From Raja brachyura (Eukaryota): a stretch of DNA of 64,000 bases. The DNA is taken from positions 33,790,001-33,854,000 of the forward strand of contig OY740804.1 of NCBI GenBank assembly GCA_963514005.1, read 5' to 3'. This document shows, one piece after another, positions 1 through 64,000 of the stretch; position 1 is the first letter of the stretch, and every line of letters begins with the position of its first letter. The notes beneath the pieces are model-generated. The model made no database searches and had not been told where the DNA came from. It saw only the letters and a program-made list of their open reading frames with translations. The translations under genes and the position numbers were made by a program.

Positions 1-134
1 TTTCCATTCCTGTTTTTTAATCCGAGAATGAGGAAACCTGATCAGAGCGTCTTTTAGCTGGCATCAAGCAAACTAGTGCAAAACGGGGTAATCTTAGGAT
101 ATTCATCTATATATTGCAACTACTTACTAAATAA

Positions 135-331
135 TTCTGGAATAACTCAGCGGGTCAGGCAGCATTTCTGGAGAAAAGGAATAGGTGACGTATCGGGTCT
201 AGACCCTTCTTCAGTCTCGACGCAAAATGTCACCTATTCCTTTTCTCCAGAGATACTTTCTGTCCCGCTGAGTTGCTCCAGCATTTTGTGTCTATCTTCA
301 GTGTAAACCAGCATCTGTAGTTCCTTCCTAC
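135..331. mobile_element. Fold-back (head-to-head) Penelope-like pLTR fragment
   Basis: Inverted arms of the gggtctcgacccgaaacgtcacctattcc...ctgagttactccagc repeat; flanking direct repeat acttactaaataa at 122-134 and 332-344. Confidence 0.75.
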
Positions 332-1129
332 ACTTACTAAATAAATCTAGTTGGGTATTGAACAATTATATTGTTTTTAGATATCTATATATTTACCCAA
401 AGATTATTACATCTCATACATCAGCCATGTTTGTCATTTGAGCTCAGGTGCAGAGAATTATTTTAAATCAATTCTATAAATTTATTGGAGACAATTTATT
501 ATCCAAAATAATTCTAAATGAGTATCGGTGCTAGTTTTGATTACATTTTATGTTCATTACGTGTTTTTCCTCTTAAAAGGATACTACAGATGAATTCTAC
601 AACTGTAAAGAAATTAATTACATATAAGCTCTAGATTTAGCTGGAAAATTATTAGATCTGTTAATGATTTTGTTAATACACTTTTGGTTATCCCTCATAA
701 CTGAGGAAGGACTATTTTCTTTGCCAGAATAAAGTTTCCTCTGCCAGAATAAAGTGGTTAAAATCAAAAATGTGCCGAGTATGGATTTTGTCATAACTTG
801 CCCAAATGAAGCCTCTTTATTTTTTTTCATACTTGAATTTCTTTTGTTTCTTTGTATTCTAGTCTGTACAATTGATTTTGTTGAGGTTTATTGAGCTTCT
901 AAACTAAACATTAACATTACTGTAATTGTAAGTTATCGCACGTGACTTGTATACAATGTCGAGTTTATCATTCTTAATACTGTGGTTTGGGTTGTACACC
1001 ACAGTATTACGAAACTGTACTTAATTCTATGTTTCTATCTAGGATAGGAATCATTTTTTACCTTCAGAGATTCCTCTAAATAAAATGTTAATATAGAGTT
1101 TTTGACTCATTCTTCTCTTTTCTCAACAG

Positions 1130-1234
1130 GTGGCAGCTTTAGAGTTGGACAATATTTATGTCAAATGGATGCTTGGGATTCTGTCTGTGGTTCTGCTTGG
1201 TGTATTCGTTGTCCACAAGTTTTACAAATCTTAA
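1130..1234 (+). CDS. BAK1: BAK1 (Bcl-2 homologous antagonist/killer), last coding exon; upstream exons lie outside the window
   Basis: Polypyrimidine acceptor tcttctcttttctcaacag ends at 1129. The phase-0 exon translates VAALELDNIYVKWMLGILSVVLLGVFVVHKFYKS*, matching the human BAK1 C-terminus (VAALNLGNGPILNVLVVLGVVLLGQFVVRRFFKS) including the TM anchor and basic tail. Too short for the ORF track. Confidence 0.92.
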   Translation: MAALELDNIYVKWMLGILSVVLLGVFVVHKFYKS

Positions 1235-4200
1235 TACATGGGTCGCTGCTGGAGCAGGCCTCCAGTGTTGGACTGCAAAAATATCTTTTTAAACACAATT
1301 TGCATCGAGAAAATTATGAGACATGCTACTTATAATGAATGGTGATGTTTATCAAGAAATTCCCAGCTGTCATTTATTGGATGGCCAATTCCAACAATCA
1401 TGGGTTTTTTTTAAAAACAAAGTTGTTTTGATTTTCAGCTGGTCCATTCTTGGCTTTTTTTGCAGCTCATTTCTAAAACATGAGATCAGTTACAATTCTC
1501 AGTGTTGTATGCACAGAACTATCTTTCATGTCGCATTGGCAAAACAGACACCAACCAGTGTCCATCCACCTGTGAATCTTGTTCCTGCACGAACAGCATT
1601 TGTATGCTGAGATGTTGAGCCTTGGAGCTTTAATATGTTTAACAAAAATGACAGGGTGACTTTTGTACATAGGAGTTTTATTGTCAGCAAAACAAATTGT
1701 TCTTTGCTTTAAAACCTGGATGCCTCCTTTCAATTTTAATGAACTTTTGCATGGTGATCTCAAAAGTTGTGCAATTGGCAGTATGAGCAGTCATAACCCG
1801 AGGTGGAAGTGATGTTGCATCCACAACAAATTAAAGTGCTTTTTAAAAAAAAAAGGCTAGCATATTGTTGGGGCGAAACTGATTTTGTGTTCATCGTGGG
1901 AATTGTGGTCATAGATGGCTGAGTCTTGTTTCTTTTCGTTACTAATTCGTGAACTGCGTATAATCTAGTTTAGAACTGTGGTATTTTGGGAGTGTAGCAA
2001 TCTGAATGTGGATACTGATGAATTGTGCTGCTAGGTCCAACAGGTGTCTTGAAGTATCCTAAGGGTTTTTTTAATGTAAATGCTGATTAATTTAAGAAAG
2101 GATTATTTAAGGATAACTGTTTGAATTCTTATTTATGTTTGAGATAGTTTGAAGACCAATATAGCAATACAAAGGGAGCAGGTATTTGGGCTGTCCATAT
2201 TTAATAACTAACCTCCTTTCTATAGCTTGATTAACTCCTGGCCTTCTGCAACTTTAATGTCAGGGTATATTAGTGTAAAGAGGAAAGGCTTTGGGAAACT
2301 TTGTAATATTATGGAGATTGAAATTTGTGCATGTACTCAATATTGATGTAATTCTGTAACTCTTTGCTTATTAATAATTTGCTTATTAGACTTTAGGAGT
2401 TGGTAGATATTTAAACTGTCTGCAGATTAGCTTGTGTTTCTTGGAATGAGCACCCAAGAAGGCATTTATAATTTCCGAGGCACTATTGTTTAATCATTCG
2501 AAAAGACCCCTTGACTGACAATTTATAATGACCAGGTTTCCTCCAAGAATTAAACTATGAAAACCAAATGCCTTGCCGCCTTTCTGCGTTAGTGAGCTAG
2601 CAAAGATGAGTAGCACTTTAGGACGTACAGGACCATTGGATCCTTGTCTTTAATTTTGGTGCTCCCAATACTGTGGACTGTTATGGAAAGGATATGTGGC
2701 TGCTGTGATCCAAGTTAACTAATTTGTGAGGCTTCGCACTGCCCATGGTCTTATGATGGGCGGCAGATAATTTGCTTCACTGAGATCTGTCAGGAAATAT
2801 TTAAGCATGTGACATTTTATGCAATCTTGTGCCTAGACTTCATACACCTTCAATTGTGCCTTGAGTGGTCTAGGAGTTGGATCTTGACTGTAAGTCACTA
2901 AGTTCTCGGCACCGTTCTTGCCTAAGGAATCTTTTTAAAGCTGTTTTGATCATGAACAATCAGATGTGCAGTTTTTACTAGTCTCAAGGTTGTTGAAAGT
3001 AGATTTTGTATTTCACATTTGGCACACATTGCCAACATCATCTGTGAAACTGTACTGCCCAAAGGGTCTTCTGTTTTCTCCAATGCTCAATTGGCCTTTG
3101 GGCATAATGCATGTCCATATTCTTAAATTGATACATACTTCTTAATGTAAAATATGAAATGTATTTGAGCTCCAATGAACATGATTCTCCAACTTAATAA
3201 TTGTCAAGCTTTCAAACTTGAAATCTTTGGTGAAAGCTCCATCAAAATCTTCAGTGCCCAAGGTTGTGGTTAATTTAATGGCATCTCGGGGAGCGAGTCC
3301 TTGACCATCTTTCCTAATGTGAAGAACTGAAACTCTATAAAATGGGCATGCTGTGTGAGATTAATGAAAGTGTAACGTGCGGTAGGACTAAAGTTTTAAA
3401 TTGGATGACGGATACATATTTGATTTCTGGTGCATAAGATGGAGCAGCATGTTGATGGCGAAGCATTGTTTGTACTTTGTAGGTGTATGTGTGAATTCTT
3501 GGCTTTCACCCAGAGCAATCACACTGCCTGCAAGGTTGGATATCATTATTGTGTTTAACTACAGGTGACTGCTCCAATGCAACAAACGGCAGTCCACAAA
3601 ACCAATACATTTGCATTTGGGAATGGTGGCAGGCCACCAAACATCTCTGAGACCAAACTCTATTTACAGAGGATTCAGTACAGTATGTACTCTTATTCTC
3701 TTTCCTGCTGTTCTTGCATTGCATTAAATGGAAATAGGAAATTCTTACCACTGACAAAGAAAGTGTTTAAAATGATCAGAACACTATTTTAATCAAAGTT
3801 CATATGTGGTGAGCCATAAAAGTTTATGGTGGGAACATCTAACATTTATATAAAAGATGAAGTTGACAGTACTAAACTGCAGTTGATAACTTTTTTTAAA
3901 TGAGTTACTCCAATTCTCTTCCTATTCTAGATTTGAATCATTTGTCTTGTTTGACAAAAGCTAATTTCAAATACAGAGCCATATTCCACCATCATAAAAT
4001 GCAAATCCCAATTGTCAATTTGAAATTGCTTGTGACCATTTAGTAGACAGACGGACGGACGGACGTCATCCAAATTTTTTATAAAAAATGGAAATTGGCT
4101 ATAGAATCTGATTTGGTGTTAAATTATCAGTTTTTCAGGGTGCTTTTAACAAAAATTATCAAATCGGTTTTAGCAGACCAGAATAAGATCCTGGTTGTAC

Positions 4201-5465
4201 TTTGACAAATGCAAGAACATTCACTTTTCTAAGAGTAAGTAAATACATTTTATTTATATAACACGTTTAAATCAACTCGTGTTGAAACCAAAGTGCTTTA
4301 CATAGAAAAAAATAATTAAGTTTCTGTACATCCATAGAAAAATTGAAAAAGAGAAAAATGACACAACACTTTATAGAATTCAACATGACCATCCCCCCCC
4401 ACAACAGAATCAGAATTTTCCACTGTGGGGAAAGGCATCAGAAAGTTTCAGTCCTCTTATTCTGTGATCACCCAAGGTCGGGGCCTACTTGTGGTCTCCG
4501 CAGCCAGTCCGATGAGCTTCCACCTTTTTTCATTCCACTCTTCTTTGTTTCTTTTTGATTTTCCTTTCAACATTTTTTTCTGGATACCTTTAATTTGACG
4601 GTAAATATTCCTTTTAGAGACTAGTTTTCTCCTGTAAACACTTTTCAAGATCATCAAGTATGCACTGGAATCAGCTTCTGTTCTTTGGCATGTAGACTCT
4701 GCTTCTACAAACAAAAACAATAAGAAAATGCAACAGTTTTAAGCAGGTACTTTTTCAATTATGTTTGCACGTTTCAATAGTGTAGTGCAAGTTTCAAATC
4801 AGGTTTGTTTTCAAAACTCTCAGTTTTTACAAAATTATGTTTATGCAGCATACATTGTACTTGTAGACCACTCTGGAAATTAAGTGCAAACCTTATGGGC
4901 AGCACTAAGATAGAAATCACCACTTGTGGCTTCTTGGCTCTTAATATATTTGCCTGTAACACTGTAATAGTAGTCAATTTCTTCCCAATGATTATCGGAG
5001 AGGAACAACTTTACACATTTGCCAGTTGGTCCTTAATTGTGGTGCTAATTGTGATGTTGGTCTGCAAATCATCGGCCACCATGGCAATCATGAGCCTTGT
5101 GCTCTGCAGGAATGCAGAGTTGGTCAATTTGGTAAATATATCTGACTAACTTATTTTGCCAATGTGCAGCTACAATCATGATGTACCACATAACAACATA
5201 TTGTTTGAGTTTCAACATTATGTGGACGTGACTGTTTAAGTATTGGATAGCAGTGGAAGTATTTTTCAGTTTTATATTTTGCATATGTTCTTGTGAACAA
5301 TTGTCATGTTTGTCATTCTCACATTTGGTACTTCCAACTGGGTAATTAACAACTTGAAACTTGTTAAAACGCATACATTTAAATAATGTATGTGACGCTG
5401 TATACCTAATTAGATGTTCAATCATATGGAGTTAAAATAAAACTTTTATATCAGCTGTGCTGCTC
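1235..5465 (+). other. Probable long BAK1 3'UTR (about 4.2 kb)
   Basis: AT-rich, nearly repeat-free stretch after the stop codon. It ends at AATAAA 5436-5441 with upstream TGTA motifs and a downstream GT-rich tract. Repeat density rises beyond about 5.6 kb. Confidence 0.5.
5436..5441 (+). terminator. Candidate BAK1 polyadenylation signal
   Basis: AATAAA with upstream TGTA and downstream tgtgctgctctgtttactgtt; alternative AATAAA near 5566 and 6413. Confidence 0.45.
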
Positions 5466-6715
5466 TGTTTACTGTTACAAGAAAGAGATGTAAGTGATAG
5501 TTGTGTGTTTATACAGTGAATTAAAGCCATGCCTTTGCAAAAATCCTGTTATTTCCCAACTCTTAAATAAAACCTCTAATAATTCATTCTTGACGAGGAT
5601 GCTTAATTTTGTTGGCTCTTAGATACATTAAGCAGATTGTCTTTGTTTTCTGACTTTGGGTGTTTCACAAAATACAACAATGGAGCAAGGCCGACCAGCC
5701 CCTGTGTCTGCTTCACCTCTGGAGATGATCACGGCTGATCTGACCTCGATTTCAGCTTCACTGTCTGGCCTGTTCACACAGCTCCTGATTCTCTCCGCGC
5801 ATCAAAGAAACTGTGATTCAGCATTAAATATATTTTAATGATTCAGCTTCCACAAAAAAGTCATGACTTTTTAATGACGAAATTCCCGTTGGCCCTTTCA
5901 GTTCAGAAGTCATCCACTTGAACTTCCTCTGGCCTACCTCCCAGTGCAAAGGATATCCTTTACAACTAAGACGAAAACAGTGCTTAGTACTTCACATGTA
6001 ACCTTGCCAACTCCTTGTACAGTTGCTATAAGCTTATTTATATTTAATGCTCCTTTCAGTAAAGACCGCTTCACTTAATTACCACCTGTACTTGCTGACT
6101 TTTAATGTATAGAAGCTGTTAGGAATCATTATTTATTCACCTGCGTGTAATCTTTATTTCTGTGATAATGCAAACATTGCACAGGAATTTAGCTTTATAC
6201 TCTTCATCTTGAACAACACTTGGAAGCTACAAATTGAAGAAGGGACTGTGGGGCACCAGGAAGGCTTTTGATTTTTCTTTTAAGCCACAAAGTGTACCTG
6301 ATATATGGCAATGGGATTTTTTTTTTTTTAAGTTAACCCAATGAAATATTTGTTTTCATTCCTACTAATTGCCCATGTTGATAGTTAAGAACAGAAAGTT
6401 TTCCCTGGGTATAATAAAAAAAGTCAGGGAGCCAGGAACTATCATACTCGCTATAAGTTTTGAATCCCAACACCCTTTCTGTATTTTCTGGAAATGTCTA
6501 GAAAGTGTTGTATATAATCGTTAAGTACAATTCTAGATGTGTTGAGTTACATTTTCCAAAAATGCAGCTCTAACTGCCTTGTTTTCATATCTTAAATAAC
6601 TGAAGGCCAGACAAAGTTGTATTCTTTTGTGTACCTTTATCTTTGCATCAGACCCACTCTTGTGTGCTTTCCAAGTTTGTTTCTAGCAAAGTTAAATGTC
6701 AAGAGAGTTTATTGC

Positions 6716-6803
6716 AGGGCTCGAAATTAGCGGTTGCCCGGGTGCCATTGACCACCCAAAGTGCCGCCGGGCAACCTAAACGCCGAGTCATTTTGCCCGG
6801 CTT
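6716..6803 (+). mobile_element. hAT-like DNA transposon 5' end fragment
   Basis: Abrupt GC-rich start CAGGGCTCGAAATTAGCGGTTGCCCGGG; no matching right end found. Confidence 0.4.
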
Positions 6804-7266
6804 ACTGATACTGTTTATACTGAAGATAGACACAAAAAAATGGAGTAACTCAGCGGATCAGGCAACATCTCTGGAGAAAAGGAACATGACATTTCGTGTC
6901 GGCGGCGTCTGTTTTGCGGGGCAAAGATACTAGATGCAGGGTGACGAAGGGTCGAAGCGAATAACTGGCCCCGCACAGCGGCTGCAGCAGCCGTGACAGC
7001 GGCTCCATCTCCTCCTCCCACACCCCGCCCGCCCTGAGAGCGGCCGCTGCTTGCCAATCCACTAACGGCGCTTTCAAAACAACCCCTCCCGCATGCCGAG
7101 GAGGGAGGGGGAGGTGTCCTTCCGCTGTCTGAAGCAGCTGCACCAAGGAGATCCCAACTGCCTCCCCCTTTGCCGGCGGCACTTGGGGTTGGACATGGAC
7201 GGCCAGGGCAGTGAGGCGATGTTGTCCAAGGAGCGCTGACCTTCCTTACTCCCCGCCTCCTCTGCC

Positions 7267-7268
<2 letters not shown>

Positions 7269-7300
<32 letters not shown>

Positions 7301-7325
7301 ATCTCTCTCTCTCTCTCTCTCTCTT
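7269..7325. repeat. (CT)n microsatellite
   Basis: Direct reading. Confidence 0.95.
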
Positions 7326-7359
7326 TCTTGTACGCCCCCCCTGCGCCCCTCTTATCCTG

Positions 7360-7758
7360 AGACCCCTCCTCTCCATCCTGCACTGATCCCCATCCCCGCC
7401 TCTATTCAGTCCTCACTGACATCCCCTGTGCTCCCCTCCCCATCTACCCCCCCCCCCCCCCCCCAATCTATTCATCCTGCGCTGATCACCCTATCCACTT
7501 TGCATTGATTCTTCTGCCACCCATCCAACACTGGTCCCCAAATTCATCCTGCACCAATCCCCCCGCCCCCCATCCATCCTATAGTGATCTACCCATTCAT
7601 CTTGTACTGATCCCCTCATTCATCCTGTACTGATCCCCTCCATTCATCCTGTAGTGATCCACCATTCATCCTGCACAGACCCTCCGATCCACACTGTACT
7701 GACCCCCCACCACCCCCCCCCCCCCCGCCATTCATTCTGCGCTGATCCCCATCCATTC
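7360..7758. repeat. Degenerate C-rich minisatellite (unit about ccattcatcctgcactgatccc)
   Basis: About 15 imperfect 20-25 bp units. Confidence 0.8.
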
Positions 7759-9099
7759 TGAAGAAGGGTCTCGACCCAAAACATTGCCTATTTCTTTTGC
7801 TCCATAGATGCTGTCTCACCCGCTGAGTTTCTCCAGCACTTTTGTCTAACGCCTTTAGACATTTCCTTGCAACCTGTATATTTGGTTATGGATAAATTAT
7901 GTGGGAAGCGAGAGTGTTTCTGTACCAATGGCAATAACGACCATGACTATGGCCATGCCATGGTAATTTTCGGTCCTTCACGGAAAACATGTTTGCATCA
8001 ATCTGTAGTATGCATGGTTAGAGTATATTATCGCACGCGTCATTCAAGCCAACTTAAATGACCACCTAAACTGGGGCACAGGGAAAGGCATGGAATGGAA
8101 GGAAGGGTTTATAGCATAGTTACCTAGTTTATAGCTTATTTAGCTAAAATTGAAGAATTCAGTGTTAATACTGTCAGAATGTGAGCTGCCCAAGCAGAAT
8201 ATGAGGTGCTGTTTCTCAAGTTTGTGTGTGGCTTCACTCCAGCAATGGTGGAGGCCCAGGACGGAAAGGTCAGTATGGGAATGAAAGTGGTTAGCAACTG
8301 GGAGATCCAGCAGGCCTTGGCTGACCGAACACGAATGTTCAGCAAAACAGTTAGCAAGTCAATTCTTGATCTTGCGAATGTAAAGGAGGCCACAGCGGGA
8401 ACACCAAATGCAGTAGATATGGTTAAGAGGCCTGTCTTAGCTGGGAAGTCTGCTGTGGTCCCTGGATGGATACAAGTACAAATCCACAAGTACTATTGGA
8501 AAATAGTGAGAGCATTGGCAAAGTTGAATTTGGAGATGATAAAAGCATGGCTGAGGTTTTCGATAACAAGTGTTGAGGCTCTGTAAAAGTGACTTGCAAC
8601 GTGGGATGCAATGTAGACTTGCTGAGAAGGTTAAAATGTGAGAGCAGATTGCAGCAAGAACAGAGAGCATCAAGATTGTGAACAGTCTGGTTGAGCCTGA
8701 ATTTGAACTGAAGGCATTTGAGTTGTTGGCATAAAAACAAAATTGTGCTGCAGTTAAACTGGTTTTACCAATATTTTGATGGAAATTTTAGCTTGTCCAG
8801 CGCTAGAAGTTGGAAAAACAACGGCAGTGTCAGGAGGGGAGAAGAGGGAGCTGATTTTTCACTTGTATGCAATCAATCTGTCCAAATGGCAGCTTCCAGT
8901 TGTGAAATGTTGGGCCAGGAGATATCCTTGAATGATGCTAAAGGTTCAGAAGTTATTCCTAATGAGCAGACTTCATAAAAATATTTGAATTAATTTAAAT
9001 CTTAAGGTATTGAGGTCAAATTGATGGATTTAATGGAATAGCTTTGCGTTCATTAATTTTCTAAGTCTGGGAACCCTGTGGGATTTGCTTCCTGGCAAT

Positions 9100-9555
9100 A
9101 TTCTGAAGTGTCAGTGAGGCCAAACGCGAATTGGAGGAACAGCACCTTGTATTTCACCTGGGCAACTTACAACCCAGCGGTATGAATATTGATTTCTTTA
9201 ACTTCAGATAACCCTTGCATGCCCTCTCTCTGTCCCTCCCCCTCCCTTGTCATTATACTAGTTTCACTGGCCTGGTGAGTTTCATTGTATAACTTGTTCT
9301 CACCTAGCCCACAGCTAACAATGAACCGCTTCCTTGATCATCCTTACTTTTTTTGCATATCTTTTCTTTGTTCTCTATCTCTCCATATCATTGTCTATCT
9401 CGTTTCCCTCTCCCCTGACTATCAGTTTTGAAGAAGGGTCCCGACCTGAAGAGTCCTCTCCAAACATGCTGCCATTCCTTCTCTCCAAAGATGCTGCCTG
9501 TCCTGCTGAGTTACCTCAGCATTTGAGGTAAACCAACATTTGCAGTTCCTTCCTC
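9100..9555 (+). mobile_element. Penelope-like element 3' fragment (end of GIY-YIG region plus pLTR)
   Basis: ttggaggaacagcacc...ctgggcaacttacaaccc matches the LEEQHLIFRLG region of the 63339-63671 ORF, followed by the pLTR. Confidence 0.75.
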
Positions 9556-9644
9556 CAGCTTTCTGAACGGTTTTGTTCTGCGCACCCCCCCCCCCCCCCC
9601 CCCCCCCAATCCCAAACCCTTACAATGTCCTATTTGTGGCCGAC

Positions 9645-11225
9645 AGCCACAACCAGGCACTCGGGAGAAGGTGCTTGGGAAGCTGAAAGGGCTAAAGATG
9701 GATAAGTTGCCTGGACCGGATTGACTGCACCCCAAGGTTCTGAAAGAGGTGGGTTTAGAAATTGTGGGTCCATTAATAGTGATCTTTCAAGAAGTCAGGA
9801 GTGCTTCGAGATGATTGAAAAATTGCCAATACTACCCCGCTGTACAAGAAGGGAGCAAAGCAGAATAGTGGAAACTATAGGCTGGTTAGTCTGACTTCAA
9901 TGGTTGGTAAGTTTTTAATCCATTATAAAGAATGAGGTCACGGAGTATTTACGAGTTCATGATAAAATAGGCCAAAGTCGGCATGACTTTTTGAAAGGGA
10001 GGTCTTGTCTGATATTCACCCGAGAATTCATGCTGGAATTCTTTGAAGAAGTAAATGGGACAGACAAAGGAGAGTCAGTGAATGTTGCTTACCTAGATTT
10101 TCAGAAAGTCTTTGATAAGGTCCCACACCAGAGGCTGCTCAAGAAGATTTATTGCCCATGGTATCAAAGGGCAGGCATGGGCGGAAATCCTGGTGGGGGG
10201 GGGGCACAGGCTCTGCGATTGGAGCCCTCAAGGTAGACTCCATTTGGAGGCCGCTAGCTCCTAGAATTTAGCAGCCCGGGACTAGCTGCAGTTTCCAGGT
10301 CGGCTCGCCTGTCCCGGGACTGGTTGTATTGCCCAAGTCAGCTGGCAGGTCTGGCTGTAACGCCCAGGTCCCCTGCGTGTCCTGGGAATGGCTGCAGTTC
10401 CCAGGTCACGAAAAGTAATTGAAAAATAATACGCCTGCGGTCCGGAATATTTCGGGTTACGGGTCCGATCCAGCCCGTGGGCCGTTGGTTGCCGACCCCT
10501 GTCCTAGATGGCAGGCCTCATTGTGTTCCCCCCCCCCCAGTTTTAAACAGCGATTTCTGCCCTCTGACGACAGGTACTAGCATGGATAGCAGTTTGGCTG
10601 CATGACAGAAGGCAGAGTGGCAATAAAGGGGGCCTTTTCTGGTTGGGGGCTAGTGACCAGCAGAATTCCGCAGAGGTCAGTGCTGGGGCCATTACTTTTC
10701 ACGTTGTATATTAATGATTTGGATGAGGCAAATGTGGCAAGTTTGCAGATGGCACGAAAATAAGAGGAGCGGCAGGTCATGTAGAGGAAGCATGGACTCT
10801 GTAGAAGGACCTGGACAAGTTGGCAGAGAAGTGGCAGATGGAATATAGTGTAGCAAAGTGTGGAGTCGTGCATTTTAGTAGTAGGAATCAAGGCATAGAC
10901 TATTTTCTAAACGGGGAGAGAATCCAAAAGTCGGAGGTGCAAAGAGTGTTGGTGCAGGATTTCCAAACGTTAATTTGCAAGTCGTATCGGTGGTAAGGAA
11001 GGCAAATGCAATGCTAGCATTTATTTCAAGAGGGCTAGAATACAAAAACGTGGATGTAATGTGTCCAAACCCTTAACAATCTTGTATGTTTCAATGAGAT
11101 CCCCTCTCATCCTTCTAAACTCCAGAGTGTACAAGCCCAGCTGCTCCATTCTCTCAGCATATGACAGTCCCGCCATCCCGGGAATGAACCTTGTAAACCT
11201 ACTCTGTACTCCGTCAATAGCAAGA
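9645..11225 (+). mobile_element. CR1/HER1-like LINE RT fragment, interrupted by a hAT MITE, with an inverted terminal piece (11061-11225)
   Basis: YLDFQKVFDKVPH (ORF 9991), degenerate YINDLD/KFADG; the minus-strand piece encodes GVQSRFTRFIPGMAGLSY. Confidence 0.85.
10176..10566 (-). mobile_element. Non-autonomous hAT MITE (same family as 43994-44666)
   Basis: Ends catgggcggaaatc / gatttctgccctctg; degenerate 8-bp TSD agggcagg / acgacagg. Confidence 0.65.
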
Positions 11226-11359
11226 ATGAGTGAACATTGCTCCCTGCAATTAGACTGCATGGTTATAAATGACCTGCACCAGTCATAGACGGTGCCGAGG
11301 AAAAGGGTGGTCATGGTAGAAGCTGAAGGGCAGAGGTGTTGAGGTGTCTCAACAAACAT

Positions 11360-14300
11360 CACCAAAACACTTGGGCCAGATGCATTCTATGGAAAGAAAC
11401 AGTTAGTAGTTCAGGTTGAGAACCCTTCATCAGAACTGGGAAAAGGAGAATACACATTAGTTTTAAGTTGCGGAGAGGATGGTGGTGGTCTGGGAGTGGG
11501 GCTGCATAGGACAAAGGAAATATCTCTGGTAGGTTGGGGCCAGGGTTACCATGGGCATAAGTTGTAGATCTCATTCTGTCATTGGGTTAAGTGGGTGGAA
11601 GGACAGACAAAGAGAGAGAATGAATGAAAGTTATAAGATGAGAGCAATTAGAGAGAGAGAGAGTACAAAGGAACACAAAGCTACAGAATGTAGTTCTGTA
11701 GTAGATACCCAGCATGTCAGACTGCCCATAGGGACAAGAAGAACTGAGCCAATATCACAGATGGGTGACTTGCAAAATGGACAGCTTTGGTGCGGAGGAA
11801 TTGGGTTTCCTGATGTTGTAAAATTTGATGTTGAGGCTGCAGTGTGCCCAGGCAGAGGATGAGATGTAATTCTGCGAGTGGGCCTTGTGCCACAGATCGG
11901 CCAGAGTGGGAGTGAGATAAAACAGAGGTTCAACATTGCCCCTGTGAATTGATCACAGATACTACACAAAGTGGTCATCCAACCCATGTTCGGTTCCTCC
12001 ATTGTACAGAAGGACACATTGTGAACACCGAATGCAGTTCGCTGGACTTGGAAAAGGGCCAGGGGATCACTGCTTCACTTGGAAGGACCTTTGTGTTGGT
12101 AGTTGGTGAGAAGTGGAGAGATAAAGGGACAGATTAGGCATGGCCTGCAGGAAAAAAAAACATAAGAATGGAAGTGTTTGGTGAGGCTAGAAGGGCCTGG
12201 AAATACTGAAAAGGGGAGGGAAAGATTACTCTGGTTGTGGAATGATGTTGGAGGTGGTGGAAGCTGTGAAAGGTGATCTGTTGAATTAATTCTGGTGGAC
12301 AGTGAGGGCCAGGGATACGTTTGTCTTGCTCTGTTCAGGAGGAGCGTTGGTGATTGCAGAAACGTGGGAAATATTTGAGATGTGGTCGAGGGCTTTGTCA
12401 GCTGCGGTAGAGGAGGCAAAGCCTTGCTTCAGAAGCAAGGGAGACAACTCAGCAGCACCTGATGTAAAGTCTTGTCATTGGAGAAAATACAAAGAGACGG
12501 AAGAACTAGGAGAAAGGAAAGCAGTCCTCACAGGAGGCAGGGTGGGGTGGGAGATTGCAACCTTGACGTGGTTCAAGGTTAGTTTATTTTGTCACATATT
12601 ATTGGGTGATTGCAACCTTGACGTGGTCCGCCCTGTTTCGACAAATGCAGTCAACCCGGCGTGCACAATTAAATAAGATCAAATAGAACAAGTCGTCCGA
12701 CAACTTTAGGCTGTGCACGCCATACGAAAGAAGGAGAAGGAGGCAGGGTGGGAGGAAGTATAGCCAGGGTTGCTAAGGGCTTGTACTGAATGTTTCTCAC
12801 CTATCTATCCCCTTGAGACAGAGATTCAAAATGGGACAGGGTCATGTGAAGGCGGGAGAGGGAGATTGCAGCAAAAGTCATGAAACATTTGTCCGAATAC
12901 AGGAAGCAGCATCAGTGCAGGTGGTGATATCCGCAGGGGGGAAAAAAGCCGAGGCAGGGTGTAAAATTAGGACTAAAATAAAGACTGCCTGACAAAAAAA
13001 GCAGTTATGCCAATGGTCCATGAGCATTTCTATAGCCACTGGAAAAAGTAAATGGAATTGAAAAACGTGAGAATTAGTTCAGCCGTGCGAATGACCCTGT
13101 TGATAAAGGGAGACTGGTTGTGTCTCTAATTAAGGAAGAAGCATGATGGGCGTGGATGTAGGTATGTTACAAAACTTACCTTTAGCAGTGCTGCAGTTCT
13201 GTCACTGGCCGTGTGCGCGACTTTTGGCGCTTGGGGGGGGGGGGGGGGGGGGGCGGGGTTAAAATGCGGTTTTCCCCTGCCATCCGGAATTATATTTTCT
13301 CGGAGGGCGAGCTTTTGCTAAAGATTCGTTCCGACTGCCGGTAAGTGAAATAGTTTTAATCGCCCGACTATTTCAGCGCTGCAGTAAAATAAAAATTAGC
13401 TCCTAATGCCGTGAACGCCGACAACGGGGACGGATTTTACGGAGGGGACAGGTAAATGAAAGCTGTTTATTTTTACATATAAACTTGTTTTTTTAGATGA
13501 CCTTAATCAACATTTCATGTTGTGAAACGATGATTTAGTCCCCATATGAACCGGCAGAATTTTTCCTGCCGATATGGGGTTTAAATTCACCGCAACCCAA
13601 CGTTCCAATCTATCGTGTTCCATAAAATCCCACTCGCAAGCTGATTTAAATGGCTATTAATCTGCAGGCATTAAACACTAAATTCCTTCAATTTGGCCTA
13701 TAAATGAATGACAATTAGATTTAAAAATCATGTTATATTGTGAATTCTTGTGTGAATGTTATTTGGACACTTAGGCTTATAAAAAAATATTAATATTTTC
13801 TTAAGAAATGGATAGATGTTTAGATCTAGTAATTGAATTTTGTAATTAGCTACAATTGGGTAACTAACTAACTAATTATATGCTTTAATTTCAGGTCATC
13901 CAAGTAAGATTGTTTCATATTTGTTTCAGAATGCTTCAATCTATAATAACTGAAAATTTCTTTCAGTTCTCTAAATTTTTAAGGAAGTTATGGGCTTTTG
14001 ACTGTCCTCGATCATAAACTTTTGTGTTAAGTCAATGGAAAAGCAATAGGGAACAAGATGCTAATATCCGAGTATGAAAATGGCCATAACTTTTTTAATA
14101 CTGAAGATATGAAAGTGAATTAGGTGTCAAATTAAACTTCTTTTTATGCTTTATCTGATGGGATAAATTGCAGACTTGATTTTTTTAATCTCAAAATTTT
14201 GTAACATTGCTAGTGGATGCGGCTATGAAAAGTGGCAGAGGGTACCAGAGGTATCACAGATGTAAGGGAAGGGACTGGACCAGAGGAGAAAGGAGAAATG

Positions 14301-14370
14301 TTGGAAGGATATGATTTTTCGAGCAATAGTAGGCATTGGTACTGCCAGGCCAAACATATTATTTCTGTTT
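11360..14370 (-). mobile_element. Old, degenerate Penelope-like element (RT remnants), split by a MITE at 13159-14212
   Basis: pLTR-like end near 11380-11435; minus-strand remnants resembling PLE RT motifs (GVAMG.. near 13000-13040, LRYIDD-like near 12920). Confidence 0.55.
13159..14212 (+). mobile_element. Non-autonomous DNA transposon, TAG...CTA termini, 7-bp TSD (copy 1)
   Basis: TIRs TAGGTATGTTACAAAA / TTTTGTAACATTGCTA; TSD gtggatg at 13152-13158 and 14213-14219; homologous to 55197-56145. Confidence 0.9.
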
Positions 14371-16546
14371 CAGGTTTTCAGCATCTGCAGTGTTTTGATT
14401 TTCATTATCAAATGTCATTGCCTTGTGAAGTCTTGGTCTCGACAAACAGACTGACTCTCCAACATTATAAAGTGATCACATTACAAAAATGTGGAAATTC
14501 TGGGAAATGCAGAAAACATTGTGCGTCAGGCTGCTTTAGTGAAGGGAGAACCAGTTATCATGGAGACCTAGGAACTGCAGATGCAGAGGTACAAAAAAAG
14601 ATACAAAGTGTTGGAGTAAAAGAGACAAGGAGGAATTTCTTTAGCTAGACGGTAATGATCTGTGGAATTCATTGCCACAGACGCTGTGGAGGCCATCATT
14701 GGATATTTTTAAAGTGGGGATTGACAGGTTCTTGATTAGTAAGGGTAACGGGGAGAAGACGGGAGAATTGGGTTGAGAGGGAAAGATAGATCAGCCATGA
14801 TTGAATGTACCAAGTTTCTTCAGATAAATGTTGATACCAATCTTCACAAAGAGATGGTGATTCAGGTGAACTTAATGGAAGGGATAAGATACCATCCTAA
14901 AGGAGCGTGCGTTGGACAGGTTTAGTGAGGCCATTCTAGAAGGGAGACCTCAGGCAGCTGAACATATGCCTGCCAGTGCATGTGACTTAAGGTAGGGGAT
15001 AAAAGTGTGTTGTATTCCTGAAAATTAAAGAATGAAGAACATAGAACATTACAGCACGAGAACATGTCCTTCAGCCCACATTGTCAGCGCTGAACATGGT
15101 GCCGAGACAAACTTTTATCTGGCTGCACATAATCCATATTCCTCCATTCCCTGCATATCCACGTGCCGATCTAAAACCCTCTTAAATGGCACTTGGATCT
15201 ACCTCCACCACCAACCCAGGCAGACATCTCCTTTAAACTTTGTCCTTCTTAACTAAAAACGATGCCCTCTAGAATTTGATATTTCCATCCTCGAACAAAG
15301 GTTCTGTCTACCTTTTCTATGCCTGTCATCATTTTATAGCTTTTCCCAGCTCTCCCACAGCCTACGGTCTCTGCCTCTTCCTTTCTTCTTCCTGCCCCAC
15401 CCCCTGCACATCAGTCTAAAGAAGGGTCTCGACCCCAAACGTCACCGATATCTTTGCTCCATAGATGCTGTCTCACCCGCTGAGTTTCTCCAGCATTTCT
15501 CTCGATCTTTGATTTTTCCAGCATTTGCAGTTCTTTCTTAAACATTTTATATACTTCTATCAGTTCTCCCCTCAACCTCCAGCATTCCAGAGAAAACAAT
15601 CCAAGTCTGCCCAACGTCTGCTGGTTGCTAATGCCCTCTTAAACCAAGCATCATTCTGGTAAACCTCCTCTGCACCCTTTCCAAAGCTTCTACACCCTCC
15701 CTCTAATGTGGCTTTACAGTAGCTCTACCATGATCCTACATGAAAAGTGCTTAACACATGAGAAGCAAATCACTCCAAGGAGTGTCTTTTCGCATAATAT
15801 CAATAACGTCTCACAAGATACACAGCACTTATCCTTTTCTATCCTCTCTGGCACATTCCAAACGTCACACGCCACACACCATTCCATGAGAATTATACTC
15901 CTCATGTGCCACATTTTGATTATGATACAAACTAATCTTAAAGAAACTGAGAATGAAGGAGCAGTGCCACAGCCAGACATAAAAGCAGCTTTTTTCCCAC
16001 GAGCAGTAGCTCAACAGCCACAAGTCTGTAGCCTCTGTTTACTCTGGTACTTTATTTTCACATGTTTAAATTATAATGTTTTATTTTTAATTGTCTGATC
16101 TATATTGCATTTTTACCATGTGCATTGTGTTTTTACCATGTGCGAGCAAAGCACCACGTCAATATACATCCTTGGCTAATAAATTTATTCTGATTCTGAA
16201 AGTCCTGGAGGCTAAATGTCAGAAGCACATTCCAACCTGGCATGTTCTTTGACTGAAGCACAATGAGACTAAACCAACCTGAAACCTGTAGGATTGTTTT
16301 TACTATAAAGGGACAGAGCTCCACTCTAACAGAATGCACGGACAGTACATGACACTACAAACCACTTAAGAAGAATACTTATCATCTTTCCTTGATTAAT
16401 CTTACAAATCTATTGTGCTCATGAAAAATATTTGACAAACACAAACAGCCCAAATGTTGTTGAGTTGCGTCATAATCCTTTGACACAAGAAATTGTACTA
16501 AACACTTGGTTAATTGTGAATGGATCGGAGAGCAAATACTGGTTAG

Positions 16547-16640
16547 TCTGAAGAAGGGTCTCGACCCGAAACGTCGCCTATCTCCTTCGCTCCTTAGATG
16601 CTGCTGCACCCGCTGAGTTTCTCCAGCTTTTTGTGTAACC
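16547..16640 (+). mobile_element. Short Penelope-derived insertion with an intact minimal hammerhead motif
   Basis: CTGAAGA-agggtctcgaccc-GAAAC-GTC at 16548-16575; 8-bp direct repeat ctggttag at 16539-16546 and 16641-16648. Confidence 0.75.
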
Positions 16641-17864
16641 CTGGTTAGACAAGAACTGGTTTGTCTGATAACTACAAGTGAATTTTTTGAAGAAGATGTG
16701 AACCAGTGATTCCACACCTCAACATTTTTCTTTCCTTAAATAGGACCCCAAACTTCCTGGAAATCTATGGTATTTTTCTTGAAATTTTCAAAAAAAGCTT
16801 ACTGCGTGCTATTTGTTCTTGTGTTTCTTTCGAGGACCCACATTAACAACACAAAGAAGAAAAAGGCAAAACAGAACAAGGCAAACACCCTTTCCATTAA
16901 TAAACCATTTGAAAACGAACATTAGCAGACACAAATGTAGATCTAACAAAACAAATTGTAAATGTAGGCTACACAACTGCACTTATATTTTATTAGCGTG
17001 CTTCCAGCAATCAAACCCAGACAATGAACACAGCCTCTTAATATATAATATGGATATATAATACTATATAATAAAACAAGTGCGGATCTGTTGGGTCCCC
17101 CTCCCCCAATGCAATAAGCGAGTTCGGTATTCGGACTGCACATGCCCAAGTCAAAGGTCACTCTGCATAAACAGCCCTGGAAACCAGTAAAGCAGTGGAC
17201 CTTCATTTCTTCCATTTTTTCCAGCTTTGATTCTTCTAGGTAAGAAAATACTGCTTTCAAGCTGTGAAATAGTTGTATTTATTGTTCCTTTGTTAAAAGC
17301 AAAGATTATTTTGTCATTTTTATAGCTTTGTGCTTTGGTGAGTGAGCGAGATCGTGGTCGTCGGTGTCGGGCCCGGGTCGGTTGAGTTGCTGCTGGGCTG
17401 TCCCCGTCCCCTCCCGTCGCTGTCCGAGGGGGGGGGGGGGGGGGGGGCAGAGGTGTCGGCTGGTGCTCGGCTATCGTCGGCACCGGAGAGGTTGGCCGCT
17501 GACGGGCCCCGGCCTGTAGGAGAGCGGGGTTAGGCTGGAGTTGAGCAGCTTCTCCATGCTGACTGTGGGCCTGGGGCTACTGGTGTCATTGGTCCGGGGT
17601 TGTCGGTTGGCCTGGCGGGAATGGAGCTGTGGTTGCCTGCGGAATTCCATTGCTTTCCACTATTCTGCTAATTTCAAGGCAATGGAATTCTTCAGCTCAA
17701 CTCCCGCTAAGCAGTCAGCGGAGAGACAATACATGATTACAATCCAGCCATCCACAGTGCACAGGTACATGATAAAGAGAATAATGTGAAGATAAAGCCA
17801 GTAAAGTCCGATCAAAGATAGTCCGAGGGTCTCCAAAGAGGTAGTTCATAATTCAGCACTGAAC

Positions 17865-18355
17865 ACCATGCTCAGTCCGCCTAGGCTTATGCGATCTCCA
17901 GGTTGCTAAACACCTTAACTCCCCCTCCCATACTGACCTTTCTGTCCTGGGCCTCCTCCACTGTCAGAGTGAGGTCCAACGCACATTGGATGAACAGCAC
18001 CTCATATTTCACTTGGGCATCTTACAATCCAGCCATATGATATTGATTTCTCTAACCCTTGCTTTCCCTCTGTCTCCGTCCCTCCCCACCCTAGTTCTCT
18101 GACTAACTTCACTGTATTTCTGATTAATTTTACTGATTGTATACCTTATCACCTTCCCCTCAGCTAACAATAAGCCATTCTATATTTCCTTATCGTCTGC
18201 TTTGATCTGTTGTTTTCACACCTTACCCTTCCATATCCCTGGACTCCATCTCCCCTGACTCTCAGTCCAAAGAAGTGTCTTGACCCAAAATGGCACCCAT
18301 TCCTTCTCTCCAGAGATGCTGTCTGTCCCGCTGAGTTACTCCAGCATTTTGTGTT
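17865..18355 (+). mobile_element. Penelope-like element 3' fragment
   Basis: Homologous to the GIY-YIG C-terminal region (gatgaacagcacctcatatttcacttggg) plus pLTR. Confidence 0.75.
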
Positions 18356-18640
18356 TAACAGCTGGGAAGAAACTATCCCTGAATCTGGAGGTGTGCGTTT
18401 TCACACTTCTATACATTTTGGCTGATGGGAGGGGAGAGAAGAGGGAGTGACCAGGGTGCGACTCGTCCTTGATTATGCTGCTGGCCTTGCCGAGGTAGTG
18501 TGAGGTGTCAATGGAAGGGAGGTTGGTTTGTATGATGGCCTGGGCTGCGTCCACAATTCTCTGCAATTTCTTGCAGTCTTGGATGGAGCTGTTCCCACAC
18601 CATGCTGTGATGCGCCCTGATAAAACACTGCATGGCACGG
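18356..18640 (-). mobile_element. Rex1/Babar-like LINE 3' fragment
   Basis: ORF 18336-18638 contains AWCGN...KKLQRIV...SIIKDESHPGHSLFSPLPS...SRFRDSFFPAV, typical of Rex1 C-termini. Confidence 0.7.
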
Positions 18641-20281
18641 TAGTTTAATTAAAAACTTATTCAAAACAGTGTCCCAATCTTCATCTGACATTCTTTCTGC
18701 TCTTTTGAAGCCAGTGCCACAGGCTGGGGTTGGTCTCTGAGCACTGAGAATGGGCCCATACCCAGTCAGGTGAGAATTCTCTGCGAACCGAGGCAGCAAA
18801 TGTCAGTGAGTCGTACAACGACAGGACTACCACAACTAAACTCGACTATAAGAACCTAAACACTTGAGCAGAGCTTGGATGTTTGGCCCTTTGACCCTCT
18901 GTGCTATTTTCCTGCATTCCATATTGTTTGATTCCTTCAATGTACAGAAAATTAATTATCTTTGTTTTAAATGGACTCGGTAACAAGATCCCTGTGGTGT
19001 AGAGAAGTCCAATGATTTGCCACCCCCAATGCAAACGACCCTTCTCAATCCCAAATGGCCTACCCCATATTCGAAAACTGTGACCCCTGATTTTATACTT
19101 GTCAACCAGGGCATAGGTGCATCCACTCTGAATCCTACCTGTCACGCCCTGTGAGAATTGTGTCAGTTTTAATGAAATATCTTCTTCTAAACTCTAAAGA
19201 GCACCAGTCCCAGTTTACTCTCATATCACAGAGCAGGCTGTCACCCATGGAGAGACTAGTCTGAAGAAGGGTCCCAACTCGAAACATCGCCCATCGTTTA
19301 TCTCCAGAGATGCTGCCTGACCCATTGAGTTCCTCCAGCACTTTGTGTCTATCTTTGTCATCCATGGAACCAGTGTTGCGTCATTTTTAGTGTCTTGTCG
19401 TAGTTATCATTTTATAGATAAGAATACAAAAACTCTGCACAATCCTCAGAGAATTAATAAAGAAATAGATTTGTGATTCTCTCTGCAAAAATCGCTTTAT
19501 TTCCACTTCACCACTTCACAATAATTCATATTCAAATTCAAAGCCATTGAATCTTACCAAACTAGGAGAGATCTGTGAATTCTATTCTACAACTCAATAC
19601 AAGTCATTCACCAAATGTAGACCAAACCAAGTTTGCCCTAATTTCCTACTCTTTATTTAATTTCTATTTTTGAACAGTTCAATATGTCCAATCACGAGGC
19701 TGCTCTGCAAAACATTTTAAGCACCTGTGACCTAAATTCAAGACATTGTGACCTAAAATGCACCAAGAATTTCAATATGTGTTTAACCCACAGGTGGGGA
19801 AATTCTCATATTCTGTTCATTCTTCATACTTCTGGGATGAGCACGTTGCAGTAAATAGGTTGAATTGTGTTTGGCACAAGAAAAGTGGAAGCAAACCAGC
19901 ATTTGTGCTGGACATTTGATGTCACAAAGCTGAAGTCGCATCCTTTGCATTTTAAACCCTTAAAATACTCTGCTCTCTCAACTAGACATTATTGATTACC
20001 CATACAATGCTATAGACTCTGACATTGATCTGCATTATCAATTATGCTGTTTATTAATTACCACAACTTGCTACAGGGTCAAGGAAATGAATACATCTGT
20101 GTTTCTATGTTTCTGTCTGGTGCTTTCACTTTGATTGCTGTTAACCAACCCTAATAGAGCCATGTGTGAGGGCACTGGTTGAGGAAAGGTTCAGGCTTCA
20201 GTTCTGGTGCCTCGCATCACTTAGTTTAGTTTAACTTTGTCATTCCTTTTTGAGCATTGATGGCTGAGGGGTGATCTTATA

Positions 20282-20565
20282 GTTTAGATTAGAGATAGAG
20301 CACGGAAACAGGCCCTTCAGCCCACCGAGTCCGCACTGACCAGCAATCTCCACACATTAACACAATCCTACACACACTAGGGACAATTTGCATTTATACC
20401 AAGCCAATTAACCTACAAGCCTGCACATCTTTAGAGTGTGGGAGGAAACTGAAGATCTCGGAGAAAAAATTGATTTATGTTGTACACAATTCTTGCTTTT
20501 GATCTCGGAGAAACCCCATGCGGCCACGGGGAGAACGTCCAAACTCCGCACAGACAGCACCTGTA
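20282..20565 (-). mobile_element. V-SINE/HE1-like tRNA-derived SINE. Further copies at about 29890-30187(-), 33195-33487(-), 37752-38180(-), 38335-38608(-), 41148-41430(+), 41500-41765(-), 42708-42990(+), 55172-56402(+), 59771-60072(+)
   Basis: Shared core ggtttcctcccacac...gtttgtaggttaattggc, a CR1-like tail gggccgaagggcctgtttcc...(taaac)n, and A/B boxes in full copies. Confidence 0.8.
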
Positions 20566-22794
20566 GTCTCCCAGTAATCTTGTTCTCAGCTAAAGGGCAA
20601 ACACAGAACTGTACTTCAGCCAGCATCAACGTTCTCAAGAGCAGAAAAGAAAAAGCACGAATGGCCATGACAGAGAATGTACAATATAAATTCTGGTTCA
20701 CAGCCCTGCTGGTGCCCTGTACAGATCGTTCCATGGGTTTAGCAATCCATAATGTAGAATGCTGGCAGCCAAAGTCTTGTTCAAAAGCACATATCGTTGG
20801 CAAATTTGGCAACCTTCGACCTATGGTGCAGTGGAATTGTTTTATTGCACTGGGAAAGTATAAAGTCACAAAGCACACAAACAATATTTGCTCGTGGAAT
20901 CTAATTGCAACAAGAGTACGTGCCCCAGTATGGTAAAACGGACATTGTTAAAGGCATATGCAGAAAGGATAAATAAAGGAATACTTGTAACAATATTTCA
21001 GATGCTCAGTTGTAGGTTTATTTCAGAGATTTATTTTGGAAGTTCTCCAATAAATTACAATTAATTTACTGGATAATAAACAATACCCTTTCTAATTTCA
21101 AATGGATATCAATCGGCAGAACACATGAGAATAGCTGAGTGATGGATGTGATGGGATTATTGGATCTCTGTTCCTTGTGACACACATCTTTGGGCAACTC
21201 CAATATCTTGAAATTTGACATAATGGTTGCTTGGTATATTAAATATTTGTTGATACATTCCTTTGATCCAACACTTTTCTCTTGACATTTGTTTCTTGGT
21301 GGCCTGTGTGTGTGGCGTCCATGTCGTGTTAAGATGGCGGGGCCTCGCGGCAGCGGCCTCTGCAATCCGTCTGTCTTTTTTAAAAAAATATGTCCTGTTG
21401 AGCGTATAGTTTGGTTGTAGTTTATATATTGTTTTTAGCTGTGTATATGTGGGGGCGCGGGAAACTTTTAAATCTTTTTCCCTGTCAGGTTGCCACCCGA
21501 CTTCGGAGCTTTGGAGGCTCCAGCCGCAGGCCCGGTTAACAGTGACATCGGAAGCTCGCGGGTCCCTGGTGGGAGACCGCTTTTCGGAGCTCCCTCAACG
21601 GCAACTTCTCCCACCCGAATTGCAGGGTTGAAAACGACCCGGAGCGGGGTCTTACATCCCCACCGCGCGGCTTTTAACGGCCGCGGGACTTGCCATCGCC
21701 CGCCAGGAGAAGAATGGAAAACAGGGGAGAGTCAATGACTTTGCCTTCCATCACAGTGAAGAGATTCATTGTGATGGATGTTTGTGTTAATTGTACGTCT
21801 TGGTTTTTTTTCTTGTTGTATGACTGGATAAACCAAATTAAACTTCATTTGAGGTTCAAATGACAATAAAAGGTATTGTATTGTATTGTAGTGTGTTCCT
21901 GTCGTGACTGTGGGATAACAACAATACAATTGACTCAGAGCACAAGGTCTGTGGTAGATTGAATCTGGAATTTGTTGTGAACTGACTAAAGAAGGGTCCT
22001 GACCGGAAGCGTCATCTTCGCATTCCCTGCACAGATGCTGCCTGACACACTGAATTCCTCCAGCACTTTGAGTTTTGTTCAAGAATCCAGCATGTGGTTC
22101 CGCTTGCAGTGTATGTGACACATCACACGAGGGTGGTGTTTCCATGCAGTGTATCCAATTCTGTGACTGATTCGCTGTTGCACAGAGTGAATGGGCAACA
22201 TTTTGCTTCATTGCGGCTTTGATTTGAACCCACTCTAATCAGCGTGAGCAAGCTCATGTCTAATACCATCAGAGTAGGCCTTGCCCCAATTCAGAATTTT
22301 AACTTGTGGGCCCACCATGCCTTTATCCATAACTATTTTAAAGCTGATAAACATTGGTTACTGGTCCCAACAGACTCGCCCACTGCCACTTTAGACACGT
22401 GCCTTTCCCAATGTCATGAGAGTAGATCAAGCTTTACCCTCCCCTTTGTAGGGCCCTCTACATATTGCCTGAGGAAACCTCCCTGAACACATTTGACAAA
22501 TTCCACCCCGTCTAAGCACTTGGCACTATGACATTCCCAGTCTATATTGGGAAAGTTAAAATCCCCTACAATGACAACCTTATTAGTCGTGCAGCTGCCT
22601 GCAATCCCCTGGCATATTAGTTCTTATAATTCCTGTTTAGCATTTGGGGGGGGTCTGTAGTACACTCCAACAAGGTGATCATCCCCTTTTTATATTTCAG
22701 CTGCACCCTACAGCCTCATTGGACCAACTCTCAGTAATGTCGTTTTGGACAACCGCCATGGCATTCTCCTTAGAGCAGCATCCCCCTCCCCAAA

Positions 22795-23172
22795 TAGACA
22801 CAAAATGCTGGGGTAACTCATCGGGACAGGCAAAGGATGGGTGACGTTTCGGGTCGAGACCCTTCTTCAGACCGAGAGTCAGGGGAGAGGGAATCGAGCT
22901 ATGGAGGGTGAGGTGTGAAAACGACAGATCAAAGGGATGAGGTTCAAGGAATATGTAGAATCTTTTCCTCTTCATTCCCTTTGATAACTCGTTTTCACAT
23001 CTTACCCTTCCATATCTCTTGTTTCCCTCTCCTGTGAATCTCAGTCTGAAGAAAGGTCTCGACACGAAACATCACAAATTGCCTCTATTCAATGCTGCCT
23101 GTCCCGCTGAGTTACTCCAGCATTTTGTGTCTTTCTTCGGTGTAAACCAGCATCTGCAGTTCCTTCCTACAC
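22795..23172. mobile_element. Fold-back Penelope-like pLTR pair; intact hammerhead motif on the minus strand (22843-22870)
   Basis: Inverted arms; the minus strand reads ggt-CTGAAGA-agggtctcgaccc-GAAAC-GTC-acc. Confidence 0.75.
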
Positions 23173-24696
23173 CTCTTCTTCTTCTTCTTTCGTGTGGCAT
23201 GCACAGCCTAAAGTTGTTGGACAACTTGTTCTATTTGATCTTCCGTTTGTGCACGTCGAGTTGATTGCATTAGTCGAAACAGGGCTGTCAAAGGGGTAGT
23301 GCCGTGGAAAATAGATTTTCTTTGCCAAGTTACATTGGGGAAATATTGTTGCATCAGTCGCTGCTCTTTCAGTAGATGATCAGTAGGAATCTCTATCCTT
23401 GTTACTTGCTTTACTGATAGTAAGACAGTAAATCTTACACTAGTGGTGAGTTTGGGATGTTGCTCTGAGGAATTAATAAGGTGATGAACCTTAAGGTGAT
23501 GACCTGATTGATATATATCAGATTCTGAGAGGTATAAATAGGGTGGATAGTTAAAATATTTTTCTTATGGCTGGGCTACCTAAAACAAGAGGGCATAGGT
23601 TTAAAGTGAGTGGCAGGGGATTTAAAGGTGATCTTAGGGGTAAGGGTTTTTTTTACACAGTGTTTGATATGTGGAACTCACTGCCAGAGCAGGTGGTGGA
23701 ATCAGACACAGTCAATATGTTTAAGAGGCATTTAGACAGACACTTAAATAGATAAATTATGGAAGGAGATGGTCCTAATGCAGACAAATAGGATTAGTGT
23801 AGATTGGCAAAGAAGCTTGGCATGGATGTGGGAGGTCAAATTGGCGTGCGATACTAAATGATCGAATGACACTAATATAGTAACCAAGTTCAAGGGGAAA
23901 AGGGATCAAGATGAAGCAAATGGGGATACGTCAGGAATGTTGTTGAGCTGGAAAAGACTCATGGAGTTATTCCATTCCGTCTGCACTTGGGGCAAAGGAT
24001 ATCATTCACAGAGGACAGTGAACAAAGCAAAGCTGTCACATTGGAAACAAAGACACTGATACTACTATTACTGGTGTAAGATTGAGACAAATTTTACTTC
24101 GGAGTCACATAAGTGACTTCGTGAAGGCCTCGCCAGCAGGACATATCGTCGCTCGCATGGCACTTGACAAGCTGGGGGGGGAGCGCAGCTCCTCTGCCGG
24201 CAGCTTAAAAGGACCAGGTAAGTTTTTACTAACCTTGAGTTGGTTAGTTTCTGTATTGATTAAATCCCTACAGAAACTTCATGATGGAGAGAAGAAGTAA
24301 AACGAGGGCTGCGTCTAAGCGGGCCTTTCAAGACTGCGGGACTTCAGAGCGAGGTTGGCGGCCAACATCTAGGTAGAGCCGGCAGCACCCATACCTCGGG
24401 CTGGGAAAACAGCGCGAAAGTCGGGGAGCCCCGCTCAGTCGGCAGGACCCGGCTCTCCACCGCAGCAGTCCAGGGAGCTGCATACTGGCGGTAGGAGCGC
24501 GCGGGAGCAGGGAAGCCCGACTTCCACCGCTTCACGAAAACAGACCAGCGGCAGAAAAGTGCGGAAGACAGGGCCCGGTTTAACGGCACACCCCGACTCT
24601 CCACCACATCAGTTCGCTAGAGGGCGGACCGGTGGCAAAACCGCACAAAAGTCGTGTAGCGCCGTTGGAGCGGTAGGCACCGACTCCCCACCGCCA

Positions 24697-25960
24697 CAAA
24701 TAGTTTATACTTCATGATTGGAGTAGTGTAGATTCGTCCAAATCCCATCTGCCGCCACAACTAGAAGTGGTGTCGGTAGCTCCCCAGCCGTGGGCGCTTG
24801 CGTCAGTTTGCAACACGACTGAAGGGTTTGTAACTATGATGGGATTAAAACAATCTCGAATGCTGCTAATCCACCATCGTAGTTCATCTTTTGCTTTGTT
24901 TGGTAGCTGCATAGGTCTATCAAAATGCCCAGCATTGGTTATTAGTGCTGAGATTTTTGCACTTTGCAAATTTTGATAATGCAATGGTCCAAATCGTGCA
25001 GCTGGAAATGTAGCTACAAGTTTCCCAATTACCTTGGCAGCATGTCGAATAGTCGTTTTTTTGGTGCAAGCAAGGCTATTACATGCCTCTATTATACCTG
25101 TTGTTTTGTTCTCTGGGAAAGGGACAATCATATGATTAGTGTTAACCGTGAATCCCAGATAGTCCATAATGCCAGAAGGTTTTAACTTAGATTTGTCTGG
25201 ATGGATGACGAACTCCAGCTTTTGAAATAGTGACTTGGCGGCTGTCACAGCTAATTTAGCCAACTCCAAAGTTTTCCCCACAATCAGTATGTCATCAAGA
25301 TAGGCCATGACTATGTGGTTTTGTTTTCGTAGAGACGCCAATGCTGGTTTTAATATTTTAGTAAATAACCTAGCGGCTGTTGTTAGTCCATTAGGCAATG
25401 CTTTCTATTGCCACAGCTGCCCCATCCAGACAAATTTTAAATATCTGCGGTCATCTTTACGTATAGGTACTGAATAGTATGCATCTTTTAGATCGATGCA
25501 GACCATGAAGCACCCTCTGGAAATCAGTTGCTTGGCAGTTTCAAATGTTTCCATCTTGAAATGGGTATATTGCACAAAAGTATTCAATTGAGTTAAATCA
25601 TATGATACGACATCCACCATCTTTTTTAGTTTTGGTAAAGATGTTAGATACAAATTCAAGAGGTTCATGTACAGTTTTCTCTATTACCCCCTTGGTGTAT
25701 AACCTTAATAGTTCTGCATGCCCTTCCACTTCCTCGTTGTGAGAAAGTACAAATTTCCGGCTAGGTACATGTTGAGCTGGGGGAAGATGTCTGTTTATAA
25801 ATTCAATTTCGTAATCTTGAATACTGTGCAATATAAAGGGGTCAGAAGTTATGGAACTCCATACATCACCAAACAGACACAACCTACCTCCCACTAGTGA
25901 GGGAATGCATGTAGCATTCCCAATGGAACCAGACCCCCTTACCTCCATGGTTACCGGTGG
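24697..25960 (-). pseudogene. DIRS RT/RNase H coding remnant (inverted relative to the element)
   Basis: ORFs 25598-26107, 25405-25668 and 24712-25398: FVSNIFTKTKKDGGCRII, HFKMET, CIDLKDAYYSVPI, AYLDDILIVG, LQTDASAHGWG; frameshifts and stops. Confidence 0.9.
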
Positions 25961-26667
25961 GGCTTTGTCTTCTGTCCTTTGTTCTTGGGTTGTTGTGGTG
26001 CTGGCGTGTGGGGTTGGCGCATTTTCCAGGCTGGTCGCTGTGGGCCTTGGCCTAAAAAAGGCCTCTGATGATAAGGCGCGACCTTTGGGTTTGCACCCGT
26101 CACACAATTTTCCGGGGCCATGTACTTGCTTCTGGTCTCCGAACTTACCTGTTCCTGTAATTGGTGTGTTGTCAGGTAGTTTATGCTTGCCGCTAGCCTT
26201 GGCTGAAGAGGTTGCCCTTTCTGGGATGGTTGTGCGAACTTAGATACCATCCCCATGAAGTTCCTCTTCTTGCATCCCTTGCAACTGTGGGTCTTCAGTC
26301 AATCCCTGACTTATGGCGCTCCCTACCGAGGGGGGAGAGATGTTGGACAGTCCTGGTAATGGGCCTGTCATGGACCTGCATGATCCTTGGGATGCACGCT
26401 CCTGATGGAGTAGGTCCCTCTGGAGCAGCTGCTCCTTCATCCATTCCATACAAGCAATGCGACCGACGTCGCTATCTGCGAACGGCGTCTTCCCCAGATT
26501 CTGATGAATCTATGGGGCTCTTACCGCCAGTCCACACCTCGTTGAGGTGATGTCTATGGGTCTGATACAGTAGGTAGTCGGAGCCAGCCGCTCCAGCAGG
26601 GCTACACGACTCCCGTGCGGATCTGCCACCTGTCCGCAGTCTTCCGGACTGCGGCGGTGGGGAGTCA

Positions 26668-27258
26668 GTGGTGGCATATTTAAACCATATGGGTGGTATC
26701 AAGTCGATATCTTGCGATGAATTGGCAAACATAATTTGGCACTGGTGCATTAAAAGAAATATTTGGATCTCAGCTACATACCTTCCGGGTAAGCTTAATA
26801 CAGTGGCGGACACCAGGTCATGAGTATTAAATGACAACACCAAGTGGATGTTGAACCCCCAAATATTGGCTAATATTATAGCTCAGTATGGAACACCAGA
26901 TATCGACCTCATTGCGTCCAGGTTGAACCATCAGATACCAACATATGTCTCTTGGGAACCAGACCCTAGGGCAGCAGCGATGGATGCGTTCTCGCTACAC
27001 TGGGGGAAATTGTTCTTCTATGCATTTCCCCCTTTCTGCCTCATCAGTCGGGTATTGCGGAAAATCCAGCTAGATTCTGCATCAGGGATACTGATAATAC
27101 CTGACTGGCCCACACATCCATGGTTCCCGTTGGTCCTCAACATGGTGAAGGAACCATGGGTGCAGGTTCCTAAATGCCCGAACCTCCTGACACATCCCAT
27201 ATAAGGGGAGAGTTATCTGTGCCATGGTCATCTGAACCTGTTGGCTTGCAGGTTCTGA
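26668..27258 (+). pseudogene. DIRS RNase H C-terminus plus methyltransferase-like (MT) domain remnant
   Basis: VVAYLNHMGG..., then ORF 26848: PDIDLIASRLN...DAFSLHWG..YAFPPFCLISRVLRKI..IPDWPTHPWFP. Confidence 0.85.
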
Positions 27259-27284
27259 AGAGACCTTTGCTGGAATTCGGGCCT

Positions 27285-28057
27285 TCACTATGATGAGGGC
27301 CTCAGCTATAGTGCCATCAATAGTGCTAAAAGTGCATTATCGTCCTACCTCACTATCGGAGTAGGATCCCATCAGTTGGTGTCGAAACTCATGAGGGGTA
27401 TTTTCAATTCTAACCCTCCAAGACCACGATACAATATGACCTGTGATATTGGGGTAGTGTTGTCCCTACTCAGGAGTTGGTCACCAGTTTCGGAACTCCC
27501 ACTGGCTAAACTCACCTACAAAGTGGTGATGCTTATGGCACTTATTACAGCTCAGTGGGTCCAGATCCTCCACAAACTAAAACTGGACAGGATGGTCTCG
27601 ACCCCCACCAAGGTAACCTTTTTCATTGATGAATTACTTAAACACCATGGACCGGGAACAACCGGTCTTAAATTGGAATTCCACGCATATCCCATTGATG
27701 TACGCCTCTGTATAGCCACCCATCTCCGACATTATATTAATGTCACCCAAAATATAAGGAGAATGGAAACAGGTCTATTCATCAGTTTTAAACGCCCACA
27801 TTACAGGGTAACTGTGCAGACTATTTCCAGGTGGCTCAGGGTGGTGTTGGGTGCAGCAGGGGTAGACACTGATATTCTACAAATCTCATTCTACCATGGC
27901 TGCGTCCACATCAGCGGTGAGGACCATGGAGGTACCCATGGATCATGTCCTCGCAACAACGGGCTGGGCCAATGAAGGCACATTTCAACGGTTTTATAAT
28001 AAACCTGTGGCCGCTCCTGCGACGTTTGCAGATACTGTTTTAAGTTCTGTTCCCTAA
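27285..28057 (+). pseudogene. DIRS tyrosine recombinase remnant
   Basis: LSYSAINSAKSALS..LMRGIFNSNPPRPRY..LMALITAQW (catalytic R lost)..TISRW; after a frameshift HSTM..GWANEGTFQRFY..* at 28055-28057. Confidence 0.88.
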
Positions 28058-31000
28058 ACGTTTCCCAAAGTCAGGGTTTTTTTGTTTGTATTAATAAATA
28101 CATAATTGTTTTTCAGCTCTGTTTCAAGTCTGAAATACGTTAACATACTTCCTCCATCAGTTATTACGGCAGTGTGTGAGCATGGACGTGGTCCAGGGCA
28201 TGAAACCACAGAGCTTTGAAATCTTCATGAAGTCACTCACATGACTCCGAAGTAAAATAGTAAGATTAAATGAGAACTTACCAGTTTGAAGTTTGATCCT
28301 TATTTTATGAGGAGTTACGATGAGGGATTTTGTGCCCTCCACTCCCAACCCTCTATCATAAGGACAACTGGTATATTACTTCTTTTAATCTTACTATCTC
28401 CAGTCAGTGCTACTCTCTGTGATTTCACACCGCTGCTTTGAAGAATGTCGCGCATGCGTGCTGGCGGGGTCTTCACAAAATCCCTCATCGTAACTCCTCA
28501 TAAAATAAGGATCAAACTTCAAACTGGTAAGTTCTCATTTAATCTTACTATTAAATGCTATTGAGTTTATTAAGGCCAGAACCAGTGATGGAGGTGCTTA
28601 TGTGTTGTAGGATTATTTGATCTGGCTCTTTCGGAGATGTTCACAGTCACTTATTTGATATCGGTCGGCATAGGCAAGATGGGCCGAAATGCCTCTTTCT
28701 CCGCTACATCACTCTATTTGCAGCCAGGCATCAAAACAAATGCTTAATGACAGTCTAAAGACAATGGCTGGAAGCAGTAGCTTTCTGACCCTCGTAGACT
28801 GGGATTGTTTGGTTTGCAGGCCGGCAAGCAAAAGACTTGAAGACAAGCTGCTTGGCATATTGGAGGGGGTGAGCAGAATAGCCATGGCATGGAAACTCTT
28901 TTGAAGAATGTGAAGGCGTTTTGCTCTGGATACAAGCATGAGGTGCAGGCTGGGAGCAAGTCCCCAGTGTTGGCAATGGCAGCACAATCTCTTTTGCAGA
29001 CGCTTCCTAGAGATGCTACAAGTGATTTTGGTCTCCAGAGATGGGACGTCTGCAAGTCAGGTGGGTACAACAGTGGCAGACATTGCTTTGGTCACTGCAG
29101 AAGGCATACGGCCTGAGCGCCTACACAGAATGCCCCTCTGTTTTAGTTATCACTGAACAGGGCATATTGCACATGTACGCAAGTCCCACAAGAAGGTAAC
29201 TGCAGAGAGTGGTCCCCACTTGACCGAGATACTGGTGAGAGAAGGTGAAGAAAAGGTATTGATGGTCTGCCTTTGGAAGACCTTCCATACCCTGAAATTG
29301 GAAAGCAGTCCGGCAGAGGGAGTTTCAAGGAAGAGTATACCATCTGAAGTAGGAAGTGTGGAAATGTTTCTTGAAATGCAGGGACTTGTAGCGATGACTG
29401 TTGTAGTGTTTGATTGCAAGAGTTGTGTATTACTTGGTGCAAGCTTGGACGGACTGATATTGATTCAGACATATTGAAGCCAAGATGCAGAAAAAGAGGC
29501 TGAGATCCATGGTGGTAAGTCACAGGCATCGAAACCACTCAGAAAAAACAGCAAACAGTTCAGTCTGAAGAAGGGTCTCGACCCGAAACTCCACCCATCC
29601 CTTTTCATCAGAGATGCCATGCCTGTCCCGCTGAGTTATTCCAGCTTTTTGTGTCTTTCTTCGGTTTAAACCAGCATCTGCAATTCCTTCCTACACATTC
29701 CTAAACTGTTCAGATCTTGGGTTCAAACCCAGTTTGGTGCCCCATACTCCCAGTTCCGTCTTCCTTTGCTTTCTCCTAGTCGAGGCCTAAAGGTCCCCAA
29801 CATTGATCGCTTTCTGTTTTCCACAGAAAATCTCGTCAATGTTTCCATCTTATTTTCGCACTTGTCGTCAGATTTACAGCCAGATCCATTTAGTTCAGTT
29901 TCGTTTGTACAGCGCGGAAACAGGCCCTTCGGCCCACCGAGTCCGTGCCAAATTGCGATCCGCGCACATTAACGCTATCCTACTCCCATGAGGGGCAGTT
30001 TACAATGTTACCAAGGCAATTAGCCTACAAACCTATTTGTCTTTGGAGTGTGGGAGGAGACTGGAGCACTCGGAGAAAACTCATGCGGATCACGGGGAGA
30101 ACATGCAAACTCCATACACACAGCACCCATAGTCAGGTCTCTGGCGCTGTAAGGCAGCAACTCTACTGCTGTGCCACTGTGCCACCCTGATATGGTGCTC
30201 CTGTGGTAATTGTGGCTTTCCCTGTCGCTTGCACCCAGTGAGAATCCTGCTGCTTCATTCTCAGCTGTCGCATGAAAATTCTTAGACGCAGAGCAACTGT
30301 AGGGCAATAAAAGCATAATATATGCCCGGTGTCTAGCAACCAGCTGAAAGGAAATGTGGAAGTGACAGTGGAGATGGGTATTTATAGGAGGGGAGATTGA
30401 TTGTAAATAGTTAACATAGTGCATCCCCGCTGTTCTCCATGTCAATGTAAAAAGATAATCCATTCGATTCTACTGATCCCTGAGCCAAACAGTGTTGAGT
30501 ATGGACAACTTGTAGGATCTGATACCCGGCAACAGGGTGATTCACCACACTCAGACTTTGCAGAAGGTCAGAAGAAGGGTGTGTGGAATGAAAGCAGGGA
30601 ACATCTTGTCTGCAGCCATAAGCAAATGCCACAGTATTGATGCAGGTATCCCAAAAGTGCAGAGAACTGGCAGTGCTGAAAGTTAAATGTGGTTTGTAAA
30701 TATAAACAAGATGTATAGTCACGCAGTGGATGTGGGAAATTGTCAGATTTAGTCCAATTCCATACAATAAATAAACATATTTTATTTGCATCTGTCAATT
30801 GTTTCAGCAGAAATAAGAGAATAAGGTGTCATTTTTTAGGAGTCAAGGCAAGTTGAATCGATTGTCATTCGCACAAGTACAGTGAGATGCAGGTTCAATG
30901 AAAACCTTAACAAAAAAGAATTGCAGATGCTGGTTTATACCGAAGATAGTCATAAAATGATGGAGTAACTCAGTGGGTCAGGTAGCATCTCTGGAGAAAA

Positions 31001-31489
31001 TGAACAGGTGACGTTTCAGGTTGGGACCCTTCTTCAGACCATCTATCCATTATCTCCAGCGATGCTGCCACCATTTTGTGTCTAACAATGAAAATCTTGC
31101 TTGTAGCAGCATCGCAGGCACAGAGTCTCAGACAGCACACAAAAACATAAACGATACTTACATTTATAAATAGGTCGCTCTGCGGTTTGGGGGGACTGGT
31201 TGCCAAAGGCCAGAACTGTCTTGTAGCACAATGTGGCCAATCTGTAGATTAATAAGTTACTTAATTTGTCCATTGGCGTGTTACATGCGTATACCTATTG
31301 GAAGTCTATTTACTTGCTCAAACTGTTTCGTACTTGATTGTTGGAACCAATTGCAATGCCCAGCTGGCAGGGATTGAACTTGAGATGGCTTGTCCAGGTT
31401 GTTCATGGAAATGTTAGGCTAGCAGGGATGCGCTAAACATTACACCAGCAATACTGCCCTGATTGGTGAGTCCCCAGTTATCGGCCACT

Positions 31490-32298
31490 TTAGTTTAGTT
31501 TAGTTTATTGTCACGTGCACCGAGATACAGTGAAATTGTTGCGTGCTATCCAGTCAGCAGAAAGACAATACATGATTACAATCGAGCCAATTACAGTGTA
31601 CAGATACATGATTGGGGAATAACTTTCAGTGCAATGTAAATCCAGCAAAGTCCGATCAAGGAAAGTCTGAGGGTCACCAAAGAGGTAGATAGTAGTTCAG
31701 CACTGCTCACTGGTTGTGGTAGGATGATTCAGTTGCCTGATAACAGCTGGGAAGAAACTGTCCCTGAATCTGGAGGTGTGCATTTCCACACTTCTCTACC
31801 TGTTATCTAATGGGAGAGGGGAGAACAGTCCTTCATAGATGATAGATAATAGACTATAGCATCCCGCTTCCAGCATCTCAGCAGCTGTCTCTCAGTGAAG
31901 GCAGACCCTGATGGTGAAAGGATGACCAAGGACGGTAGGCCTGGCTTGTCCGCTGCACAACTGAGAAACCTGACTGACGAGGGAAGCCGCTGAGCCCGGC
32001 ACCTGAGCACCAGAGAACCGGAGAGGAGGCTGGAGGGAGTCGGCCATGACAATCGCAAGAACCAAGGCCCGGTGAAAGGGACAGGGCTCTTACCTTCCTC
32101 ACCCTCAAGGTCGGCTGCAAGTGGCGCCCCTAGGGCTCGGAGGCTGAATGGCAGCCTGGCGAGGAGAGGGCCGATGGCTCGCTGGGTGATCTGAATGGAG
32201 ATGACGGCTGCAACAAGACTTTGTCAGCTGCAGCTTGGACTTTGAAAATGGCACCAAACCTGGCGAGTCTTGTATATGGTCCCAGTCAGTCCGCCATT
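31490..32298 (-). mobile_element. Rex1-related element (3' tail plus GC-rich 5' part, probably non-autonomous)
   Basis: (ttagt)n/tttattgtca tail, ttcagggacagtttcttcccagctgtt motif shared with 18356-18400, 5' aaatggcgg. Confidence 0.5.
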
Positions 32299-32452
32299 TC
32301 TATACACGTTGCATTTGATCTGGGATTGTGCTTATGGTATAGTCATAATTTATTAGCTGTACGCAAAAAAACTGAATTTCACTGTACCTCGCTACATGTG
32401 ATAAGAAAGTAGCATTGAACCATTGAAATCTACCAGCACTTTCAAAGAGCAG

Positions 32453-32575
32453 CGTGCGTGCATGTGTATGTGTCTCAGTGTGTGTGTACATGTGTATGTC
32501 TCAGTGTGTGTGCATGTGTATGTGTCACAGTGTGTGTACATGTGTATGTGTCTCAGTGTGTGTACATGTGTATGC
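32453..32575. repeat. TG-rich minisatellite (unit about tgtgtatgtctcagtgtgtgtaca)
   Basis: 4-5 tandem imperfect units. Confidence 0.85.
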
Positions 32576-34172
32576 TTAGTTCATTTATAGTTGTTTTTGT
32601 TCATTGAGAAAATTGTATTTGAAGATAGAGACCACAGATCTGAAATTAACTTGTGTTTTACTGGGCAGCAGTGATCCCTGCCCTGCTCCATGCTTCTGAG
32701 ACCTGGAATATACACAGCAGGCATCTCAAAACAGACATGCTCTGTTATGAATGAATGAATAAGTTTATTGGCCAACTATTCCCATACAAGGAATTTGCCT
32801 TGGTGCTCTGCCCGCAAGTGACAACATAACACACAGTGACAGTTAGGAATGAATTAGCAGGGAATGGGATGGATAACATTTATGGGAAGGAATTAGCAGA
32901 GAAACAGTGGAAGAGATTCAAGATTGTACAGAAACCTTTCTTGAAGGAATGCAAGCATCCTCGGTAATACCTGAGAATCCCTGGCCCAGAGTGGAAAATA
33001 AACATTTGGGCTGACATTGAGATCTTGAGGCCATTCGTTGGGAACACATGAAAGTCCTGTGTTAGCACGAGCCCCACAAGCTACCCATCACAATTTCCCA
33101 TAGCCACCTCCTGCCCCACCTGGGGAAGAATCCCTGGCTCTTACATTGACCTCAAAACCTGCAGAACCAGAATGGAAGCAAACCAAAGACTTTAGACTTT
33201 GAGATGCAGCGTGGAAACAGGCCCTTCGGCCCACCGAGTCTGCGCTGACCAACGATCACTGGTAATAATTGTTGTCGTACACACCAGGGACAATTTACAA
33301 TTTACAGAAGCCAATTAACCTACAAATCTGTACGCCTTTGGAGTGTGCGAGGAAACCGGAGCACCGGGAGAAAACCCACATGGTCACGAGAAGATCGTAC
33401 ACACTCCGTACAGACAGTACCCATAGCCAGGGTCGAACCTGCGTATCTGGTGCTGTGAGGCACCAACTCTACCGCTGTGCCACCGTGCTGCTCCTCTTGA
33501 TTCTACTGGGCTGCCTGACATAATGTTCCTTTGCATAATCAGACTTCAGTTTACATTTCCAACTCTGCTGATTTGAACCACAGCTAATTTGTATGTTCGT
33601 ACAGATGTTCGCGGATCAGCTCTAGGTCTCAAGGGTGAAAGAGTATAGCCCGACTCATCTTTACTGAAGGTTACACTCTTTCACTTCTGGCTTGGTGCAC
33701 CTTATTCAGGGCAACTCCTCCCTTTTTTCCAGGTTTTTATGAGCAATCACTTCACAAAAACCTTTACTGGATCCAAAGTTGGATCACTGTTTTTGTTTCC
33801 TTTCCTAATTCAGGAGCCCAACAGGACATTATGATAACTAGATGCTTGATCAGCACAGAGCCGGTGTTAAACCCGAGCCCTTGTATTATTAGATTGATAC
33901 GGCCCAATGGTCATTACATTGCTGTGGATGGAATCCCCAATTAGCCTTGCCAAATTGAACTCGTATTTCAGTGATGAAGTAGGTCGGAGATGATTCTCGA
34001 TAGAGTTTCACTAGCAACGAGCGTTTACAGTCCCAGCCTGTCATCAACGGCTACAGACAGGGTTTCTAAAATTGGAATTGGATCACAGACCATACACTCA
34101 TACACCATGGAAACAGACCCTTCAGCCCAACATTTCCATGGCGACCAAGATACTCCATTTCAGCTAGTGTTA

Positions 34173-34488
34173 TGGCCCTGTCCCACTGTACGAGTTCATT
34201 CAAGAGCTCTCCTGAGTTTGCTCTGATTTGAACTCGGAGATTTATGGTAATGGCCGCTCGTAGGTACTCGGGGCTCTCGTGGACATTTTTCAACATGTTG
34301 AAAAATCTTCACGAGTCTTCCCGAGCTTACCGCGTTTCCCGAGTACCTGCCGTTAGCGTTACGAGCCGCTGAGAGACGTCCCGAGCTCTGACCTACCCGC
34401 TACGTACATCCTACGTGCTTCCACGAGTTTGATTTTTTTTAAAACTCGAGAGAGCTCTTGAATGAACTCATACAGTGGGACAGGGCTA
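34173..34488. mobile_element. PIF/Harbinger-type MITE
   Basis: Long TIRs tggccctgtcccactgtacgagttcattcaagagctctc; TTA TSD (34170-34172, 34489-34491). Confidence 0.88.
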
Positions 34489-35212
34489 TTATTCGCTTGC
34501 ATTTGCCCCATATCCCAATAAACCGATCGTATCCATGTACCTCTCCAAGTGTCTTTTAAATGCTGTTATTGTACCTGATTTATAATCAACTCGATTATAA
34601 AATAGAAAATAAAATAGATGGATCTGCCTTGTGTATCAATATATCACTGGTCAATATTAAAGACTTACTGAAAGTATATACACAGAGTAATAAAATTAGA
34701 ATTAGGATCTAGGCAAAAGGTTTGTTTGCACAACTCCATAAAGTTTATGAAATGGATAAACTACCGGAATTGTCCAACATGCACGCTGTCACCAGCAAGA
34801 TGTGTTCTTTCAGCGATTTCTCTCCTATCAGGAACACCTAACTTAGCCTGCTGCATCTCAATGGGCCCCATTGTTCAACAATGGAGGATAGAGTTTCTCC
34901 TTTGGACTATGGTGGACTATCTTTGATCAGAATTTACTGGACTTTATTTTCCACTAAATGTTATTCCCTTTATCTTGTATTTGGATGACTCGATTATAAT
35001 TATACATTGTCTTTCCACTGACTGGTTAACATGCAACAAAGGCTTTTCACTGTACCTCAGTACATGACAATAGCTAAACTAAACTAAACTAAAGTTGCCA
35101 CTGTTCTAGACCCACCTGTCCAGGGCTTTCTGATCCCATAGGGGTACTCTTCCTCCCTGTCCCCTCCTCATCATTGTACCTCGCATTCACTTAGTAGCAA
35201 TACTCCCCAGTA

Positions 35213-36602
35213 ACATAGAAACATAGAAAATAGGTGCAGGAATAGGCCATTCAGCCCTTCGAGCCTGCACCGCCATTCAATATGATCATGGCTGATCATC
35301 CAACTCTGTATCCTGTACCTGCCTTCTCTCCATACCCCCTGATCCCTTTAGGCACAATGGCCACCTGACTCCCTCTTAAATATAGCCAATGAACTGGCCT
35401 CAACTACCTTCTGTGGCTGAGAATTCCAGAGACTCACCAATCTCTGTGTGAAAAATGTTTTCCTCATCTCGGTCCTAAAGGAATTCCCCCTTATCCTTAA
35501 ACTGTGACCCCTTGTTCTGGACTTCCCCAACATCGGGAACAATCTTCCTGCATCCAGCCTGTCCAACCCCTTAAGAATTTTGTAAGTTTCCATAAGATCC
35601 CCCCTCAATCTTCTAAATTGTAGCGAGCACAAGCCAAGTCTATCCAGTCTTTCCTCATATGAAAGTCCTGACATCCCAGGAATCAGTCTTCTCTGTACCC
35701 CCTCTATGGCAAGAATGTCTTTCCTCAGATTTGGAGACCAAAACTGTACGCAACACTCCAGGTGTGGTCTCACCTAAACCCTGTACAACTGCAGTAGAAC
35801 CTCCCTGCTCCTATACTCAAATCCTTTTGCTATGAATGCTAATATACCATTCTCTTTCTTCACTGCCTGCTGCACCTGCATGCCTACTTTCAATGGTTGG
35901 TGGACCATGACACCCAGGTCTCGTTGCATTTCCCCTTTTCCTAATCTGCTACCATTCAGATAATAGTCTACCCTCCTGTTTTTGCCACCAAAGTGGATAA
36001 CCTCACATTTATCCACATTATACTGCATCTGCCATGCATTTGCCCACTCACCCAGCCTATCCAAGTCACTTTGCAGCCTCCTAGCATCCTCCTCACACGT
36101 AACTATACCCCCCAGCTTAGTGTCATCCGCAAACTTGGAGATGTTGCATTCAATTCCCTCGTCCAAATCATTAATATATATTGTAAATAGCTGGGGTCTT
36201 AGCACTGAGCCTTGCGGTACCCCACTAGTCACTGCCTGCCATTCTGAAAATAACCCGTTTACTCCTACCCTTTGCTTCCTGTCTGCCAGCCAGTTCTCTA
36301 TCCACATCAATACTGAACCCCCAATGCCATGTGCTTTAAGTTTGTATACTAATCTCTTATGTGGGACCTTGTCGAAAGCCTTCTGAAAGTCCAGATATAA
36401 CACATCCACAGGTTCTCCCTTATCCACTCTACTAGTTGCATCCTCGAAAAATTCTATAAGATTTGTCAGACATGATTTACCTTTCGTAAATCCATGCTGA
36501 CTTTGTCCAATGATTTCACCCACTTTCCAAATGTGCTGCTATCCCATCTTTAATAACTGACTCTAGCAGTTTCCCCACTACCGATGTTAGACTAACTGGT
36601 CT
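35213..36602 (-). mobile_element. CR1/HER1-like LINE, 5'-truncated, young
   Basis: ORFs 35774-36523 and 35348-35773: QHGFTKGKSCLTNL, YLDFQKAFDKVPH, SGVPQGSVL, YINDLD, KFADDTK; (catagaaa)n tail. Confidence 0.95.
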
Positions 36603-37904
36603 AAGGATGTTAGTAACCTGCAGAGTGTTGCTTGCATCATGGTCTACGTCTTTATGGTCTTCCCCATGGAGATCCCTCCTGCTGGAGATCATTTCTGCAG
36701 AACCTGCAACATGTCTATTGGGAATGGCAGCTGGAATTGAGAATGTTGTACTGCAAACCTTTGCTCTTGCAGCATCTGTTCTTGTCACTGCTCACACTAA
36801 GAGCACCCGAGTGAGTCACAGAGCATGGATTGGTGCCAAGGGTGTGATATAGTACTGGATGTACTGATTTAAAGCTGGGATTAATAAATTACCTGTCAAC
36901 ACCTGACTTCATTTACCAGTTGGGTTTTGCATGGAGTTTGGTGGATTAAAAATTCAACGAGCAAATAGCAAGAGTGTTTGTGTTGCGCAGTTACTAAGGA
37001 CACATGGGTCAAAACCGAGAGGGAGAAGACCAAAACTAGAGATGGCATCTCCAGACAGTGATGCAAAGACTTCTAGAATATTTCAGAGGCTATATTACAG
37101 TTATGCTACTCGACTAGCAACCAGAGTTCTGGACCATTCGTGCACGGCCATGAGTTCATGGCAGCTCGGAAAATAAACTGAAGTAATAAAGTAAATCTGG
37201 ATTATTTTTCTTAAGCAACACCCGACTCAACAATATATGTACGGCAATCATTTTACTGAACTGTATGCAAAAAAATAAAAATGTCACCGTACCTTGCTGG
37301 ATGTGATAATGAAGAACCATTAAACCATTGAACCATTGATTAATCGTGAATGTATCATTTTATCTGAAAGACCACTTTGCTTGATGAATGTTCTGGGAAG
37401 GAAATCTACCATTCTTGTCTGGTGAGGCTTGTAGGGGCCGCATCACATATGGCTGACATTTAATTGTTCAGATCTGGGGCAATTAGTGATGGATACTAAA
37501 TGCTGGTGTTGTTACAGGTGTCCACATCATGCGAATGAATAAATAAAGAACATTGCTCAAGGTGGCAGTGAACCAGCACGGTCATATTCAGGGTCAATCC
37601 ATAGTCCTAACTATTCCCATGTATGGCACAATAATGCCACAATGGATCCTTTTGGCCAGAGAGAGAGGAAATTAAACTGTGAACCATGGAAGCAAGGAGC
37701 CAGGGAATCAATTTGCGATGAGCAAGTAGTTCCTGCAGGTACATGAGAAATTTAGTTTAGTTTAGTTTAGGGATCCATCGTGGAAACAGGCCCCTCGGCC
37801 CACTGAGTCTGCTCAGACCAGCGATCCCCATACACTAGCACTACCCTACACACTAGGGACAATTTGCAAATTTTACCAAAGCCAAATTAACCGACAAACC
37901 TGTA

Positions 37905-38117
37905 GGAAGGAACTGCAGATGCTTGATTAAACCAAAGATAGACACAAAAAGCTGGAGTATCTCAGCGGGTCAGAGAGCATCTCTGGAGAAAAGGAAGAGG
38001 TGACGTTTCGGGTGGAGGCCCTCTCAGTCTGAAGATGGGTCTCGGCCTGAAACGTCACCTCTTCCTTTTCTCCAGAGATGCTGCCTGACCCGCTGAGTTA
38101 CTCCAGTTTTCTGTGTC
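37905..38117. mobile_element. Fold-back Penelope-like unit inserted into a V-SINE
   Basis: Inverted arms; 15/16 direct repeat aacc(g/t)acaaacctgta at 37889-37904 and 38118-38133. Confidence 0.8.
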
Positions 38118-38819
38118 AACCTACAAACCTGTACGTATTTGGAGTGTGGGAAGAACTGGGGCACCCGGGGAAGACCCACGCCATCCCATTTGTACGTCCG
38201 ATACAACCCGACATCACACATCGTTCACAACATAACCACACTACATTAAGAGCATTGCTGAAGAAAGTAGACACAATTAATAGCAATGACCATGACATGA
38301 ACCTCCTGATACAACTAATTTTTAGTTTAATTTGGTTTAGAGATGCAACATGGAAACAGGTCCTTTGGCCCACCCAGTCCACACCAACCATCGATCACCC
38401 CTTCACATCGGTTCTATGTAATCACACTTTCTCATCCACAAGGGGCAATTTACAGAGGCAATTAACCTGCACGTCTTTGCAGGAAACTGGAGCGCCTGGT
38501 AGAGATCCATGGGGCCTCAGGGAGAGCATGCTAACTCCACATAGATAGCACCCGAGGTCAGGATTTAACCCGGGCATCTGGTACTATGAGACTGAGGCAG
38601 AGTGCCACTTTGTCATTCAGAGAGATGCGACACAGGAGCAGGAAGCCTCTGTAATCATCATTGCCGAAAGCGTTATCATTTTTTTGATAACTGTAAATTG
38701 CCCTTAGTATGTAGGCGAGCGTTTGAATTGAGAGAGAGGAAGACACAACTTTTGCATGTGCCCCCTTTCCAAATGGATTTCTTTCTCCGTGAGTTAAATG
38801 AAAATAGATGTGTTGGGGA

Positions 38820-38980
38820 GAAAAGATAAGGTGAGGGTTAAGGAAGGCCATCTGTGATTGATGGGACCACTGGTGATGACTGAGCTGCAATTTATTTTGG
38901 GCTGGTAGTCCTCTCCTCCCTTGCTCCCTTATTTGGTGCCTGAGGTATTTTAATGCAGCGGGGATTTCTCCCTCACTCAG
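38820..38980 (+). promoter_or_regulatory. APOBEC2 proximal promoter (muscle type)
   Basis: GATA AGATAAG 38824-38830; E-box CATCTG 38849-38854; perfect CArG CCTTATTTGG 38927-38936; TATA-like TATTTTAA 38946-38953; Inr-like TCACTC about 29 nt downstream. Confidence 0.65.
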
Positions 38981-39028
38981 TACCGAGCTGCCACCAGTCT
39001 GTGCACAACACACTGACCTTGTCAAGCA

Positions 39029-39141
39029 ATGGCCGACAAGAAGGCTGAAGAAGCGACCCCGCAGGTTGACAAGGAGGAAACAGCAGAGGGCAACGAAAAC
39101 ATTGAAGAAGCTGACCTGGGGCCTTTTGTAATAGTCATTGG
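39029..39141 (+). CDS. APOBEC2: APOBEC2 coding exon 1
   Basis: gcaATGG start; MADKKAEEATPQVDKEETAEGNENIEEADLGPFVIVIG (compare human ...ELPPFEIVTG); donor GG|GTAAGT, phase 2. Confidence 0.92.
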
Positions 39142-39392
39142 GTAAGTGTCAAACTCTATGCACTTGGTGCTCTGCACCCTAACCTTCAGATTCTAATGCG
39201 GACTAACTACTAAAAGCTGTAAAACCTAATCTGTAGGAAGGAACTGCAGATGCTGGTTTACACCAAAGATAGACACAAAATGCTGGAGCAACTCAGCGGA
39301 ACAGGCAGCATCTCTGGATAAAAGGAATGGGTGATGCTTTGGGTCGAGGCCCATCTTTAGGCTGAGAATTAGGGGACAGGGAAACGAGAGGT

Positions 39393-40213
39393 ATAGAAAC
39401 ATAGAAACATAGAAATTAGGTGCAGGAGTAGGCCATTCGGCCCTTCGAGCCTGCACCGCCATTCAATATGATCATGGCTGATCATCGAACTCAGTATCCC
39501 GTACCTGCCTTCTCTCCATACCCTCTGATCCCCTTAGCCACAAGGGCCACATCTAACTCCCTCTTAAATATAGCCAATGAACTGGCCTCAACTACCCTCT
39601 GTGGCAGAGAGTTCCAGAGACCCACCACTCTCTGTGTGAAACAATTCCTTCTCATCTCGGTCCTAAAGGATTTCCCCCTTATCCTTAAGCTGTGACCCCT
39701 TGTCCTGGACCTCCCCAACATCGGGAACAATCTTCCTGCATCTAGCCTGTCCAACCCCTTAAGAATCTTGTAAGTTTCTATAAGATCCCCTCTCAATCTC
39801 CTAAATTCTAGAGAGTATAAACCGAGTCTATGCAGTCTTTGTTCATAAGACAGTCCTGACATCCCAGGAATCAGTCTGGTGAACCTTCGCTGCACTCCCT
39901 CTATGGCAATAATGTCCTTCCTGAGATTTGGAGACCAGAACTGTACGCAATACTCCAGGTGTGGCCTCATCAAGACCCTATACAACTGAAGTAGAACCTC
40001 CCTGCTCCTATACTCAAATCCTTTTGCTATGAAAGCTAACATACCATTGGCTTTCTTCACTGCCTGCTGTACCTGCATGCCTACTTTCAATGACTGGTGT
40101 ACCATGACACCCAGGTCGCGCTGCATCTCCCCTTTTCCTAATCGGCCACCATTTAGATAGTAGTCGGTTTTCCTATTTTTGCCACCAAAGTGGATAACCT
40201 CACATTTATCCAC
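39393..40213 (-). mobile_element. CR1/HER1-like LINE 3' fragment inserted inside an inverted Penelope pair (39228-40400)
   Basis: ORF 39491-40333 VDKCEVIHFG...[21 protein letters not shown]; very similar to 35213-36020. Confidence 0.92.
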
Positions 40214-40303
40214 TTGAAGGTAAAGTGTGAAAACGAGACACCAAAGGAGACAAAAGGGGAAAAGACAATTTCCTTGATCTTCGTCCCCCTTTGATCTCTC
40301 AGT

Positions 40304-40331
40304 CTGAAGAAGGGTCTCGACCCGAAACGTC
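40304..40331 (+). ncRNA. Minimal type-I hammerhead ribozyme motif (Penelope pLTR), sense to APOBEC2 intron 1
   Basis: agt-CTGAAGA-a-gggtc-tc-gaccc-GAAAC-GTC-act; 5-bp stem II, 3-bp stem I; activity not shown. Confidence 0.65.
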
Positions 40332-40705
40332 ACTCATTCCTTCAATCCAGAGATGTTGCGTGTCCTGCTGAGTTACTCCAGCATTCTGTCTCTATCTCCC
40401 GTAAAAACTAAGCTGCGCTCCGCAGTTTAAGATTCTCGCAAAGGTAATCCACCGCGATCACATTGCCAACTAGACCATCACCCTTCTTTCCTATCTCAAT
40501 ATAAACTGCACCTACACCCTCACGATCAGCCTCGTTGGTTGGATTGCCCCACTCGCTTCCTCCCTCAGCGACTGCATTACTGCTGTCTACATTGTGTTGA
40601 CATGTTGGGAACGAGGAAAACGTAGATACAAATCTGACCAAAAACAGCTATAGGTTGAATGACCACTGCTACAGTATTTGACTTTATTGATAAAGGGATA
40701 ATGTA

Positions 40706-41147
40706 AATAATAATAATAATAATAATAATACATTTATTTGCATAGCACGTTTAAAAACAACTCACGTTGACCAAAGTGCTTCACATCAGCAGATGCAGGT
40801 ACTAATTTGATACATACAACTGTAGACAGACCTAACAATACAAACATAAACTGTTTACAGCGCCCCATCAGAGGGGCTCAAAAATGCTTGGGAGTAGAAA
40901 TAGGTTTAGAAATGGAGGGGGCAGTTCTGATGAGGAGCGGGATGCTGTTCCACAGTTTAGGTGCTGTTTAGGTCACCCCTGAGCTTAAACTTAGACCGTG
41001 AGATAGTCGGTAGCCCCAAGTCGGCCGACCTGAGGGAACTGGAGGTAGAATGGTTGGTTAGAAGATTTTTGATATGGGGCGGGAAGGGGCAGGCCCGTTA
41101 AGGGCTTTGTAAACGAATAAGAGGAGCTTGAAGTTGATTCTGTACCA
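40706..41147 (-). mobile_element. L2-like LINE 3' fragment with (aat)n tail
   Basis: Minus strand: LLLFVYKALNGPAP..SLRSAD..APKLWNSIP; tail also seen at about 4240-4300. Confidence 0.7.
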
Positions 41148-42573
41148 TCACAGTGGTGCAGTTGGAAGAGCTACTACCTCACAGCTGGTAGAGACCGGGC
41201 TCGATCCTGACCTTGTGCGGAGTTTACATCTTCTCCCGTTGACTGCATGGGATTCCTTCAGGCGCTCCAGTTTCCTCCTGCATCCTAAAGATTTGTAGGT
41301 TAATAGGTTTCTGTAACTCGCTCCTAGTGTGAAGGGAGTGGAAACGAAAGTGGGATAGCAGGGAAATAGTATGTGCAGGTGATTGATGGACAGCGTGGAC
41401 CCAGTGGGCTGTTTCCGTGCTGCATCTTATAGTGCAATCAATTATCACAGTCACAGCTTCACACAGGAGTATAAATGAGCCGATGGTCCATTGCGTCCGT
41501 GCTGACAGCAACACCCATTTACAGTAATCCCATGTTATTCTTCCCACATTCCAATCAATTCCCTCCACGCTACACACAATCTATAGAGGCAAATCAATCG
41601 ACTAACCTGCACGTTTTAGGAAGGTGGGAGGAAACTAGACCATCTTGTGGTAAACCGCATGGAGCATACAGCATGTAAACTCCATATAGGCAGCATCAGA
41701 GGTCAGGATTAAACCTGGGTTCTTGGAGTTGTGAGTCCGCAGCTTCACCAGCTGTGTTGCTTAGCCATTCCTATATTCTATAATAAACAGAAAAAAAATA
41801 TGATCTAAGATCATGAAAGCTGCAGGGAAAGTTAATCACTGACAAGCAGAAAATAAAGAATTCAGATTGCATGTGATACATGTATTAAATCTGGAGCATT
41901 ACAAGCCCAGCTTTATTTAGGTAATATAAGTGAGTGAATTTCGAACAGTCGAATTTGGCATCTATTTCAGAATGGGTAGTAACTGCATTAAAATAAACAC
42001 CATCTATTCGTTCTCTAATAGCACCAATCGTGAAGTATCATTGTCTGTCTGTAGGATGGACCTTCTGTTATTATTTATTGACTAAGTATGGCAGAGGTCA
42101 GTTTAGTGAGCAGGCACAGCTCGCCTGCCAAAAGCTCTTATAAGGACACGCTGCCTCAGAATTCATCAGTCTGTGATGGGCATGGATGTTCTGACAGATG
42201 CTGCCAATTGAGAAACTCACAGCAGGAGCATTTACTTAGGAAAAATGACCTCACAGAGTATATCAGAGTATGTAGTGTTACATAAGTGCTGAATGTACAC
42301 AAACACCAGTGACCTAAATATATACACACATATGTAATATTGTATACGTCTCCTATGATTAATTTTATCTTAAGTATTCTGAAAGATGTCATCACTGCTA
42401 TGAAAGGGCTGTCTTTCTGTAATGCACTACATGTTTGAGCAGGTATAAATATATGTACTGAGGGAAATGTAGGTCACAGCCTTTGTGGACAAACGCCATA
42501 ATGTTAGATTACGGCAATACAGGTTTCAGGCTTTCATTCACTTGCAGATTCTGAGCAACATTGCTCATTATGT

Positions 42574-42707
42574 NNNNNNNNNNNNNNNNNNNNNNNNNNN
42601 NNNNNNNNNNNNNNNNNNNNNNNNNNNNNNNNNNNNNNNNNNNNNNNNNNNNNNNNNNNNNNNNNNNNNNNNNNNNNNNNNNNNNNNNNNNNNNNNNNNN
42701 NNNNNNN
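42574..42707. other. Assembly gap (N run) in APOBEC2 intron 1
   Basis: Run of N. Confidence 0.98.
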
Positions 42708-43479
42708 GTCAGTTCCACAGCTGGTGGATCTGCTGCCTCACGGCATCAAAGACCCAGGTTCAATCCTGACCTTGGTTGCCGTCTGTGTCAAGTTGCACGC
42801 TCTCCCTGTGGCTGCACGGGTTTCCTCTGATCTGGTTTCCCCACATCTCAAAATGTGCAGATTGTAGGTTAATTGTCCTCTAGAAAATTGTCCCTATCAT
42901 GTAGGGAGTGGATGCCAAAATGAGATAATGTAGAACTAGTGTGAACGTTTGTTCCATAATCGGCATGGAGTCAGTAGGACAAAGGGCTTAGAGTCATAGA
43001 TTCAAAGTGATACAATGTGGAAACAGGCCTTTCAGCCCAACCTGCCCTCACTGGCCATCATGTCCCACCGACACTAGTCCCACCTGCCCGCATTTGGTCT
43101 ATATCCTTCCAAACCTGCCCTGTCCATATACCTGTCTGTTTCTTAAATGTTGGGGTAGTCCCTGCCTCAACTACCTAGCTTGTCTGAAAAAGTTACCCCT
43201 CAGTTTGCTATTAAATTTTGTCCCCTTCACCTTAAATCTCTGTCCTCTGGCTTGTTTCCAGGCATGCTGCATTTTTCAATCAATCTATGTGTAGGATGTT
43301 CAAATAAATATTGAATATTAAATTAATATTTGAATATTAAATAGGGACACATGAAACACGAAATGCTGGAAGTTTGAGCATAAAACAAAATTCTGGATGA
43401 ATGGAGTGTGTCAGGCAGCCTCTGTGGAGCGATTGAAAAGATGACGCTTTGGGTCGGAAGCATCCTAGACTGGTTGAGT

Positions 43480-45130
43480 TATATATTAATGATTTAGATG
43501 ATGGGATTAAAAGTAACACTAGCAAATTTGCAGATGACACAAAGCTGAGTGGCAGTGTGAACTGCGAAGAGGATGCAAGGAAGTTGCAGGGTGACTTGGA
43601 CAGGTTGAGTGAGTGGGCAGATGCACGGCAGATGCAGTATAATGTAGATAAATGTGAGGTTATCCACTTTGGCAGCAAGAACAAGGAGGCAGATTATTAT
43701 CTCAATGGTGTCAGATTAGGAAAAAGAGAAGTGCAACGAGGCCTGGGTGTCCTTGTACACCAGTCACTGAAAGTAAACATGCAGGTAAAGCAGGCAGTGA
43801 AGAAAGCTAATGGCATGTTGGCCTTCATGACGACAGAATATGAGTATAGGAGTAAAGAAGACCTTCTGCATTTGTACAGGGCCCTGGTGAGACGACACCT
43901 GGAGTATTATGTGCAATTTTGGTCTCTTAATTTGTGGAAGGACATCCTTGCTATTGAGGCAGTGCAGCGTAGGTTCACGAGGTTAATCCCCGGCAGGCAC
44001 GTAAATCGCTATTAAAATATGGCGGGGACCGGGGGACAGAATTTCTTGGCAGCCGCGCAAGCATGCGCACTCACACACACACACGCGCCTGGGAGGCTTT
44101 GGAGGCTCAATCCAGCGCTAAATGCAGCTCAACTCTGCCTGTCTCGCCGGGTTAACCTACAGCCCTGCCTGGACTGACGGGACACCAGCGCTGCTTCTCC
44201 TCGCTGGCTGTAAACCGGGGCCATATTTCCCGTAAGCCCAGGCAGGGCTGTAGGCTAACCTGGCGGGACAGGCAGAGTTGAGCTGGGTTTAGCGCTGCTT
44301 CTCTGCGCTGGCTGTGGGCCTGGGGGCACCGCGCCCGTCTAACTACCGATGTCTCTGGCCACCCTCGGGCATTGGGAGGGGGCACTCAGGTGGGGACGGG
44401 ACAGCGCTGGGAAAAGTGTTTCGGCACGCCTCCCTCCTCCAATCACCGTGCTGAATTATCATGTTCTGGCCCCATTGCCTGCTGACTAACGTCTCTCTCA
44501 TCCAATCAGCGCCCTCGATCAGCAGTCTCACCCCCACTGTCTCGCGGAAAGCGGAGATTTCACCGTTTTTAAAAATCCGGATTACAAAAAATGGGGGGGG
44601 GGGGAACGACTGTCCCCCACCTTGCAAAACGTGTCCCACCTGCTCCCCCCAGGATTTCCGCCCCTGATCCCCGGGATGGCAGGACTGTTATATGAGGAAA
44701 GATTGGAAAGACTGGGCTCATATTCACTGGAATTTAGAAGGATGAGAGGGGATCTTATAGAAACATATAAAATTATAAAAGGACTGGACAAGCAAGATGC
44801 ACGAAAAATGTTCCCAATGTTGGGAGAGTCCAGAGCCAGGGCCACAGTGTAAGAATAAAGGGGAGGCCATTTAAAACTGAAATGAGAAAAAACTTTTTCA
44901 CCCAGAGTTGTGAATTTGTGGAATTCTCTGCCATAGAAGGCAGTAGAGGCCAATTCACTGGATGGATTTTAAAGAGAGTTAGAGCTCTTGGGGCTAGCGG
45001 AATCAATGGATACGGAGAGAAGGCAGGCACGGGTTATTGGTTGTGGATGATCAGCCATGATCACAATGAATGGCGGTGCTGGCTTGAAGGGACAAATGGC
45101 TTCCTCCTGCATCTATTTTCTATGTTTTCT
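43480..45130 (+). mobile_element. CR1/HER1-like LINE 3' fragment split by a hAT MITE
   Basis: ORF 43449 YINDLD/KFADDTK...RRFTRLIPG resumes at 44667 as IPGMAGLLYEERL. Confidence 0.92.
43994..44666 (+). mobile_element. Non-autonomous hAT MITE
   Basis: Imperfect TIR CAGGCACGTAAATC / GATTTCCGCCCCTG; perfect 8-bp TSD atccccgg (43986-43993, 44667-44674). Confidence 0.9.
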
Positions 45131-47052
45131 ATGAAAACAAATCTGCAGATGCTGGAAATCCTAATTAAAGGCCTTTTGAATCTCAGTTTCAGCATTGTTT
45201 TCCTCCCTGTCTCCTGTGTTTTCATTCATCTTCTTCTATTTATACTTATTGCAGACAAATCAACTAACGAGGCAGACCTTCAACAACCTTGAGCCAGCCT
45301 ACAGCATCACTAGTTTGTTCACTTTCTTGCACAGATATTCCCTCTGCTCTCTCCACCCCTCTCCTTCTCTGTGATTGAAAATATTTCAACCCCTTCCCTT
45401 GATGAAAGGTGCTTTGGCCTGAAAATTTTAGACGGTTTTCCCTCCACAAAGGCTACCTGAACCACCATGATCTTTTGGCAATTTCTCATTCTCCATTTTC
45501 CCTGCTAGTCATTAAGATTTTCTGTCTCCTCCTTCATCTACAGGGAGAGATACCAATGAATCTACCATCTATAGATATGCAAGGGTGCATAGATTCAGCT
45601 TCAGGAGGCTGGGGCGAGGACCTTTATAAATTATGCTGGAAAGATATATCAAAAAAGTACTTCATGAAACCATGAGCATTTATTTACCAAATTGTTTCTA
45701 TCTGTCTATCATAAACTAGGATGTTTAATGAGTGTTGTGGACATTTTGTTTTTCCTACCAGTTCAGAAGACTGAATTAATAACATTGTATGAGTTTTATA
45801 GTTAATGAAATAAATAAATAAACATGCAATACTATTCCATTAATGTTTTTGGGCATTTTCTTTAATAATAATGAACCTTTTTGTCCAGAGAGATTTTACA
45901 AAAGTATTTCAAATCATCTTCAAATCAGTGAAAATTGACTTTTCAGGTTCGCACTTGCAAAAAATCTAGAGTGTGATTTTCCTGCGATTTGTAATGTTAT
46001 TTAATCATTTAACTCTATCATCCAACACTGGGCCCACTTCCACCATGAACAGTGAATTCCACTAAAAAAGCAGACCAAGTATCCTTCACCTATTCCATAT
46101 AAATGAATTAAAGACATATGGAAACAACAAAAATACTGTAGATGGAGTCATAAAGTAATAGTGTGGAAAGAGGCCCTTCAGCCCAACTTGCCCACACCGG
46201 CCAACATGTCCCACCTGCCCGTGTTTGGTCCATATCCCTCCAAACCTTTTTCAGACTGAGATGTAGTCTGTGATAATTCTTGGCAAATGTCAGTTTGGGT
46301 CCATTACTCATTTTTAATTTTATAAATCGAGGTTTTCAGGATTATGAAATGGTTTGGAGGGAAGATAAAGAAAAACCATACCCTCTGGGAACTGGTCAGC
46401 TACTTGAGGTCATAGATTCTAAAACCTTGAGAAAAGATCTTCTTGAGAGCAGGATTTTACTTTTTATTTCAGTTCAGGACAATGGTTCAGCTTGTAGAAC
46501 AGCTGCTTCAGAGACCCTGTGAAACATGTTTGATCCTAATCTTAGGGTGTTGTTTCTTTGCAGTTTGCAGGTTCACCTTGTACTGAACCAACTAATGTGT
46601 CTTTGCAGGCGCCGGGCAATACCTACGCAGACACCACTGGCCCAATTGATCTTCTTCTTCTGAACCTGTGTTATGTGCAGGGGAAAAGGCCGGGCTGTTT
46701 TCCCTTTTAAATCTGCCCTTCTTCCCTGTGTAGGCCAGGTGGTGAAGGGCGACATCAGTGCCTCCTCCTGTTGAGATAAGGAGAGTTAAAAATACATTTG
46801 AAATTCCATTTCATTCAGCTGCAGCAATGAACACAGGAAAACAGTCGCAGGCTTCACTGGGGAAACATGTAGGGAGGGGCAGAGATCTGAAAAAAGAACA
46901 ACTGACTCTTGATCCGTCGATGACACTAGAGTTATTGTGCTCATCTCACTGATCTCATCTAAAGCCTTCAGCGTTGCCATTTGTTGTTGATCATTTCATT
47001 CTTGCCACAGTACACAGTACATGTGTCAGAGGTTATGAGGAGAATAGGGTTA

Positions 47053-47370
47053 AAGCCTTGTCCCACTGTACGAGTTCATTCAAAGAGTTCTCCCGAGTTT
47101 GCCCTGATTCAAACTCGGAGATTTACGGTAATGGCCGCTCGTCGGTACTCGGGGCTCTCGTGGACATTTTTCAACGTTGAAAAATCGTCACGAATCTTCC
47201 CGAGTTTACCACGTTTCCCGAGTACCTGTCGTTAGCGTTACAAGCCACTAGGAGACGTCCCCGAGCTCCGATGTACCCACTACGTTCATTCTACGTGCTT
47301 ACCACGAGTTTGATTTTTTTTTTAAACTTGGGAGAGCACTTGAATGAACTCGTACAGTGGGACAGGGCTT
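47053..47370. mobile_element. PIF/Harbinger-type MITE (same family as 34173-34488)
   Basis: TIR aagcc(t/c)tgtcccactgtacgagttcattcaa; TTA TSD (47050-47052, 47371-47373). Confidence 0.88.
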
Positions 47371-48363
47371 TTAGGAGGGAGAGATAGATCAGCCATGAAT
47401 TAGTGGCGGAGTAGACTTGATGGGCCGAATGACCTAATTCTACTCGTATCACTTATGAGTACTCTGACCATACGTGACAGGGATATTTGATGCATTTAAA
47501 AAAAGTATATAGATAATTATTTATCTGTATATCTCAAAGTGTATCATTTATAATTTACATTACAGCTTACTTGTTGTTTCTCATGCAGACACACAATCTC
47601 TTTCTCAGCCCCATCTCATAATTAGCATTGAGATAAATGCTAGTCATTGTGGGTGTGGTGATGCTGGTTGTTTTCCAGAGCTACACAATTGCATTGAACA
47701 TTTATCTTTGCTCAAGCCCGAGACTCCCTTTCCTCACAGAAGATTTTTAAAGTTAAAATATATCAGCAAAGAGAAATTATTGGAGAAAGTAACTTTTGAT
47801 CAAAGGCTTCCAAAGGGCCTGCTCCTGTGTAGAGTGATATTGTCTATGACTACAAAGAAAAAATGCCTTAGGCTTGTTAGCACTATATCGCAGGATTTTT
47901 TTAAATAATTAACTGCTGAGGAACCAGATTCCTGATTCTGGTGCAACATCAGCAGATTGATGGGGGAAGCAAACGTAACATTTATTTAAAGGATGAAGGG
48001 GAATAGAGAATGATGAACCTGGTAACCTTACACCCGTTAGCAGTAAAATACTTGAATACGTAATTATGGTCATGTTGAAAGACCATTCCCAAACTCTAAG
48101 TTTGACTAGACAGAATCCACAGGGTTTTTTTGGGGGGGAAAACAAGTTTGAGAAATCTAATAAAAAATGTAGAAGATTTATCAGACAGGGTAGATAAGAA
48201 AAAAAATCTGGATTTTTGAAAGACATTTGATAAGGTGCTGCACATTTGAATTAAATTATAGTAAAGATGAAAGTCATTTTCTTGTTGGCAAGCATTTAAC
48301 ATTTAAAATGGTTGTTTGATTGAGACAACATCTTATTTTGTTCATGCACCTTCTAATTTCCAG

Positions 48364-48898
48364 ACAGCAGATGCCTTCCCCTTTCTTCAAGTTCCAGTTT
48401 AAAAATGTAGAATATTCTTCTGGGAGGAATAAAACATTTTTGTGCTATTCAGTGGAAGAGCAGGGTGCGGAGTGTCAGAAAACTGAAGGATATGTGGAGG
48501 ACGAGCACACAACTATGCATGCTGAAGAGGCCTTCTTCACAGACGTCTTCAAGGAGTGTGATGGCAAGCTGAAGTATTCCATCATTTGGTACGTGTCCTC
48601 CAGTCCCTGTGCGGCCTGTGCTTCCAAAATTGTAGAGTACCTGAAGAAGAGTCCCAACGTCTCTCTCACCATTTTCATGGCCCGATTATTCATGTGGGAA
48701 GAGCCCGAGATACAACAAGGCCTGAAGCTACTGAAAGCCGCTGGTTGCCGTTTGAGGATCATGAAGGCTCCCGAGTACAACTACTGCTGGAACACCTACG
48801 TCGAAAATGAGGGGGAATCGTTCGCACCCTGGGAAGACCTACCAACCAGCAGCTTGGCTTATGAAGGGATTCTTAATGACATTCTACAACATGCCTAG
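48364..48898 (+). CDS. APOBEC2: APOBEC2 coding exon 2 (zinc-dependent cytidine deaminase-fold domain)
   Basis: Acceptor ttctaatttccag|A completes Gly. FFKFQFKNVEYSSGRNKTFLCY, HAEEAFF, WYVSSSPCAACA, RLFMWEEPEIQ and PWED are diagnostic of APOBEC2. Stop TAG 48896-48898; spliced product about 215 aa. Confidence 0.97.
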
Positions 48899-49099
48899 AA
48901 GGGTGAGGCTTTTGGCTTGTACCCGAATAATAGGGGTTGCCACAGTCTGATGCTTTCTCCTCCATCTCCCCCCCTCCCCACCCCCACCCCGTATGTGTGC
49001 CGTGAGCACTCTTGTTTGTTGTGATTGATTTATACAAGGAAAGGCAAGAGCAATGTTGTTAATATTGGACATTTGGTTAACATTTTATTGATTTATGCC

Positions 49100-49105
49100 A
49101 ATAAA
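49100..49105 (+). terminator. Candidate APOBEC2 poly(A) signal (unspliced 3' end)
   Basis: AATAAA about 200 nt after the stop. Confidence 0.4.
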
Positions 49106-51429
49106 AATGAGTGGTGAGCAGGAATGAGCCTTGTGGTACCAATCCCACGTTTTAAAGTGTTTCCAGAGTTTCTACGAGAGGAGACAGGCACTCCAACTCT
49201 GAACACCCTACCTCTGTCTACAGCTTGAGGGAATCCGTAATACTCTCTGGTCTGGATGAATGCAAGCATGGTGCAAAGATTGCTATGCCAATGAGGGTGG
49301 TATTCGCTTTGTGGTCTGCCAGACTGTATCTCTACATTATCCTCTCAGTGAACAAACACAGGAAACAGAAGAAAAATCTTCCTTTGATTCATGGCAAGAA
49401 TCAATAATTTTTTTTCACCAAATAACCAATGTTAAAATGCTTGCGTTAAAAACGGGTTTGACAACAGAGAGCCTACAGTGTTTTTGTTAGATGGTTGGGA
49501 TAGTGTGACGATGTGTATGTCAAGTTTCACCAACCCTGCTCCCGATCATGGTTTGCATCTACAGACAGGCAGAACAGGACAATTTTCAGAACTGTACCAT
49601 AAAGGGCATAAACATTACTAAATAATAACAACAGGAAAAGATAGGAAAGCTTACAGCTGAGAATCTCAAATTAATCTCACTGGTGTATAACCTTCAATTA
49701 AAGTAGGATTTACAGGTGAGGGATGATTGGAGCAGGGTGGAACAAACTAAGCGCTAATTTAAGGTTATATTTGTATTTGCAGAAGCAATAATTTTATGCT
49801 CTTTTTCATCGTTTAATTTCAGAGCCATAGTGTGATACTGTATGGAAACAGGCCTTCAGGCCGATCTTGCATACACCAGCTGCCCGCATTTGGTCCATAT
49901 CTGTCCTATCCATGTACCTTTCTAACTGATTCATAAATGTTGTGATAATCCCTGCCTCAACTACCTTCTCCAGTAGTTTGTTCCATACAGCCACCACCAT
50001 TTGTGTGAAAAGGTTACCCCTCAGATTCCTATTAAACCATTTCCCCTTCACCTCAAACCTATGATTTCGACCTCTAGTCCTCGATTCCCCACTCTGGGCA
50101 AGAGTCCTACCCCATCTATTCCTCTCATGATCTTATTATACACCTTTATTAGATCACCCCTCATCCTCCTGCATTCCAAGGAATAGAGACCCAGCCTACT
50201 CAACCTCTCCCTATCGCTCAGAACCTCTAGTCCTGGCAACATCCTCGTAAATCTAAGTTTTGTTTAGTTGCAAATCTTGAGACATGTAAAATACAAGAAT
50301 TATTCAGGTCAGGCAGCATCCGTGGAACAAGAAACAGTTAGCCATTCAGAATAAAGAATATTCTTTGATTTTAATTTGCTTTTAAGACATATGATGGAAA
50401 TTGCCAGACTGAGGAGCGACAGCACTCCACTGGTGGGAGGGTGTAACTATGACAACTTCATGCAGGCAGCAATGGAGTCATAGAATTTAAAATGGAGAGC
50501 AGTGAAACTGAAAGTATGGCAAAAATGTTACAACACCAAGCTAGAGTATTTTTGAAGAGCATATGTACAGACCTAGGATTTGTAATTTATTTCACGGAAA
50601 GTTACATATTTACATTGTGAATACATAGTGGTACAATTACTGATTTGTCCTACTAGAAATTTAAAGTATTTTGAGTTGCATATGCCAGGGTGTAATATCG
50701 ATGCATGCAGTTTTATCACAGGTGCAAGTGTGACAGATTAAAGGCATCATTTGCTAACATAATGAAGAACTTTCAACTGCATTGACTCAAGTGTGATTTT
50801 TTTTCTAACAGGCTGAAACTCCCCAGTGTGCATTTTTTTGCAGGGGATATTATAATTTTATAACATCAGAGATGCTCATAACTATATTGAGAGCAGCCTC
50901 CATGTTCTCCAGCTCCGTGAGGGAGAAGCTGAATGCTTCTATGGGAGGGAACTGGGAGAAAACAGTCCCTCGGCTGAGGTAAATATCCAACATAAAAAGT
51001 TACGGAATATTACCAAGCAACCATATTTTGCAAGAATATATATTTAAATAACCCTTATCAAATAGGTAGCTGTGAAAAGTCTGAAAATAATCCCTACATT
51101 AGGTGCAACAGTGTCACACTGGCTTCATCACTACCAAAAGGTGATGTCAAAACGGAACAAAACGGCACAGTGAATTTACACCTCAGGTATCTCTACATGC
51201 ATAATGCTGTTCAAATGTCCAATGTAAAAAAATCATACCTTCTGATAACTGGATAGAGCAGCCATTTTATATTATTACATCAGTCTAGCTACTACTCATT
51301 ACAAGCCAAGTCTTTGGTGTTGTAAAACTCTACCTCCATTTCAAATTCACTTTTAAAATTCCACACTGCTGTGGAGGCCACGTTAATGGATATTTTTAAG
51401 GAGGAGATTGACAGATTCTTGATTAGTAA

Positions 51430-51670
51430 AGGGGCTGTCCCACTTGGGCGACCTAATCCACGAGTTCTGGCGAGTTTGCCCTCGACTCGTACTTACAGCA
51501 TGGTCAACACGAGGTCGTAGGAGGTCTTTGTAACTCTCCTTCATGCTCGAGAGTAGTTCCCGTGTACTCGAGGCCTCAGCCAGGTCGCGGCGTATTTTTC
51601 AACATGTTGAAAAATGCCTGCGTGTAAAAAATGGTCGCCATGAAAAATCGATACTTTTTTTACTTTCGAC
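51430..51670 (+). mobile_element. Truncated Harbinger-type MITE relative
   Basis: Left end ggggctgtcccactt after TAA; internal palindrome tttttcaacatgttgaaaaa; no right TIR. Confidence 0.6.
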
Positions 51671-52904
51671 TAAATAGATTAAATAGATTCCTGCCATTCC
51701 ATGTATAGACAGGCTAGAGGATGGTGTGATCTTGAAGAAGTGCAGAATAGATTTTCTATAGTAATACTTTGATTTCAAAGTTTAAATTGAAAGGAGATTT
51801 TACACAAAGATTCCAGAATGATTATACTCTGCAAGATCTTAAGGGACACTGATAAGGATAAACTATTTTTGATGGTTCTAGGGAAACTGATAGGGATAAA
51901 CTATTTTTTATGGTTCTCTGACAAAGTTAGAACCGATTTTTTCAGATTTACCTTGGGAGAGATTCAGAGTACTGACAAATATGGACTTCTCAGTACATGT
52001 ATTTTCCCACGTGTATCAATTGCTACATTTAAATCTTTTACAGATTTTTATAGAGTGGTATTAAAGAACATAAGTCAATGGTGGGTATATGAAGTTAGTT
52101 TGCAGGAAAGGTTAAATAGAAAAACTGCCTTGAGAGGAAAAGCACCCAATTCTGTTTCTCTCCTTCAGAATGAAAAGTGCATAGAACATACTCACACTGT
52201 TGTGATATGCAGTAGTTGCATTGAAACGTTCTATCAGGGCAAACTAGCAGGGCAAAGCTTTTAGTACTCATTTGCAAACAAAATGGTTAATATTTAGAGG
52301 ACAATTTGCAGCCATGTTGAGAGAGATTTCTGTCCAGACTGCAGTATCACAATCATATATGAGGGAACTTGATCCAAGTAGCATCAGCTGTTCCTGTCAA
52401 GTTCAGTTTTCATTCCATCAGATTGTCTCTGGCACCAGCAGCTATTTTTGTTTCATTTTAACTTTGGAAGATTTATGGCTTCATTGGACCAAGGTTATCA
52501 TTGTTTGGTGGTTTGAAACCATGCTTGTTTCAAGAGCCATCTTAGCAAAAGATTTTAAGCAGATGTTTTTCGCAAATACAGAAAACATGCACAGATCAGA
52601 CTTTGAAATCAAAGTGACGTGAAGAGATACAATGCATACACCCCTCGTTATAATGAACCATGGTGGGGGTGGGGCGAGGAATTGGTAGCTGTTATTGGTG
52701 ATTGTCCGCTATAACGAAAGGGGGTAAATATGTACAGTATTGGAAGAACAACCAATAAACACACTAAACTGGACAATCAATAGGAAAGGACACAAATTAC
52801 ATAACACTTTAAACATTGTAAATAAAAGTTTGCATACTGTAAGATTTGCTCCAACCACCTAGTGGTCACTCTGTGAAATAGCAAACTCAGTCAATGGACA
52901 ATTG

Positions 52905-54490
52905 TCAATAGACAATAGGTGCACGAGTAGGCCATTCGGCCCTTCGAGCCAGCACCGCCATTCACTGTGATCATGGCTAATCATCCACAATCGTTCCTGC
53001 CTTCTCCCCATTTCCCTTCACTCCTCTATCTTTAAGAGATCTATCTAGCTCTCTCTTGAAAGCCTCCAGAGAATTGGCCTCCAATGCCTTCTGAGGCAGA
53101 GAATTACACAGATTCACAACTCTCTGTGTGAAAAGGTTTTTCCACATCTACGTTCTAATTGGCTTACCCCTGATTCTTAAACTGTGGCCCCTGGTTATAG
53201 ACAATAGACAATAGGTGCAGGAGTAGGCCATTCGGTCCTTCGAGCCAGCACCGCCATTCAATGTGATCATGGCTGATCATTCCTAATCGGTACCCCGTTC
53301 CTGCCTTCTCCCCATGTCCCCTGACTCCGTTATCTTTAAGAGCCCTATCTAGCACTCTCTTGAAAGCATCCAGAGAACCGGCCTTCACCACCCTGAGGCA
53401 GAGAATTCCACAGACTCACCACTCTCTGTGTGAAAAAGTGTTTCCTCATCTCCGTTCCAAATGGCTTACCCCTTATTCTTAGACAGTGGCCCCTGGTTCT
53501 GGACTCCCCCAACATCGGGAACAAGTTTCCTGCCTCTAGCATGTCCAAACCCTTAATAATCTTATGTTTCAATAAGATCCCCTCTCATCCTTCCAAACTC
53601 CAGAGTATACAAGCCCAGGCGCTCCATTCTCTCAGCATATGACAGTCCTGCCATCCGGGGAATTAACCTTGTAAACCTACGCTGCACTCACTCAATAGCA
53701 ATAATGTCCTTCTTCAAATTAGGGGACCAAAACTGCACACAATACTCCAGGTGTGGTCTCACTAGGGCCCTGTACAACTGCAGAGGACCTCTTTGCTCCA
53801 TTACTCAACTCCTCTTGTTATGAAGGCCAACATGCCATTTGCTTTCTGCACTGCCTGCTGTATCTGCATGCTTACTTTCAGTGATTGACGAACAAGGACC
53901 CTCCAGATCTCACTGTGTGTCCCCTTTTCCCAACTTGACACCATTCAGATAATAATCTGCCTTGCTATTTTGCCACCAAAGTGGATAACCTCATATTTAT
54001 CCACATTAACCTGCATCTGCCACGCATCTGCCCACTTACCCAACCTGTCCAGGTCACCCTGCATCCTTATAGCATCCTCCTCACAGTTCATCCTGCCACC
54101 CAGCTTAGTGTCATCTGCAAATTTGCTAAAGTTACTTTGAATCCCTTCACCTAAATCATGATTGTATATTGTAAATAGCTGCGGTCCCAGCACCGAGCCT
54201 TGTGGTACCCCACTAGTCATTCTGAAAGGGACTCGTTTATCCCTACTCTTTGTTTCCTGTCTGCCAACCAACTTTCTATCCATGTCAGTACCCTACCTCC
54301 ATTACCATGTGCTCTAATTTTGCTCACTAATCTCCTATGTGGGACCTTATCAAATGCTTTCTGAAAGTTCAGGTACACTACACTCACTGGCTCTCCCATG
54401 TCCATTTTCCTAGTTACATCCTCAAAGAATTCCAGAAGATTAGTCAAGCATGATTTCCCCTTTGTAAATCCATGTTGACTAGGACCGATC
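52905..54490 (-). mobile_element. CR1/HER1-like LINE with a tandemly repeated 3' end
   Basis: RT motifs in ORFs 54217 and 53945; two 3' ends (caatagacaataggtgc at about 52906 and 53201). Confidence 0.9.
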
Positions 54491-55196
54491 CTGTTTCTGC
54501 TCTCCTATTGTGGCAAATGTTCTTTATTCCTGTACAAAGGATGCCTCAGTTACAACAGATTTTGTCCACTATAATAAAATCTGTTTTAAAGAAGTCTTCA
54601 ATAATTATGATTGACTGTAATCTAAAGCCTGCGGTTAGTTACTATTTCAAGATCACAGTTTGAAAAGTAATTAATCTTAGATTCTTTAAGATAGTCTGCT
54701 TTATTCCCCCCTCTGTAAATGTTTTTCTTGCTCATCATTTTTTAATAAAAAAGGCAAAATACATAATAAAAATTGGTAGTAAAAGTATTCAATGCAACAA
54801 TGATACATTTGCATAAAATAGTGGCCAACAAATTAAATTTCACCTGCTGTTGGTGCACTAAAAGATTATTTGTATTTTGTGCTACAACCACATACGGTTC
54901 CCCTCATAATAGGAAACTGGGAATAGACCAAGCAAAGCCATGAACCTATGCTACATACCAGAACTTCAAACTATAAGGGCATGGAACACGAATCAATCAA
55001 GGTTTCCCAAAAGGGAATTGGATGACACTTGAAGGAAAACCATTTTTTGGCTCACAGTGAGTGAAGGGGAAATGAGATTGATTGGATTTAGTCTATATCA
55101 TGCTTGACTAATGGATCAAATCGTTTCATTTGCTGGAGTTATTGAATTATTCTTTATTTTAATTTACATTGTAGCGGTAGAGTTGCTGCCTTACAG

Positions 55197-56145
55197 TAGG
55201 TATGTTACAAAACTTACCTTGACCCGCGCTGCAGTTTTGCCGCTCCCCGTGTGCGCGACTTTGGCGCCTTTCAGAGGGCGGCGGGCTTAAAGTGCCGTTT
55301 TTCCACAGGCAGGGAAAATCGATCAATGTCGGGCGATTTCGTTGCGGAAGAAAAATCGCTCCGACATTTCATGAAAGAAGGTATTTTTAAATTACTCTAA
55401 ATTATTTATTAACTAGAGTAATTTAAAAATCACCTTCAAAAGCCGTGAGCACCGACAACCGGAAGGATTTTGCGTAGGGGAGAAAAAAAGGTAGTTTATT
55501 TTTATATTAAAAGTTGGTTTTTCGGGAGGCTTTAATAATATTTTCATGTTGCGAAATGGGGTCCAAATAATGTATGAACAGTATTTTTCCTTCCGACTTC
55601 ACCGCTAACCGCAACGTTCTAATCCACCGCATTCCACTAAAACCCACTCGCAAGTTGATTTAAATGGCCATTAATTTACAGGCATAAAACACTAAATTCC
55701 TTCCATTTGGCCCAGAAATTCATGAAAATTAGATTTAAAAATTATGTTATATTGTGGATTATTGTGTGAATGTTATTTGGACACTTAGGCAATTTAGATA
55801 ACTAACTAATTATATGCTTTAATTTCAGGTCATCCAAGTAAGATTTTTTCATATTTGTTTCAGAATGCTTCAATCTATAATAACTGAAAACTTCATTGAG
55901 TTCTCTTAATTTTTAAGAAAGTTATGGGCTTTTAACTGTTCCAGATCACAGCTTTTGAGTTAAGTCAATTGAAAGGCAATGGGGAACAAGATGCTAATTT
56001 CCGAGTATGAAAATGGCCATAACTTTCTTAATACTGAAGATATGAAAGTGAATTAGGTGTCAAATTAAACTTCTTTTTATGCTTTATCTGATGGGATAAA
56101 TTGCAGACTTGATTTTTTAAATCTCAAAATTTTGTAACATTGCTA
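55197..56145 (+). mobile_element. Non-autonomous DNA transposon, TAG...CTA termini, 7-bp TSD (copy 2), inserted in a V-SINE head
   Basis: Same TIRs as 13159-14212; TSD cttacag at 55190-55196 and 56146-56152. Confidence 0.9.
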
Positions 56146-57907
56146 CTTACAGCGCTTGCAGCGGCAGAGGCCCGTGTTCGATCTCGACTACGGGTGCTGT
56201 CTGTACGGAGTTTGTAGCGTTTTCCCACATTAGGTTTCTCTGAGATCTTGTTTCCTCCCACACTCCAAGATGTACAGGTTTGTAGGTTAATTGACCTGGT
56301 ATGTGTAAATTGTCCCTAGTGTTTGTAGGATAGTGTTAATGTGGGGGGATCACTGGTCAGTGCAGACTCGGTGGGCCGAAAGGCCTGTTTCTCTAAACTA
56401 AACATGCCTTGTATTTCTTTGAAAAAATCAGCGGTGTCAGCTTTTGTAGGGTGAACAGGCCAAGGAATGAAATACTGCACATCAGGGCAATCCAGGCAAC
56501 ACTGCAATGAGGATGGAAACTGTTTTAATTATGCGGGAGGAAAGAACTGTCTGCAATCAGCACCAATTTAATCCACGTATAACTATCTGGCCAGGAACAT
56601 TTAGCAAATAAGTGTGTGATTCTGCACCTGGAAATTAATCTACTAGCAAACAAACAAAGACTAATTTCGTCCTGCAATCCATCATGGATAATGTACTAAG
56701 GCACTGCTGCTTGTCTGAGCCTGGAGGTCACATGTTCAAACCTTATTTCAGGGACTTCAGCACAACTGCAATCCCAAGAAAATCTCTGCATTGTCAAAAT
56801 TTAAACAACTGTCATGTGACCATAACTCAATGCAAGCTCAACGAACAGCAAGGGACTTGGAGTCCTGATGGATATTAATCACTCTATCAATAATCACTAT
56901 CAGAATTAGGCCACAGAACACGTCAAAAGCCCTACTTGCTAAACTCTACCAATATTGCCTATTAACTGTTATATGTAAATAACTGTATTATTTCTCTTTA
57001 TTATAGAATATTCAGTGCTTTTAAAGCCAAATACTTCAACTCCATTTGGCACAGTGGGGACATCGGGGAGAGAAACCAAACTCATATATTTTATTTCACT
57101 TGGACTGAACTGAGAGATTTGCTTTTGCTTCTCATCGTGCATCACAAGATTATTGAACATGTTCTGATCGTCTGCTACTTCAGTTCATAGAGGGTAGCTA
57201 AAGTGATATGTTCCAATGAAGGGAAAGTTCTAAGCTACCCAATAATGAGCGGAACATGTCATAGCGTAGGTTTGGAATAAGGTAATAAAAGGTTGTTTCT
57301 GACACAGAATGCCACTGTTATGTAGTGAATATCATTACGCTATATTTAGTCTCCAAAATACATCCTGCTACTTTGTGCTATACAATAAAACATTGGCTGT
57401 ATTTTTGTGCTGCTCATTTCTTTCATTTGAAGTGCAAATGTCTCTGCAGGCATCTCATCTCCAAAGACCAGTCATAACTAAAATTTTAGAACCCTGATTT
57501 CAGGATTCCCAATAGGATAGAAATTAAAATCCTATGATCTACAAAAAAAGTGAATTTCACACCTTTCAAGTTGTTTAATTAATCAATAACCAACCTGTTG
57601 AGATGATTACCTTTATACCACCTGTACCACATCTAAGACGGACGCAAAAAGCTGGAACAGCTCGGTAGGTCAGGCCGCATCTCTGGAGGAAAGGAAAAGG
57701 TGATATTTCGGGTCGAGATCCTTCTTCAGACTGAGAGTCATGGAGAGGGAAACGAGAGATACGAAAAGTTACAGAGAACAGATGAATGAAAGGTATGCAA
57801 AAGGGAAATCAAAGCTAGCAACAATGTTCAAAGAAAGGTGGAGCCACATTGCTCCATCGTTGGCTGTGGAGGTGATAGCGAGTGATACAGTGAAATTATG
57901 CAGGACA

Positions 57908-58222
57908 ACATAGAAAATAGGTGCAGGAGTAGGCCATTCGGCCCTTCGAGCCTGCACCACCATTCAATATTAACATGGCTGATCATTCAACTCAGTATCC
58001 TGTACCTGCCTTCTCTCCATACCCCCTGATCCCTTTAAGCCACAAGGGCCACATCTAACTCCCTCTTAAATATAGCCAATGAACTGGCCTCAACTACCTT
58101 CTATGGCAGAGAATTCGAGAGATTCACCACTCTCTGTGTGAAAAATGTTTTCCTCATCTCGGTCCTAAAGGAATTCCCCCTTAACCTTACACTGTGACCC
58201 CTTGTTCTGGACCTCCCCAACA
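57908..58222 (-). mobile_element. CR1/HER1-like 3' fragment nested in a Penelope fragment (about 57640-58420)
   Basis: Very similar to the 3' end of 35213-35530. Confidence 0.85.
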
Positions 58223-60758
58223 GTGAATAGTACAACAACTAGGGTAGAAGATGTGCAGAGAAACGGGAGATGACAGGGTTACTAGGAAGTTGGAGAAATC
58301 AATATTAATACCGCTGGGTTGTAAACTGCCCAAGCGAAATATAAGGTGCGGTTCCTCCAATTTTCATTTGGTCTCACTCTGACCGTGGAGGCCAGGACAG
58401 AAAAGGCTGGTTGGGGAGGGGAAGGAGAGTGGGGAGAAATAAATCACATCAATGTTCTGTTGTATGACACTATCTCTGCACACCTGTGTTTTTAGCATGA
58501 CAGAAAAGCGATGAACTAGTTAGAACATGTATAAATTATACAGTGTTCAAACTAAAAGTTACTTGAGCTAAAACAAAATATGTTATACCAGATGTTCAAG
58601 TAATCAGCCTTGTGCTTGATTTCCAATTTATGTTAGCATTCTCTTCAGATTATAACATAATAATAAGGACAATATTATTGCAAGGATAACCAAGATTATG
58701 GGTAGTGATATTTGCTCTTTGTTACCCCGTGTTATGGACCTGTGAGGTTCACTGTGCTGGTCCAGTTGCCTTGGAACAACTACGTTCCAAATTAAAAATA
58801 TTTGCTTGATTTCTTGTGGCTGTTGTTAAGGAGGTTCACCAGGGTACACGTCCATGACTGTCAAATAAGATTTCAATCAAATTTTGTAGTCAGTGCACAT
58901 TAAAAGTGTGTTTCGTAACCTAGAAAATATAAAGATACAGTTGATTTGCGCTCGTGCAAAGAACAAAGGATGGGTGATCAAGCATGTTAATATCAAAAAC
59001 CCTGGTTGGCAGAGAATGATGTGTGGATGTAGAGGCAGGTGTCTTCCTTCATTGCCCTAGTGAGACAAAAGACAAACTGGGGAACCTTGTATTCTGCCTG
59101 GGTAGCTTGCAATTCTATGGCATGAATATTCTCCTGCACCCCCTTTCCCTTGCACCCAAAGCCCGTGTGCGCATATTTGCCCACCACCATCTCATTCCAA
59201 CACACAACCATCCACTATTTTTCTTTCATTCCCGTTCCTCTCTCCCTATCTCCTCCGAAACAGATCCCTCCCTCGAGATGCACATTTCACTTCTCTTTTT
59301 ATTAAAAACCCTTTTCATCTCTAGACACCCCACCCATCAGACATCCACCCCCCAACTGCATCCAGGTATGATTTGGCAGGGTTTACTCCTCTTTTCTAGC
59401 TCCCCCCGTATGCAGATCACTGAAGATGGGTCCCGCCCCGCAACGTTCCCTATCCATTCTCTCCACAGATGCTGCCTAACCCACTGAGCTCCTCCAGCGC
59501 TGTTTTCTTTGATACTTAAAAGAGATGATTGGTTTCTTTCAATACGATGAAGACTTAACTTTAGGACGCAAGCTACTAAATAAAATAAAACAATGGACTG
59601 GATTTAAATAGAGAGAAGAGAGTAATTTAGAAAATGAACAATCCAAAATTAGTCATTTTCTGTAGGAAACAATGATTAAAAGATAATATTGCAAAGCTGA
59701 GATTGCTAAAGAACTTGATTTTATGGTACAATAGATTACTTATGGTATAAGATTATTAATATCAATAAGGACGGCCACAGTGGCGCAGAGTTGCTGCCTT
59801 CCAGCGCTTGCAGCGTCGGAGACCTGGGTTCAATCCTGACTACAGATGCTGTCTGTAGGGAGTTTGTACGTTCTCCCTGTGACCACATAGGTTTTCTCCA
59901 AGATCTTCGGTTTCCTCCCACACTCGAAAGACTTATTTAAATGTATGTAGATTAATTGGCTTTGTGTATGTGTAAATTGTCCCTGGTGGTGTTAATGTGC
60001 GGGGATTGCTGGTCGGTGCAGTCTCGGTGGGCCGAAGGGCCTGTTTCCATGCTGTACCACCAAACGAAACTAAATACAATTTCCTAATAGCAAGAATGCC
60101 AACATGGCCCCCCCAAGAACAATGTCAGAGCAGAATTCAGAAGAGAAAACACAACTGTACAGAACTTGATATAACTAATTTTAAACAGCGCATGTTTGGA
60201 AATACATTTCCTTGAGAAGCAAGGAAAACTGTTTGTCAGATGCTACAAAAGGGAGTTGAACAAGTTTTTGATTTGATATCATTTATAGACAGCAAATTTA
60301 ATTTCTTGCTGGGCAAGATAGATTAAGTAAAATGTTTACAGCTCCCATCAGCAAATGGTAATGTTCACTCCAACTTTTTTTTTCATTTGAGCCCAAGCCT
60401 GTACCACTCTAAGGGAATATGGAGCATCCTGTATCTTCTGTTTTGTAACCAAATTGATTTCAGAGAATAAGAACTTATAGATGGATTAGCGAAGCAGTGG
60501 TTGATCTCCGTGGATTAGAAGAATCTGATGTTAAAGTTAAGATATAGACGTAGATAGAAACAGTTCTTATTTCCAAGTAGGGTCAAGAATAAGGTGAGGT
60601 AGAATGAAGATGGGGAAAATCCAAATGTGTGAGACAAGGGGAAAAATGGTTAATGAAGCATAACTTCAGAGTCTAGAATACACTGCAGATAAATAACTGG
60701 AAGGCAAGAATTAAGACTACAATGAAGACCAGCGGGATTGCTCTTACAATTACCCTGT

Positions 60759-61428
60759 TGTAGCGGCACCATACGTGGCGAATAAAGAAGAGACATCAGG
60801 TTGGTGCAAGCGGTTCTTTATTCTGTAGTCACACATGAAGTGGGTGCGCTAACTATATTAATGGTTGTTGTAGCTGAGCGAGGTTGTTCCTTCGGGCTCA
60901 GCTACCGGTTAAACTCCTTTTGGGTCTCGTGGTGAGAGAGCTTATGTACCAGGACACTCCCTCTGCCCATGACGTCAAGTGCCCACCCTCGTATCTCCTG
61001 ACGAGGGTTCGAGCTTAAGTGGCCCATGTTTATGCAGACATAGAAACATAGAAACATAGAAAATAGGTGCAGGAGTAGGCCATTCGGCCCTTCGAGCCTG
61101 CACCGCCATTCAATGTGATCATGGCTGATCATCCAACTCAGTATCCCGTACCTGCCTTCTCTCCATACCCCCTGATCCCTTTAGCCACAAGTGCCACATC
61201 TAACGCCCTCTTAAATATAGCCAATGAACTGGCCTCAACTACCTTCTGTGGCAGAGAATTCCAGAGACTCACCACTCTCTGTGTAAAGAATGTTTTCCTC
61301 ATTTCGGTCCTAAAGGAATTGCCCCTTATCCTTAGACTGTGACCCCTTGTTCTGGACTCCCCCAACATCGGGAACAATCTTCCAGCATCTAGCTTGTCCA
61401 ACCCCTTAAGAATTTTGTAGACGCCACA
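60759..61428 (-). mobile_element. Solo LTR (Gypsy-like, about 290 bp) interrupted by a CR1 3' fragment (about 61040-61416)
   Basis: TGTAGCG...CGCCACA inverted termini; 4-bp TSD ctgt (60755-60758, 61429-61432); minus-strand AATAAA near 60818. Confidence 0.75.
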
Positions 61429-61464
61429 CTGTACTAAATGAATGACCCCCCTCGTGAGTTGTAA

Positions 61465-61710
61465 AGGGCCTGTCCCACTTAGGCGAATCTTTAGGCGACT
61501 GCCAGGGACTAGTTTGAATGGAATTCACCTACGACACCTGGCGGCAACCTACGACTGCACCTACGACAACACCTACTACAATCTACGACCCATGACAACC
61601 TACGACAGTAAAAATTGTCGCCACTGTCACCGAACATTTTTCAACATGTTGAAAATTTTTGGGTAGTCGCCTGTAGTTGCCAAAAAAATTGCTTAAGTGG
61701 GACAGGCCCA
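61465..61710. mobile_element. PIF/Harbinger-type MITE (second subfamily)
   Basis: TIR (a/t)gggcctgtcccactta; TAA TSD (61462-61464, 61711-61713). Confidence 0.85.
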
Positions 61711-63139
61711 TAAGCATTCAAGTCTGGAAAGGAATAATATTTATAGGCAGATACAAAAATAGTTTGAGGTGTCAACAATATTTCAACACACGTTTTGTTG
61801 GTAAGACCGATCTTCAGATACACTATAACACCACATCATTAGTGTCTGGACAAACAAGACCACATTAGACTGATAATCAAACAAGAGTTATCTATATGCA
61901 GCTGCACGGCAAAATTGCAGCTTAATCATACCATACTTCATAAAACAAGAAGCTACCAGTCCTTATAAATGTAAAATTCACACAATGAAAAAAGTCTAAA
62001 ACATCTGTAATTCTAGCTTGCTGCAAGTCATTTTCTAGACCAATTTCCTGATGCAATTTTCATTTTCTTCAAGGCCCATCATTTTGTTATTCAATGGCTC
62101 CTGCCATCAAATGCTTCTCAAATTAATTTCAGTCTCCTCCCTAACGTGCTATATTGAGGGGAACGTGTTTCCCCTCATTATAATTTAATTTTGATTGCAA
62201 TTCTACTGTTTCACCTTGCATATTCAAACTTTGATCTGTAGTCAGATTTTGGCAATGTATTTAATGAGCATTGATGGCGTACTGGGTGACCTTACCTGTG
62301 GGGTTAGCAAGTTGTAATGGGCAGACAGCCGAACAAATGCTGAATCATTCCATGTCTATTAGTAGCAGTATCAGTTTACCAGAATAGCTGGCAACTCCTT
62401 CAAGCCAGCAGCATGCTGTCAATATTTTAAATAGAACTGAAAAACGTTGAGATTAAAGAGATAGTGGTTACATGGAAGCTGTATGGCTAATGTTCAAAGC
62501 AGACATTAGTGGTCAGGAAATGTTTTCAGACTCAGGGAAAATAGTGATGTTTCCTAATGGCCATTATTGGAACTACTGTTGCATTTAATATATTCTTAAT
62601 TTGCAAAAACAATAAACTTCAAACTCTGCAGGCAAGACAAAACTCATACAGTATATTGACTATACTAAGATCTTCAGACTGAAGTAATTGGCTTGGGAAG
62701 GGGAGGGATTAGGTTTCACAGCAATGTTTTGTAATTCATTTGTATATTGCCTCATCTATTTCAACAATACAAAACTATGTTCAATGATAGATTGGAACAG
62801 GGGTCTTAGACGCAGATAAATAAGTCTCTGAAGTTGGCAAGCAAAACATCAGGCTGTTGGAAAAATGGCAGAGTCCTTCTTTACTGAACGATACATGCTA
62901 TATAAAAAGATATTAAACTTACGCAATACTGGTGCTGGCAGATCGTTTAGACCAGTTTAGGAAAGTATAAAAGTTTTACTAGGTGTGAGGGCTGTATGAC
63001 TGTTATTAAAGTGGAGAAATAAAATTGAGACATTTTGATTATCAAAATATTAAAGTGAGGAATAGAGCTTCAAATCATGTGGTTGTGAACGAGCCTGCGA
63101 GATGTTTCCAATTGCACAAAGATTGATATTTAAGGCAGT

Positions 63140-63869
63140 CAAAAGTGCTGGAGAAACTCAGCGGGTGCAGCAGCATCTATGGAGCAAAGGAAATAGGCAA
63201 CGTTTCGGGCCAAAACCATTCTTCAGACTGATGTAGAGTAGGGGGGGGGGGGGGGGGGGGCGTGGAGAAGAAAGGAGAAAGGAAGAGGAGGAGCCCGAGG
63301 GCTGAGGGAGAGCTGAGAAGGGGAGGAGACAGCAAGGGCTACCGGAAATTGGAGAAGTCGTTTATGCCACAAGGGTGCAAACTGCCCAAGCGGAATATGA
63401 GGTGCTGCTCCTCCAATTTCCGGTGGTGCTCACTCTGGCCATGGAGGAGGCGCAGGACAGAAAGGTCGGATTCGGAATGGGATGGGGAGTTGAAGTGCTG
63501 AACCACCGGGAGATCAGGTTGGTTAATGCGAACCAAGGTGAGGTGTTCGCCGAAACGATCGTCAAGCCTACGCTTGGTCTCACCGATGTCGATCAGCTGA
63601 CATCTAGAGCAGCAGATGCAATAGATGAGGTTGGAGGAGATGCAGGTGAACCTCTGTCGCACCTGGAACAACTGCTTGGGTCCTTGAATGGAGTCGAGGG
63701 GGGAGGTAAAGCGACAAGTTTAGCATCTCTTGCGGTTGCAAGGGAAAGTGCCCGGGAAGGGGGTGGTGCGGGAGGGAAGGGAAGAATTGACCAGGGAGTT
63801 ACGGAGGGAGCGGAATTTGCGGAAAGCAGACAGGGGGGGAGATGGGAAGATGTGGCGAGTGGTGGGGTC
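63140..63869 (-). mobile_element. Penelope-like element 3' part: GIY-YIG endonuclease plus pLTR with hammerhead motif (63199-63226)
   Basis: ORF 63339-63671: FTCISSNLIYCICCSRC..IGETKRRL..RFGEH..HFN..RKLEEQHLIFRLG; followed by CTGAAGA..GAAAC GTT. Confidence 0.9.
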
Positions 63870-64000
63870 AGCTCTTATATATGTTTAAGTAACTTGCTGA
63901 AAATAAATTATAGATATCTTTTTTTTGCAGAATTTTGATTTGTGCACCACATTGTCAGATTTTAATAAAGGCCATTTTAATACATGTTGGTGTCACCATG

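Follow-up and report, generated by a model that had tools for sequence, protein, structure and literature searches.

The window analyzed here, a 64-kb stretch (64,000 nt) of Raja brachyura contig OY740804.1, carries dispersed copies of a short repeat, roughly 100-130 nt long, containing a minimal hammerhead motif, together with remnants of Penelope coding sequence (Table 1). The exact 28-mer of the motif was found at 16548-16575(+), 22843-22870(-) and 40304-40331(+), the three sites called intact in a preliminary description, and every degenerate site named there was recovered. The dispersed family observed in the window is confirmed. A DNA profile built from 15 window copies gave 22 matches, of which 19 span the motif and 3 of the 19 are exact; the reversed window gave 0 matches with the same profile. 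A structural hammerhead descriptor matched the window 6 times and each of 100 dinucleotide shuffles 0 times, and 5 of the 19 motif-spanning copies pass it with wobble pairs permitted. No hammerhead family was found using Rfam up to E 5. Inverted pairs gave the best Rfam matches, to miRNA models and far under gathering scores, and these were rejected; the pair at 124-335 is one source of such spurious hairpin matches.

Table 1. Hammerhead-bearing repeats and associated Penelope remnants in the 64-kb window
Feature	Position	Strand	Components	Basis
Head-to-head inverted pair	124..335		124-218(-) and 214-335(+), the latter beginning in stem II	Profile
Partial copy, start within stem II	6820..6901	-		Profile
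Short copy, GAAA box decayed	7754..7848	+		Profile, descriptor
Truncated element 3' end	9113..9552	+	Endonuclease remnant 9113-9205, 3' UTR, decayed motif 9428, tail
Older-family motif (CUGAUGA) and ORF remnant	11406..12541	-	Motif 11406-11433; ORF remnant 11944-12541 upstream
Long-tailed copy, both boxes decayed	15410..15575	+		Profile, descriptor
Intact 98-nt mini-copy, -3 to +94	16545..16642	+		100% identical to young full-length element
Target duplication of mini-copy 16545-16642, 8 bp	16539-16546 and 16641-16648
Endonuclease remnant and decayed motif copy	17872..18362	+	Remnant 17872-18024, then motif copy at 18267
Short copy, boxes intact, stem III C-G lost	19256..19357	+		Profile, descriptor
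Old short copy, decayed	21982..22079	+		Profile, descriptor
Head-to-head pair with some 3' UTR	22789..23166		Intact motif 22843-22870(-), decayed motif 23046(+)
Short copy, long tail, cleavage triplet lost	29559..29690	+		Profile, descriptor
Short copy, long tail, G-U at 10.1-11.1	30912..31040	-		Profile, descriptor
Head-to-head inverted pair	37906..38124		37906-38032(-) and 38023-38124(+)	Profile
Decayed copy with part of 3' UTR	39237..39395	-		Profile
Copy with exact motif	40298..40398	+	Motif 40304-40331	Profile
Old partial copy	43377..43465	-		Profile
Decayed copy with 3' UTR	57634..57802	-	Endonuclease remnant 58286-58390 may belong to this copy
Short copy, GAAA box decayed	59419..59515	+		Profile, descriptor
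5'-truncated Penelope end	63137..63881	-	Linker and GIY-YIG region 63360-63881, stop 63339-63341, 3' UTR, motif 63199-63226, tail

A 126-aa frame at 63342-63719 drew 116,613 first-look candidates, and tracing its relatives led to full-length copies (L191-L200) organized as repeat, ORF, repeat. The ORF is intact and notable for its length, 1,191 aa from the first Met, with a proline-rich N-terminal insert; six full-length copies compared are 96-99% identical. It carries YIDD, a CX4CXXC linker as well as a C-terminal GIY-YIG region with CCHH, the linker and CCHH motif having been identified by inspection of the L191 and L194 translations. Pfam matches of the full-length ORF to RVT_1 (E 5e-4) and GIY-YIG (E 2e-3) are both weak and below curated cut-offs, and comparison with solved structures gave no match. 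For the endonuclease piece in the window, Pfam alone gave nothing at 1e-3 (best E 0.12); the piece was confirmed through the full-length ORF, to which its linker plus GIY-YIG region (63360-63881) is 82% identical in amino acids. The associated motif at 63199-63226(-) belongs to the GUU subfamily, with a GUU triplet and one stem II mismatch. It had been described as directly following the GIY-YIG ORF, and it does lie 3' of that frame, but at a spacing of about 113 nt from the stop.

By the motif definitions of PMC8557442 only, the parent element is assigned to the Neptune-type EN+ Penelopes. As described there (Craig et al. 2021), Neptune EN+ elements encode an RT followed by a C-terminal GIY-YIG with CCHH and a CX2-5CXXC linker, and show partial tandems, inverted truncated copies and an optional 30-40-bp tail; Nematis shares a linker motif, and the Neptune placement here is by motifs only. 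The hammerhead motif lies in the pseudo-LTR of the young element on both sides of the intact RT-GIY-YIG ORF, and in L191 it is found 243 nt past the ORF stop and 163 nt ahead of the ATG. In the window, the copies at 9428, 18267 and 63226 are 110-250 nt downstream of endonuclease remnants, and those at 11433 and 57729 are about 500-560 nt downstream. The repeats represent the part of the pseudo-LTR in Neptune-type Penelope retrotransposons that comprises hammerhead and tail. The Penelope origin first suggested for them is upheld by the motif segments flanking the intact ORF and by the identical window copy at 16545-16642. Their separate status as a non-autonomous family is not supported: that same copy is identical to an autonomous element, and at least three copies sit close behind endonuclease remnants.

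The motif has the anatomy of a minimal type I hammerhead, as initially described. The CUGANGA box, GAAA box and UH triplet are invariant in eight subfamily consensuses, the triplet being GUC, or GUU in some. Hammerhead position numbering and the role of G12 are taken as for hammerheads in general. An extra base is present between positions 9 and 10.1, together with a G10.1-C11.1 pair. Stem II has 4 bp and a YYCG loop. Stem III is a loop-less palindrome, ACGU, that would permit a dimer, and its predicted self-duplex is just -3.5 kcal/mol. Stem I has 2 bp in the young families, with an A-C mismatch as third pair in 97 of 127 random copies, and may be insufficient to allow cleavage at all. The stem I covariation reported earlier (agt..act at 40304, ggt..acc at 22843) consists of single private changes from this consensus mismatch. 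In an older family (CUGAUGA), stem I has 4 bp, paired in 27, 28, 20 and 19 of 30 copies found with a search pattern that fixed the stem I 5' TT and left the 3' strand free. In the older family both sides of stem I have lost one base in step, which holds a G-C pair in register, and this register-preserving change is regarded as the genuine covariation.

Among the eight subfamily consensuses, which are related and k-modes-derived with 2 of 10 clusters (a singleton and a CpG-decay cluster) excluded, variation is seen in 20 of 57 columns of the tail but in 0 of 11 of the core (p=0.026). Where stems differ among subfamilies, pairing is preserved, with U-A changed to U-G in stems I and II. In the young families the motif could have ceased to be a ribozyme and be conserved because it acts where the transcript begins, as part of a core promoter or as a site for protein binding. 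Stem I, with 4 bp in the old family, has shrunk to 2 bp, which is consistent with this, and the motif would cover +1 to +31 of the transcript. The ACGT of the motif falls close to where a downstream promoter element is usually spaced; for the element itself, see PMC2377424. This role is quite improbable given the fixation of all 11 core positions across subfamilies and the stem changes that keep pairing, and the motif of an Anolis element is reported to cut on protein addition (PMC11167929).

A genome-wide motif search gave 50,608 exact 28-mer matches in 2.70 Gb and 0 for a backwards control. In 80 blind 10-kb stretches (800 kb), 370 profile matches were found, of which 239 span the motif, or one per 3.3 kb; the very high density noted in the window, about one per 3 kb, holds genome-wide. 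Extrapolation gives about 0.81 million motif copies (bootstrap 0.66-0.96 million). Descriptor-perfect copies number 49 in the sample, or about 165,000 genome-wide by extrapolation. The window is not enriched, since the sampled rate predicts 19.1 motif-spanning copies per 64 kb. The same sample holds 27 ORF remnants, about one per nine motif copies. Head-to-head pairs contain 194 of the 370 matches, and 70 have a same-strand neighbor within 400 bp. Within the window, same-strand copies come no nearer to each other than 994 bp, and no tandem arrays of hammerhead-bearing units were found in the 64 kb.

Inserted copies mostly appear dead and decaying near-neutrally. At non-CpG sites, 100 of 1,790 core positions (5.6%) and 450 of 6,430 tail positions (7.0%) have decayed (p=0.037), and G12, which lies within a CpG, is changed in 52 of 177 copies (29%) versus 29 of 172 (17%) for the tail CpG. 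The core is kept in 74 of 180 motif-spanning copies, and the core with stems II and III in 40 of 180, which speaks against the dispersed copies being a distinct family of live ribozymes. The excess core conservation that was anticipated is slight among inserted copies, the core being invariant only among subfamily consensuses.

Ends of young copies were mapped with position 0 at the C of CUGAAGA and the predicted cut between +27 and +28. A tail 30-mer of the young family has 56,237 exact matches; the first 90 of these yielded 87 distinct copies, selected by tail alone regardless of motif. Their 5' ends fall at -7..+8 in 55 copies, with a peak of 14 at -3; 2 others are at -150..-8, 23 further upstream and 7 at +17..+37. 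Their 3' ends fall at +86..96 in 57 copies and at +125..131 in 24, so that 81 of 87 are in two clusters about 33 nt apart. These 3' ends (about +93 and +126) and the abundance of head-to-head pairs fit the optional 30-40-bp tail and the inverted truncated copies of the Neptune type. Only 1 of the 87 copies begins at the GUC cut site (+28). Among the first 100 listed matches to the post-cut sequence, 98 run on into the motif and 2, which resemble inverted-arm junctions, begin at the cut. Cleavage-defined 5' ends were rejected on these counts, which likewise argue against circular-RNA or cut-site-defined monomers. Because copy ends avoid the cut site, the templates were apparently uncut.

The dispersed copies could also be working, retrozyme-like ribozymes, cleaving RNA of the host or the element as dimers and propagating via circles. 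The extrapolated number of descriptor-perfect copies, the same-strand neighbors within 400 bp and the slightly slower non-CpG decay of the core would fit such activity. It is nevertheless very improbable: few spanning copies are intact, G12 decays at the CpG rate, almost no ends lie at the cut site and the nearest same-strand pair in the window is widely spaced. Published activity is also low (PMC4209133), and of 9 frog dimers 1 was cleaved (bioRxiv 2026.07.22.740005).

A G is found directly before the 5' end in 17 of 30 informative solo copies versus 7.6 expected (p=2.5e-4), including 8 of 11 at -3. Among the first 100 listed -3 starts, the preceding base is G in 46, A in 39 and T in 15 (G expected 28%, p=1e-4); at control position 0, it is G in 23 of 100 listed (expected 30%). 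The 100-match genome lists were tallied by eye and include inverted-arm junctions and mutated long copies. Target duplications of at least 8 bp flank 14 of 42 solos, 9 of the 14 without an extra base and 4 with a G-ending insert. The sequence CCAGTCT matches the initiator consensus, YYANWYY, with its A at -3. One full-length copy, L193, begins at -3 inside a target duplication. A splice acceptor was rejected as the cause of the hot spot: eight -1 solos have no common upstream exon, and four adjoin a target duplication. No GT-AG joint over the unit was seen in public-run contigs, which are mostly of guessed type and come from several organisms. In two public-run contig sets, depth over motif and tail is about 10x that over the ORF end, which is uninformative on expression or ends.

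Among 30 copies that include the ORF start, 28 are short ones ending 22-595 nt inside the ORF, which shows that priming takes place close to the 5' junction. Eight of the 30 begin at -6..+3 and 7 upstream of -8. Read-through RNAs are apparently also templates, because of these 7 and because a -3 start is seen in just one (L193) of the 10 ORF-length copies that were mapped around the ORF start. Many head-to-head pairs are joined at a palindrome around -4..+4 or through microhomology.

Most short copies are probably run-off cDNAs, copied from the 5' end of element RNA that was uncut and probably capped. In this proposal, transcription would begin 3 nt ahead of the core, with the A of CCAGT as first base, the start and cap being deduced from DNA junctions. 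The element's endonuclease would nick target DNA, and the RT would prime at either of two tail sites near the RNA 5' end, as in the Anolis element. A run of about 97 or 130 nt to the RNA 5' end would produce a short copy, and two such cDNAs could join end to end, often via the palindrome around the core's first bases, to give a head-to-head pair. Priming at the 3' tail would give longer truncated copies. The hammerhead would be maintained by selection in master elements and would probably have weak cutting activity, either as a dimer or assisted by protein. At the 5' ends of LINE-1 and SVA, untemplated G has been interpreted as cap copying (PMC4859970). For the Anolis element, internal priming at two sites of the tail and extension of both strands are described, and in vitro the RNA used as substrate was mainly uncut (PMC11167929).

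The 5' hot spot could instead reflect a structure-caused RT stall or template jump, all copies then being ordinary truncations primed at the 3' tail. A predicted fold does pair the CUGAAGA box with the tail end, and pair junctions at the palindrome or at microhomology would suit template jumping. The fold is insignificant, however, the 136-nt unit folding no better than shuffles (z -1.34), and a stall would not predict the extra G at -3; there are also short copies extending into the ORF start. This explanation is unlikely. Self-propagating SINE-like units, with an internal promoter and their own transcription and copied in trans by Penelope protein, are a fairly unlikely source. They would account for the 9-to-1 excess of motif copies over ORF remnants and would give the 5' and 3' ends observed; the D. 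virilis Penelope promoter is internal (PMC2377424), and repeats act in trans in rotifers (PMC3846280). Such units are at odds with the 100% identity of 16545-16642 to the autonomous element and with the 28 short ORF-start copies, which require an ORF-bearing template, and no subfamily of short units alone was demonstrated.

The kind of feature is already known, and the family here is one of very high copy number. Penelope repeats with minimal hammerheads, occurring for the most part singly or on opposite strands and with low dimer activity, have been published (PMC4209133; review PMC6765202), as have dimer cleavage (Lunse et al., via review PMC6765202) and solo and inverted Penelope repeats (PMC3846280). 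The motif shares with the metazoan minimal hammerheads of Cervera and de la Pena 2014 (PMC4209133) both boxes, the extra base between 9 and 10.1, the G10.1-C11.1 pair, the loop-less palindromic stem III, the pseudo-LTR location and the mostly single or opposite-strand dispersal. It differs in its 4-bp stem II with a YYCG loop and in the 2-bp stem I of the young families, as in D. virilis, versus 4-5 in that account. The approximately 165,000 descriptor-perfect and 0.8 million total copies here compare with 4,000 in coelacanth and 9,000 in Xenopus (PMC4209133), a rough comparison because the descriptors differ. One supplementary file of that paper has no shark or skate entry.

The Anolis Poseidon element PAc (Frangieh et al. 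2024, PMC11167929) likewise has a hammerhead at the repeat-ORF junction and no sign of cut-site ends. Its two internal priming sites define a 30-40-nt tail and match the two 3' clusters here. The ATG of PAc is inside the core, whereas here it is 163 nt after it, and Poseidon lacks the CX4CXXC linker present in this ORF. A 5' hot spot at a constant position, accompanied by an extra G, is not described in the part of that report covered here. Animal non-LTR retrozymes (bioRxiv 10.64898/2026.07.22.740005), reported in one chondrichthyan, are also non-coding, pseudo-LTR-related, hammerhead-bearing and evenly dispersed as monomers. They are defined by tandem arrays, in contrast to the solos and head-to-head pairs here, with ends unrelated to the cut site; the supplements of that preprint may list this ray family. 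In literature titles and abstract openings, subscription papers and Repbase aside, no description of a start-site run-off origin or of a ray or shark family was found. What is added here is an end map that points to RNA that was uncut, probably had a cap and began at the ribozyme.

PMC8557442 calls the function of the Penelope hammerhead unclear. One tentative proposal, possible but short of likely, is that transcription starts 3 nt ahead of the hammerhead, placing the ribozyme at the mRNA cap, so that cutting would decap and silence the mRNA while uncut RNA, copied from the adjacent tail, would give 97-130-nt 'strong-stop' insertions. Exact in vivo end maps are provided by a young vertebrate family whose ORFs are intact and whose near-identical short copies number in the tens of thousands. 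These maps indicate that the inserted RNA was uncut and probably began at the ribozyme, and they make both the decapping switch and the run-off origin testable. In genomes of this kind, tallies of 'genomic ribozymes' would consist mainly of dead by-products, and the inverted pairs resemble miRNA hairpins. If the proposal is true, about 0.8 million insertions record, as a fossil map, where transcription starts, the two places of priming and that the RNA was uncut, and would account for the minimal hammerheads littering animal genomes as solos and inverted pairs.

In the 3′ repeat of L191, a full-length young Neptune-type Penelope copy, folding predicts base pairing between the CUGAAGA box of the hammerhead (0 to +10, counted from its first C) and the distal end of the tail (+115 to +125), which adjoins the second priming site. 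The fold is not significant against shuffled sequences. Such pairing could hold the ribozyme off. An older hammerhead family (L313–L342) has CUGAUGA, GUU and a 4-bp stem I, and its search pattern has 52 matches across the genome.

No motif copy was found downstream of a divergent endonuclease remnant in the window (table). At the genomic locus L074 (2579–3248), about ten tail-derived 66-bp units form a head-to-tail array lacking the hammerhead core.

Coding features of the window
Feature	Position	Strand	Support
Divergent Penelope endonuclease remnant	8158–8424	-	54% aa
RT of broken retroelement	24712–25404	-	RVT_1, E 1e-10
Recombinase-like frame of broken retroelement	27259–27975	+	
APOBEC2-like coding exon, single, long	48320–48898	+	Pfam APOBEC2, E 2e-61

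The broken retroelement (~24300–28000) is presumably DIRS-like; a Pfam search of its recombinase-like frame gave no match. LINE RT fragments, which we take to be CR1-like, are numerous (35348–36538, including 35777–36538 with RVT_1 E 3e-25 in Pfam; 39491–40333; 43437–45292; 53164–54504; 61138–61524). The APOBEC2-like exon is probably the host gene of the window.

Head-to-head inverted pairs of Penelope copies at 158–262, 22858–23059 and 37971–38089 match Rfam miRNA and snoRNA models below threshold. Such pairs are a likely origin of false small-RNA annotations.
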